The notes under the pieces were generated by a model that saw nothing but the letters and a program-made list of their open reading frames with translations, did no database searches and was not told where the DNA came from. A DNA stretch of 63,179 nt, counting the filler, from Malassezia furfur (Eukaryota), in NCBI GenBank assembly GCA_052055015.1. It is 6 parts of 6 records of this genome, joined end to end, with 100 filler letters (N's around TTAATTAATTAA, not from the genome) between each part and the next. Parts side by side here need not be neighbours in the genome. Positions count along the whole stretch, not along the records: positions 1 to 10,668 come from JBQJIT010000390.1; positions 10,769 to 21,279 come from JBQJIT010000391.1; positions 21,380 to 31,797 come from JBQJIT010000392.1; positions 31,898 to 42,273 come from JBQJIT010000393.1; positions 42,374 to 52,730 come from JBQJIT010000394.1; positions 52,831 to 63,179 come from JBQJIT010000395.1. One strand, 5' to 3'. This document shows positions 1 to 63,179 of this stretch, piece by piece; position 1 is the first letter of the stretch, and each line of letters starts with the position of its first letter. The translations under genes were made by a program, and so were the position numbers.

Positions 1-332
1 TGGTGCAGTACTTGATCGGGCGGTACGTGCACGCTTGACCCAGCATCGCAGACCCTGTATTTGGCGTTGCGACCGGTATTGCCGCGTACGCAATGTGGGA
101 GCGCGACCCGCGCAATGCCCACGATCATGGACCTGGAAACCGCCTGTGGGACCTCGTGCAGCGGCGCTTCCTGGGCGCCGAGACGCCCGCCGCGCCCGCC
201 GTGTCGCGCACGGCCACGCCCGCTGCGCCCGCTGCGGTCGTACAGGCCACCACGCCGACACCGGCACAAGTTGGGACGCATGCATTGCCGCCAGTGCCGC
301 CTGCTAACCAGTTGCCACGTCGTATCATTTGA
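1..332 (+). CDS. NCE101-family (non-classical export protein 1) small protein; A of the ATG lies just outside the window; intron 23-43 (21 nt)
   Basis: Splicing gtacgt..ttgac..cag removes an in-frame TGA and gives (M)VQYLIGRIADPVFGVATGIAAYAMWERD, which resembles the NCE101 motif YLIxxxxDPxF. Confidence 0.7.
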
Positions 333-352
333 ATCGTCACTATGTACATTCA

Positions 353-3028
353 TCACGTTCGCCTGCGCACCAACGAGGAGCACAGGTAGGCGATCGCGCC
401 CAGCAGCCGCACTGCGGCGAGAGCGGTCACAGAATAGAAAAGGAAACCCATGTACACACTGTGCACAGAGCGAGGCAGATTGACAATAGCCACGACCAGC
501 GCACCATTCGTCAACGTAAAGACCAGCACAACATTCGTGCGGACCATTGCGTAGTAGTCTTTTTGATACACTTCAGGGTCGCGCACCTCCGCCACCTTGG
601 GTGGACGTGTGGCGAGAACATGGCATGCGTCGTCGTACGCGGCGTCCATGTCCTGCGGCTGACTCGGCATCTCGACATCGACAGCGTCGGCCTGGGCCGT
701 GCTTGGTGCATTGCCGAGGTCATTGACGGTGTTCGATCCCTTAGTGCCCCAGGAAACATCGTGGGTGTTACAGAAGGCGTAGATGTTGATGATGTTGATC
801 ATGCTCGGCGTCAGTAGCATGTACTGTAAAATGCTCGTCACCATGTGCCACGGATCCAGGAAGAGCAGCCCCGCCAGAAGCCAGACACCATACGTGCTGA
901 GCACGGCAATAAACACACGCACAAACTGCGGGTCACTCATCACACCCAGACCATGATGGTCCTGCATCGCGTTCGTCACGCTGCTGTACATCAAGTAGCC
1001 CACCGAGACCATCATAATGAGCATCAGCAGGGCAAACACCACCATGCTCACGAGATAGCCGAACCGGTTCCCTGCAGGGCGATTGCCCATAGACAGTAGG
1101 TAGCAAAACAGCAGGAAGATCACATAGATGTATTGGCAAATTACCATGGGAATGTGTGCCCAGTGGTGCGAGTCGGCCAGCGCATTGGTCAGGATGCAGA
1201 AGGCAATAAAGTAGTTGGCCAGTGCAAACCAGGAAAAGAGCAGCTGGACGAGTTGGTAGAGCATCTCGACGTGTAGGGCTGCCTTGCGCATCGCCGAGTG
1301 GCTCGAGCGGTAGATGTAGCCAAACTTGATGATGGAATGGATCGCCGCAAAGAAGGAGCCGTTTAGCCAGCGTCGGCGCTGTGCAATAAACTCGGCGATG
1401 GTGTTGGGTACGTCTGTTTCGGCACGCGCACGCTTCACAAAGCGCAATAGCCACGCATTGCTGCGCTTTGTGACCAGTTCCCAGCACAAAATGCGGTCTT
1501 CAGCCAAGTACATGTTGCTCGTAAAAATGTCGGTGTTTTCGCTGCCGCCGTGCAGTGTCTCGCCCTTAAAGTAGGAGCACAGTGGCCCGTTGCCCATTTC
1601 GTCATTCTTCAGCGCCTCGTAGCGGTACGCACTGAATGCACCTGGCAGTACGGCAATGTAGCCAAAGGCACTCTCCATCGGCTTGTCCAGCACGTTGCTC
1701 ATTTTATACTCGAAGTTTTGTGCCGCAACCAACGGGTTGACCAGACCATGCCACATCTTGCCTTTCAGCGCCACAATCTCGCCACAGGCACCACCGACGT
1801 GTGGATCACGCTCAAACGCTCTCCAAAGGCGGTAGATGCTCTTGGAGCACGGACGAGTGCCCACGTCCAGCAATAAGTACACGTTCGGTTGGAGCACGGG
1901 TCCAAAGGCATTGAAGCACCAGCGGTGTGAGTTGATCTTCTTGCGGTTGTGTTCCTTGATGCACAGCACAATCTGCACCGGCACTATACCCCGCTCTTTG
2001 CTGCGGAACCGCATCATCCTGTCCACCGAGATCTGTGCAGTGTATTCGTACAGGTGCATCTCAACTGGCTGCCCACGCACCGAGTTCTTCGCAACGCCTT
2101 CCTGATACACGCCCATGGTCGCCAGTACGCTCAGTGTGCGGCTGCTCACCTTGTGCCGGCCGTCGGCGACGATGCACACGGTGATGTGCTTCCACCCGTC
2201 GGGGCCCCACACGCGTGAATTTTTCAGTTTGCACAGGTATGCAATGTTTTGCATCACGCCATGCATCGTACGTGTAAAGAGTGTCTCGTCCTCGTTGTAC
2301 ATGGTCAGCACAATGCATAGCTCCGTCTGTCGCGGCGGGTCGTACAGCGCTGGGCGCAGAGTAAACCCCTCGCGGACAAAGTCGTCGGCGTCGCACGTCA
2401 CGGCGGTGTACCGCATATGGGTAAACTCACGGCCCTCCTGAATGGGTAGCCGCTCGAGAAGTTTGGGTGCAATGGGGCATTCCACCACCAAGTGTCCCTC
2501 CTGCAGCCGCACGCGGCGCACAGTCTGCATGCGGCGGGGCTGGCGCTGGGGAATCCGTCCGTAGTGCACACGCATCACATCGTCAGGCAGTGACGCATAC
2601 GGCTCGGCCTCCTCGTGTTCCGTGTGCGAATCCGCCGAGCTATACTCATTCAAAAGACCCAGTAGCGCCTGGTTCGGGTCGTCTTCGGAATGCGCCGAGC
2701 TGATGGCATCCTTGGAACGCGTTTCGTACGGTACGAGGTAGGGCGAAGCGCCTCCCTCGATCCATGGTACACGCACCGGTTGTAGCTCCATGGCTTGCGC
2801 ATCGTGTAGATGTGCGCTGGGTCCGGCATCGAGCGCATCGTACGGGTTGTAGTGGGGGCTTGTCGTAGACTCATCATACGATGGAAGGTCCTGGAGCGGC
2901 TCGTCATCGACCTCATCGTAGGGATTGTCCAGCGCTCCGCTCACCCCCATGCCGAAGTGCGGCTCATACTGCACCTCGGGCGTGGGGACGGTTTGGCGTG
3001 TTGCCGAAAACAGCGGCCGTGCGGGCAT
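353..3028 (-). CDS. Chitin synthase (division I, class I/II type), intronless
   Basis: Motifs [46 protein letters not shown]; several C-terminal transmembrane helices. Confidence 0.97.
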
Positions 3029-3157
3029 GCGCCACGATGGAAAACAACACGCATCTCTTGGCAGGGCCCCCGATGTTACGCACCGATCGGGTTAGGGTCA
3101 AAATCCGCGCACGCGCCCGGGAGTGGAGGCGCGTTCGCGATACGATTGCTGGGCAGC

Positions 3158-6100
3158 ATGTCAAATCCCAGCTCGCTCTACGCGCAGAATGAGCGGGCCG
3201 TCGTCCGTGAACGGCGCGGGAGCGTCTTATCGCGTGGGCTTGTGCTCAAGGTCGACCAGCGTCCGATAGGTACGTTGCGTATCTGATGCAGCGCAAGAGC
3301 GGCGCGGCATCGACCGGTTGAACTTGCAAGGGGCGCCGTGTTTCCGTGCGGCCGAGGGGGGTCTGGGCGTGTACGGACTAGCCCAGCCGACCGTGTTCGG
3401 TATCAAGACAGTACTCACCTTCCTGCAGTGCCAGCCGGACGCGCGGGTCACGGGCGACGAGGCGATGCAGTGCATTTGGGTGTGCACCCGTGAGGAGCCG
3501 GTGATTTACGTGGGCGACCGCCCGCTGGTGTTGCGCGAGGCGCACAAGCCGAAAACGTCGCTGAGCCTGAGTGACCGCGCCGAGAACCTCGAGGCGATTG
3601 AGAAGCGGCTCAAGCTCGACATTCTGGCCGAGGCGCAAAAGTGCAACGGAATGCTGCTCGTGCATGAGGAGCAGGCGGGGAGCACGGAGTTGATCCCAAC
3701 GTGGGTGGCAGTGCAAAAGGACGACGTGCGTACGCTGCGTGAAGTCTGGAAGTGGATGCAGGACGACGGCTGGCGCGTGCAGTACCGCCGGCTGCCGATC
3801 GCACGCGACCAGCCACTAGAGCACAATTATTTGGACGCCTACACGCAGGTAATCAAGGGTGTCGATCCCCGCAAGACGTGTTTTGTGGCCAACTGTGGTG
3901 CAGGTGTGATGCGCACGACGTTTGCCATGATCGCCGCGGTGATTGTGCGTCGGCGACAGCTCATCCTGCGCACACGCGCGGATCCGTTTGACGAGGCACC
4001 GGCCATTCCCGGGTACAATGCCCACAAAGACGCGCTGATGCAGCGTGCGCCAAACAACGGCATTGCGCACTCGATGCGCCGGATGCAAGACAGCATGGCG
4101 CAGAACCAGTCGCTGTTGCGCCTCGTCAATGTGCTCACTGAATCGCTGTCGATGCGTGACACACGTGCGGCGATCGCCGAGCTGGTCGCGCAGCCTGTGT
4201 TGCTCGAGTCACTGCGCCAGGCCAACATGGGCGAGTACAACATCATTCTGCAGCTGTGTGGCCTGCTGGACCAGGGTCGGGAGTGCAAGTCCATCGTGGA
4301 CGTCGCCATCGACGCGTGCCAGGACATGATCAACATCCGCGAATCCATCCTGGAGAACCGGCTATACTACTCCACGGCGGCAATGGACGAGCACGAGGCA
4401 CAGGACCACTTGCGCCGTGCGGCCAAGTCGCTCGAGGTGTACTACTTTTTGATCGCCTTTGCAAGCTACGTGCAAGAGAGCCGCACGGCCGTGTTCGAGC
4501 ACAGCTTTGTCACCTGGCTCAAGCAGCGCGTCGAGATCTGGCGCGGGATCCAGCGAATCCGCACGCTGCACCGGCACCTGTCGCTGTTTGACCCGGTCGC
4601 GGACCTGTCGGTGATCAGCAAGAACGATGCAGGCCACCTCGCAGCACGCTCTGCGGCGGTCTCGGCGCGTTTTGACGAAGTCGCTGGGCAGGGAGCGCAG
4701 GTGACCGGTGACGAGTTCTCACACTTTGTCGTGCACAACCGCTCTGGCACCGTGCTGCACTCGGGCCTACTGCTCAAGCGCGATGTCTGGCGCGAGTTCC
4801 TCGAGGTAGACCCCGGCGCGGCGGTGCCTGGCGCAGTCAACTTCCGCCGCGTGCCCGAGACGAACGTGTTTGGCACGGGCCAGCCATCGGTGGATGGCAT
4901 CCACAAGCTGCTCGACTCGGTGCTGCAGCACATGCCCGCGCCGCACCACGGGCAGCCGCAGGTGGTGACGTGGATCAACTTGCGTGAAGAGCCGCTGGTA
5001 TACGTGAGCGGCAGGCCGTACTGCTTACGCCAGCGCGAGCTGTCGCTGCGCAATATGAAAAACTACAGCGGGATCACGCCCGAGCGCCTGCTGCTGCTCG
5101 AAGACCGGCTGCGCCAAGACGTGATTGCTGAGCTAGAACACAGCGAGGGCAAGCTGCTGCTGCACACCGAGACGGAGGACGGGACGGTGGTACCGACGTG
5201 GGAGGATGCTTCGCCGCAGGACGTCGAGACGGTGCAGGGTGTGATGGACGAGGTGGCCAATGCGCTCCCCGGCGACGTCCAGCTCGTTTTCCGCCGCGTG
5301 CCGATCACCGCAGAGAAGTCGCTCGAGCTGTCCGACGTGATGGACTTGCTGAGCACCGTACTCGACGTCTACGAGGAGTCGTCGCCGATCATTGTCAACT
5401 GCCAGCTAGGCCGTGGACGTACGACGCTCGTGTCGGTGTACATCCTGCTCATCGAACGCTGGATCCAGGCGGTGCGCCCTGGCAGCGACCGGTGCCTGCT
5501 ACTGCCTGTGCCCGGCGTGGCGCCCAACGGGGAGCATCCCTCTCAGCGCCTGTCCTACCACGTCACCAACAGCCTGCTGCGAGTCATCCCGCACGGCCAA
5601 GAGGTGAAGCGCGTCGTGGACGACTGCATCGATCAGTGCAGCACGGTGATCAACCTGCGGCGTACCATCGAAGATGCGCGTGTTGCGGCGCTGGACGCCG
5701 CGACCGACCAGGAGCGCGAGCAGCACATTACAAGCGGCACGCGCGGTTTGCGGCGCTACTTTCACCTACTGCTTTTCCAGGCGTATCTGGCGACGATCAA
5801 GCCCGAGACGATGCTTTCTAGCACGTTTGAACGGTTTGTTAAGCGCCAGCCCGTGCTGGCGACGATCGCCAAGGACCTCGACAAGGTGGACATTGCGACC
5901 ATTACGCCGCTGCGTAAGATGGACCTAAGCGACGGTATGGCACTCAGCGACGAGGTCGAGGAGGTCGTACAGAGCCGCAGTGGCAACATCCTTGGCGCAC
6001 AGACCATCCTAAAGTCCGACTTTTTCTCGGGCATCGTCAAGGCAGGTCTGCCGCTCCACGTCGAGGGCATGCCCAACCTGCGCGGTGTTAGCCCCCTGGT

Positions 6101-7382
6101 CCAGCCTGGTGCAGCGGCCGAGGCACACCCCGTGCACGAGCTGCCGACCGCGCGCGAGACGTGGGGGTGCGGCATGCCGACCGTCGAGGGCTTGCGCCGC
6201 GGTCTGACGCGCATGGGCGCCGGTCCTGGTGGCGCGGAGCGCACCGTGTGGACCAATTTGCGTGAGGAGCCCGTGCTGTATGTCAACGGACGCCCACACG
6301 TGCTGCGCCTCGCAGACCAGCCGCTGACCAACGTCGAGGCGACGGGCGTCACGACGGATGTGGTGGAGCGCATCGAGCGCTCGCTGAAGCGCGAACTGAT
6401 CGAGGAGGCTCACCAACGCGAGGGGCGCGTGCTTCTCCACGACGAGGTGCAGACGGAACGCGGTGACTTTGAGATCATTCCGATCTGGGAGACGGTGCGC
6501 GACGAAGATGTTCTCACCCCGCGCGAGGTGTACGAACTGGTGCAGCGCGAGGGTTTCCGCGTGGAGTATGCGCGCGTGGCGATCACCGACGAGCAGGCGC
6601 CCGTCCCGCAAGTCTTCTCCCAGATCGAGGACCGCGTTCAGCTCGCCATTGACACGCGTTCCATGACCGTGTTCAACTGCCAGATGGGCCGTGGGCGAAC
6701 GACAAGCGGCATGATCATCGCAGCGCTGATTGTGAGCATCAACCAATACGGTCACCAGCTGCTCGCCGACGACGCGCAGCACCGATTCTTCAGCGATACA
6801 CACGCAGATGGCGATGCGCATGCCGACAGCGAGGGACGCGTGCTGCGCGAAGAGGACATGCTGATGCAGGGTGAGTACCGGTGTATTTTGCAGCTTGTCG
6901 GCGTGTTGAGCAACGGCAAGCTCGCCAAGGCGCTCACAGACCGCGTGATTGACCGTATGGAGACCATCCAAAACCTGCGCAAGGCCATCTCGCTCATGAA
7001 GCTGCGCGCCGACAATGCCGAGCCGCACTCGCCACGGCAGCAGCAGCTGCGGCACGTGTACCACAACTACCTTGCGCGTTACGTACGTTTCCCCCGACTG
7101 ACCACGCAGGGTTATCTCATTGCCTTTGCCTCCTACCTTTTCGATCGGTTACAGGCGCAGCATGCGCCCGAGAACGACGAGGACAGTTTCTCGACGGGCG
7201 GCGCGCGCACGCCGTCCAAGCACGGCCGCTCCTTTTCGGGAGATGCCGACCTGTCGATGTCCATGTCGATGTCCATGTCGACGTCGGCGCTCACACCGGA
7301 CCGCAGCTATCCGTCCTTCCGCAAGTGGCTCGAGAAGCGCCGTGAGATCCGCGGTGTGCTGGAGCGCGCCGTGCTCGAGTAG
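3158..7382 (+). CDS. Paladin-like protein with three PTP-like phytase/inositol-phosphatase domains; introns 3270-3291 (22 nt) and 7083-7109 (27 nt)
   Basis: Three repeats of (NL/CT)REEPxxYV and CxxGxxRTT loops (CGAGVMRTT, CQLGRGRTT, CQMGRGRTT). The 22-nt intron joins MSNPSS...RGSVLSRGLVLK in frame to the long ORF. Confidence 0.9.
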
Positions 7383-7395
7383 TGCCTGTCGTAGG

Positions 7396-7584
7396 TCACC
7401 GGTTCTTGGGGTTCTCAGGCGCACTCGCCCAGCGCAGCTGCGCGCGCTTGAAGCGTTCGCGGTGCTCCATGTCCGGGTGCTCGTGCTTGAGCTGCGCTAG
7501 CTGCGAACGGATAAACACGCTGTACGCGCTCACCTTGGCCGTCTTGCCCTTGCGCCCGGACGCGGCCTTGCGCGGCACCGGCAT
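7396..7584 (-). CDS. Small basic HMG-box/YABBY-like DNA-binding protein (62 aa)
   Basis: SAYSVFIRSQLAQLKHEHPDMEHRERFKRAQLRW resembles the YABBY/HMG-box consensus SAYNxFxKxExxRLKxxxPxxxHxExFxxAAxNW. Confidence 0.75.
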   Translation of the reverse strand: MPVPRKAASGRKGKTAKVSAYSVFIRSQLAQLKHEHPDMEHRERFKRAQLRWASAPENPKNR

Positions 7585-7653
7585 CGCGCGCCAAGCGTGG
7601 AGGCACGTGGAGTGGCTGGGGCGCCGCGCCGCTGCGCGTGCTTTGCCACGCGC

Positions 7654-9468
7654 ATGAGCCGGGGGCGTGCGCTCGATATCCCGCGCCGCGGCTCGCCGCT
7701 GAGCGTGCGCAGCGCGCACAGCATCGAAGACACTAGTCATGCTGTCCACAGAATGGGTCTCGATGACCTGGGCGACTTTCGCAGCGCGCGTGCATGGTCG
7801 ACGGGCGTCGATTCGTTTGCCGCGCACGACGATCGACCCACGACGCCGCCCGTACGTGCGTCTGACGAGGCTCACGATGAGCCACCGCGCCTCGCACGCC
7901 TCGATACCAGCGCCGCCTCACTCGACGATGACCGGCGCTCCGACACCTCGTCGTCGTGTACGCTGCCGTCACCCGCCGCGCAGTGGCTTGGCTCGCTGAA
8001 CGGCAGCTTTGGGTCACCCGCAGATCTCGACGCTTCACCCGGCAGTCTGCTGCAGCACCTACGCCGCTCATCCACGCACCGTGCGCGACGGCCCGAACGG
8101 GCCGCGTCGCTGACGTCCAGCCGCTCAAGCCTCGAGCGTGCGCCATCGATCAGCGCCCCCCGTGCACCACGCGCCGACGAAGAGGGGTATGTGTTTGGCT
8201 CGCACACACACTACCGTCTCGGGCGCGCAATTGGGTTCGGCGAGCACTCGACTGTGTACGAGGGTACGGCGCTCGATACGACCGGCAACGGTCGCGTCGC
8301 CATCAAGGTGCTCCGCAACACGCCGCACCCCGCAACCAGTACCGAGCTGCAGCTGTGGCTCGCGCTCCCGCGGCACCCGCACCTGCTCTCACTTATCCAC
8401 CATGAGAACGTGCGTGAGCCGATCGGCTGCGCCGGCGGCGGTGCCCATGCGGACGAGCGCATACTCGACTACCTCGTGATGGACTTCAGTCCGTACGGTA
8501 ACCTCCTCCAGTTTGTGCGCCGCGAGGGCGCCATCTCGGATTCAGGCATGCCTGCGCTAGGCTCTGCACGCCGCGCGGCGTCAGGCAGCATGTCCGCTGC
8601 ACCCTCGCTCGAGCCTGCTAGCTGGACGCCAGCCAACGGTAGCCTGGCGACGTCATTGCAGTCGAGTCCCGGCGCACCCGAGTCGGTGCCGCTGGTGTCG
8701 CCGCCGCGTGACGCTCCGCGCGAGCGCCCGCTGTACCGCTCGCTCTCGGCACATCGGCGTTCGCGTGGGATCCCGATCGATGTCGCGCGCGACATCATGC
8801 GGCAGATCGCTTCGGGGCTCTATTCGCTCCACAAGGTCGCGTCTGTGGTGCACTGCGACTTGAAGCTCGAGAATATCTTGGCATTTCCGTGCGAGGAGGA
8901 CATGGGCGAAGATACCACGGCGCCAATTGCGTGGAAGATTGCCGATTTTGGGCTCGCGGAAAAGGTGCAGCCGGACCGACACATTGAGTCGTGGAGCCGC
9001 GCGGCGAGCCTCGGCGGGACATTGGCCTATGCGGCGCCCGAGGTGGTGCGCTACATGGACTTTGACATGCCCGTACCTGCCAACATCCCGTCGCATGCGC
9101 CGCCCATCACGGAGCAGCTGCACACGCCGTTCGCTCGCGATATGTGGTCGCTGGGATGCATTCTGTATGCACTGCTCTCGGGCCAGCTCCCATTCGTGGA
9201 CGCGATGCAGATCCGGCTTCAGCGCAAGATCCTCGCGGGCGAGTTTGAGCTGCCATTGCGCCTGCGCACAGGCAAGGAACGCGTCGAGCTCGGCGCAGCA
9301 CGCGACATTCCCGACGAGGCACTGCCCTACCGCACGGATCCAGAGTTGGATACGGACGAATTCCGTATGCAGGCGCGCGAGGTGCTGGAGAATTTGCTGG
9401 AACTGGACCCCACGACACGCTGGGACATTGATGCACTGTGCCAGTCGTCGTGGCTCGCATTGTACTGA
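7654..9468 (+). CDS. Ser/Thr protein kinase (CAMK-like) with a low-complexity N-terminus
   Basis: IGFGEHSTVY, VAIK, HCDLKLEN, DFG, APE, DMWSLG motifs; start ATG inferred. Confidence 0.9.
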   Translation: MSRGRALDIPRRGSPLSVRSAHSIEDTSHAVHRMGLDDLGDFRSARAWSTGVDSFAAHDDRPTTPPVRASDEAHDEPPRLARLDTSAASLDDDRRSDTSSSCTLPSPAAQWLGSLNGSFGSPADLDASPGSLLQHLRRSSTHRARRPERAASLTSSRSSLERAPSISAPRAPRADEEGYVFGSHTHYRLGRAIGFGEHSTVYEGTALDTTGNGRVAIKVLRNTPHPATSTELQLWLALPRHPHLLSLIHHENVREPIGCAGGGAHADERILDYLVMDFSPYGNLLQFVRREGAISDSGMPALGSARRAASGSMSAAPSLEPASWTPANGSLATSLQSSPGAPESVPLVSPPRDAPRERPLYRSLSAHRRSRGIPIDVARDIMRQIASGLYSLHKVASVVHCDLKLENILAFPCEEDMGEDTTAPIAWKIADFGLAEKVQPDRHIESWSRAASLGGTLAYAAPEVVRYMDFDMPVPANIPSHAPPITEQLHTPFARDMWSLGCILYALLSGQLPFVDAMQIRLQRKILAGEFELPLRLRTGKERVELGAARDIPDEALPYRTDPELDTDEFRMQAREVLENLLELDPTTRWDIDALCQSSWLALY

Positions 9469-9523
9469 GTAGACTTTTTGTGTATTGTAGGATTTGCTAG
9501 TTGACATGATCTGTATGCTACCG

Positions 9524-10503
9524 CTAGTCCTTCAGGTTGCCCAAGAAGTAAGCCACCGCATCGCACACTTTTTCCTGTGCTTCAGCGTCGTCCACCTTGT
9601 GGTTCGCATTGGGCACCAGCATCACACTGAGTGGGTCGTCGCGCAGCACACGGCTGTACCGTGCGATTTGCTTCACCTTGTCGATCGACGGCGGGACATA
9701 CTCACTGCGTCAGTCTCTCACACGCACTCTTTCTCGCCGATGAGCATCAACAGCGGCGCATGCGTCAGCGCGGGGTGCAGTGCCGCATAAATCTGCTCGT
9801 CCGTCAGGTCGTCGCTGAAAAAGTCATCGTCTCCACGAGCACCGTTCAAACTCTGGTAGCGATACGCCGTGAAGGCGGGCCGGAGCACCGCATCGGAATT
9901 CCCAGGGCCACGCCCGTCATGCGACGTGGGTTTTGCAGGGACCCCGTCGCGCGGAAGTAGTGCATCGCCGCGCTGCTCCGCGATCATCTTCTCGCTGAGC
10001 GCAAGCAGCTTTGCATCTTGCTCCGTCTTGTTTGCCTGGAAGTAGTCGTAGTCGGACGCGGGCGCCTGCAGGATGCCGCCGTCCACATGAATCTTGGGAT
10101 TTCCCCCGTTGCGTGACAGGCTGCGCTCCTGTGACAAGAGATGCACCACATCTTGACATCCGGTCGAATGGCCCATCACGACGAGGCGGCCCTTGCGCGG
10201 GTGCTGCGCGCGCGTTGTGAGATGCTCAATCAGTTGCGCCGTCTCCTGAGCATCTCCCTCAAGTGACGAAAGGCCAAAGCCGCCCATATCTGAGCCCTTG
10301 ATCGGCTGCACAAGCGAGTACTGCAGCTTGTTCAGCACCTCCGCCAGGCGGGGTAGATAGGGCACGACGCCGATCGTATCGGTCAGGCCGGCCAAAAAGA
10401 CAAACTTGTTGGGATGATGCGCATTCGTCTCAAAGTACGGCAACGGATGCGGGTCCGTCTGGTACAGCGACAGGGTGCCCTGCAATGGCGGGGGTGCGTG
10501 CAT
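9524..10503 (-). CDS. DUF1749 alpha/beta hydrolase; intron 9705-9727 (23 nt)
   Basis: GHSTGCQD nucleophile elbow, ILQAP, DDDFFSDD; splicing restores GEKDEYVP and a later ANH catalytic-His motif. Confidence 0.85.
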
Positions 10504-10668
10504 ATGGTGGTGCGTGCGTACAGGCAGCAACCCCATGGCACCTCCACGTGGCGGCCCCCCGACAGCCTCAGCAAGCACGCGACTCACTAGCCGCACGCCA
10601 TATACGGAATCCGAGGAGGATGGTCATTTTAGACGAGATCACAAACGGATCTCGGCGCCTAGCGCTAC

Positions 10669-10768
10669 NNNNNNNNNNNNNNNNNNNNNNNNNNNNNNNN
10701 NNNNNNNNNNNNTTAATTAATTAANNNNNNNNNNNNNNNNNNNNNNNNNNNNNNNNNNNNNNNNNNNN
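10669..10768. other. Artificial contig spacer (44 N + TTAATTAATTAA + 44 N)
   Basis: All-frame-stop linker flanked by N runs; the same 100-nt structure occurs 5 times. Confidence 0.98.
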
Positions 10769-11478
10769 TGCTCCCGGCGCGGCCGCGCCGCCTGCTCAAC
10801 GCAGACATGCAGCTCGCCGAGTTCGAGCAGGCACCAGAGAACGGCCACTGGCGCCGCCGCTCGCGCGGCGTCGATAGCGCCACTTTCAACGCCATGCTCG
10901 ACCGCCTCGCCCAGCTCGAAGTCGCGCCGCGTGCGAAGCGCATGCGCCGCCAGGCACGCCGCGCCTCGCCGCCGACGTCGCCCGTGGTGTATGCCGAGTC
11001 GAAGCGCATCGAGCGCATGGAACGCGACGCGGACGCCACGGAGGAGGCGATTGCCAACGCCGTCGAGCGCGGCGAAGACGTCGTGCGCGCCGAGCGCCTC
11101 GGCGCCGAGGCCGAGCTCGTGGTCCTCGGCGAGCCGGACGGCTCGCAAAAGGAGTGGGGGCGCGGCGTCGCGACGCACCTCGGCATCCACACCGAGCCCT
11201 ACGTCCCGCCGGGCACGCGGACGCCGCGCTCGGCGTACATTGCGCCGGTGAACGAGGATACGATGCACCAGGACGCTCACCTCTGGCTCACGCACGCGCT
11301 CGTGCAGAACCGCGTGCACGCCGCACAGGAGTGGGACGCGCTCCTCGAAAAGCTCGGCGACAAGCCCAACGTGCAGATGGACAGTGTGCGCCGCAAGAGG
11401 AGGAAGAAGATGAACAAGCACAAGTACAAGAAGCTGCGCAAGGCCCAGCGTGCCGAGCGCCAGCGCCTGAAGAAGTAG
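10769..11478 (+). CDS. Mitochondrial small-subunit protein mS38/COX24-like (DUF1713), probably 5' partial
   Basis: C-terminal MDSVRRKRRKKMNKHKYKKLRK signature. Confidence 0.85.
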
Positions 11479-11546
11479 TGTGCCGCACGTAGACGCCATG
11501 CACAAGAATACCAACGCGCTTTCGGTTGTGGGGCTTCCTACGTCGT

Positions 11547-12812
11547 CTACGACTTGCCCACGCGCTTGCCGTTGCGGCGCGGACGCTCGCGCAGCACCAT
11601 GCGGTTGCCGCCACGCGTGCCAGGCTTGCGCGTACGCTGGAACTTCTTGGGGTAGCCGTAGATGCTGCGCGGCACCTTGTTCGACTTGGACTTGCCGCGA
11701 CCACCACCGTGCGGGTGGTCCACCGCGTTCATCGCCGTACCACGCACCTTGGGGCGCCAGCCGAGCCAGCGCGAGCGGCCGGCCTTACCCAGGCGGCGGT
11801 GCTGGTGGTCCTTGTTGCTCACCACGCCGATCGTCGCGCACGAGTTGACCGGCACCAGGCGCACCTCACCACTCGACAGGCGCACCTGTGCGTGCGTCGC
11901 GTTGCGCGTCTCGCCCTCCTCCAGCGCCTCGTCTGGCTGCCGGTAGTTGGAAAAGGCCACGAGCTGCCCGGTGGTGCCGGCGGCACGCACCAGCTTCGCC
12001 GGGCCCAGCGGCTGCAGCGAAATCGCGTGGATCGTCGTGCCGATGGGGATCAGGCGCAACGGCAGCACATTGCCGGGGCGGATGGCGTGCGTACGGAAAA
12101 TACCCAGGTCCAGGCTGCTGCTCGACGAGGGGCCCTCGGACGAGTCGGCCATGGTGCGGTAGCTCTGCACCGTGTCGCCGACCGAGAGCTGGTCGGGCGC
12201 AAGGATGTAGCTCAGACGCTTCGTCTCGTTGTGTTCGATCAGCGCGAGGTGCGCGCTGCGGTTCGGGTCGTATTCCAGACGCACCACCCTTTGCTCGCCG
12301 GCCTCCCAGCGGTAAAAGTCGACGAGACGCAGACGGCGGCGGTGCCCACCGCCACGCCCACGCACCGTGATGTGGCCGTGGTGGTTACGACCGCCCGTGC
12401 TGCGCTTCGCGACAGTCAGCGCACGCACCGGCCGCCCGCGGTGCAGCTCGGTTTGCAGCGGATGACGCACCCAGCGGATCGACGGGGTGATCGGCTTGAA
12501 CGTCTTGAACTGGTGGTCGGTCCGCACGAGCGGAGCGACTTTTTGCTCCGTCACACCGAGGCGAGCGGCAATCGACTCGGTCTGCTTGCGCCTCTTGGTG
12601 GCCTTGCGCTGGCGCTTGCGCTCTGCGCGGCGTTCGCGGCGGTACGGCCCCACGACTTCGACGACAGGCGCCGGCGCGGTCACCCCGACGGCGACGGACG
12701 CCGCAGAGGCGACCGGGCGACCCGGCGCGACCTGCGAACTGTACGTGCGCGCCACGGACGGCGTGCGCACCGCGTGCAACGCACGCACCGCACTCCTCCA
12801 GCTGGACGCCAT
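11547..12812 (-). CDS. RML2: Mitochondrial ribosomal protein uL2m
   Basis: [45 protein letters not shown]; Arg/Ser/Ala-rich presequence. Confidence 0.96.
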
Positions 12813-12838
12813 GAGGAATCCTCGCCGCGGTTCTTCGC

Positions 12839-12848
12839 GTCACGTGAC
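12839..12848. promoter_or_regulatory. Palindromic GTCACGTGAC (Cbf1/bHLH-type E-box) in the RML2-SKP1 bidirectional promoter; one example of about 11 such sites
   Basis: Perfect 10-bp palindrome in an 87-bp divergent gap; CACGTG recurs in most promoters of the window. Confidence 0.6.
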
Positions 12849-12899
12849 ACTGCCTCGGCCGCGGTCGGCACGCGCGTCGCCCCAGCGTGTCGCACAGTC

Positions 12900-13433
12900 A
12901 TGGTGCTGCTAACGACGTCGGACAACGAGCACTTCACCGTCGACCGCGACGTCGCGGAGCGGTCGGTGCTCATCAAGCAGATGATCGAGGACATTGGCGA
13001 GACGGATCAGCCAATCCCGCTGCCGAACGTGTCGTCGAGCGTGCTGGCCAAGGTGCTTGAATACTGTAGCCACCACCGCAACGATCTGCCGACGACGAGC
13101 GATGACGCGGACGAAATGCGGCGTCGCGCGACGGACATCTCGGAATGGGATGCCAAGTTCATCCAGGTCGACCAGGAGATGCTGTTCGAGATCATCCTGG
13201 CGGCCAACTACCTCGATATCAAAAGCCTGCTCGATGTGGGCTGCAAGACGGTGTATGTACCGCGCGAAACTGACAAACAGTGCGAATATGATCAAGGGCA
13301 AGCAGCCCGAAGAAATCCGCAAGCTGTTCAATATCCACAACGACTTTACGCCGGAGGAGGAGGCGCAGATCCGCCGCGAAAACGTACGTTGTGCGCCCCA
13401 CGACTAATACAGGAATGGGCCGAGGACCGCTAG
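12900..13433 (+). CDS. SKP1: SCF subunit Skp1; introns 13253-13280 (28 nt) and 13384-13412 (29 nt)
   Basis: [17 protein letters not shown]; spliced product reads [22 protein letters not shown]...RRENEWAEDR. Confidence 0.97.
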
Positions 13434-13959
13434 GTATGATATAGATGACAATTTCCTCGTTCTAGGGCATAGAGAGGCGCGGGCGTCGGCTTGCCGCCAT
13501 GCGCCCGGGCGGGCGGCTTGCGCCGTACGCCGTGGCGCCATCCAGAGAGGTGCAGACGACGTGTACATGTCTACCCATGCCTCCGTATCTCGCTATGCCC
13601 TGTATTATTGTCCAGGCTGACCCTGCTCTGCAACGCACGCAGGGGAGGGGCCCCCGATATGAATTGGCCCAAGCGCAGGTTTCGGCTCTGCGTAGCCGAC
13701 GGCGATTTGGGGAATTACGTTGAGTCCCTGCCGGCGACGCGCGTGATATATAAAGTCGCCCATCTTGCAGCCAAAAAATCGCCGCCGTGCGAAGGACGTG
13801 TGGGGGACCGTGGAACCACTTTTGTGCGTCGTCCACGCAACGCAAATTGGACACAGCATTTCACCTGTGCAATATTGCGTGTTCCCACCTACGCGGACTT
13901 CTTTTGCACGCGAGGTAGCGCCTGTGTATCTCCTGGCGGACTCCTAACCACCGCCGATC

Positions 13960-16900
13960 ATGGGCTCTCCTGCCACGCGTCTTGACCGGCTCGTGTCGCT
14001 GCTGGACATTGGGTCCTCGCAGTCGATCCGGTCGACGGCCGCCGTGCAGCTCGGGCAGATCGCGGCGCTACGTGTGCGCGGCGCAAGCACCACCGAGTCC
14101 AATGCACCGGCGGCATCTGAGGCGTCGACGGCGCCCACCCACGGCGCCGGCGCGCCTACGACCACCTACTGCGGCGTCGAGGGCGAGTGGGGCGAAGTCA
14201 CATCGCTGCTCGCGCGTGTCGTACCGCTCCTCCTATCCAAGTCGTGGGAAACCCGCAATGCGGCCGCGCAGGCCATATACCAAATTTCGCTCGCCGCGGG
14301 GACATGGGATCCGAGCAGCACCGAGACCGAGGACGAGGGCGACGCGGCAGCGGGGGCGGCGCCTGCGGATGCCGCGCCCGGCCCTGCGCCGCTCAAGTTT
14401 GCCGACTTCTCGCTGAGCACGCTGCTGACCGCCGGCACGAAACTCTTGGCGTCCGCCGGGAAGGAGTACGATGTGCCGGAACTGCTCTCGCGCGAGCGGC
14501 TGCAGCACGCCAAGAAGGACCTGCTGGGCAAGCTCGGTCTGGGCTTTGGCGGCGAGGACATTGATGTCGGCGTCGACATGGACTCGGAGCTGCAGCTCAA
14601 GGGCAAGCCGGCCAAGAAAGAGGAGACGCCCGCCGAAGTGCCGCCCGCGCCCAAGATCGAGGTCGAAGAGGTGCCTGAGCGCCAGCTGAGCGCGCGCGAG
14701 CGCAATCAGCTCAAGCGCAAGCGCAAGAACGAGGCCAAGATGAACAGCAATGCACGTCCTGGCGGCACATCGCCGCTCCCCCTCGTCGGCGGCACTGCGC
14801 CGTCGCCCGCGCGCGGCGACGAAGAGAAGGAGAAGCGCGTCAAGCTCGAGGGCGACGCCGAGGCGAAGCCCGCGGCCACGGCCACCGTCTCGCTGCAGGC
14901 CGCGCCCGGCGAATGGCCGTTCCGGGCGCTCGCCGAGCTGCTGAGCCTCGAGCTGTTCTCGCCGACATGGGAGTCGCGGCACGGCGCGGCGCTCGGTCTC
15001 CGCGAGCTGTTCCGCACGCAGGGCGCAGGTGGCGGGCGGCGTGTGGGCGTGTCGCATGCGTCGAACGCGGCGCGGCACGCCGTGTGGGCCGAGGATCTGG
15101 CCGTGCGCCTGCTGTGCGTCTTCGCGCTGGATCGCCTGGGCGACTTTGTGTTTGACCAGGTGGTGGCGCCCGTGCGCGAGACGGCGTCGCAGACGCTTGC
15201 GCAGCTGCTGCCGCACATGACCGGCGCGCTCGTGCGGCAGACGCACGCGGTGCTCCTTGAAATGATCCGGCAGGATACGATCAAGGCGCCCGACGCCCAG
15301 CAGGGCGCGCGGCGTGCCGAGTACGTGTGGGAGGTGCGGCATGCGGGCCTCCTCGGCCTCAAGTACGAGGTGGCGGTGCGGCACGACCTGCTGCGCCAGC
15401 GCGCGCCCGAAGAGCGCGACGCGGCGCTCGGGAGCGACATGCTCACCGACGTGGTGGATGTAGCGATGCTCGGCCTGCGCGACGCGGACGATGACGTGCG
15501 TGCGGTGGCGGCGGCGACGCTGCTGCCGGTCACCGAGGAGCTCGTCGAGCAGCACCTGGACCGGATCCCCCCGCTGCTCGACCAGCTGTGGTCGTGCATC
15601 AGCGACATGAAGGACGACCTGTCGAGCAGCACGGGCGGTGTGATGGACCTGCTTGCGAAGCTGTTTGGCTATGCGCGTGTGATGGAGGTGATGCAGACGC
15701 GCACGGGCGAGCACGCGCTCGTGGCGCTGATACCCCGGCTGTACACCTTTTTCCGGCACACGATCACGAGCGTGCGGCTGTCGGTGCTGAATGCGATGCA
15801 CGCCTTCCTGCAGGCGGACGCCGCGGACCATGCGTGGGTGGACGAGCGGCTGGTGCGGCTGCTGTTCCAGAACATGATTGTCGAGGAGCGCGCGCCGATC
15901 CGCGACGCCACCGCGCGTGTGTGGGCGCAGGTGCTCGGTGTGCTCGCCGCGGACCCCGAGCGCTTTGCGGCGTGCGTCTTGCCGTACATCCCGACGCTCT
16001 TCCGCATCGTCATGATGCCGATCGGCGAGCCGATTGACTACCAGCTCTTCTACAAGCCCGCGCAGACCACCGCGGGCGCGCGGATCGAGCACGACGTCGA
16101 CAAGGGCATCCTGTCGCAGGACCTGACGCTCGTCGGGATCGACACGGTGATCCGCGGTCGTCTCGGCGCCGCGACGGCGCTCGGCGAGGTGCTTGCGCGC
16201 CTGCCTCCCGCCGAGGAGGAGGCGTGCAAGCTGCTGCAGACCTACCTCGCGTCGACCTCGGCGCTGCAAAAGTGCCTCGCGTCGGTGGTGCTGCAGCGCT
16301 GGGCGGAGCTGGTGGCGCCGGGGTGCGTCGCCTTCCTCGAGACGCACCGGGCGGTCGCGCAGGTGCACCAGACGCTGCTGGCGCTGCTGGACGCGACGAT
16401 GCCGACGACGTATGCGGAAATGACGGTGATGCTGCAGCGCATGCAGCACGACTGCCAGACGCTGCTCAACCTGTTTGTGCGCGACGGGCGCCTGCCGAAG
16501 GCCAAGGTGCCGCCGATGCCGACGGGCGCCTTTACGCTCGAGGACGCGCGGCGCATCGCCCAAGACACCTACGCGGAGCTCGAGGCGCAGCTCGGGCCGA
16601 AGTCGCGCGAGTCGGCGCGCAACGTGCTCGAGGACCAGCGGCGCAAGATCCTCACCGGCGTCGAGCGCTACCAGACCACCAAGGAGACCGAGGACATCCT
16701 CGTGCTCTCGGCGGTGGCGACGGCGGTGATTGCGTGGGAGGTGCTGCCGCCCAAGCTGAACCCCGTGATCCGGAGCATCATGAACAGCGTCAAGTACGAG
16801 GAGAACGTGGACCTGCAGGCGCGCAGCGCCACGGCGGTCGCGCGCTTCCTCGAGCTGTGCAGCCGCCCCGGGGCGCGCGCGAACCCGAGTGCCAAGATCG

Positions 16901-19569
16901 TCAAGAACCTGTGCGCGTTCGTGTGCCAGGACACGTCGCACACGGCCGTCTTTGCGGAGGCCAAGGCGCAGACGGAGCGCATCTACACGCTCGCGACGCT
17001 CGACACGCCGCGCAAGCCGCCGGCCAAGGGCAAGTACGCCGAGCTCGCTGCGCCCGAGGACACCGGCCTGCAGGTGAGCCGCCTGATCCGCCGCGGCGCC
17101 GACCAGGCGCTGCAGCAGATCTGCGTGCAGTTCGGCGCGGCGCTGTGGGAGCGCGTGCCGGCGCTGTGGGAGGGCAGCGTCCAGCCGCTGCTCGACGCGT
17201 TTGCCGACGGCCGCACGGCGGACCTCGCCGCGGACGACGCGCTCGGGCAGGCGGTGCTCGACGCGTGCTCGGTGTGCGAGGCGATTGTGCCGCACCTCGA
17301 CGCGGCGCTGCACGCGACGCTCATGCCGCTGCTCACGACGCTCGTCAACGTCACGCAGAGCAGCGTCGCGGTGGTGCGCGCCGCCGGTGCGCGGTGCTAC
17401 AGCGTGCTGACGCGCGCGCTCACCGACCCGGCGATGCACGCGCTGGTCGAGCGCGTCGTGCCGCTGCTCGGCGACGCGGCGCACGTCGTGCACCGGCAGG
17501 GCGCGATCGAGACGCTGTCGCACACGGTGCGTGCGCTGGACGACCGGCTGCTGCCGTACGTCATCTTTTTGGTGGTGCCCGTGCTGGGGCGCATGAGCGA
17601 CAGCGACGAGGACGTGCGCCTGCTGGCCACGAACACGTTTGCGGAGCTCGTCAAGCTCGTGCCGCTCATCCACGGCCTGCCGGACCCGCCCGGCTTCCCG
17701 CCCGCGCTGCTCGCGCGCCGGCGCTCCGAGGAGGAGTTCCTGACGCAGCTGCTCGACGGCAGCAAGGTGCAGCCGTACACGCTGCCGATCGCGATGAAGG
17801 TCGAGCTGCGCAAGTACCAGATGGAGGGCGTGAGCTGGATGGCGTTCCTCGCCAAGTACCAGCTGCACGGCATCCTGTGCGACGACATGGGCCTCGGCAA
17901 GACGCTGCAGTCGATCACGCTCCTCTCGTGCAAGCACTTTGAGCGCGACGAGCGGTGGCGCGCGACGCAGGCGCCGGACGCGAAGCCGATCCCGTCGCTG
18001 ATCGTGTGCCCCCCCACGCTCACCGGGCACTGGGTGCACGAGATCCAGCAGTACTCGCCGAACCTGCGCCCGCTGCTGTACGCGGGCCACCCCGCGGAGC
18101 GCGCGCGGCTCCAGGCGCAGATCGCGTCGTACGACGCGGTGATCATGTCGTACGACGTGGTGCGCAACGACATTGCGGCGCTTGCGCCGCTCGCGTGGTA
18201 CTACTGCATCCTCGACGAGGGCCATGTGATCTGCAGCGCCAAGACCAAGACGACCAAGGCGGTGAAGCAGATCCGCGCGCAGCACCGCCTCATCCTGTCG
18301 GGCACGCCGATCCAGAACAACGCGCTCGAGCTGTGGAGCCTGTTTGACTTTTTGATGCCCGGCTTCCTGGGCACGGACCATGCGTTCTACGAGCGCTTCG
18401 CCAAGCCCGTGCTCGCGTGCCGCTCGGGCAAGCCGAGCGCCGCGGAGCAGGAGGCCGCGACGCTCGCGCTCGAGGCGCTGCACAAGCAGATCGTGCCGTT
18501 CCTGCTGCGCCGCCTGAAGGAGGACGTGCTCGACGACCTGCCCCCCAAGATCATCCAGGACGTCGAGTGCGACCTCGGCGAGGTGCAGAAGCAGCTCTAC
18601 GACGAGTTTGTCAAGTCGCAGGCGCGCAACGACGTCGAGGACGAGCTCGCGGGCGCGTCCGACGCCGAGGCCCCCGCCGAGGAGCCCAAGCAGCACGTGT
18701 TCCAGACGCTGCAGTACCTGCGCAAGCTGGCGAACCACCCGTCGCTCGTGCTCAACGCCAACGTCCCCGCGCAGCGCCAGCTGCTCGAGCAGGTCGAGAA
18801 GCAGCGCGGCACGCTCCAGGGCCTCGCGAACGCGCCCAAGCTCCAGGCGCTGCGCCAGCTGCTGCTCGACTGCGGCATCGGCACCGAGCCGAGCGCGGCG
18901 AGCGGCGCGCTGCTCGCCACCGCGTGCACCGAGGGCGCCGCCGTGTCGCAGCACCGCGTGCTCATCTTCTGCCAGATGAAGCAGATGCTCGACGTGATCG
19001 AGAACGACCTGCTCAAGCCGCTCATGCCGAGCGTGACCTACCTGCGCCTCGACGGCAGCGTGAGCCACGACAAGCGCCACGGGATCGTGCAGACGTTCAA
19101 CGCGGACCCGAGCATCGACGTGCTGCTGCTCACCACGTCGGTCGGCGGCCTGGGCCTCACGCTCACGGGCGCCGACACGGTCATCTTTGTCGAGCACGAC
19201 TGGAACCCGATGAAGGACCTGCAGGCGATGGACCGCGCGCACCGCCTCGGCCAAAAGAAGGTGGTCAACGTGTACCGCCTGATCACGCGCAACACGCTCG
19301 AGGCCAAGATCATGGGCCTGCAGGCGTTCAAGATGAACGTCGCCAACTCGGTGGTCACGCAGCAGAACAAGGGCATGGAGCTCATGGACACGGACCGCAT
19401 CCTCGACCTGTTTGGCAGCGCGGACGCGCCCGCTGCAGCGCCCGCCGCAGCGCCCGCGCGCGGCGCCAAGGGCAAGGGCATCAGCCAAAAGGCGCTCCTC
19501 GCGAGCCTCGAACAGATGCCCGAGGTGGAGGAGAACGAGTATGCGTCGCTAACGAATTGGGCGCCCTAG
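13960..19569 (+). CDS. MOT1: TBP-associated SNF2 ATPase Mot1/BTAF1
   Basis: N-terminal RLDRLVSLLD, DQVVAPVRET, HEAT region, GILCDDMGLGKTLQ, DEGH, QAMDRAHRLGQ. Confidence 0.97.
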   Translation: MGSPATRLDRLVSLLDIGSSQSIRSTAAVQLGQIAALRVRGASTTESNAPAASEASTAPTHGAGAPTTTYCGVEGEWGEVTSLLARVVPLLLSKSWETRNAAAQAIYQISLAAGTWDPSSTETEDEGDAAAGAAPADAAPGPAPLKFADFSLSTLLTAGTKLLASAGKEYDVPELLSRERLQHAKKDLLGKLGLGFGGEDIDVGVDMDSELQLKGKPAKKEETPAEVPPAPKIEVEEVPERQLSARERNQLKRKRKNEAKMNSNARPGGTSPLPLVGGTAPSPARGDEEKEKRVKLEGDAEAKPAATATVSLQAAPGEWPFRALAELLSLELFSPTWESRHGAALGLRELFRTQGAGGGRRVGVSHASNAARHAVWAEDLAVRLLCVFALDRLGDFVFDQVVAPVRETASQTLAQLLPHMTGALVRQTHAVLLEMIRQDTIKAPDAQQGARRAEYVWEVRHAGLLGLKYEVAVRHDLLRQRAPEERDAALGSDMLTDVVDVAMLGLRDADDDVRAVAAATLLPVTEELVEQHLDRIPPLLDQLWSCISDMKDDLSSSTGGVMDLLAKLFGYARVMEVMQTRTGEHALVALIPRLYTFFRHTITSVRLSVLNAMHAFLQADAADHAWVDERLVRLLFQNMIVEERAPIRDATARVWAQVLGVLAADPERFAACVLPYIPTLFRIVMMPIGEPIDYQLFYKPAQTTAGARIEHDVDKGILSQDLTLVGIDTVIRGRLGAATALGEVLARLPPAEEEACKLLQTYLASTSALQKCLASVVLQRWAELVAPGCVAFLETHRAVAQVHQTLLALLDATMPTTYAEMTVMLQRMQHDCQTLLNLFVRDGRLPKAKVPPMPTGAFTLEDARRIAQDTYAELEAQLGPKSRESARNVLEDQRRKILTGVERYQTTKETEDILVLSAVATAVIAWEVLPPKLNPVIRSIMNSVKYEENVDLQARSATAVARFLELCSRPGARANPSAKIVKNLCAFVCQDTSHTAVFAEAKAQTERIYTLATLDTPRKPPAKGKYAELAAPEDTGLQVSRLIRRGADQALQQICVQFGAALWERVPALWEGSVQPLLDAFADGRTADLAADDALGQAVLDACSVCEAIVPHLDAALHATLMPLLTTLVNVTQSSVAVVRAAGARCYSVLTRALTDPAMHALVERVVPLLGDAAHVVHRQGAIETLSHTVRALDDRLLPYVIFLVVPVLGRMSDSDEDVRLLATNTFAELVKLVPLIHGLPDPPGFPPALLARRRSEEEFLTQLLDGSKVQPYTLPIAMKVELRKYQMEGVSWMAFLAKYQLHGILCDDMGLGKTLQSITLLSCKHFERDERWRATQAPDAKPIPSLIVCPPTLTGHWVHEIQQYSPNLRPLLYAGHPAERARLQAQIASYDAVIMSYDVVRNDIAALAPLAWYYCILDEGHVICSAKTKTTKAVKQIRAQHRLILSGTPIQNNALELWSLFDFLMPGFLGTDHAFYERFAKPVLACRSGKPSAAEQEAATLALEALHKQIVPFLLRRLKEDVLDDLPPKIIQDVECDLGEVQKQLYDEFVKSQARNDVEDELAGASDAEAPAEEPKQHVFQTLQYLRKLANHPSLVLNANVPAQRQLLEQVEKQRGTLQGLANAPKLQALRQLLLDCGIGTEPSAASGALLATACTEGAAVSQHRVLIFCQMKQMLDVIENDLLKPLMPSVTYLRLDGSVSHDKRHGIVQTFNADPSIDVLLLTTSVGGLGLTLTGADTVIFVEHDWNPMKDLQAMDRAHRLGQKKVVNVYRLITRNTLEAKIMGLQAFKMNVANSVVTQQNKGMELMDTDRILDLFGSADAPAAAPAAAPARGAKGKGISQKALLASLEQMPEVEENEYASLTNWAP

Positions 19570-20545
19570 TGCGCAAAGAGCTGCGTGGCCTCCTCCGGGC
19601 TCTGCACTACGTAGAATCCTTGAATGCCCAAGTCAAACTGGTACGCCGCATCGCGCTTGCTCCCGCGCTCCGCCGTGTCGCGCCGCAGCACACTCAGCGG
19701 CGACGCCGTGTCCTCCTTCGCAGGCGCCTCGCCCACGTCCTCGTCGGCGGGCAGCAGCGGCGGCTCGAGCAGCACGCTGATGCCAACGCTCAGCACCTTC
19801 TCGCGCAGCATCGACACCTGCGACTCGCTCACGACGCCGGTGTTGGTCAGCACAAAGTCGTCGAGCGGAATGGTGATGGTCTGCCACGCGTCGCCCTTGG
19901 CGTCGTCGAGGAACAGGCGGTGCTGGTACAGGTCCGTGTTCACCGGGCCGTCCGTCTGCACGTTGATGAAGAACAGCGGGCCGGCGGTGCGCGGCGCCGG
20001 CACACCGGGGTACGGCAGGCCGAGCGCATGCACCGCGCGCGGCACCGCGGGGCCGGACGGGTCGTGCGCGTGGAGCGCCGCGCGCAGCGACGGGCCGGAC
20101 GCCTGCGCGGGCTGCGGCAGGTTGTTCTTGACGCGCAGCAGCAGGTAGGGGTACATGCTCGTGTCCCACGACTCGTTGCCGAAGAGCGTCGGGCGCGACT
20201 TGTTGCGGAAGGCCGCGTACCCGCTGCGCTCGAGCGACGCATTGCGCGGGATCTGCGAGGAAACCGTTCCGTAGAAGCGCGCGTACCCCTTGCCCGCGGC
20301 GTCCTGCTCGAGAGCGACGTGGCACCGCGAGATGCCGCCAATATCAGTGTCGGAGCCGGTCGCGATCTGTGCGATCTGCTTGGCGTTGGTGAGCTCGTAC
20401 AGCGGCATCACGTCGCGCACCGTGTCGGATGCACTCACGTCCATGCGGAGAACTGCGATCAGCCAGGTAACGTACTCCGCGCCGTCTCGCGCTGCAGTCC
20501 GTGCACGGTGCGCCCAAACGCCTGGCGCCACGCTGCGAGGGCCAT
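19566..20545 (-). CDS. CIA30: Complex I assembly factor CIA30/NDUFAF1; intron 20453-20475 (23 nt)
   Basis: SDTDIGGIS, RSGYAAFRNK, DLYQHRL, FVLTN; the spliced 5' exon MALAAWRQAFGR looks like a presequence. Confidence 0.88.
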
Positions 20546-20604
20546 GGTGGTGTGGGGTGTGGAGGTGCGGCGGCGGCGCCACGTGATACTTTCTTCGTCT
20601 TGCC

Positions 20605-21279
20605 ATGACGAACGCTGTGCCCCTGATCCGCCGTGGCGGCGCGCACGCGATGCGCGCTGCGCCGCGGTCGCTGGTGTCGGTGCGCTCGCTGCACGCGACG
20701 CGCTCGACGCAGGACGTGCCGCGCTCGCCGTTCCAGGTGTTCGTTCAGACGCTCCGTGAGGAGCTCCAAAAGTCGCGCGAGCTGCAGGACAACATGAAGC
20801 AGCTCCAGGGCCGCTCGGACAAGATCCAGGACTCGGAGACGATGCGCAAGGCGCGCGAGGCGTACGAGCGCGCGCGCATCATCTCGTCCATCAAGCACAA
20901 CCCGCGCCTCCAAGCCGCCGCCGAGCAGCTGCGCAAGAGCGGCGGGCAGGTCGGCGGCGCAATCGCCGCGACGCTCAAGCAGATGGAGGAGAGCGAGATC
21001 ATGCGCTCGCTGTCGGCCATGTCGGGCCGCGTGCGCCGCCAGCTCGAGGAGTCCACGGCGCCCGTGCGCAACACCGAGGTGTACAAGGCGTTTGCGCAGA
21101 CCATCTCGGAGGCGTTTGACGACGGCAGCGGCGCCATCGATATCCGCGTCGCCGAGGGCACGAGCGAGAGCGAGGCGCGTCGGCTGCGTCGCGAGGCACG
21201 CCTGCGCAAGATCGGGCGCCCGCCACCCGTGCACGACGTCGAGGCGGCGCCGGCGCCGGCGGCCGAGGAGGTCGACCCA
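20605..21279 (+). CDS. TIM44: Mitochondrial import protein Tim44, 3' truncated by the gap
   Basis: Presequence followed by RSPFQVFVQTLREELQKSRELQDNMKQL. Confidence 0.85.
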
Positions 21280-21379
21280 NNNNNNNNNNNNNNNNNNNNN
21301 NNNNNNNNNNNNNNNNNNNNNNNTTAATTAATTAANNNNNNNNNNNNNNNNNNNNNNNNNNNNNNNNNNNNNNNNNNNN
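21280..21379. other. Artificial contig spacer
   Basis: 44 N + TTAATTAATTAA + 44 N. Confidence 0.98.
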
Positions 21380-21847
21380 AATGTGGCGCTGCGCAAGGCG
21401 CTGCGCCCGAGCGACGACGCCGACGACCCCGCGATCCCGGGCGGCTTTCCGCTGGCCGTGGAGGATGCGGCGCCTGCGCCGTCGCCTGCGCGGCGCACAC
21501 GGCGCTCGTCGCGTGTGTCGGGCGACACGCTGAGTGCGTCGGCGTCGCTGTCGGCGCTTGCGTCGCCGGCCGGTGGGCGGATGCCGCGCAGTGCGACGCA
21601 CGCCGACGTCGTGGCGTACCCCCAGGCGTCGCTCGCGCGGCTTGAGGCGCTGCACGACGCGCGGCCGATTGCGCGGCGCACGCGCGCCCAGACCGCCGAG
21701 CTGGAGTCGCACGGGTCGCAGACGAGCGACGTGAGTGAGGCGCCTGCGACGCCGCAGCCGCGCACGCGCACCGCGCGGCGGCTGCGCACGGGGGGCGGTG
21801 CGACGTCGGGGACGCCTCGGTCGGCGCGGCGGCGTTCGGAGAAATAG
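21380..21847 (+). CDS. 3' end of an unknown low-complexity Arg/Ser/Ala-rich protein (5' lost in the gap)
   Basis: Open from the contig edge to TAG at 21847 and convergent with the FAA gene; no recognisable motif. Confidence 0.45.
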   Translation, partial: NVALRKALRPSDDADDPAIPGGFPLAVEDAAPAPSPARRTRRSSRVSGDTLSASASLSALASPAGGRMPRSATHADVVAYPQASLARLEALHDARPIARRTRAQTAELESHGSQTSDVSEAPATPQPRTRTARRLRTGGGATSGTPRSARRRSEK

Positions 21848-21892
21848 CAAGACCCTAAATATATCTACGTTGCAGGCGAGGTTGCGTCCTGC

Positions 21893-23954
21893 TCACGGGT
21901 ACACCTTGCTGATGGCGTCGCCGTACTTCTTCTCGACCTCCTTGCGCTGCACCTTTTGGGCGGCGGTGAGCGGCAGTTCCTCGTGTACGAGAACGATGGA
22001 CTGGAGCATCTCCATCGGGGCGAACTGGTTCGTCTTGCCGACGCTGTTGAGCTCCTTGAGGACAAATTTGGTCACCTCCTTGTTGTCGCACAGCGCCTCA
22101 AACTCCTCGTTTTCGTATTTGCTGAGGCCATTGGCGGCAAGCTCGGAGCGCAGCGTGTCCTCGCGCGGGAATACGACGGCCATGGGCTGCTTGGCGTCCG
22201 ACGAGGCGACCAGGCACAGGTTGGTCACGATGTTGCACGACTTGTACGTGGACTCGAGGCGCTCGAGCGCAATGTACTCGCCGCCCTGCAGCTTGACGAG
22301 GTTCTTCTTGCGGTCGATCAGCGACAGCGTCCCGTCCGAGTTCCACTGGCCAACGTCGCCGGTGCACAGCCAGCCATCGTCGGTGAGCGTCTCGGCGGTG
22401 ACGTCCGGGCGCTTGAAGTAGCCCTGCGTGACCGACGGGCCGCGGATCAGCACCTCGCCCTGCGGCGGGTCGTTCGTGGAGAAGTAGCGAGCGTCGGGCA
22501 CGTCGCGCAGCTTGATCTCGATCGAGGGCATCGGCACACCGACGCAGCCGTACTTGAAGTACTCGGGCGTGAGGATGGCGCACATGCTGGGTCAGTCAAA
22601 GCGGTACGTACGCAGAAGACTCGGTCATACCGTAGCCCTGGAGAATGTTGACGAGCGCCAGGCGCAGGAACTCGTGCGTGGCCTTGGAGATGGGCGCACC
22701 ACCCGACAGCGCCAGGCGCAAACGACCACCGGTCTGCTCGCGCACCGCGCGGAACACCACGGCGTCGGCCAGCTGCGACAGGCCCGGCACGTGGCGGCGC
22801 TTCGACCAGAGGCCCATGCTGAACATCTTGCGCTTGGTCGCGCTGGCGGACTGCACCTTGGACAGGATGCCCTTGCGAATCAACTCCCAGACGGCCGGCA
22901 CACCCACAAGGAGCGTCGGACGGAAGGCCATCAGGTCGCTCTTCGACTCACGCACCGAGGTCGCCGTGAGCGTCTTGACGCGGCCGTAGCCGAGCGTGAT
23001 GCCGCGGTACAGCATAAAGCACTCCACGACAAACTCGAGAATGTGCGCGAGCGGCAGGTAGGCCATCACCGAGTCGTCGTCGCGCAGGTACGGCTGGAGC
23101 AGCAGATCCACCGCCGCGACCGTCGCGACGAGGTTGGCGTGCGTCAGAATCACACCCTTGGGTGCGCCGGTCGAGCCGGAGGTGTACATGATGCACGCCA
23201 CGTCGTCCTTCTTCACCTGGTACGCCGAGGGGCGCTGCGATGCGTCGTGGCGCGCGCCGAGCTCGAGCACCTCGTCGAAGCGCATCACCTGCACGTGCGG
23301 GCGGCCGTGCATCTTCTCCTTGAGGCGCTCAAGCACCTGCGGGTCCGCCTCGCCGTCGTAGATCACGACGCGGACGCGCTCTGTCTTGTCGATCACCTGC
23401 TCAAGCACGCTGAGCTGCGCAGCGTTGGTGAAGACACCGACCACCTCGGGCTCCTCGAGCGAGACCTGCAGGCCGCTCGGGCCCAGCGTGTCGTAGGCGG
23501 TGCAGAAGGTGATACCGCAGCGGAAGCACGACTGCGCAACCACCTGCCAGTTGACGTGCGTCGACGCAAAGATGTTGAAGCGCGTCTCGTGGCTGAGGCC
23601 CAGCGCCGACAGACCGTTGCTAAAGTGGTCAATCATGTCGCACATTTCGTTGAGCGTCATGTACTTGTAGTCGCTCAGCACGTAGTACGTCCACTTCTTG
23701 GTGTCCTCCACGTCCTGGCCGTCGACCTTCTTGGTGATCTTCTTCTCCTCGTTGAGCTCACGCAAAATCTCGCGCGTCGCGATCATGCGCTTCGCGCCGT
23801 TTTTCTTGCGCGACGTCTCGAGCAGGTCCACCATGGTGTTAATGCCCTCCGCCGGGCGCTCCAGCAGCTTGTCCGGCGCCAGGAAACTACGCCGGACCTG
23901 CTCCGCGCTGCCATCTGCGCCGCTAACGGCCACACTCGCTTTGTGGTTCACCAT
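21893..23954 (-). CDS. Long-chain fatty acyl-CoA synthetase (Faa1/Faa4 family); intron 22587-22611 (25 nt)
   Basis: IMYTSGSTGAPKGV, YLPLAHILE, QGYGMTE, GWLCTGDVG, IDRKKNLVKLQGGEYIALERLE. Confidence 0.95.
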
Positions 23955-24140
23955 GGGGAATGAGAGAGGTGCAGATGCAAGAAGCCGCGTCGAGGTTCGT
24001 GCCACAAAAATCTGGGCCGGCGTCCATGCGCGCCTGTCCGCGGCCACCCAACAAAATTGCCGCGTGCTCCCCCCCGGTCCGCGGGGCTGCGGCCCCGCGG
24101 CCCCTGCAGTTCATCACGTGAGACGAGTCCGTGCACCACC

Positions 24141-24752
24141 ATGACCCGCGCACTAGTCTTGTTGGCCGAGGGGACGGAGGAGATGGAGTTTGCCATCGCG
24201 TACGACGTGCTCGTGCGCGCCGGCGTCGAGGTCCAGTCGGTCTACGTCCCGGCAGAGGGCACGCCCAACACGCCCGAGCCGGGGTACGTGACCGCAGCGC
24301 GCGGCGTTAAAATCGTGCCTGACACCACCCTCGCGCAGCTCGACGACACGCCGTTCGACGCGATCGTCGTGCCGGGCGGCGCGGGCGGCGCCAACATTTT
24401 GTCGCAGGACAAGACGGTGCTGTCTATGCTCAAGTCTGCCTACGACGCCGACAAGGTGGTCGGTGCGATTTGCGCCGGCTCCCTGGCCCCGCTGCACGCC
24501 AAAATCGGGCTGGGTGGCCCGATTACCAGCCACCCGTCGGTCAAGGAGCAGCTCCACGAGGGTGCGTCACACACGTTGCTGACCTCAGCCTACGCATACG
24601 AGGACAAGGCGGTGGTTGTCGCCAAAAACCTTGTCACGAGCCGAGGCCCAGGCACGTCGTTCGTGTTCGCCCTGGCGCTCGTCGAGAAGCTCATGGGCCC
24701 CGAGGTCCGTGCGAAGGTCGCCGCCCCCATGATGCTGGACGAACGGCTGTAG
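24141..24752 (+). CDS. DJ-1/PfpI (ThiJ) family protein; in-frame intron 24562-24588 (27 nt)
   Basis: GTEEME, DAIVVPGG, AICAG, TSHP, VTSRGPGT. Confidence 0.93.
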   Translation: MTRALVLLAEGTEEMEFAIAYDVLVRAGVEVQSVYVPAEGTPNTPEPGYVTAARGVKIVPDTTLAQLDDTPFDAIVVPGGAGGANILSQDKTVLSMLKSAYDADKVVGAICAGSLAPLHAKIGLGGPITSHPSVKEQLHEGASHTLLTSAYAYEDKAVVVAKNLVTSRGPGTSFVFALALVEKLMGPEVRAKVAAPMMLDERL

Positions 24753-25053
24753 CGTCGTGTGACCGGCGCACGGTTGCCGGCGCCGCCCTCACCATTTAGT
24801 CAGCACGTCAACGCGGTGGGGTAGCTTGCAAAGTGCTTGGCATTCCCCCGTCCGCACGTCCAGGTGCCCTGGCGTGCCCCATGCGTCGCAGCGCATCGTG
24901 TGACCCCGAGCGCGGATCCGCCGTGCTCCGGCGGTCATGGGGCTCCGCATGGGCCCAGGCTGCGTGCCCGCGTGACGCCGTGCACACCGATAGGGTGCCT
25001 CGCTGTAGTTCTCACCGCACAGGTCCTCGTAGGGGTCTATGGCCTGCTACCGC

Positions 25054-28000
25054 CTAGGCGTCCTCCTCTTCCTCCTCGTCCTCTTCGACGCCCTCGGCGA
25101 CCTTGAGGGGCTCGATCGCCAGCTCGCGGTCGGCGCCGACGTAGCTATCCGACATGAGATAGAGCTTGAGCCGGTCGTGCGTGCCGGGCGGCAGCGTAAA
25201 CTCGAGGCGCACCTGCACCGAGCGCGTGATGGTGACGCGCTTGATGCTGAGTAGCGCACGGCTGCCTGGATCGCCGACCACGAGCCACCACGCGGCGAGC
25301 TTCTTCGTCGGGAAGAAGGGCGCCATGACGGTGGTGTCCGTGTCCTCTTCGTCGTCCGCGTCGCGCTCGAGCGTCGCATGGAGCACGATCGGGGTGGTGG
25401 AGTCGAGGGCGTCGGCGTCGGCAATGTCGAACGACACCTCGATGTACGGGAAGGCGTTGGTGAAGCGCGCGACGTCGGCGAGCTGGCGCTTGTCGAGCTG
25501 GAGGAGCGCGTCGCGTTCCTCGGCGCGCATGTCCGGCAGCGCGTCGGCGAGCGCAAACACGTCGTCGATGCCGCGCGCCTGGCAGCGCTCGATGGTGGCG
25601 TGCGTGAAGTGCGGCACCTGACGCAGCGGCGAGTCGCGGTCCCACACGGCCTGCACGCACATGTGCGACAGCTCCATGGCGACGACCGCGTTGAGCAGGG
25701 CGCCCGAGCTCATCACGTCGACGCACGCGTTGAGCAGGGTCAAGACGCGCTCCAGGATCCCCCGCTGGTCCTGCGCGAGGTCGGCCGGGAGCGTGAGGCG
25801 CGCAAAGTGCGCCTGGAGCAGGATGAACGTCTTGTGCGCCGGGCTCGCAAAGTTGATGCGGTCGAGCTTGAGCGGGACACGGTCGTAGATGCGGCGCAGT
25901 AGCACATCTTCGTGGTGGCGGATGGGCACGTCGTCGAACTCGGACGCGGCGCTGACGATCTCGAGCATGCCGCGCAGTTTGGTCGAGGCGGTGAGCGAGA
26001 GGTGGAAGACGTCGATCGTGGCGTACGACACGTTGTAGAAGCTCGCGATCATACCCAGGTTGAGTGGGCTGACGTCCATCTCGTCCTCGATGGCGATGCA
26101 CTTGGTCTGCTCGAGCTCGCCGAGCGACGTCTCGACGAGCTCCGAGAGGAAGTCGCCGATCTGCTGCATGTCGCGCCCCGGGCACCCGTACGCCTGCGGG
26201 TTCTTTTGCAGGCGGCGGTACATCAGCGTCCAGGTGAGGATGTCGACGGCGGCCTGCTTGTCCTCGACGGTGCGCGCGACGATCTCGGCGTTCAAAAAGT
26301 CCTGGGTATACGCGTGCAGCCGGCTCTCGAGCGGGAGACCCTCGGCGAGGAACTTTTTGAAGTACTCCTTGCGGTTCGCCTGGCAAAAGAGCATGCAGCG
26401 CGACGTGCCCTCCTCGCCGGGCACGGTGCACTTGCCGACCATCTCGAGCATGTCGGGCAGCGGGTAGTCGATGTACCGGTGCTCCTTGCCCTCGTACGTC
26501 TGCAGCGACATCAGCAGGACAAGGTGCGCTTGCACCGGCAGCGTCCACACCGTGTCCTTGCTCGCGACCAGCACCTGGATGGCGCCTGCGGTGAACAGGC
26601 GCTCGACGATGCGCTGGTCGCTGCGTGCGAGGCCCTCGTGCACGAATGCGAGGCCCTGTGCCACACACGCACGCAGGTCCTCGTCCTCGATGCGCGCGAG
26701 GTGCGGCGCGAGGTGCTCGGCGTCCATGTTGAGGAAGCGCGGCTCGTCGCCCTCGTCGGTGTCGGCCTGGGCATACATGAGCAGGTCGTTGGCGGTGAGC
26801 TTGGCCTGCTTGCGCGTCGGCACGAACGCGAGCACGGGCTGCGTCGGGGCGTACTCGACGATCGCGAGGTACGCCGGCTTGGCCATCGCGACCATCAGCG
26901 ACGCAAAGTGCGCGATGGTGAAGGTGTGGAGGTGCACCTCCATCGGCACCGGCCGCGCGCTCGGCGCAAAGCCAAACACGTTGGCGCGCTCCGCGCCGAG
27001 CCACTCGCCGACGTCCGCGGCGTTCGCCAGGGACGCGGCGAGGCCCACGATGCGCGTCGGGCGCTCGAGCTGCGCGGCAATGAAGCGCGCGCGCGAGCAC
27101 ACCACCTCGTACGTCGGCCCGCCGCGCTCCTCGCCGAGGAGGTGGAGGTCGTCGAAGACGTAGAGCGCGACGCTCTGCACGTTCTTGCGCTGGCGCCACC
27201 GGCGCGAGAGCACGTCCCAGTGCTGCGGCGTGCACACCACGATGTCCGCGAGCTCGAGCAGGCGCAGATCCGTCGCGGTCTCGCCGGTGAGCGCGACGAC
27301 TTCGCGCCCCGCGAAGCGCTTTTGCCACGCGGCGACGCGCGGGGCGACCATCGCGGCGTGCGGGACGACGCACACGGCGCGCCCCGCGTCGGGCTGCGCA
27401 AAGAGGCGCGCGAGGGCCAGCTCGGCGCACAGCGTCTTGCCCGCGCCCGTCGGCGCGCACACCAGCGCGCTGTGGTCCGTCTCAAAGAGCGTGTGGAAGG
27501 TCTGCGTCTGGATGCGGTTGAGCGCCGCAAACGCGTACGACGAGGCGAGCGGCTCGCCGAGCGCGGCCACCGGCTGCGGCTGGAGCTCGAGGAGCGGCGT
27601 GGGCGGCGCAAACTTGTCCGGGAGCACGAGGTGCTTGAACGAGATGGGCAGCCGCGCCTCGCTCTGCAGCCAGCGGTCCGACACGAGCGACACAAAGTAG
27701 TTCGGCGGCAGCGGGTCGGTGAGCGGCACGGTGAAGGTGAGCGTGTGCTCTTCCTCGGCGTAGCGCTGCAGCAGGACAAACTGGTCGTAGTAGAGCAGCG
27801 TGTCGCCGTCGACGTCCTCAACGAGCACCCAGAACGTCTGCGCGTGCCCATGCACGCGCTCGTCCCACTGGAAGTCGGGCGTGACGGTGAGGTGCACGTG
27901 GAGCAGCGAGCGCGTCACCGGCTGGAAGTACGCCGCGAGCTCCAGGCGCGGGAACTCGGTGACCAGGCGGTGCACGAGGCGCCCTGCCTTGGGAATCCCG

Positions 28001-31000
28001 ATCAGCTCCCCGATCTCGTTCGGCTCCAAGTCGCGCAGGCGCGCAAAGGGGAACTCTTTGCGCTCCAGGCGGCGGATCAGGTCGGCGGGCACGCCGCGGA
28101 ACTGGCGCAGGGGCGTCATGGCGTTCCACTGGCGGTGCTCGGTCATCTTAGCGAGGTCGAGCGCGAGGCGCGCGACGCGTGCGTAGCCGCGCACGATGCA
28201 GATCTCCACGAGCGCGCGCAGGATGCGCCCGGCGGACTGCGTGACGTAGACCATGTCGGCGGCGAGCGCGTAGCCCTCGAGCGCGAGCTGCGAGATGTAC
28301 GACTGGAGGAGCACGTTGATCTTGGCGCTCGGCTCGTCGAGCGTCTCCTTGACCGGGATCGGGACGCGCTCGAGCAGGCGGCTCACCTCGAGCTTCTCGT
28401 CCTGGCGCACCACCTGGTGCTTGAACTCGTCCGAGAGCGCAAACACGCGGAGCAGCTCGATCGTGCCCATGTGCGGGCGCATGTGGCGGTGGTACGCGGC
28501 CATGCTCGTGTGCGTGAGGTAGTAGTGCGCGGCGATGCGCGCCAGCTCGTTCGTCGTGAAGAGCCCTGAGCGCCGGTCGTAGCGCAGCAGGCCCGCCTTT
28601 TCGAGGAGCACGGCGGCGGAGTGCACCATGTCCGCGCGCTTCTGCTCGAGGAACGGATCGTCGTGCACAAAGTCGGCCGCGACGCCGTAGAGCGCCGGCG
28701 TGCGCAGCATGCGCACGTACAGGTAGGTGTAGCCGAGCCAGGCGACGGCCTCGTCGCGGTTGCGGATCGTCCCGAGGACGATCTCCGCGTTGAGGTGGTC
28801 CGCGAGGCGCGACACGAGCTGCGACTCGATCGGCAGCTGCTGGTTGAGCAGCGAGAGGTAGTACTGCAGCTCGTTGTGCGTCGTGAGGATGATCCCCTCG
28901 CCGACCGTGTCAAACTGCGGGCGCCCCGCGCGGCCGAGCATCTGGAGCATGTCCTGCGGCGACAGCTCGCACCACCGGCTCTTTTCGGGGTTGTAGATCT
29001 GCGTGCCCTTGATGATCACCGTGTGCGCCGGCAAGTTGACGCCCCACGCGAGCGTCGCCGTGGACACCAGCACCTGGAGGTGGCCGTCGGCGAACAGGTC
29101 CTCGACGAGCTGGCGGTCGGCGCGGTTCATGCCCGCGTGGTGGATGCCGAAGCCGTACGGGAGCACGTCCTTGAGGTTCGCGTCGTGCACGTTCTCCAGC
29201 TCGCTCTGCAGGATCTCGCGCGAGGCGCTCGACTGCGGCAGGAAGCGCCCGAGCGTCTCGTGCTCCATCGCGCGGTCGCGCACGTACTTGGCCGTCTTGG
29301 CCGTCTCCTTGCGCGAGTGCGTGAAGATGAGCACCTGGTTGCGCCCCGCGTGCTCGAGCGTCTTGTCGTAGGTGATCTCGTTCATGAGCTGGAGGCGCTT
29401 GATCGCCTTGGCCTCGGTAATCCCCACGTACTCCTGCCGCAGCGGGCACGGGCGGTAGTTCGCCTCAAAGTAGAGCAGGCCCGTCGCCGGGTTCACGCGC
29501 AGGAAGGTCGCCACGTCGCGGTAGTTGGGCAGCGTCGCGCTCAGACCCACGAGGCGCACCGGCTCGCCGAGCTGCTCCATGCGCCGGATGGTGCGCGCGA
29601 CGATCGCCTCGAGCACCGGCCCGCGGTCGTCGTGCAGCAGATGGATCTCGTCAATGATCACGAGGCGCACGAGGTTCGTGTACGAGGCGTCGGTGCTCTT
29701 GCGGCTGATCACGTCCCACTTTTCCGGCGTGGTGACGATTAGCTGCGTCTCGGCGATCTGCGCCTTGGTCAGCTGGCTGTCGCCGGTCAGCTCGTTGACC
29801 TGCACGCCAAACGGCGCGAGGCGCGCGCGGAAGTTGGCCGCCTGCTCGGCGACGAGCGCCTTCATCGGCGCGACGTACACCATCTTGAACGCGGCCAGGT
29901 CGATCGTGCCGTCGTCGCCGCGGTACTTGCCGAGCTCGCGCAGGATCGCGAGCATCGCCACGTTCGTCTTGCCTGCGCCCGTCGGCGCACACAGGAGCAT
30001 CGGCTCGTCGCTGCCGAACGCCACGGGGTAGCACGCCGACTGCACGGGGTTCAGCGTCGTGGCCCCGGGGAACGCCGCCTGCGCCCACGCAGGCAGCGCG
30101 CCGATCGCCACCAAGTCGGTGGCGGGCACCGTCTTCTTTTCGGGGGCGGGGATGTGGATCTCCTCGTAGCCCTTCTTGCTGCGCTTGAAGCTTCCCGGCG
30201 GGAGGCGTACCTTGGGGTTCGTGTTCAGATGGCCGCCCTGGCTGAACGCCATCGCCTCGAGGTCGAGCGTGGCGCGCGGCGCGGCCGTCGAGCCGGGCGC
30301 GATCGTCGCGCGCGACGTGAGCCGCTGCGCCGCACGCTTCGCCGCCTCGAGGTCCTGGGCGGCGTCGGCCTCGCCCGCGAGCGCGCGCAGGATCCAGTGC
30401 AGGTTGCGCTCGCGCATCGCGACTTCGATGTCGATGCGCGCCGCGTCGTCGGTGCCCGCGCGCGCGAGGCGGGTGCACCACACCACCACGTCGCGGTTCT
30501 TGGTGAGCAGCTGGACGAGGTCAAAGTTGGTATAGTTGTACAGGTCCATCAGCGCGTTCTCGCATGCACGCAGGTCGGTGTCGGCACCGAGGATGTCGAG
30601 CGTCGCGTCCGTCTTGGCATTCGCCTCGTACGCGTCCGGGTAGTAGCGCGCGAGCTGGCGCTGCAGCCAGAACGCATCGACGTCGAGCGGCCGGACGGAG
30701 TCGTCGGCGGCGGCGCGCGCCTCGCCAATGCGCAGTGCGTCGTCGGCGTCGGTGGGGGCGTCCGCGGCGTCCGTCTCGTCCTCGGCCGCCTGGGCATCCT
30801 CGTCGTCGTCGTCACCCTCGTCCTCGTCGTCGTCGGCCTCGCGCACGACAAACGTCTCTTCCGGCCCGCTGTCCTCGTCCTCGTTCTCAAACAGCACCGC
30901 GACGCCCGTGTCGTTGTCGAGGTTGGCGGCCTCCTGCGGCTCCTGCTCCTCGTCGTAGTCGGTGATGCGCTTGCCGAGGTTGGTGAGCTGCGCGAAGCTC

Positions 31001-31506
31001 TCTTCCGAGAGCGGCGTGCCGAGCAGCGCCTCGATCTCGCGCTTGCGGTCGAGGTCCTTGAGCGCGTCGTCTTTGAGGATCTCGAGCGCGGTGTCCGCGG
31101 CGCTGCGCACCACCTCGCTCGCCTGGTCGCCGAGCGTGGTGTGGATGAGCGCGAGGATCAGCTCGTACACGCCGCGCGTCTCGTCCGTGCGCGGCTGGTA
31201 CGGCAGCCCGTCGAGCTCCGCGCTCGCCTGGAGCACGTTGGCGTACTGCGGTGTGGCGCGCGCCTTGCGTGCGCCCTGTGCGCCGTGCAGCTCGTCGAGC
31301 TCGGCGGCCTTGCGCTTCTTCTTCTCGACGTCCGCGACGGGCTGCCGCGTGACGCGCGAGCCCATCGCCTTGGGATCGATGCGCCCCACGAGCGACTCGG
31401 CCTCGCCGGTCGGCTCATTCTCGCCCGGCCTCCGCCCGGAGCTGAGCACCAGCGACGAGAGCGCCGAGTACTGATACCCCGACAAGTCCCGTGGCCCTGG
31501 CGGCAT
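25054..31506 (-). CDS. BRR2: U5 snRNP helicase Brr2 (SNRNP200)
   Basis: EPTGEAESL, two helicase + Sec63 cassettes (APTGAGKT/DEIHLL and APTGAGKT/DDLHLL), C-terminal MSDSYVGAD. Confidence 0.97.
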   Translation of the reverse strand: MPPGPRDLSGYQYSALSSLVLSSGRRPGENEPTGEAESLVGRIDPKAMGSRVTRQPVADVEKKKRKAAELDELHGAQGARKARATPQYANVLQASAELDGLPYQPRTDETRGVYELILALIHTTLGDQASEVVRSAADTALEILKDDALKDLDRKREIEALLGTPLSEESFAQLTNLGKRITDYDEEQEPQEAANLDNDTGVAVLFENEDEDSGPEETFVVREADDDEDEGDDDDEDAQAAEDETDAADAPTDADDALRIGEARAAADDSVRPLDVDAFWLQRQLARYYPDAYEANAKTDATLDILGADTDLRACENALMDLYNYTNFDLVQLLTKNRDVVVWCTRLARAGTDDAARIDIEVAMRERNLHWILRALAGEADAAQDLEAAKRAAQRLTSRATIAPGSTAAPRATLDLEAMAFSQGGHLNTNPKVRLPPGSFKRSKKGYEEIHIPAPEKKTVPATDLVAIGALPAWAQAAFPGATTLNPVQSACYPVAFGSDEPMLLCAPTGAGKTNVAMLAILRELGKYRGDDGTIDLAAFKMVYVAPMKALVAEQAANFRARLAPFGVQVNELTGDSQLTKAQIAETQLIVTTPEKWDVISRKSTDASYTNLVRLVIIDEIHLLHDDRGPVLEAIVARTIRRMEQLGEPVRLVGLSATLPNYRDVATFLRVNPATGLLYFEANYRPCPLRQEYVGITEAKAIKRLQLMNEITYDKTLEHAGRNQVLIFTHSRKETAKTAKYVRDRAMEHETLGRFLPQSSASREILQSELENVHDANLKDVLPYGFGIHHAGMNRADRQLVEDLFADGHLQVLVSTATLAWGVNLPAHTVIIKGTQIYNPEKSRWCELSPQDMLQMLGRAGRPQFDTVGEGIILTTHNELQYYLSLLNQQLPIESQLVSRLADHLNAEIVLGTIRNRDEAVAWLGYTYLYVRMLRTPALYGVAADFVHDDPFLEQKRADMVHSAAVLLEKAGLLRYDRRSGLFTTNELARIAAHYYLTHTSMAAYHRHMRPHMGTIELLRVFALSDEFKHQVVRQDEKLEVSRLLERVPIPVKETLDEPSAKINVLLQSYISQLALEGYALAADMVYVTQSAGRILRALVEICIVRGYARVARLALDLAKMTEHRQWNAMTPLRQFRGVPADLIRRLERKEFPFARLRDLEPNEIGELIGIPKAGRLVHRLVTEFPRLELAAYFQPVTRSLLHVHLTVTPDFQWDERVHGHAQTFWVLVEDVDGDTLLYYDQFVLLQRYAEEEHTLTFTVPLTDPLPPNYFVSLVSDRWLQSEARLPISFKHLVLPDKFAPPTPLLELQPQPVAALGEPLASSYAFAALNRIQTQTFHTLFETDHSALVCAPTGAGKTLCAELALARLFAQPDAGRAVCVVPHAAMVAPRVAAWQKRFAGREVVALTGETATDLRLLELADIVVCTPQHWDVLSRRWRQRKNVQSVALYVFDDLHLLGEERGGPTYEVVCSRARFIAAQLERPTRIVGLAASLANAADVGEWLGAERANVFGFAPSARPVPMEVHLHTFTIAHFASLMVAMAKPAYLAIVEYAPTQPVLAFVPTRKQAKLTANDLLMYAQADTDEGDEPRFLNMDAEHLAPHLARIEDEDLRACVAQGLAFVHEGLARSDQRIVERLFTAGAIQVLVASKDTVWTLPVQAHLVLLMSLQTYEGKEHRYIDYPLPDMLEMVGKCTVPGEEGTSRCMLFCQANRKEYFKKFLAEGLPLESRLHAYTQDFLNAEIVARTVEDKQAAVDILTWTLMYRRLQKNPQAYGCPGRDMQQIGDFLSELVETSLGELEQTKCIAIEDEMDVSPLNLGMIASFYNVSYATIDVFHLSLTASTKLRGMLEIVSAASEFDDVPIRHHEDVLLRRIYDRVPLKLDRINFASPAHKTFILLQAHFARLTLPADLAQDQRGILERVLTLLNACVDVMSSGALLNAVVAMELSHMCVQAVWDRDSPLRQVPHFTHATIERCQARGIDDVFALADALPDMRAEERDALLQLDKRQLADVARFTNAFPYIEVSFDIADADALDSTTPIVLHATLERDADDEEDTDTTVMAPFFPTKKLAAWWLVVGDPGSRALLSIKRVTITRSVQVRLEFTLPPGTHDRLKLYLMSDSYVGADRELAIEPLKVAEGVEEDEEEEEDA

Positions 31507-31797
31507 CGTGGCGACGGAGCGTCGCGCGGCGCGCCGCCACGTGATGCTTTTTCTTCACCTCGGCCGACGCGTCGTCGCCGCCACGCGCCGCCGCCGCCCC
31601 CGCGGCGCGCGCCGCTCGACCCACGATCGTCGCTGGCGCGCTCCCTTTGGCTTGCGCACATCAGGCCCCCACACCGCGTGCCAGAGGCAAGCTGTGTGTG
31701 TGCACGAGGGCATGATCTCGCTGCAAGAATCCATCGACGCGCACGCGCACCGCGCACGCGCGCCGGCGCACGCCCAGGCGGCGCCCCCCACGGCGCC

Positions 31798-31897
31798 NNN
31801 NNNNNNNNNNNNNNNNNNNNNNNNNNNNNNNNNNNNNNNNNTTAATTAATTAANNNNNNNNNNNNNNNNNNNNNNNNNNNNNNNNNNNNNNNNNNNN
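31798..31897. other. Artificial contig spacer
   Basis: 44 N + TTAATTAATTAA + 44 N. Confidence 0.98.
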
Positions 31898-32781
31898 ATC
31901 TGGAGCGGGGCGTGTCGGAGGACACGCCGCTCGAGCCGCGGAACCGCGGGCGGATACTGGATGATGCGCCACGCAGCCCCGTGAGCCAGGCCGAGAGCCC
32001 CGAGTTTATGCGCCTCACCGAACAGGTCGGCCTGCACGTCTTCCGTATCAATGCCAACGTGTCGACCCTGTCGAAGCTCGATGCGCAGCTGCGCAAGACA
32101 CCGTACGCCAAAAACGACGATCTGCGACGCCAGTTGTACGTGCATGTTCTCACACAGCAACGACCTCAGCGAGCAGACGCGTGGGATCGTCAAGGACGCC
32201 ACCGACGACATCAAGGCCCTCTCGCTGTTTCCGGTGCGCACCGCCGGCAGTACGGGGTCATCGCCCGCGGGGCTGCTACAGTCGAAGCTGCAGCGTGACT
32301 TTCAGCAAGCGCTTGTGGCATTCCAGGCGATCCAAAAGTCGGGCGTGCGCAAGGAAAAGGAGGCACTCGCCTACGTCAAGGCGCAAAGCGACGAGCCCGA
32401 AACCGAGCAGGTCGGCGCCCTGCAGGCACAGGAACAGGTCCCGCGCGTGTCGCATGCCGAACTCGAGTACCAGGAGGCGCTCATCGCCGAACGCGAGGCC
32501 GAGATCCGCGAGATCGAGGCGGGCGTCCAGGAGCTCAACGAGATTTTCCGCGATCTGAGCCATATTGTCCAGGAGCAGGGCGGGATGATTGACAACATCG
32601 AATACAACATCACTAACATCTCGACCAATGCCCAGGGTGCCGACCGCGAACTACTTCAGGCGCACGACTATCAACGTCGTGCGGGGCGCCGGACGGCGTG
32701 CCTGATGATCATTGTTGCGTTTGTGGTGTTTGTGGTGCTTCTCGCGGTACGTGACGCTGGCTGACGCAGCTCCTGGCTTGA
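31898..32781 (+). CDS. Pep12/Vam3-type syntaxin (Qa-SNARE), 5' partial; introns 32136-32157 (22 nt) and 32747-32769 (23 nt)
   Basis: SNARE motif EREAEIREIEAGVQELNEIFRDLSHIVQEQGGMIDNIE and a C-terminal TM ending VLLALLA*. Confidence 0.9.
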
Positions 32782-32802
32782 CCTTTTGTACTATCGTAGT
32801 GT

Positions 32803-33861
32803 CTAGATGAATCCTGCATAATTCACCGGACCCACGGTCTGCGCGCCGACGAGCTCGAGCGCGCCGCTCGCACCGTCGCGAGAAAGCAACGCGAGCGTCT
32901 CGGAGCCCTGGTTCGCGACGACCATCCAGCGCTCGTCGGCACTCAGCGCAAAGTGGCGTGGCACGCGGCCGCCGCACGCGTAGAACACGGGCGCCCCCAG
33001 CGCGCCTGACGCCGTGCGCGGGAGGACCGCCAGCACGTCTTCGTGGGGATCGCCGCGGCAGCTCACGTATACAAAACGTCCGTCGGACGACACGGCGACC
33101 TCGGCGAGCGTGTCAATCTGCTTCTGCGGGGGGCGCACAGGTACGGCGGCTCCTTGGGCCGTGAGCTTTGCGCCGTCCCATGCAAAGGCCTGCACCTCGA
33201 GCGAGAGCTCCATAACGACATAGGCAGTCGTTTTGTGGAACACAAGATGACGCGGGCCGCTCCCGTCCTGCACGGGCACCGACGTCGTGAGCGCCGCGTC
33301 GTGCGCGCGCGCGCCGACGCGCACCATGTGGATGCGGTCGGAGCCCAAGTCGCAGATCAGAATGTACTGGTGGTCCGGCGACGGCATCACCTGGTGTGCG
33401 TGCGGCATTTCCTGGCGGTCTGCGACACGCCCGTGGCCACTTCGGTGGAACGCGATCGTGTGGGGCGAGCCGAGCGTACCGTCGTGTGCGAGGTCGAGCA
33501 CCGACACGGAGCCGGACGCGTAATTGGCTGTGTGTGAGCAAGGCACGAACCCACAAACACCTGTGCACCGTACGGCGTGCGCACGGTCGCGATGCTCACC
33601 GCACCGTCACCGCCGACGTGCGCGGACGTGTGCAACTGGAGCCCATGGGTGGTCTCACGAAAGACGGACAAGACAGCGTTGGTGGTCTCGCCGACGCACA
33701 GTACGAATGTCTCGTCGAGCTTGATGGGCTCGAGCCATGCTGGTGCGTCACAGGCGACGCGCTCCGTGCGCCGCAGCTCGGGAGGCTGGAATGCGTACGA
33801 TGCGCTGCGTGAGCCGTGCGCCTTACACTTCGCCCGCGTACGACGCCGTGCGGATCGTCAT
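32803..33861 (-). CDS. 7-bladed beta-propeller lactonase (6-phosphogluconolactonase/muconate cyclase family); introns 33528-33550 (23 nt) and 33805-33826 (22 nt)
   Basis: ANYASGSV, RQEMPHAHQ, CDLGSDRI, GSGPRHL, PRHF, VANQGS; splicing links MTIRTASYAGEV to the main ORF. Confidence 0.88.
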
Positions 33862-33890
33862 AGTGGAGGTGCGCCTTTTCGTCACCCACG

Positions 33891-35558
33891 ATGTCGTCGT
33901 CGGGTGGGGCGAAGCGGAGCAACGCGAATGGGACGTTTGGCGCGAGCGGGAGCTCGGCACCCGTGTTTGGGCCGAGTATCCCGTCGTCCGTGTACCCCAA
34001 AGACTCGGTGAAGGATGTGGCCGAGTCGCTCGGTATCGCAAACCTGCGCGACAACATCGCGACGGCGCTCGCGACCGACATCGAGTACCGCATCCGCGAC
34101 ATTGCACAGAGCGCGGCGAAGTACATGAAGCACGCCAAGCGCTCGCGCCTCACGACTGCGGACGTGGACAATGCGCTGCGCCAGAAAAACATCGAGCCAT
34201 TGTACGGCTTCTTCCCTCCGTACACGGGCGGCAAAGCGCGCGGTCCCTGGTTCCGCACGGTGCAGACCGCCTCGGGCACGCCGATGTACATGGTCGAGGA
34301 CGAGGAGGTGGACTTTGACACCGTACTCGAGACCGGCCCGCGCGTCGGCGTCGGCCGCGGCGTCGGCTGGCACGCCCACTGGCTGGCGATCGAAGGTATT
34401 CAGCCGCCCATCCCCGAAAACCCCGTGTTCCTTGCGCGGCAGTCGGCTGCCGGCGACACGGGCGTGCCGGATGCGGGCGAGGCCGCCGCGGAGCTCGGGA
34501 GCACCGCGGTCAAGCCGCTCGTCAAGCACGTTCTCTCGCGCGAGCTGCAGCTCTACTACGAGCGCCTCACCTCCTCCATCATCAACCCCCCTGCCGACGC
34601 CGAGACGGGCCAGGCGACTTCCCCACCGGAGCAAGTCGAGGCGGCGCAGCTCGACGTCTATGCCAAGGAGTCGAGCGGCAACACGGTGCGCGATGCGGCA
34701 CTCTCGAGCCTGCGAGGCGACGCGGGTATCCACCAGCTTGTGCCCTACCTGATCCAGTGGGTCGGCGCCAACGTCACGCATGTGTTGCGTACGCGGCCCA
34801 AGGATGCGGACGCGGGCGAACGCGAGCGCACGATCCACGTGCTGCGCACGATGCTCGACACGCTGCATGCGCTGCTGGTCAACCCGTCCATCTTTATCGA
34901 GCCGTACCTGCACCAGCTCATGCCCTCGGTGCTGTCCATCCTGCTCGCGGTCTACACGCTCTCGCACGAGTTGGACGCGGAGTGGGAGCGCTCGGCGGTC
35001 GCGCTGCGCATCTACGCCGCGACGCTGCTCGCGTACATCATCGACCACTTTGCCGAGAGCTACCCGACGCTGAAACCACGCGTGGTTGCGACACTGCTCC
35101 AGGCGCTGTTTGCGCGCGTGGACGATGGCACGGCCGCGACCGCGCTCGAGGCCTCGGGGTCGCTCGACGCCAAGCTCGGCGCGCTGCTGGCGCTCCGCAA
35201 GCTCGGTCCCGCGAGCTTCAAAACGCTGCTCGGCACTGTGGCCGTCTTGCCGCCGCTCGAGTCCTCGGAGGAGCACGACGCGGAGCGCGTGCCGCTGCGC
35301 GACATGGGCGCCTGGCTCCAGGCGGTGCCGGACGAGGGGCGCGCCGCGTTCCTCGCCAAGTGCATTGTCGAGCAGATTCGGCACGGCCTGCGCGAGCTTG
35401 GCACCTACGCTGAGGGCGCGCCGGCGGTGCCAGATGCAGCGACGCTCGCGCACCTGGAGGCCACCTACGGCGCCTACTGGGTCACCACAGTGCTTCACGA
35501 CGACGCGACGGCCCTCACGGCGCTCGCACAGTACCGCCCGCTGGCCGAGCACGACTAA
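33891..35558 (+). CDS. TAF6: TFIID/SAGA subunit Taf6
   Basis: Histone fold (KYMKHAKRSRLT, NIEPLYGF), AHWLAIEGIQP, KHVLSRELQLYY, IEPYLHQLMP. Confidence 0.96.
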   Translation: MSSSGGAKRSNANGTFGASGSSAPVFGPSIPSSVYPKDSVKDVAESLGIANLRDNIATALATDIEYRIRDIAQSAAKYMKHAKRSRLTTADVDNALRQKNIEPLYGFFPPYTGGKARGPWFRTVQTASGTPMYMVEDEEVDFDTVLETGPRVGVGRGVGWHAHWLAIEGIQPPIPENPVFLARQSAAGDTGVPDAGEAAAELGSTAVKPLVKHVLSRELQLYYERLTSSIINPPADAETGQATSPPEQVEAAQLDVYAKESSGNTVRDAALSSLRGDAGIHQLVPYLIQWVGANVTHVLRTRPKDADAGERERTIHVLRTMLDTLHALLVNPSIFIEPYLHQLMPSVLSILLAVYTLSHELDAEWERSAVALRIYAATLLAYIIDHFAESYPTLKPRVVATLLQALFARVDDGTAATALEASGSLDAKLGALLALRKLGPASFKTLLGTVAVLPPLESSEEHDAERVPLRDMGAWLQAVPDEGRAAFLAKCIVEQIRHGLRELGTYAEGAPAVPDAATLAHLEATYGAYWVTTVLHDDATALTALAQYRPLAEHD

Positions 35559-35563
35559 GTAGA

Positions 35564-36824
35564 CTACTTCTTCGCCTGAGCGATCTCCTTGTACTCCACG
35601 AGCCGCAGCAGGTTCCGCTGCAGCATCGACACAGTGATCTTGCCGATCGCGGGCAGGTACGCTCCGGCCCGGCTGCGCACGTCGCTCTCAAAGTTCTTCT
35701 CGGAGCTGAAGTTGATGCACGTCGCACCCTCCTTGATCCATGCGGTGGGCACCTTGTAGCTCGCCGACGGCACACCGCCCACGACCACGTCCGACTCGCG
35801 CACGCAGCTCTCCACATCGGGATGCTCGCACCCACACACGACGTGTGCGGACCGAAGCCGCGCCTTGGTGTTCTCGTCGTGCGCCGTGCGCACGCGCTCC
35901 GACTTGCGCAGGCCCGACACGCCCGCACCGTCGTCCTTGGCGAGCTTGTTGAACTCGACAATCGAGTCAATGTCCACCGAGAACACACGCGCACCGTCGT
36001 TGGCGAGCAGCGCCGCGAGCGGGCGGCCGACCACCTCGGAGCGGTTGATCACCGTGATCGTCCGCCCACGCAGACGGTCGCCGTATGGCAGCTGCGAGTC
36101 GTACACACCGGCCGACTCGAGCGCTTTCACCACCGCCAGGGGCGTGCACGGAAGGATGCTTTTGGCGTAGCCCGGCGGCGCCTTGTCATCCTTGCCGACA
36201 TTCGGGTCCAGGTTGAGCAGCTCGAGCTCGTTCGTGGTTCCGGGTGCGCTGCCGAGGTGTAGCGGATCAATCCAGCGCACGTTGTGGTACAGGTTCCAGC
36301 AGTAATAAAAGTTGAGGCCCTCGACGTCCTTGCGCGGGTCCACAATCTGCTGCAGGTAAGTGTCCTGGCGCCCGCCAAAGATGGGGTAGTACACCTAAGA
36401 GTCAGCACACGCGCACACGCACCATCACACCGTCCACGCTCTTGTCGCGGTTCGCGGCCAGGATCAGGTCCTCGACGTCCGCCTCGAGCCCAAAGTTTTG
36501 CAGGCTCTCCGACGCGCCGTTCTCGGAAGCGGCACTGTCTTGCTCGGCATCTTCCCACGTCTTCCAGATCTCAAAGTTGATGCCCACGGCCACGCACGCC
36601 TTGCGCGTCCACTCGGCGTAAGCAATGGACGGCGGACTCGGCTTGGCCAGGATACCCACAAGTTTGGGGATCGTACGGCCCGCCTCGCTGCGCTGCTTGA
36701 TGTCCGACTCAATGGTCTCCTGGAACGGCTTTGCGATCGCCGCCGCCTGCAGGAGCTTGCCGGGGTACTCGGGCTTGCTGGTCGCCATCACTTTGGTTGC
36801 CAGGACACTTGGACGCAGACGCAT
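35564..36824 (-). CDS. MTD1: NAD-dependent methylenetetrahydrofolate dehydrogenase; intron 36395-36422 (28 nt); second ATG at 36788
   Basis: VDGVMVYYPIFG, KDVEGL, ILPCTPLAVVK, NRSEVVGRPLAALLANDGA. Confidence 0.93.
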
Positions 36825-36958
36825 GGCGCGCCTCTACTTTTTCCTCCACGTGATGATGGAATCGGGGCTTCCGAACAACTTAGTGTACAATCTGGCACCC
36901 TACACTACAAGCGGTTCCAGGAGGCAGGGCTTACGACCGTAGCTCCAACATTCTCACA

Positions 36959-38322
36959 TTACACAGTCTTCCATTCCGAATCGTTCTCCGCAGCCACGTC
37001 GTTGCTCTTCTCCGCACCCGCGTTGGGCGCAGCGTTGGGCGCCGCACTCGGTGCCGCGCTCCTCCACGCGCCCTCGGTCTTGGGCTTGGGCGCGCGTGCC
37101 TTCTTCTCCTCCTGCTTCTGGCGCTCCTCGCGGCGTTGGCGGTCCTGCTCGCGGATCTTTTCCTCGATCTCGCGCTCACGCTGGCCCACATCGACCGGCT
37201 TCGCCGCACCGAACGGGTTGGAACGAGCCGAGCCCTGCGACGGCGACGTCGGCGTGCCCGACGGCGTCGAACCACGCGGCTTCAGGTCGAGCTTGCGGCG
37301 CTCCGTCGAGCCCTGGCTTCCGAGCGACGAGAGGCGCCCAGCTCGCCAGTTTGCAAAGCCCTCGTCGCTGGCGCCCGGCTCGCGACGCTCAAAACCGCCG
37401 CGGCGCTCGCCGTCTGCTGCGCCGAAGCCGAAGCGCGACGTGTTGTTGCGGCCCGTCACCGGCTTGCCCGTGCGCCAGTCGGACGCAACGTCGCTGCGGC
37501 TCGGCTCCATCGGCTCCATGTTCCGGCGCGGCGGGCGGTCGGCGGAGGGCGCAAACTTGCCGCCAAACCCGCTCCGCGAGCCATCGGCACCGACGCCCAT
37601 CTCGTCAAAGCCCGAGCCGGACGCAAAGTCGCCGAAACCGCCACGGTTCGACGCGGGGAGCGGCGTCGAGCGGCGCCATTGCGACGCGTCGTCCGCCATG
37701 GTGCTCTTCAGGCCGCGCGACGAGGGCTCCGCGACGCTGACACGCACGTTGCGGTTATCCAGAGGCCTGCCCGTGTACGTCAGCGCCTCCTTCAGCTGGT
37801 CGAGCGTCTCAAACTCCACGTAGCCATAGCCCTTCGGCCTGCCGTCATGGCCGCTCACCAGGCGCACACTCAGCGGCTTCAGCGGCTCAAAAAAGTATTG
37901 CACGTCCGACTCCGTGCTCTCAAACGACAAGTTCACCACAAATGCCGTGAACGGCGGCTCCGTGGGCAGCGGAGGCTCTTCACGCGCAAAGGGCGCACCC
38001 TGGTCATCGAAGCGGGACCGGCCCATCGGACGCGAACCGAGGCCACCCGCGCCAAAGCCAGACATTTGGTCACGAGGAGCGGCTGCAGCGTTAGTTACCG
38101 GAAAACAATGCCACACACGTACGAGCCGAGGGAAGTTCGTCCATCTCGTCGGCCCACGAGCTGCCGGTCGCTGTTGCCATGTTAGTACGCTGCACGGCGC
38201 CAAAGTAAGGACTCACTTTCGTCGGCCAAGAAGTCCACCAGGGACATCTTGTTTTGTTGCTTCTTAGGTGCTGTACATCGTTAGCATCCATCTTTGCAAG
38301 CCGCAGCCGAGCACCTACCCAT
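36959..38322 (-). CDS. TIF3: Translation initiation factor eIF4B; 4-nt first coding exon; introns 38271-38318, 38171-38216 and 38083-38122
   Basis: Spliced N-terminus MAPKKQQNKMSLVDFLADETTGSSWADEMD; RRM PPFTAFVVNL...KGYGYVEF; NPFGAAKPVD. Confidence 0.9.
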
Positions 38323-38399
38323 CTTGGAGGAATTGGTAGTAGTAGAGAAGGGAGACAGACATCACGTGCAGCGGCCGTGCGTGTTGGTTCTGGTGCAGC

Positions 38400-39164
38400 A
38401 TGAGCGGGGCTCAACCCGGCGGTGCGCCGCAGGTGTGCAACACGGCGAGCATTAAGGACACGAAGTACTTTTGCGATGATGCGATCGAGCGGGTAAGTAG
38501 CGCAATGCTCACGAAGTTCTTGACCCAACGGCCCAGCGCAGAACGGACCCCATCTGCCAAGGGCAAGGAGAAGTCGGCGGTCGAGTTTGCGCCGTTCCAG
38601 GCATCACACACGGTTGACGATGTGCTCATGGCGGTCAGTCTGACGGGATCAGTCATCATGCTCGGGACGGTCGGCTATGTGTACCTCAAAAAGGTGGAAT
38701 GGCCCATCGCGCGGCAGTACTACCTGGTCGCCGTGTCTACGTTTGCGGTGCTGTTTGCGATTCAGAGCGTGATCAAGTACTTTGCAGGGCCCCTTGTCTT
38801 CCGCGGCACGCGCAAGATGCTGTCGAACCGTGTATGTGCTCTGAGTGCTGATGCAGGTGGAAGTGGAATACCTTCGGATCCAGTCGCCTGCCCCTGGGGC
38901 GCCGAAAGTCTCGAACGAAAAGGCCGCCGATGGACGACCGATTCTGGTGCCGCCGGAGTATAAGCTTGAAGTGTGGTACACACGCAAGAGCAATGGCGGC
39001 AAGAGCGTCCTGGCAACAAAGCATGATCACATCGTCCTCGGTCACTTTGGTACGTGCTGCTTGGCGCTGACACAGGCGAGTGGTTCACCGAAAAGGGCGA
39101 GTTTGTAGAGTCGGTGTTCGAGCAGCGGCTGCTCACGAGCCTGCAGCGCGTTCTAGGTGAATAG
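38400..39164 (+). CDS. SPC2: Signal peptidase complex subunit Spc2 (SPC25); introns 38493-38516 (24 nt), 38832-38856 (25 nt) and 39050-39075 (26 nt)
   Basis: K..CDDAI, two TM helices, spliced C-terminal FGEWFTEKGEF. Confidence 0.8.
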
Positions 39165-39265
39165 ATGTCGTCTCGCCGGTCTCTGGGAGACCTTGAGTGT
39201 GCTTCTCCACATCGTTCACCTCGTTCTCCCACGACCGTTTGTCGCGACGGCGTGACGAGGTCGAC

Positions 39266-39691
39266 ATGCGCACCAATGATCTGACAGCGGAGCGCAACTG
39301 GCACCTGGGAAGCAAGCATGTGGGGATTGTCCATGTGTGCAAGTGTACCTGTTTCACAACAAACACAACTCTGATTCCGCTCTACGTGCCCACGCCGCAA
39401 GGCGACTTATGCAGCGCGTGCACCAAGCAATTCTGTCTCGAGCGTGCTGAGGGATGTCATGGCGCCCAGATCGCCGAGGTCAACGATGATACAGCAACCG
39501 GTTATGAGGGCCAGGTGTGGGCGAAGTGCTTTAGTATGTGGTAGGCTAACACAGTACGCGACCCCACAAAAGACCAATCGATCGTGCTCTTCTACCTGAT
39601 TGCTGTACTGGCTCTTCTTTTCTGGATATTCGTGCGGAGCCGGACAGGACAGGTATTATGGGCCCGCCTACGCGCTGCGCTACGTTTGTAA
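39266..39691 (+). CDS. Conserved fungal Cys-rich single-pass membrane protein of unknown function; intron 39534-39554 (21 nt)
   Basis: CKCTCF..NTTLIPL..CSACTKQFC..C..KCFIRDPTKDQSIV followed by a TM; splicing removes an in-frame TAG. Confidence 0.7.
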
Positions 39692-39973
39692 TTGTATAGA
39701 GTCACAAGTTTGATGGAAGGCGCGCAGCTGCCGGCGCAAAAACGAAGTCGTTCTCGTTATAAACACATTGTACTGCGGAACTCTCTCGTACAACCATCGC
39801 AACGCTGCAGCGCGAGCGCGGCCAGCTGTTGTGCGCGGAGCAGCTGGCCGAGCGGCCGACCGTCCAGCGCCTCCACGTCGCGCGCGGCGCGGCATATCGG
39901 GGAACCTACCAGGTCCTCTAACACGAAGGTTAAGCGCGTCGCACGCGGGGAAGCGCGTGGATCTCTCAGCACC

Positions 39974-40691
39974 ATGGAAGCCAAGTTGCAGTCGCTTAAG
40001 GTGCCGGAACTCAAGGAGTTGCTCACGAAGGCATCGTTGCCTGTTACTGGTAACAAGCCCGACCTGATCAAGCGGCTGCTTGAGAACCCTTCGGCGACGT
40101 CGTCGTTGGGGGACGCCGAGGCGTCTGCCCCAGAGACCGAGGCGAAGCCTGCCGCGTCGACGGAGCCCGCCGCGCCTGCCAGCGAGACGCAGGCGCCATC
40201 TGCTGCGCCTGAGGCGACCGACGCACCTGCTCCGCAAGCGCCGGACGCTGCGGAGTCGCCGGACCAGGAGGCACGCAAGCGCATGCATCTAGCCGAGCTG
40301 GAGAAGCGCAAGGCGCGTGCGATCCGCTTTGGACAGCCTACGGAAGAACTCGAGAAGGAGATTGCGCGTGTGACCAAGTTTGGTCTGCCGGAGGGTGAGG
40401 CAGATGCCACGCAAAAGATTGACCACGGTCTGCGCACCGGCAAGCGTGCCCAGCCGGCGGCTCAGCCGGGCCCGACGAAGCAGGCCAAGACCGAGACCAA
40501 GGCTCCTGCGGTGCCGGCGGTATCAGTAGGTGACGTTGCTTACGTGCAGGAGGAAGAGCTGGAGCGGAGAAAGCGCCGTGCCGAGCGCTTTGGGCTGGTC
40601 AATCCTGCCGAGGAGGAAAAGAAGCGCCAGCGCGCGGAGCGATTCAACGTGCGTAGCCGCGAGTCTGACGCAGGCGCCCAAGGCAGCGTAA
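39974..40691 (+). CDS. SAP-domain RNA-binding protein Tho1/SARNP-like; introns 40526-40549 (24 nt) and 40649-40673 (25 nt)
   Basis: SAP domain LKVPELKELL..LPVTGNKPDLIKRL; repeated RAxRFG motifs. Confidence 0.85.
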
Positions 40692-40731
40692 GCACATAAT
40701 TCCTGTAGGATTTTTTTTGGCAGTCAATTCG

Positions 40732-42177
40732 ATGCGCAACGCGCCGTGTGCCGTGTGTCGCGCCGAGGTGGCCAAGTATACCTGCCCATTCTGCGCGGCA
40801 GCGACATGCAGTCTGCCGTGCTTCAATGAGCACAAGGCGAACTCGGCGTGTGCATCGGCGCGCGCTTCACACGAGCGTCGCGAGGCGATCGGTGCGCCTT
40901 CGTCCCTGCTGCTGCGGGGCGAGCGCGATCCGTCGCGCTTCGTGTCGATGCGCAGCTACGACTACAACCAGATGATGCAGGACTACCAGTTCTTGAGCCA
41001 GGTTGGGCGTGTCGTGTCCTCGACTGGGAGAAATCTCGCCGAGGCACGCATGCTGCAGGAACCCAGCAGGCCGAATACCCCCGCACGGCGCCTGCCGGCC
41101 GCCCAGCATCGCCGTGAGCTGCTCAGCAAGCAGATTGGCTTTTTGAAACTGCCCTTGATGCTATTGCCAGACGGCATGTCCAAGCGGCAGCAGAACAAGA
41201 CGACCTACGATACCAAGAAGAAGCAGATCCTCTACACGGTGCAGTGTGCCTTCCCCTGCGCACGCCCTGCGCAGGCGCCTGTCGCAGTACACGGATTGCC
41301 CAGCACCACAGAACTGGGTGTGTGTCTCGCATCGGCTTTGTCGGTGCGCGACGCCGCGGACGAGCCGGACCACAAGCGGCCGCGCACCGATGCCCTGGCC
41401 GACTTCGGTGCACTGGGTTTGATGCGCGACGCCAGCGACGCGGACCGGCTTGGACCGCAGCGTGACACGCTCTTACTCCTGCGGGTCTACCCCCTGCGAC
41501 TGCGCAACGAAACCACCACACGTTTTTTGGACTGGTGGGCGCGCAAAGGCGCTGCGATGCACGACCCCAACGCTTCTGCCGAGCCAGCGCGTGCCGAGCC
41601 GCTCGTGCCTCAGCATGTCCTCGACACAGTCGCGCGGCTGCACGGTAATGAGCCTGATACTGCCGAAGAAGCCCTTGCGTGGTCGAGCACGGCGCTGTAT
41701 GTCGTGGTGTCGAGCGATGCATCGTTGGAGCGCGTGCTGCGCTCCCTGCCGGACGACTACGGCGTTGTCGAGTTCCTCGAGTTAGAGGTGTGGCCTGAGG
41801 ACACGATCCGAGCCGCTGAGCGCCGTGGGCGAGCCCGCGTCCTTGCGCTGCTACCGACGCCGCGCGAGGCACCGACGCCCCGCAAGGCGCCCGTAGCAGA
41901 GGCTGGCAACGACCCGGGCGCCGCACCGGCCGACGATGCGGATGAGCGGGGCGACACGATACCGTCGGTTCCCCACGAACCTCACGCGGCAAACGAAATG
42001 ACATTGGCGCCTGCTGCGCCGCTTGCCGACACCCGAGACGAAGCGTGCGCGGCCGAATCGCCGGCCACTGTCCCTGCTGCACCCCCTGCGCCCGCTGCAC
42101 CCCGTGCGCCTGTCGCAGCGGCCACCGCCGAGTCGACCCTTGTAGCCTATGCCAGCTCCGAGAGTGAGGAAGAATAG
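40732..42177 (+). CDS. BCD1: zf-HIT box C/D snoRNP biogenesis factor Bcd1-like
   Basis: CAVC..KYTCPFC..TCSLPCFNEHK; YDYNQMMQDYQFL; LPDGMSKRQQNKT. Confidence 0.8.
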   Translation: MRNAPCAVCRAEVAKYTCPFCAAATCSLPCFNEHKANSACASARASHERREAIGAPSSLLLRGERDPSRFVSMRSYDYNQMMQDYQFLSQVGRVVSSTGRNLAEARMLQEPSRPNTPARRLPAAQHRRELLSKQIGFLKLPLMLLPDGMSKRQQNKTTYDTKKKQILYTVQCAFPCARPAQAPVAVHGLPSTTELGVCLASALSVRDAADEPDHKRPRTDALADFGALGLMRDASDADRLGPQRDTLLLLRVYPLRLRNETTTRFLDWWARKGAAMHDPNASAEPARAEPLVPQHVLDTVARLHGNEPDTAEEALAWSSTALYVVVSSDASLERVLRSLPDDYGVVEFLELEVWPEDTIRAAERRGRARVLALLPTPREAPTPRKAPVAEAGNDPGAAPADDADERGDTIPSVPHEPHAANEMTLAPAAPLADTRDEACAAESPATVPAAPPAPAAPRAPVAAATAESTLVAYASSESEEE

Positions 42178-42273
42178 CGATACCCATGGCATCTATACAC
42201 ACTGCGGGCGTACCCATCACTGCTGGCGCATCTTGCTGCGCTTGCCCGTCTGCGCCTGGAAACCGGTCTTGAT

Positions 42274-42373
42274 NNNNNNNNNNNNNNNNNNNNNNNNNNN
42301 NNNNNNNNNNNNNNNNNTTAATTAATTAANNNNNNNNNNNNNNNNNNNNNNNNNNNNNNNNNNNNNNNNNNNN
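42274..42373. other. Artificial contig spacer
   Basis: 44 N + TTAATTAATTAA + 44 N. Confidence 0.98.
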
Positions 42374-43913
42374 CACCAACGCGCGCGGCGCTGGGCGGCG
42401 GCGTGGCGTGCTGCCACACACGCACGCGCGGCGCACCGTGCGCCGCCTCGGCCACGCGGCGGGGCCAGTGCACAAACGGCGGCAGGTTTACCAGGGTCGA
42501 CGCACGAAAACGAAACGCCCGATTCGCATACTCGCGTGTGTGGGCCGGCACATCGCGTGCGTCCGAGTACTGCGGCGCGGCGTACGCGACCTCGGGCTCG
42601 TCAAAGTGCGCAAACGTGCGCACCACCTGCTCGGTCGTCGGCGGGGCCACACGGAACGCGTACCAGCCGCGCACGGGTGCCGACACCGCCGTGCGCCGCC
42701 GCTTGGGCGCGCGTGTTGGCGACGCGGCGTGCGGCGAAGGAGCACGACGTGCGGCGCGCGCCGCGGTCCGGGGCGGCGACGGCGGCGGCGACGTAAGTAC
42801 GGTCTGCGTTGCATGCGGAGACGATGCCGAGGGGCCCTGGCTACCTTGGCCGCCCTGGCTGCCCTGACCGCCCTGGCTCTGCACGTGGTCCAAGTCAAAC
42901 ATCTTGGCCGAGGCGCCCGATGCGTCCGGCGGCGCCACGGCCTCGAGGCCGTGCGGGTGAAAGAGCTCAGGCGTAATGTACGTATCCAGCACGTACTGCG
43001 CCATGTCCGGCACGGTGCGTGTTTCTTCGGCGGCATCGGTGTCGATGCGTGCCGCAAGCTGCTCGGCATGCCGCGCGCTCGCGACCCACGGGGTATCGGA
43101 TGCCTGTGCCTGTGTGTGTGGCAGGCTCGTCTCGGGCGTCGGGTCGAGCCCGAGCTTTTCGCGGCGCGCACGCTCCTGGGCCCACAGGCCACGCAGCGTC
43201 GGGACGAGCGGCTCGGTGTGTGCGGCGTCCGGGGCATCGTAGGCCGCACGCATGCGCCGCCGGTTTGCGATCTGGTGCGCACCGACGTCGCCCTCGAGCG
43301 CCACGTACGTGTCGCGTGGGAGCCCGACGTCGTCACGGAGCACGAGCGAGTCGAGTTCCATGTAGTCGCACCCCGACAGGCTGTAGTCGAGCATCCACTG
43401 CAGGTGGTACGCGACATGCGCCTCCATCGGCTGGAATACGGTGTCGAGCACCTTGCCGCTTTCGAGCAGCGCGGCGAGGCGCGTGCGCAGCGCGGGGTCC
43501 ACGTACGAGATCTTCAGGTAGTAGTGTTGCTCCTCCACATAGCCGTAGAACGGCGTGCCCTTGCACAGGTGGATCGCGGCGATGAGCTGCACGTCGCGCG
43601 ACGGCTGGTACAGCGCGTGGGCGAGTGCGCGGTTCAGCGCGTGCCCGAGCGCCTGGATGTAGGGCAGCACGGCGTCGGGCACGAGTGCGCCGGTGTACTC
43701 CACATAGCAGTAGGGGAACACGTTGTGCACATGCACGCAGCAGCGCTCGCCGCTCGGTGTAGCGCCATACGCACGCAGTACTGGCACGAGTGGAAGGCGT
43801 GCCTTGGAAGCAAACGCGCTTTCCGCGCGGTCGTAGCGGCCCGGGGCGGTCAGCACATAGTCCACGTTCGTCAGGTACACGCGCCACGCGCCGCCCCCCG
43901 GGGCGCCGCGCAT
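42374..43913 (-). CDS. REV3: DNA polymerase zeta catalytic subunit, N-terminal part (3' lost in the gap)
   Basis: [55 protein letters not shown]. Confidence 0.9.
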
Positions 43914-43983
43914 CGACGTGGGGTCCGAGTCACGTGCACCAGCGTCTCCCGCCGGCCTCGCCCCGACGACCAGCGGTAGCACG

Positions 43984-45782
43984 ATGGAAGACGACGAGCA
44001 GTTGTATCCCATCGCGATCTTAATCGACGAGCTGAAGTCTGAGGATGTGACGCTACGTCTCAACTCGATCCACCGTATCTCGACCATTGCGCTCGCGCTC
44101 GGCCCCGAGCGTGCGCGCGACGAGCTGATCCCCTTCCTCCACGAGTCGCTCGACGACGAGGACGAGGTGCTGCTCGCGCTCGCCGAGGAACTCGACGCGA
44201 ACTTTGCGGAATACTTGGGCGGGAACCAGTATGCACATCTGCTGCTCGGCCCGCTCGAAAACCTGGCGACCGTCGAGGAGACCGTCGTGCGCGAAAAGGT
44301 ACGTTGCCGCCGCCCCACTGACCCACGCAGGCGTGCGAGTCGATCAACAAGATCGCCAAGGTGCTGAGCGAGCAGCAGGTTCAGGAATACTACCTTCCCC
44401 TGCTCAAGCGCCTTTCGAACGGCGACTGGTTCACGTCGCGCACAAGCGCCGCCTCGCTCTTCGCCTCGGTGTACGACCGCGTGCCGGCGACGATGCGCGC
44501 CGAACTGCTCGGCATGTTTGCGATGCTGTGCCACGACGACACGCCCATGGTGCGCCGCGCCGTCGCGCGCGACATGAGTGCGCTCGTGAAGCAGATGCCC
44601 AAGGAGCTGGTTGTCTCCGATATCCTCCCGCTATACCGCCGCCTGTCGACCGACGAGCAGGACTCGGTGCGCCTGCTTACCGTGCAGGACCTCGTGGCGA
44701 TCGCCGAGGTGCTTGATAAGAACGAGATGCAGCAGCTCCTCCTCAACTCGATTCGCGCCGCCTTCCAGGACAAGAGCTGGCGCGTGCGCTACATGGCGGC
44801 GGACCACTTTGTGAAGCTGGCCTCAGCCGTGAACGAAAAGGTGGTTCAAGAAGACCTCGTGCCCGCCTACGTCAACCTCATGCGCGACGCCGAGGCCGAG
44901 GTGCGCACGGCCGCCGCGAGCCAGACGCCGGGCCTCGCCAAGTTGATGGACCAGCAGACCATTTTGGACCACCTGATGCCGGTCGCCAAGGAGCTCGCCG
45001 ACGACCCCTCGCAGCACGTGCGTGGTGCGCTCGCGGCGCAGATCAGCGCACTCGCGCCGCTCCTCGGCAAGGACGCCACGATCGAGCACCTTTTGCCACT
45101 CTTCCTGCAGCTGCTCAAGGACGAGTTCCCAGACGTGCGCCTGAACATCATCTCGCGCCTCGAGCAGGTGAACGAGGTAATCGGCATCGATCTCCTGTCT
45201 CAGTCGCTACTCCCGGCCATCATGGAGCTTGCCGAGGACAAGCAGTGGCGTGTGCGCCAGGCGATCATTGAAAACATCCCGCTGTTGGCGCTGCAGCTCG
45301 GCGTGCAGTTCTTCAACGAACAGCTGAGTAGCCTGTGCATGAGTTGGCTCGGTGACACGGTCTTCTCTATCCGCGAGGCTGCTACGATTAACCTGAAAAA
45401 GCTCACCGAGGTGTTCGGCGTGGAATGGGCGCGCACCACCATCATCCCCAAGGTGTTGCAGATGAGCACGCACCCCAACTACCTCTATCGGATGACGACC
45501 ATCTTTGCGGTAACCACCATGGCACCGTCGTTGGATACAGACACGATCCTCAACAGCGTGCTGACGACCATGCTTCCCATGGTACAGGACTCGGTGCCCA
45601 ACATCCGCTTCAACGTCGCCAAGGCCTTTGAGGTGCTCTCGACCGAGCTCAGCAAGACGCCCGAGGGCCGGCGCGCCATCCAAGACAAGATCAACCCGGC
45701 CCTGCAGGTCCTCAGCGAGGACCGGGATGCAGACGTGCGCTACTATGCCACGCACGCCCTGCAGACCACCGCGAATGTGTAG
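43984..45782 (+). CDS. TPD3: PP2A scaffold subunit A; intron 44299-44330 (32 nt)
   Basis: [46 protein letters not shown] repeats. Confidence 0.97.
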
Positions 45783-45869
45783 TCGATAGCGATTCAACGG
45801 GGCCCGCGCGCCATGTGGAGAAAAAAGTGACGTCCGCGGCGGACGGAGTTTAGTTTTCCGGCTACCGGC

Positions 45870-46818
45870 ATGTCGTTTCTGTTTAAAGGTGCCGCGAAAG
45901 ACAAGGTCGCAAAGACCGACGAGCCCAAGGCTCCGCGCACCACCGCCGTGATCTTCACGCCCCTGCCCGATGAGAAGCCCGCACCCCCGCCTGCCCTCCA
46001 TCCGGGTGACGAAGAGAAACTTCGCGAGCTCGAGCAGCACGTCGCCGAGTACCGCCAGGCACACCCATGCGAGCCGGCGTACGCAAAATACGAAGAGGCA
46101 TGGCTTCAGGACAACAATGTCTACAAGCGCTACTTGCGTGCCACGCGTGGCGATCTGCGATCGTCCAAGCGCCGCATCATCGTACGTATCGCCCTTCTTC
46201 GCACACCTTCTTACACAGGATACACTGCAATGGCGCCGCGAGTTCAAACCGGAAATTATCCCGCCCGATGAAGTGGCCCCGGAGGCGACTACGGGCAAGC
46301 ATGTCCTCAACGCATTCGACCGTCAGGGCCGCCCGATCCTCTATCTCCGCCCGGGTCGCGAAAACACCAAGACAAGCCCACGCCAAATTCGCTACCTCGT
46401 ATGGAGTCTCGAGCGCGGGATCAACTTGATGCCACCAGGTCAGGAGACGCTCACGATCGTCGTCGATTTCCACGGCGCGAGCCTGTCCACCACGCCGTCG
46501 CTCTCTACCGCGCGGCACGTCGCGCACATTTTGCAAAATCACTACGTGGAGCGTCTGGGCCGTGCGTTTGTGTGCCACACGCCGAGATTCATCACGGCCT
46601 TCTTTACGGCGCTTTCGCCCTTCCTGGATCCGGTCACCAAGGACAAGATTCGGTTCAACTACCCCGACATGACCGAATTCATTCGCCCCGATCAGCTCGA
46701 CGACCAATTCCCAGGCGGAACGTATCCGTACGAGTTTGACTTTAACGTGTACTGGCCCGCACTCATCGAAGCCTGCGGCATCCAGCCGGATGGCACACGT
46801 GTAGTGCGTCGTTCGTAG
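45870..46818 (+). CDS. CRAL-TRIO/Sec14-like lipid transfer protein (Pdr16/Sfh3 family); intron 46182-46218 (37 nt)
   Basis: RYLRAT, TLQWRRE, GRPILYLRPGRENT, LQNHYVERLG, DPVTKDKI. Confidence 0.9.
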
Positions 46819-46903
46819 TGTACTCAATGCATGCTTCGTCACAACCAGGTCTCGTATTCTCTACAAAACAGCGCGAGACCGGCACAGTCGTTGGCCATCA
46901 CCT

Positions 46904-47815
46904 TTATGTCACCTTTTTACGCTCGTCCATCGACAGGCCGCCCGGGCCCATGTTGACCAAAAGAAGCAGGCCGCCCACAATCGAGAGCGTCTGGAAGAAG
47001 TCGTAGCGCAAAAAGTCGCGCTGTGGGTGCGCCGAGTGCACGGTCCAGAAGTTGTTGACCGCAATGTTGAGGATGCTCAGTAGCATGACCAGGAAAATGG
47101 CGCTCCAGCGCGCCTTGAAACCGACCACCACCATGATACATGCGCCAAAGCCCAGCACCGACACCGCGGCACGGAAGAAGCTCCACTCGCCCTGGAAGAC
47201 GAACCCGATGAACAGGAAGATGAGCAGCACGCGACCGGCAAACTGGAAGTAAATGCGCTTGTCCGTCTCGCTGATGCTCGGCAGGCCCGCAAAGATGTTC
47301 TTGCGCTGGTTCGCGAAGCTGTCTGACAGCACCATCAGCAGACCGCCTACGACCGACAGGTTGCGCAGGAAAAAGTTCATGTCGGTGATCAAACCGTATC
47401 CCAGACCCTGGAGCACAATGACGCCGAGTAGCGAGCCCACGCTGATTTCCGGGTAGCGACGGATGATGACAAGAACGGACGCACTCATCATGATCACCAC
47501 GTTGATGAACAGGAAGAGCTGTGTGATGAAGTTGGGGATACCGCGGTAGCGATTGAGGTAGGTCGTCTGGTCCCCCCATTGCGTGATGATGCGCATCGCA
47601 TCTTCCAAAAAGGTCACGACGATCAGGAACCGACCGAGCGCGGGAAGGTAGGGCTTGATCGGCTGCGACCAGCTGTCAATCACATCCTCGGCCTGCGAAG
47701 AGTAGTCTTTCACACGCTGGACCCACTCGTTCGACGACGACGATGACCGTGGGTAGCGGTATGGATCATGAGACATGTGCTGCGGGGGCACGAACGAAGA
47801 GTGCCCGTACGACAT
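46904..47815 (-). CDS. ERV29: SURF4/Erv29 ER cargo receptor
   Basis: RFLIVVTFLED, FFLRNLSVVGGLL, RYDFFQTLSIVGGLL, C-terminal KKVT dilysine. Confidence 0.96.
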   Translation of the reverse strand: MSYGHSSFVPPQHMSHDPYRYPRSSSSSNEWVQRVKDYSSQAEDVIDSWSQPIKPYLPALGRFLIVVTFLEDAMRIITQWGDQTTYLNRYRGIPNFITQLFLFINVVIMMSASVLVIIRRYPEISVGSLLGVIVLQGLGYGLITDMNFFLRNLSVVGGLLMVLSDSFANQRKNIFAGLPSISETDKRIYFQFAGRVLLIFLFIGFVFQGEWSFFRAAVSVLGFGACIMVVVGFKARWSAIFLVMLLSILNIAVNNFWTVHSAHPQRDFLRYDFFQTLSIVGGLLLLVNMGPGGLSMDERKKVT

Positions 47816-47959
47816 CGGTACAACGTGGACGACGAAACTTCCACGGGCTCCACGTAGCCAGCGCGATTCTGTTTACGTAGGATTGCTCGATGGCTTATGT
47901 AAGACACATCAGCCCTTGGCAGGGCATCCGCGTGTTCTGCTGACCGCCCGGGCCCGTGC

Positions 47960-50716
<2,757 letters not shown>

Positions 50717-50883
50717 CAAGGTTCGGAGGGACGTGCCTACCGCCCGCTCGCTTATCGGTGAGTCAATCAACGTGTCACGTGCTGCGCGCGTGGGGGGCAG
50801 CGTAGGGCCGGTGTTGTTTGTTGAGCAGGCTGCGAAACGTGCGCCCGTGGCGCTGCGGAGGAGCGGTCTGTGCGACAGAGGAG

Positions 50884-52695
50884 ATGCCGACCGTGGCCGA
50901 CGCCGCCGGCCTTGGCCTTGGCCACGCACCCACTATGCGTGACGAGTCGAGTGGGTTCGATAGTCTACAGGAGCTGCTCGAGCGCGAGGGCTACAAGGAG
51001 ACCCGCATCGTGACGCCCATTACCAAGCCGCCCCAGATGGTGTCAATCGACGACATGGACGACGACGCGGACACCGCGGGAGCGTCGCCAACGATGCATA
51101 CCCGCAATGGATACACACACATCCACACGTGGATGGAAGGAATGCTCGCTGCGCAGGCGCACGACGCTCCGTCCGTCCCTCCCCGGCGTGCGCTGCACAC
51201 CAGCCAGAGCGATGCGGCGCTTGCCCAATCGGTACGCCGGCGACGCAGCGTGCTATGGGACGCGAGCCGCGCGTACCGCAGTGGCGCGCCCCCGCCCGCC
51301 GAGGCCGCACCGCCGCTGCCCGCACCGCCGCTCGCCTTTCTGGCCGAGCCGGCCAAGCCGGTGGTCTCGCGCGCCGATGCGGTCGCGCGGCAAGAGGACG
51401 CGCCGCGCTCGCCACGCAAGAGCATGCGGCGCACCAAGAGCCAGGACTTGCTGCACAAGGCGCTCAAGAGCCGGAGCGCCGGCGCACCGCCACCCCCGCC
51501 GCCGCAGTGCACGTGCGGACGGACGGAAGCGCCGCGCTCGGCGCTATCATGGCGCAAGGCCCCGGCGGCGATCGCGCCGCAGTGGCATGCGCATGACTGT
51601 CCCGTGCGTATCCGCTGGGAACACTCGGCGCCTGCCCCCGTGCCGCCGCCGCCGCCGACGCTGTATGTCTCGTCGCCGAGCGGCATCAGCGCGCCGCGGC
51701 ACCTTGAGCTGCGGGGGCGCGAGTTTGATGCAAACGGCTGGAACACGCGCGACTTGCAGCGCCTCTTCCCGCGCATCCCGCGCCCGCGCCTCGCGCTCGT
51801 GAAGCGCGCAACAATCGCGGGGCTGTATGGCCTCTTCCGTGCGCCCGACACGATGAGCGACTCGCAGCGGCTCATGACGCCGCCAGGCCGCCGCCCGCGC
51901 TCGCCGCGCAAGCACCGCGCGCCGCGTGCCATGTCGGTGCCGCACCTGCGCCGCACGAGTGCCGAAATCCGCTTAGCGTCGACGCCGCCGCGCGTCCTGC
52001 GCGCCGCCGAAGCAGCGCCGGCAGCGACCGACCTCACCGTGGATGCGCCCACCCTTCCGGCGCCGCTCTCGCCGAGCGCCGGCAAGGAAAACGTGGCCGA
52101 GAATCTGGCGTGCGCGACACCCCCGTCGCCGACGCTGCGGCGCACGACAGCCTTCCCTGCGGTGCGCCGCGCACGCAGCATGGCGCCGCTGCGCAAGCCG
52201 GCACCGCCGCTCCCCGCCGATGCCCTCGATGCACCAGCGACCTCGACGGTCTTGTCGCGTGCCGACGGCGCGCCCCGTCTGCCAAGCCGTATGGCGTCGC
52301 GGCCGCGGCTCGACTACCGCAAGTCAAGCAAGACGCGGCCTGCGCCACGTGCTGATGCCTCTGCCGAGGTGCGTGCACCGCTCGGGACGCGCACGGGCTA
52401 CGTGCAGGCCACGGACCCGATGCGCACCGAGCCGACGCTGCGCCGTGCGCCATCCAGCAAGGTGCTGCGGCTGCAGCGCAAGCCGTCGGCCATGGCGCTG
52501 GGCCTCGGTTTGGCCCTACCGACGCCCGGCGCGCCGGGCGTGTTTGCGGGCAGCACGTCGAGCGAGAGAGGCGTTGCGGACGGCGGCGCACGCGCACGGC
52601 CGCCCGTGCCGCCTGTGCCGCCTGTGCCGCCGCTCCCACAGGCATATGCGTCCGCGCCATCGTGGCAGACGCCGGCACAAAATACCCCGTTCTAG
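50884..52695 (+). CDS. Hypothetical Pro/Arg/Ala-rich disordered protein
   Basis: Long ORF; short motif-like segment GFDSLQELLEREGYKETRIVTP, otherwise low complexity. Confidence 0.65.
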   Translation: MPTVADAAGLGLGHAPTMRDESSGFDSLQELLEREGYKETRIVTPITKPPQMVSIDDMDDDADTAGASPTMHTRNGYTHIHTWMEGMLAAQAHDAPSVPPRRALHTSQSDAALAQSVRRRRSVLWDASRAYRSGAPPPAEAAPPLPAPPLAFLAEPAKPVVSRADAVARQEDAPRSPRKSMRRTKSQDLLHKALKSRSAGAPPPPPPQCTCGRTEAPRSALSWRKAPAAIAPQWHAHDCPVRIRWEHSAPAPVPPPPPTLYVSSPSGISAPRHLELRGREFDANGWNTRDLQRLFPRIPRPRLALVKRATIAGLYGLFRAPDTMSDSQRLMTPPGRRPRSPRKHRAPRAMSVPHLRRTSAEIRLASTPPRVLRAAEAAPAATDLTVDAPTLPAPLSPSAGKENVAENLACATPPSPTLRRTTAFPAVRRARSMAPLRKPAPPLPADALDAPATSTVLSRADGAPRLPSRMASRPRLDYRKSSKTRPAPRADASAEVRAPLGTRTGYVQATDPMRTEPTLRRAPSSKVLRLQRKPSAMALGLGLALPTPGAPGVFAGSTSSERGVADGGARARPPVPPVPPVPPLPQAYASAPSWQTPAQNTPF

Positions 52696-52730
52696 GAGAT
52701 AGGTTTCTAGCGAATCTGTGTGCTGTCGTT

Positions 52731-52830
52731 NNNNNNNNNNNNNNNNNNNNNNNNNNNNNNNNNNNNNNNNNNNNTTAATTAATTAANNNNNNNNNNNNNN
52801 NNNNNNNNNNNNNNNNNNNNNNNNNNNNNN
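52731..52830. other. Artificial contig spacer
   Basis: 44 N + TTAATTAATTAA + 44 N. Confidence 0.98.
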
Positions 52831-53080
52831 TGAATCCAAAAATATATTCCGCCCATAACTAGAATCGGTATGGATGGCTGTCTACATAGCTGTGTGCAGC
52901 GGCATGTGCGTGTGCAGCGCTGCGACTGCTAGGCAGTGCGCCACTGCTAGGCAGATAATGTGCCACATCAAGGTCCGCGCCACAGACGACAGCCAATGCC
53001 CCATGCTCGCTACGTGGGCGCTGTCGCTTGAGCCCTAATACGAATAGGAAGGCTTCTTCAGCTTGCGACAGACGCGTTCC

Positions 53081-53432
53081 TCAGACCCATTTGGGCTTGG
53101 CAGAATCCTGTAGTTTGGCGAGCTGTTGTCAGAGTGCGGCTCGCCCACCTCTTCATGCTCCTGCTTCATCGTTTTGATAAACTCGGCTTCTGTTTGCACA
53201 CGTCGCTTGGCGTCTACCTGCCGCTTCAGATCCGGCGGCAGGTTCTGAAGGCGTCAGCACCTTGCGCTAGGTTCGCAGACTCACATCGTACATCTCCTTC
53301 TCATTTGGGACCGTATCTGGCGTCAGCATGCTCATCTCGGTCGGACGTACACTTTAGCAATGCAACGCCAATCCCAATGATCACCGCAGAGCCCGTAAAT
53401 GCGCGGGCCCAGTTGCGCGCACCCCCCGGCAT
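53081..53432 (-). CDS. CBP4: Complex III assembly factor Cbp4-like (about 83 aa), absent from the ORF track; introns 53317-53350, 53245-53284 and 53123-53148
   Basis: Spliced product MPGGARNWARAFTGSAVIIGIGVALLKYTVPNEKEMYDNLPPDLKRQVD...DSAKPKWV* has the Cbp4 pattern (TM-KYTxP-E-L-P-L...PxW). Confidence 0.8.
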
Positions 53433-53706
53433 ACCTACACGATATCGCCTGGAGCAACCTCCACGAGCGACCAACCAGAACCGTCGTTTTATGCAAGCAC
53501 CAAAAATGAACGGACGGTGAAGAGGTGTTCGTCGTAGGTTCCCTACAGTGTCTATAGTTGCTCATAGGACGTGCCGTACTACCTAGCCGCGCACTGCTTG
53601 CGGACCTACGTGCTGGGCAGCGCGCGGTAGACCCGCCCAGGCGAATGTCACGTGCGAGACGCGCTTAAAAAAAGTGAGTGGCTGCATGCAGCTAGCCCAT
53701 CTCGCC

Positions 53707-54697
53707 ATGTCTACAGTGTACAGTGCTGCGCTGAAGCGCGACGTGGCTTCGAACAAAAAGCGCGGTGCAGAGGACGCCGAGGATGATTCGCAAAAGATCC
53801 GTCGGAATAAACAGCGCGTGCTTGTGCTTCCCTCGCGCGGCGTCACGACACGGATGCGTCACCTCGTGAACGACCTTGAAGCGCTGCTCCCCCATTCCAA
53901 GAAAGGTATGCCGCACACCTCACACCAGACTCCAAACTCGACTCAAAGTCGGACCTGTCGATCCTGAATGAGTTGGCTGAGCTGAACAACTGCAATGTAC
54001 GTTTTCATGGCTCACACAGAATTGTATGTACTTTGAGTGCCGGCGGCACGAAGATCTCTACCTGTGGCTCTCCAAGACGCCCAATGGTCCCTCTGCGAAG
54101 CTGCAGATCCAAAACATTCACACAATGGACGAGCTGAAGATGACCGGTAACTGCCTCAAGGGGTCTCGGCACATTTTGAGCTTCGACGCTGGCTTCGACG
54201 CGGAGCCGCACTGGAAGCTCATGAAGGAGCTTCTCACGCAAATGTTTGCCGTGCCACGCACTGCGCGCCGTGCCAAGCCTTTTGTCGACCATGTGTTGAC
54301 GTTCAGCATTCTGGACAACAAGGTGTGGTTCCGCAACTTCCAGATCATCGAAAAGGATCCCGGAGCGACCGCCGCTGCCGAGGCTGCTGCCAGTGCGGAG
54401 GGCAGCACCGAGAAGCCTAAGCGTACCGCCAAGGGCGCTCCCGTTGAGCCCACGCTGGTCGAGATCGGGCCGCGGATGGTCATGACGCCGATTAAGATTT
54501 TTGAGGGCAGCTTTGGCGGCCCGACGCTGTTCGACAACCCTGAATACATCACGCCTGCGGCGATCCGGCGTGCGACGCGCCAGGAGAAGGGCACTGCGTA
54601 TACCAACCGCGTGCTCCAGGCGCAGAGTTTCCGTGCCAAGAAAGATCGGTACAAGGGCGAGGAGAGCGAGCTCAGCCGCTCCAAGGTATTCTCGTAG
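53707..54697 (+). CDS. BRX1: Ribosome biogenesis protein Brx1; introns 53906-53928 and 53997-54019 (both 23 nt)
   Basis: Spliced HSKKDSKLD and CNNCMYFECR; HTMDELKMTGNCLKGSR, EIGPR. Confidence 0.96.
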
Positions 54698-54713
54698 CTA
54701 TGGTACAATGCCC

Positions 54714-55295
54714 TTACTGGGCTTTTTTCTTGCTGATCAGTACAACGCGTTTCTTGCGCTGGTCGGGTCTGTCGTTGGTGGGTGCGACCTTTTTCTTCTT
54801 TGGTATAGGTGATTCTTGCTCGTCGGCCTCGAGCATACTCATATCGATACCAGGCGCGGGTGTTGAAGAAGGCTCAACCGTAAAGGCGTGCTGCAACGTG
54901 TCCCTGTCGAAAGGGACAATCGGGGTATAGGTGTATTCGGGTTTCATCAAGAGTTGGGTGAGTTCCTTGGGCTGATGCTTTGCGGCTCCGGTGCGTTTTG
55001 GTGGACGCACTTTACCTGGGAGATCTTCCACGTAGTGTACAAAGGTCTTGGGAAGCGTCGTGCGTTTCATATCGGCATCCGTACGTGCGGGCGCAGAGCC
55101 AGGCTCAGACCCGGGCGTGGTGGTCGGCGGTGCCGACGGGTCCGGGCGAAGGTAGGGCCGAACGGCTCGGTCGTACAAGGGCATCAAATCGAAAAGCTCG
55201 AGCATGTCCTGTGTCCCATTCAGGCGGTATGGCCGCAGGTCGGGCGGCGCACGGTTGGGCGCCGGCAATACAACCGGCGGGTCCTGCGGGGTCAT
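54714..55295 (-). CDS. Mediator subunit Med19/Rox3-like; start uncertain
   Basis: GTQDMLELFDLMPLYDR, LPKTFVHYVEDLPGK, basic C-terminus. Confidence 0.7.
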   Translation of the reverse strand: MTPQDPPVVLPAPNRAPPDLRPYRLNGTQDMLELFDLMPLYDRAVRPYLRPDPSAPPTTTPGSEPGSAPARTDADMKRTTLPKTFVHYVEDLPGKVRPPKRTGAAKHQPKELTQLLMKPEYTYTPIVPFDRDTLQHAFTVEPSSTPAPGIDMSMLEADEQESPIPKKKKVAPTNDRPDQRKKRVVLISKKKAQ

Positions 55296-55341
55296 GTTGG
55301 GATTGTGAAAACGTCCGAATTCGGTTAATTCCTCCACTACG

Positions 55342-55808
55342 ATGGATCTTCGTAGGTGACGCCCCACTGACCAGTGCCCGCTGGACTGCTGCCCAAGTGG
55401 CTCCTCATCGTCGGCGCTGTGGCCACGCTGAACGGACTACAGAACATCGCGAAGCCCTCGTTTAGCACTAAGGTGTATTCCTCGTCGACCGGCCAGGCAC
55501 AAGTGACGCCACTATCGGCGCGCCTCTTTGCGGTGTGGAACTTGACGTCGGCGATGATCCGTATTTACGCCGCGTACAACATCCAGGATCGGAGGTAAGT
55601 TGGCCGCCGCTAATCCAGTGCCTATCTCATGTGCTTAGGCACATTCATCATTGCCTTTGTGCACTTCACCTCGGAGTTCGTCCACTACGGCACGCTCGCT
55701 GCGGTGCCCGGGTCCATGAGCCCGATGATCGTGGCCAGTACGTGCGGCGCTTACCTAGGCTCGTCTATGATTGCCATGCTTGCGCAGTTTACATACTATG
55801 TAGGTTAG
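55342..55808 (+). CDS. ERG28: Ergosterol biosynthesis scaffold Erg28; introns 55352-55374 (23 nt), 55595-55618 (24 nt) and 55738-55758 (21 nt)
   Basis: LPKWLL, VTPLSARLFAVWNLTSAMIRIYAAY, HFTSE, SPMIVAS. Confidence 0.92.
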
Positions 55809-56788
55809 TTCAGCGGTTCGATGTTCGGTTCCGGGCCAATCGGCACGACGCCGTTGGGGTTGATCGTGACGTGGCTGCCGTAATAGTGCTTCTTGATCGA
55901 GTCGAACTCGGTCGTGTTCTTGAATGCGGGGTTGTTCCAGTAGAGCTCGCGCAGCCAGCGGTGCAGGTTCGGGTACGTGCCGTCGCGGATCTGGTGCATG
56001 TTGCACTTAAAGTGGCCATGGTACACAGGGTCGAAGCGCACGATCGTCGTGTACAGACGAATATCGGCTTCGGTCAGGCGGTCGCCGATCGCATACTGCT
56101 TGCCTTCCAAGTGACGGTCAGCACGCTCGAGCGCCTCAAAGAGCGGCTTGACGTTCTCCAGATAGGCCTCCATGTTGGTCGCAAAGCCGCTCTTGTACAC
56201 GCCGTTGTTGATGTTGGGGTATACCCAGTCGTTGAACTCGTCGATCTGCGAGCGGAGCTCCTCAGGACAGTAGGTGATGCCTTGCACCTCCTTCGGCAGG
56301 AACTGGTCAAAGGCGGTATCGATGAAGCGAATAATCTCGGACGATTCGTTGTTCACGATGGTGTTGAGCTTCGAGTCCCAAATCATGGGCACCGTGGCGC
56401 GCAGGCTGTATTCGGGATCTGCGACCAGGTACAGGTCACGCAGGTAACGCGCATTCTCATGCCCGGGAATCCTGGGGCCCGATCCAGGGTTGTGTGGGCG
56501 GTCAACGCCCGAGTCACCCAGGCACCAGCCTTTCTCGCCGAGGAACGTGTCGACAATAGTGACCGGAAGCAAGTTCTCGACCTCGTCCATACGCTTCAGT
56601 GCACGCACAATAAGCACGCGGTGCGCCCACGGGCAAGCGAGCGACACGACCAGCTTGTAACGGCCGACCTCGGGTTCAAACTTGGTTCCTGGCTTGATCA
56701 CGTCGCGGAACGACGAGGTCTGGCGGCGGTAGCGGCCATCCGACGATGCAAACGGCTTGGTGGCAAGGTTCTCTTTCGAAGCAGACAT
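55805..56788 (-). CDS. Glutathionyl-hydroquinone reductase / omega-class GST (Ecm4/YqjG family)
   Basis: ACPWAHR, TVPMIWD, NNESSEIIR, INNGVYKSGFA, TEADIRLYTTIVRFD. Confidence 0.95.
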   Translation of the reverse strand: MSASKENLATKPFASSDGRYRRQTSSFRDVIKPGTKFEPEVGRYKLVVSLACPWAHRVLIVRALKRMDEVENLLPVTIVDTFLGEKGWCLGDSGVDRPHNPGSGPRIPGHENARYLRDLYLVADPEYSLRATVPMIWDSKLNTIVNNESSEIIRFIDTAFDQFLPKEVQGITYCPEELRSQIDEFNDWVYPNINNGVYKSGFATNMEAYLENVKPLFEALERADRHLEGKQYAIGDRLTEADIRLYTTIVRFDPVYHGHFKCNMHQIRDGTYPNLHRWLRELYWNNPAFKNTTEFDSIKKHYYGSHVTINPNGVVPIGPEPNIEPLN

Positions 56789-56959
56789 GGTGAAGTAGCG
56801 AAAAGTAGGTGCTTTAGGGATTCGCAGCAGGGGGCGATATAACTGTTCAGTGCGGAGCAGGTGGAACATGTACAAATAATCCCCGAATAACTCGACTGTC
56901 GCAACCTAAGCGGCCTACTTGGGCAGGGTAGCGCGGGCCAAGTGGTCCGAGCGCTCGCC

Positions 56960-58823
56960 CTAACCACGTGGCCCATCTGGTGACCACAGGTCGGCAAGTC
57001 CTGGGAACGCCTCGTCGTCCATCTCAAAGCGCGGGGGATGCAGTGGCTCGGGTGCCGGACGGCGCCGCACCGGCGTCGGCGTAGTGGGGGGCGTGGCGCG
57101 TTTTTTGGATGAATGCTCCCACGATGTCTTGCGTCCCCGCAGCGCCCGTACCGCGGCATGGTCGTCGTCCACGGGCGCAATTTGGATGCGCTTGTCGGAG
57201 CCCAGCGCGCCCGTGAGCAATCCCGTGCGTGGATTCTCACGGATACGAAGGTTGTCGAGCCGCACGAGCTGGCCAGCTCGCAGCTGTACGGCGAGCGGTG
57301 CATGGGAGCCCCATAGGCCGACTTGCAGCACACTGCCGCCCTTGTCCCCCGGCGGCTGCACCGAGAGGTGTTTGTTGTTCCCATCGTAGATGTGTTTGTG
57401 CAGGGTATAATCCGTGACGTAGAGGTCGGGTGGATTTGACTGCGAGAACACCTTGACGATCTCCACAACCGTGTCGACAAAGGTATGCGGCTGCAGCTTG
57501 TCGAGTGTCTGCAGCGCGCGTGCACTCGGCTGCTGCGGAGTTGGCGCCTTGTCGAGGTGTGCCAGGAGCTGCAGAGCGGCCGTGCGCTCTGCGTCACCAA
57601 AGTCGCTTGCGCTCGCGTTCGCGGCATACCGCCAGGTTTGTGTCGTTGCGTTCCACGCAGCCCACTGGAACGGCACTTTGCGACTGCCCACGCCCTGCGT
57701 GCGTCCGTTGAAGAGGCCGATCTGCACGCCACGGAGCAGCACTGCGTCCTTTTCACTCACGGCGCCGGGCAGTGCCTGCTCGTCCTGCGCAAAGAGGTTG
57801 GAAGAGAGTGTAGAGCGCGCATCGTCGGCGCCGCTGCCGTCGGTGATGGCGACTTTGACCATCACGTCGCGGAGTCGTTGCATGGGTAGGCGCACACTCG
57901 CATCGGTCACGGCGACGCCCATCACATTGGCAACCATGTCTTTGCGTAGCGCAGCAATCGGGGTATACAAGTGCCCATTCAATGTCCGCTCCGCCGCGGG
58001 TGCCGGCGGCGGCAGGCTGGTGGGCGCCGAGGGTATCAAGGCAGGCGCCGCAGTAGGCATCTGCGGCGTAAACGCAAGCGCGGGCGCCTGCGCCGGCGTC
58101 ACCGACCGCACGTCGGGCGTACGTAGCCACGCGTCTGAGCCGGGCGAGCCGATGTCCATTGGCGTCGGCAGCATGACCTGCGTGACGGGCGCGTCCTTGT
58201 TGCATTCAAACCACACCGCGTAGCTCGTGGGATCGCGCAAGGGCACCTCGGCGTCGGCATCCGCATCGGTCGCGATGTACGCCTTGAGTGCGATGCGGCC
58301 CTGGGCGTAGACGACGCGTGTGCGCGGGGCTTCGGTGGTGCCGAACTTCTGTGCCTCGGCACCAAAGCCCGAGAGGAATACGGGTACATCTTCTTCGCGA
58401 TGCCGCACGAGCAGTGCGTGCAATGCACCGGCGTTGCGGCCGACAAAAACGAGGGGAACGTGCGCGACGTCGTCGGCGCGCGGCGCTTCCAGAACACACT
58501 GCGTCAGAAGGAGCACCTACGCCAAACGTAGGAGGCACACCGATTGGGGTACTGAGCCGTCCGATGCACCCCGCGACACACACGGTCGCGCCGCGACCCT
58601 GGGCGACCGTTTCCATCCACGCGTCGATCGCGACGCATTCCCCGAGCATGGGCTTCTCACTCGCGTCGTAGTGTAGATGGGGCGCGTCGGGGTGGGCGAG
58701 GCCTGCGGCATGGATTGCAAAGTTGAGCGGGCGCCGCGCGACGGGGTACGCGTACGACGACGCCTCGCGCGGCACGTTGTCGCTGTCCGACGCGCGACGC
58801 GTCTTGCGCCGCTGCCGGCCCAT
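56960..58823 (-). CDS. POT1: Pot1-like telomeric ssDNA-binding OB-fold protein; intron 58499-58520 (22 nt)
   Basis: OB1-like NVMGV..D.MVKVAITD..NLF..LP..DAVLLRGVQI; OB2-like FVDTVVEIVKVF..LYVTDYT..LQVGLW..VRLDNLRI. Confidence 0.75.
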
Positions 58824-58855
58824 GGCGGTCCTCCACACACGATGCGGCAGGCGCA

Positions 58856-60470
58856 ATGTACGTCGGAAGAAGCTCACCCGCAGTGTCGTTTGCCGCCGCC
58901 AGCGAGCGCCCACGCCGGCGGATCAAGGTGCGCTCGCGGCGCCCCCCGCCCGAAGCCCCCAAGTTGGCACGCATCTACGCGGACGCGCTGCCGGCGCCCA
59001 ACGTCTTGGCGCGCGTCTATTTGTACGAATGGCTGGTGCGTTTTGAAAACGTCGAGGCGCTCGGCTGGCCCGCACAGCGCATCGACGCCGTACACTGTTG
59101 GGACAACTTCTTCGTGCAGCAGGTACTGCAGCGCATTGCCGTGCACCTCGCGGGTCTCACGGAGCTCGGAAGCGGACAGCCTGCCGCCGGTTTCGGCCGG
59201 CTCATCCGCGCGCTGCGCCGGCACGCGCAGGATGCTGAGGCACCTGCGCCGTGGAACGCAGCGCACGCGCTGCTGGAGCACGCAGAAGTACCCTCGTGCG
59301 TACTCGAGGAGGTGGACGTCGCTCTGCCGCTCTGGCGCCGGCCGAGCAAGCGAGCGCCGGAGCCGGAGCCGCTGCCGTCGCGGCGCACGCGGAGCATGAC
59401 GCGCCTCGTCGATGCGGTCGCATCACTGGACGACGACGAAATGGATGTGGATACCCCGTCGGAAGGTACACGCTGCTCGCGGCGCGCCGAGCAGCTCGCC
59501 GCGAAGAAACGCAGCGAAGATCTTCGGCAGCGCGCCGAGCGTGTTCTGGGCCCCAGTGTATCGCACGAAGACGAGGCAGAGGAGGAGGAAGAGGAGGGCG
59601 AGCCCATACACCTCGAAACGAAAGTTGCATGCCTCGTGCGCCTGTGCGACCTACTGTCCACGCCGCGCGGCACCCCTGCGTCAAGTGGTCTACACCGGCT
59701 GGTGCAACCGCTCCTCGACGGGCTGCCGACCGTCGAAAAGGAGATGCGCGAGCATGTCGCACATGTGCAGTCCGAGTGCGATGCGGCGATGAAGGCGCTG
59801 CAGAAGCGTGCGCCGTCGATGGTGTCACAACGCTACGACGCGTGGCAAGAAGAGGTAGGTTACCCGACTCACGCAGCGCAAGGCGCTCCAAGCTGCGAAC
59901 GAGCATGCCGTACAGGGCGCCCAGGCCGAGCAGTACCTTGCGCTCCGGCGTCACGCGCCCCGGGGGGGTGCGCTCGGCCGCGACCTAGACGGCAACGAGT
60001 ACTGGCATCTATGCCCCATCGTGCCACCGCACCATGAATGGGATGTGAGCGTGGCGGGTGCAACGCCGCACTTTTCGGGGCACTGGTCGCAGGTGCTGGT
60101 CATCTATGGTCGTTCGCCTGGCGGCGAGCTACGGGAGAGTGAGGGCGAGGCCAGCGGCGAGGCCAGCGGCGAAGGGAGCAGTGAAGCGCCGGCGCTACCC
60201 GCCGAAACAGGGCCTAAGGCAGGTGGAGACACCGAGGGGCGCGGCGCCGACGCAACCACCGCTGCCCCCCATACCGCCCCCGAGCCGGCGCCACACGGTT
60301 TCTACGGCACGGCCGATGCCACGGCGATCCGTGCGTTGCGTACCTACCTGCATCACCGCATGGAGCGCGCTGACCTGTCGGACGAGGCAGCTGCGGCGCA
60401 GTCGACGCTGCTGGCGAACCTGGCGCAGGTGCAAACGTACATGGCTTGGGCGGCGGCCGAGCTTGCCTAG
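58856..60470 (+). CDS. Putative chromatin protein with a WHIM/WSD-like motif; intron 59855-59876 (22 nt)
   Basis: Splicing joins two ORFs and gives LGRDLDGNEYWHL, resembling the WSD motif; function uncertain. Confidence 0.6.
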
Positions 60471-60485
60471 CTATCTATAGCACAT

Positions 60486-62346
60486 CTACTCGGGGCGATT
60501 CGCCGGGAAAGCCAGCACCTCCTTGATCGTGTGCGAGTCGGTGAGGAACATGACCAGGCGGTCAATGCCGAGACCCCAGCCACCGGTGGGCGGCAGGCCG
60601 TGCTCGAGCGCGTCGAGGAAGACGTGATCGACACCCTGGGCCTCGTCGTCACCCGCGTCCTTCTGGCGGCTCTGCTCCTCGAAGTTTTCGCGCTGGATCC
60701 AGGGGTCGTTCAACTCGGTGTAGGCGTTGGCGATCTCCTTGGTGGCGACGAACGCCTCGAAGCGCTCGCACAGGCCGGGAATCTCGCGGTGACGCTTGGC
60801 GAGCGGCGACATGATCTGCGGGTGGCCGACGATGAACGACGGGTTGATGCACTGCGACTCAATGAACTCGCCGACGAGCTTGTCGATCAGGCGGTTCGCG
60901 GTGCGCGGCGCACTGCACTCGACGTTGTGCTTCTCGCAGAGGTCCGAGAGCCACTTGCGCGACTCCTCGGTGTGCAGTTGGTCGCCCGGCGGGAAGGTGA
61001 CGTTGAGCTGCTTCTCAAGCTCCTTGATCATGTCGAAGCGCTTCCACGGCGTGGTGAAGTCGATCTCGTACTCGCGGCCGTTCGGGTCGTCCTTGCCGTC
61101 GGGGTGGTACTTGATCTTGTACGAGCCCGTGACGGCCTTGACGAGACCCGAGATCATGCTCTCGGTGATGTCCATCAGGTCGTACATGTCGGCGTACGCC
61201 ATATAGAACTCACACGTGGTGAACTCCGGGTTGTGCGTCTGGTCGATCGACTCGTTGCGGAACACACGGCCGATCTCGTAGACACGGTCGAGGCCGCCCA
61301 CCACGAGCTCCTTGAGGTAGAGCTCGGGCGCAATGCGCATAAACAGGTCGAGCTTCAGGTCGTTGTGGTGCGTGACGAACGGCTTGGCGCTCGCACCACC
61401 CGCGATCTGGTTCATCATGGGCGTCTCCACCTCGAGGAATCCGAGCTGGTCCAGGAAGCGGCGCACATACTGGATCGTCTTGGCGCGCTTCACAAAGATG
61501 TCGCGCACGTGGGGGTTCATAATCAGGTCGAGGTACCGCTTGCGGTAGCGCTGCTCCTGGTCGGTAAATCCACCGCGCTCGTTCACCGCGGCCTTCGGCA
61601 GCATCTTGAGGTTTGGCGAGAGCAGCTTGATCGAGCGCGGCACGATCGACAGCTCGCCCTTCTTGGTCTTGGCCGGGAAACCGGTGACGCCGACCACATC
61701 GCCGCGGCGCAGCAGGTCGTGCGCGGCAAGGAAGTCGCCGTCCGTGTGGTCCTGCAGCTGTGCCATGATCTGCACCTTGACGCCCTCGCCGTGCAGGTCG
61801 TAGAAGCGCAGCTTCTGACCCGAGGCGCGCATGTTGTGCAGGCGGCCGGCGAGGCTCACCTCGTCGGGCAGCTGCGCGCCGGCCTCGAGCTTGTCGGCAT
61901 ACTTGGCGATGAAGTCGGTCAGACTCAGCGTCACATTAAACTTGTGCGGATAGGGGTCCGGGTTGCGCGTCTCGCGCAGCTTCTGGATGGCGCGCGAGCG
62001 CATCTCGTAGTACTGGTTGGGCGTAAGCGCATCCTCGGCAGCGAGGTCGTTGCCTGCCTTCTTGGCGGCCGGCGGCGCATTCTTGGCCTTCTCGGCCTTT
62101 TCGGCTTCCTTTTGGCGCTGCTTCTGGCGGCGCTTGAGTTCGCTGCGTGAGCGGCTTCTTCGCGACGTACCTCTTGCTCACCATCTCTCCCGTCACGGGG
62201 TCCGGCAGCAGGTTGGGGGCATCCCCAGCGGCAGCGGGTGCTTCAGTCATCGTAAGTCTCTGAAAATAACGCGCGGGCAACACAGAAGCTCGTCGGGTCG
62301 TGGGTCGCAGCACTTGTCGAGAAAGCCGTCCGACACCGAGGAGCAT
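60486..62346 (-). CDS. KRS1: Class II lysyl-tRNA synthetase; intron 62143-62170 (28 nt); two in-frame ATGs (62346 and 62250)
   Basis: [52 protein letters not shown]. Confidence 0.97.
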
Positions 62347-62455
62347 GCAATGCAGAGAAGTCGGTCGGCCGGCAATTTTTGTTGCACAAATACCCCCCCT
62401 GCCTCACGGGCCTCGCTCCGTAGTGGAGGCGCGTGGGTTGGCTGCGCGCGCGACG

Positions 62456-63179
62456 ATGGCCGGCGCCGTGGACGCGTACTACGCGGACCTCGCGCGGTGG
62501 GTGCGCGCGCACGAGGCGCAGCTGTGCTGCACTTCGCCGCGCGGTACGCGTTTCACGACGGATCTGCACCATCTCTACTATTTCCTGCTGCGTTGCGAGG
62601 CGCTGGGCCTCAACGCCGGCGACCTCGACCAGGTGGTCGGCCCGCCGCTCGTGCCAACGGGCACACAGGCGCCCGCATATGCCCGCACACTTGCGAGTGA
62701 CCTGCAGAGCCTATTCTCCGTGCAGGACTCGCTGCACACCGTACAGACACTGTGGAGCGGTGCGCCGGCGAAGCAGCGCGACCCTGACGACGCCTACCGG
62801 TACCTGTTCCGCGTGTGCGGCCGGCTGCCGGCGATGGAGGTGTACGCAACTCCGAGCAAGTACCTCGAGGGCTACGAAGACATGCCTGGCGAAAACGGCG
62901 TGCCCATCCGCGCGCTGACGGCGCTGCGCGACCTGAGCCTCCACGATGTGGAGCCGCGCCGGTTGGTGGGGTGGGACCGGCTGAGTGTGCAGCTCGAGGC
63001 GTTGCGGTGCGAGCACATGCACGTCGCCGACCTCACCGAGGTGTTTGTGGGCCTTGTGGAGCGCGACGGACATGGCGCGGTGCCGTCGGCCGCATGGCAT
63101 GCACTGCGGGTGCTGCAGCTGGCGCACAACGAGCTGACGTTTGTGCCTGCGTCGGCGCTCACGCGGTTTTCGTCGCTGG
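62456..63179 (+). CDS. Conserved fungal leucine-rich-repeat protein, 3' partial (runs off the window)
   Basis: Open frame from ATG 62456: DLHHLYYFLLRCEALG, YLFR..LP, GWDRLSVQL, first LRR LRVLQLAHNELTF. Confidence 0.75.
   Translation, partial: MAGAVDAYYADLARWVRAHEAQLCCTSPRGTRFTTDLHHLYYFLLRCEALGLNAGDLDQVVGPPLVPTGTQAPAYARTLASDLQSLFSVQDSLHTVQTLWSGAPAKQRDPDDAYRYLFRVCGRLPAMEVYATPSKYLEGYEDMPGENGVPIRALTALRDLSLHDVEPRRLVGWDRLSVQLEALRCEHMHVADLTEVFVGLVERDGHGAVPSAAWHALRVLQLAHNELTFVPASALTRFSSL

Follow-up and report, generated by a model that had tools for sequence, protein, structure and literature searches.

Among the eukaryotes with very short introns, microsporidia combine a reduced spliceosome with a very low number of introns, and ciliates possess thousands of uniform introns. 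Within the basidiomycete genus Malassezia, 5350 introns with a curated mean of 30 bp were annotated in M. sympodialis, 99% of them supported by RNA-seq (PMC5389616), and a median intron of 30 bp is given for M. restricta (PMC9241646); Malassezia annotators needed a minimum intron length of 10–20 nt in their settings, as the consulted sections of these reports state (PMC5389616; PMC6473144; PMC9241646). Short introns are thus nothing unusual for this genus and have been on record in its published annotations. In the sections consulted of a 2026 short-intron paper, the exceptions with introns under 30 bp are given as ciliates, microsporidia and dicyemids; Malassezia is unmentioned there (PMC13644364).

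We analyzed a window of 63,179 nt, composed of six contigs joined end to end. An exon of BRX1 in it shares 98% identity with the GenBank M. furfur BRX1 and 73–85% with six other named Malassezia species, so that what a sequence-only reading had taken for a basidiomycete yeast with spliceosomal introns is assigned, by sequence identity, to the genus Malassezia and to an M. furfur-like yeast. For comparison we used syntenic contigs from L001, L002 and L003, three other Malassezia-like species, and for BRX1 also L004 and L005. On these contigs, gene finding by self-training gave noisy results, above all for L002 and L003, and was used only where protein alignment concurred.

Gene finding in which no prior was placed on intron lengths from 18 to 200 nt yielded 35 introns in 37 models, 22 of them 21–30 nt long. 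Six introns absent from this run (23–43, 33528, 33805, 39534, 53123 and 58499–58520) were added, and gene-finder introns at 7856–8055 (200 nt) and 8081–8120 (40 nt) were dropped for having no support, as was that at 60331–60390 (60 nt) for having none from relatives. An intron at 40649–40686 (38 nt) was rejected because it merges THO1 and BCD1, and its 25-nt variant was kept; the 85-nt call at 58499–58583 would delete 19–26 residues kept in L001–L003 and was replaced by a 22-nt version; and a 37-nt alternative at 33805 would delete residues retained by homologues and was likewise rejected. An earlier run with weak intron penalties had fused neighbouring genes via long weak introns and was discarded. 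The curated list comprises 37 candidate introns, close to the approximately 36 proposed from sequence, and each was assigned to a support class: A, strong; B, less strong; C, consensus plus frame, motif or gene finder only. The candidates, together with the BRR2 gene, are as follows.

23–43, + strand: NCE101-like gene intron, 21 nt, class B; gene start outside the window
3270–3291, + strand: paladin-like phosphatase intron, 22 nt, class C (consensus and frame); ATG exon 3158–3269 upstream
7083–7109, + strand: paladin-like phosphatase candidate intron, 27 nt, class C; perfect consensus
9705–9727, - strand: DUF1749 hydrolase intron, 23 nt, class A
13253–13280, + strand: SKP1 intron, 28 nt, class A; downstream exon begins exactly at Skp1 profile position 12
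13384–13412, + strand: SKP1 intron, 29 nt, class A
20453–20475, - strand: CIA30-like gene intron, 23 nt, class C (consensus and frame); 23-codon first exon upstream
22587–22611, - strand: AMP-binding enzyme intron, 25 nt, class A
24562–24588, + strand: DJ-1 family gene intron, 27 nt, class B
25054–31506, - strand: BRR2 (U5 snRNP helicase), intronless, 2150 aa, all Brr2 Pfam domains
32136–32157, + strand: syntaxin intron, 22 nt, class A
32747–32769, + strand: syntaxin C-terminus intron, 23 nt, class C; perfect consensus
33528–33550, - strand: lactonase (7-bladed propeller) intron, 23 nt, class A
33805–33826, - strand: lactonase intron, 22 nt, class B; 11-codon first exon, same junction as in the M. 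brasiliensis model
36395–36422, - strand: MTD1-like dehydrogenase intron, 28 nt, class B
38083–38122, - strand: candidate intron in RRM protein 5′ region, 40 nt, class C (gene finder only)
38171–38216, - strand: candidate intron in RRM protein 5′ region, 46 nt, class C (gene finder only)
38271–38318, - strand: candidate intron in RRM protein 5′ region, 48 nt, class C (gene finder only)
38832–38856, + strand: signal peptidase SPC25/SPC2 intron, 25 nt, class B; SPC25 profile positions 18–92 upstream
39050–39075, + strand: SPC25/SPC2 intron, 26 nt, class B; SPC25 profile 137–158 from residue 1 of the last exon
39534–39554, + strand: small Cys-rich membrane protein intron, 21 nt, class A; retention gives an in-frame stop
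40649–40673, + strand: candidate intron near THO1 C-terminus, 25 nt, class C (consensus only)
44299–44330, + strand: PP2A scaffold subunit A intron, 32 nt, class A
46182–46218, + strand: SEC14-like gene intron, 37 nt, class B
48625–48729, - strand: ARG5,6 intron, 105 nt, class A
50549–50578, - strand: ARG5,6 N-terminus candidate intron, 30 nt, class C (consensus and frame); retention gives an in-frame stop
53123–53148, - strand: candidate third intron of a small three-intron gene, 26 nt, class C (motif only)
53245–53284, - strand: intron of the same small gene, 40 nt, class B
53317–53350, - strand: intron of the same small gene, 34 nt, class B; evidence as for 53245–53284
53906–53928, + strand: BRX1 intron, 23 nt, class A
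53997–54019, + strand: BRX1 intron, 23 nt, class A; Brix profile restarts at 55, residue 1
55352–55374, + strand: ERG28 intron, 23 nt, class A; 10-nt coding first exon upstream
55595–55618, + strand: ERG28 intron, 24 nt, class A; Erg28 profile ends at 65, restarts at 69
55738–55758, + strand: ERG28 intron, 21 nt, class A
58499–58520, - strand: POT1-like gene intron, 22 nt, class A; spliced frame crosses the junction in continuous L001–L003 frames
58858–58883, + strand: candidate intron at 5′ end of an unnamed gene, 26 nt, class C (gene finder only)
59855–59876, + strand: unnamed gene intron, 22 nt, class A
62143–62170, - strand: class II aminoacyl-tRNA synthetase intron, 28 nt, class A

These 37 candidates are 21–23 nt (15), 24–30 nt (14) or longer (8), with a median of 25 nt, a mean of 29.5 nt and a commonest length of 23 nt; the shortest is 21 nt, though the gene finder allowed 18–20 nt. 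Introns of 32–105 nt coexist with short ones in the same genes. Independent support was obtained for 26 of the 37 (17 in class A and 9 in class B, with 11 in class C), and it is in these 26, strongly in the 17, that removal is supported as restoring a conserved reading frame. All candidates begin with GT and end with AG; 34 of the 37 have a GTRNGT donor, most frequently GTACGT (17/37), and GTTCGT, GTAAGG, GTGGGC and GTATGC are the donors that depart from it. A YTNAY-type branch motif was found in every one (CTGAC in 16, CTCAC in 8, CTAAC in 4, others in 9), placing the putative branch A 4–11 nt before the intron end. Usually the YAG acceptor ends 5 nt past this A, with no pyrimidine tract.

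The 15 segments of 21–23 nt singled out from sequence all proved to be GT..AG, of the expected length and on the correct strand (10 on + and 5 on -), and in each a GTRNGT-type donor is followed by a CTSAC/CTRAY branch motif and a terminal YAG. The putative branch A in this class lies at intron position 16–18, except for position 19 in 55352–55374, in line with the spacing of about 15–18 nt from the 5′ site suggested earlier. Homology or domain continuity backs 12 of the 15: ten (9705, 32136, 33528, 39534, 53906, 53997, 55352, 55738, 58499 and 59855) were confirmed by homology or by continuity of Pfam coordinates, and 23–43 and 33805 have weaker support; the other three (3270, 20453 and 32747) have consensus and frame only.

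Domain profiles run on across many junctions once the intron is removed. At 9705–9727, position 237 of the DUF1749 Pfam profile falls at residue 257/258 upstream and position 240 at residue 1 downstream; Syntaxin_2 positions 1–27 plus 13 residues precede 32136–32157, and position 41 follows at residue 2; and the AMP-binding profile, interrupted by 22587–22611, stops at 325 where one exon closes and picks up at 339, residue 10 of the following exon. The 34-aa SKP1 exon corresponds to residues 124–157 of 163 in human SKP1 and 155–188 of 194 in yeast, leaving 6 residues beyond it, and the last exon codes for 6. The PP2A-A exons around 44299–44330 match residues 5–106 and 107–583 of chain 1b3u_A; in ARG5,6 one exon closes at position 111/121 of the Semialdhyde_dh profile, and the next takes up the C-domain from its residue 18 (48625–48729); and in the SEC14-like gene CRAL_TRIO_N closes at the exon end and CRAL_TRIO lies in the next exon. 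Likewise, 36395–36422 connects the exon for the THF_DHG_CYH N-domain with that for the C-domain, the choice of donor being ambiguous because an alternative one would give 22 nt (36395–36416). NCE101 profile positions 7–43 start at residue 2 past the acceptor of 23–43, whose retention introduces an in-frame TGA, and the DJ-1 profile ends at 128 and restarts at 133 across 24562–24588, where the unspliced product carries an insertion of 7 residues when compared with human DJ-1. The middle SPC25/SPC2 exon shows no profile match on its own.

Homologous proteins gave concordant results. When spliced at 33528–33550, the lactonase frame aligns gap-free with 10 of 11 homologues along a conserved strand, and the GenBank M. 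brasiliensis model misses 10 residues at this site. Across 39534–39554, at which ORF-only records end, the spliced Cys-rich membrane protein fits the orthologues annotated in M. japonica and M. psittaci, and the middle exon of spliced BRX1 is identical to that of the M. yamatoensis orthologue and nearly so in Moesziomyces. The N-terminus of ERG28 spliced at 55352–55374 agrees with orthologues and, from its Met, with the intronless L003 copy; the 7 residues that retention of 55738–55758 would add occur in none of 16 aligned orthologues, and L003 is continuous and gapless there. In the phosphatase, 3270–3465 contains no in-frame ATG, yet coding potential begins at 3348. An intronless start of the CIA30-like gene downstream of 20453–20475 is possible, and 32747–32769 lies beyond a homology test because spliced and unspliced syntaxins differ only in the last 3–5 residues. 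For 58858–58883, no support was found in the related contigs compared.

Intron positions are common to the relatives, where the site holds an intron of 22–25 nt (L001) or 42–64 nt (L002), or is intronless. The first BRX1 position carries 24 nt in L001 (66% GC) and 42 nt in L002 (53% GC) and no intron in L003–L005 (by unbroken match for L003–L004, by direct frame search for L005), and the second carries 25 and 64 nt, respectively, versus 23 nt at both in the window. The relative of 59–60% GC has introns of 22–27 nt. At 55595–55618, L002 and L003 are gapless through the site and L001 has a 23-nt intron; at 59855–59876 both are gapless and continuous across the junction and L001 has a 22-nt intron; and at 62143–62170 the spliced frame crosses the junction, gapless, in continuous frames of L001, L002 and L003. 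Intronless copies in related contigs fit the spliced frames of the window with no gap at junctions of BRX1, ERG28, the POT1-like gene, the unnamed gene and the tRNA synthetase. At the point of 53245–53284, L002 and L003 have insertions of 14 codons (with a stop) and 9 codons, indicating an intron at the same position.

Very probably, the segments belong to the ordinary U2-type GT-AG class of spliceosomal introns, cut down to little beyond their signals and handled by a conventional spliceosome in an M. furfur-like yeast. They consist of a 6-nt donor, mostly GTACGT, GTGCGT or GTAGGT, a spacer of about 5–10 nt and the CTSAC/CTRAY motif, with the putative branch A never nearer than position 16; this donor-spacer-branch-YAG architecture puts the floor at 21 nt for the introns sampled, and any genome-wide statement extrapolates from 63 kb. 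We infer that the segments are excised, that the proposed A serves as branch point and that each intron is recognized as one unit (intron definition). BRR2, the sole spliceosome component in the window, is conventional and full length as had been noted, its residues 10–2132 aligning end to end with 10–2123 of human Brr2 (2136 aa). Scanning the window together with three relatives (125 kb) against Rfam gave no hits, and so no snRNA.

It is very unlikely that chance GT..AG matches or coding sequence make up a substantial share of the list and that the true set is smaller and longer. Shuffling does generate such motifs, and 11 of the 37 candidates have no homology support, and at least five gene-finder calls (200, 40, 38, 85 and 60 nt) had to be rejected. 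With regard to the Paramecium-type system, in which stop-free introns of such lengths are depleted, nine candidates in this small sample of 37 have a length that is a multiple of three, six of them with an in-frame stop and three (7083, 24562 and 55738) stop-free; of these, 7083–7109 and 24562–24588 could be coding. However, with the motif score and the gene finder both tuned on this same window, 31 motif matches of ≤30 nt were counted against 7.6 ± 3.0 (maximum 17) in 100 shuffles, an approximately 4-fold excess, and inside strong genes 24 were sense and 1 antisense; the independent support of 26 candidates also opposes the chance reading, and verified introns reach even 21 nt (55738, 39534) and 22 nt (32136, 58499, 59855). 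The probability that the frame breaks stem from errors in assembly or sequencing, from pseudogene decay or from programmed frameshifting is practically negligible: nothing specific favours this, a full donor, branch and acceptor stands on the coding strand at every break, the same positions hold introns of other lengths in other species, and several introns are multiples of three and therefore not frameshifts.

Short spliceosomal introns being the preferred reading, we consider it rather unlikely that a 22–23 nt mode and a hard 21-nt limit, demanding an adapted early spliceosome assembly, set the M. furfur lineage apart from its published siblings. The commonest and minimum lengths found here, the longer orthologous BRX1 introns of relatives and the silence on Malassezia in the consulted part of PMC13644364 speak for such a difference, but the window mean equals that of M. 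sympodialis as given in the consulted part of PMC5389616, the 59–60% GC relative also has introns of 22–27 nt, and BRR2 is unchanged. The sequence-only reading had allowed that documentation in sibling species would leave the feature real but not novel, and this largely applies because siblings are published with a mean or median of 30 bp; the feature stands, and the implied novelty is weak. The suggestion in that reading that U1 and U2 would be crowded on such introns is conjecture and does not stand as a result. Tentative, and less likely than not, is the idea that Malassezia, most sharply the high-GC M. furfur lineage, is an overlooked eukaryote with <30-nt introns, in which at least 15 nt from the 5′ G to the branch A and a fused branch-acceptor element (CTSAC-N-CAG) would set a hard 21-nt limit for an apparently conventional spliceosome. 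If so, the sharing of 21 nt by U1, U2 and 3′ site factors would be directly testable in this yeast, which is amenable to culture and transformation.

The practical value is that Malassezia gene models go wrong where introns of 21–25 nt are missed: as had been predicted, three public proteins (M. furfur BRX1, M. globosa MGL_1707 and an M. brasiliensis lactonase) seem to carry model errors at short-intron sites, and many ORF-style database entries are truncated at such introns. The conceptual interest is modest and lies in a cultivable yeast with a full-size BRR2, a 21-nt minimum and a fixed signal spacing.

Compared with M. sympodialis and M. restricta, the window belongs to the same genus, in an M. 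furfur-like species of 64.5% GC, and has similar lengths (mean 29.5 and median 25 nt versus a 30 bp mean or median); the GT-AG junctions of those species are RNA-seq-supported, and neither a mode nor a lower limit nor the spacing of signals is stated in the consulted sections of those reports. Encephalitozoon among microsporidia and Paramecium among ciliates resemble the window in having 20–30 nt introns with near-bare splice signals and no pyrimidine tract, as far as the consulted sections indicate (PMC13644364, PMC5014332). Unlike them, the window represents a free-growing yeast with a full-length BRR2 and a tail of 32–105 nt introns. The ultra-short introns of myxozoans and dicyemids, with medians of 22–27 bp, are alike in length, but their hosts are animals and their branch signal, in the sections consulted, consists of only weakly conserved A residues (PMC13644364), in contrast to the strong CTSAC/CTRAY motif fixed 5 nt from the 3′ end in the window.

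The window (63,179 bases, GC 64.5%) comprises six pieces of ~10.6 kb each. Between one piece and the next stands a spacer made up of 44 N, a 12-base string that carries stops in all frames, and a second run of 44 N; any gene lying at a piece end is truncated, and adjoining pieces are not necessarily neighbours in the genome. The spacers lie at:

10669-10768, spacer
21280-21379, spacer
31798-31897, spacer
42274-42373, spacer
52731-52830, spacer

The main BRX1 exon showed 98% identity to the GenBank BRX1 of Malassezia furfur, 73–85% to BRX1 of M. yamatoensis, M. psittaci, M. japonica, M. cuniculi, M. nana and one unnamed Malassezia species, and ~65% to Ustilaginales proteins, in agreement with the Malassezia assignment of a preceding sequence-only reading; by this comparison, the source lineage is M. 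furfur-like.

That reading had proposed 15 introns of 21–23 nt, and all 15 segments were found to run from GT to AG on the appropriate strand and at the length assigned to them, each having a GTRNGT-like donor, a CTSAC/CTRAY motif and a YAG end. Three controls, based on a loose pattern, a strict score and a strand ratio, demonstrated that the signal exceeds chance. The loose pattern at 20–29 nt matched 39 times in the window versus 13.0 ± 4.1 in 50 Markov shuffles, and its longer length bins were not enriched over the same shuffles; the stricter score, counting one match per donor at ≤30 nt, yielded 31 matches versus 7.6 ± 3.0 (maximum 17) in 100 shuffles; and inside strongly coding gene spans, strict-score matches were 41 sense to 5 antisense, or 24 to 1 at ≤30 nt. 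A dynamic-programming gene finder, whose training set was nine long ORFs from the window and which permitted introns of 18–200 nt with no length prior, returned 37 gene models with 35 introns, 22 of them 21–30 nt and none below 21 nt. An earlier, laxer run had fused neighbouring genes and was discarded.

By rejecting five gene-finder calls and adding six missed introns, we curated a list of 37 candidate introns, i.e. 17 with strong (class A), nine with moderate (class B) and 11 with consensus-plus-frame-only support (class C). Ten of the 15 segments proposed beforehand fell into class A and two into class B (23-43 and 33805), while three (3270, 20453 and 32747) were placed in class C on consensus and frame only; the earlier description is accurate as to signals in 15/15 and has class A or B support for 12/15. 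Judged from sequence, homology and comparison with relatives, the window introns are real.

Among the 37 candidates, 15 were 21–23 nt, 14 were 24–30 nt and eight were 32–105 nt (median 25, mean 29.5). GTACGT was the commonest donor (17), followed by GTGCGT and GTAGGT (5 each) and others; the branch motifs were mainly CTGAC (16), CTCAC (8) and CTAAC (4), plus others, and the acceptors were CAG in 35 and TAG in 2. In all 34 introns of ≤40 nt, the proposed branch A was at position 16 or later and no pyrimidine tract was found, and the distance from this A to the intron end was 5 nt in 19/34 (range 4–9). Combined, these spacings account for the 21-nt minimum. Nine of the 37 lengths were divisible by three, six with an in-frame stop and three without. 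Retention of the stop-free candidates (55738-55758, 24562-24588 and 7083-7109) would add 7–9 in-frame residues rather than truncate the product. At 36395-36422 on the minus strand, two in-frame candidate donors, GTGCGT and GTGCGC, lie 6 nt apart and share one acceptor, so that the intron is 28 or 22 nt long. The pair may reflect alternative use of 5′ splice sites, with two codons changed.

Spliced models of BRX1, the lactonase, ERG28 and a small Cys-rich membrane protein were compared with orthologues by alignment. After excision of the two 23-nt introns, the middle BRX1 exon was identical to that of M. yamatoensis and nearly so to that of Moesziomyces; removal of the 23-nt lactonase intron gave a gapless alignment through a conserved strand in 10/11 homologues; and ERG28 without its three introns matched 16 aligned orthologues, none of which (0/16) had the seven residues that a retained 21-nt intron would encode. 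The junction left by the 21-nt intron of the Cys-rich protein was spanned by the match to annotated M. japonica and M. psittaci proteins. When flanking exons were compared separately with Pfam and the profile coordinates were read across each junction, continuity was seen for DUF1749 (237 one residue short of the exon end, then 240 at the first residue of the following exon), Erg28 (65 to 69), AMP-binding (325 to 339), DJ-1 (128 to 133), Syntaxin_2 (1–27 plus 13 residues upstream, then 41), Brix (1–25 upstream, a middle exon of 22 residues, then 55) and Skp1 (resuming with position 12 at the first residue of the next exon), and it held for ARG5,6 over a 105-nt intron. Similarly, the PP2A-A exons corresponded to residues 5–106 and 107–583 of PDB chain 1b3u_A, and beyond the match of the penultimate SKP1 exon the human and yeast chains have exactly six residues more, the number coded by the last exon.

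Apparent mis-modelling of genes with such introns, as had been predicted, was encountered in three public proteins. The GenBank M. furfur BRX1 (P0002; window gene at 53686-54697) carries ~28 residues unlike all orthologues exactly between the two 23-nt introns. It takes the second one as coding, with the frame shifted over the middle exon; read in the window, its frame contains two stop codons. In the M. brasiliensis lactonase (P0121), 10 conserved residues are missing at the site of the 23-nt intron, and M. globosa MGL_1707 (P0399, 88 aa) ends where the 21-nt intron sits. Many unnamed ORF-style entries stop short at the same intron points.

A metagenome scan with the BRX1 alignment retrieved five Malassezia-like contig stretches of 20.6 kb each (L001-L005; GC 66% in L001, 53% in L002 and 59–60% in L003-L005), which are syntenic with the last window piece over eight genes. 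BRX1, ERG28, the POT1-like gene, an unnamed gene and the tRNA synthetase gene were each one unbroken match in L003 and L004, and BRX1 of L005 likewise scored best without an intron. Against these continuous frames, the spliced peptides had no gap at the junctions of introns 55595, 55738, 59855 and 62143. The POT1-like intron 58499 fits the relatives in its 22-nt version, with small gaps only, away from the junction; an 85-nt version was rejected, as it would remove 19–26 residues kept in all three relatives. Intron positions were common across species and lengths varied: the two BRX1 introns were 23 and 23 nt in the window, 24 and 25 in L001, 42 and 64 in L002 and absent from L003-L005, and at the window's positions L001 had a 23-nt ERG28 and a 22-nt unnamed-gene intron. 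ERG28, with three introns in the 53686-55808 region of the window, is intronless in the 59–60% GC relatives. At L002 11719-11886, a 10-codon in-frame insertion occupies the place of the 21-nt ERG28 intron and is probably an unrecognised 30-nt intron. A further gene on this piece is:

53035-53432, minus strand, small gene of ~110 codons, no family assigned, three introns at conserved positions (~9100-9460 in L001-L003)

Its introns measure 34, 40 and possibly 26 nt in the window, 26, 25 and 23 nt in L001 and 27, 27 and 26 nt in L003, and the points at which the relatives carry in-frame insertions or stops coincide exactly with the junctions of the window. These comparisons indicate that lineages of the genus differ in intron loss as well as in intron length.

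The lactonase gene is located at:

32803-33861, minus strand, lactonase gene with a 22-nt and a 23-nt intron

Besides a few Malassezia entries, the named ones among its best 120 homologues were bacterial (Streptomyces, Kribbella, Nocardia and others; 32–42% identity), with no other named fungi among these 120. The lactonase may have been acquired from bacteria and now carry two short introns; in that case the introns would have been gained once the transfer had taken place. As for the splicing machinery, BRR2 has no introns and encodes 2150 aa with all domains present, residues 10–2132 aligning with human Brr2, in line with the conventional, full-length look noted by the sequence-only reading; a search of the window and three relatives for snRNAs and other RNA families gave no match.

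Short introns are a known property of the genus, and the novelty is low for this reason. In the parts of the sources available, the curated M. sympodialis annotation holds 5350 introns with a mean of 30 bp, 99% of them RNA-seq-supported, its aligners having allowed introns of 10–2000 bp (PMC5389616); M. restricta introns average 37.2 bp and have a median of 30 bp, with the minimum length for prediction set to 20 and then 15 (PMC9241646, PMC6473144); and a review refers to 'very short introns' in Malassezia genes (PMC7426719). No literature on Malassezia splice-signal spacing or a length minimum was found, subscription journals being outside the coverage. This tractable yeast, overlooked in reviews of short introns, may have a hard 21-nt minimum specific to its lineage. 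In its available part, a 2026 paper devoted to the shortest introns of animals leaves Malassezia unmentioned; the exceptions it gives below 30 bp are ciliates, microsporidia and dicyemids (PMC13644364).
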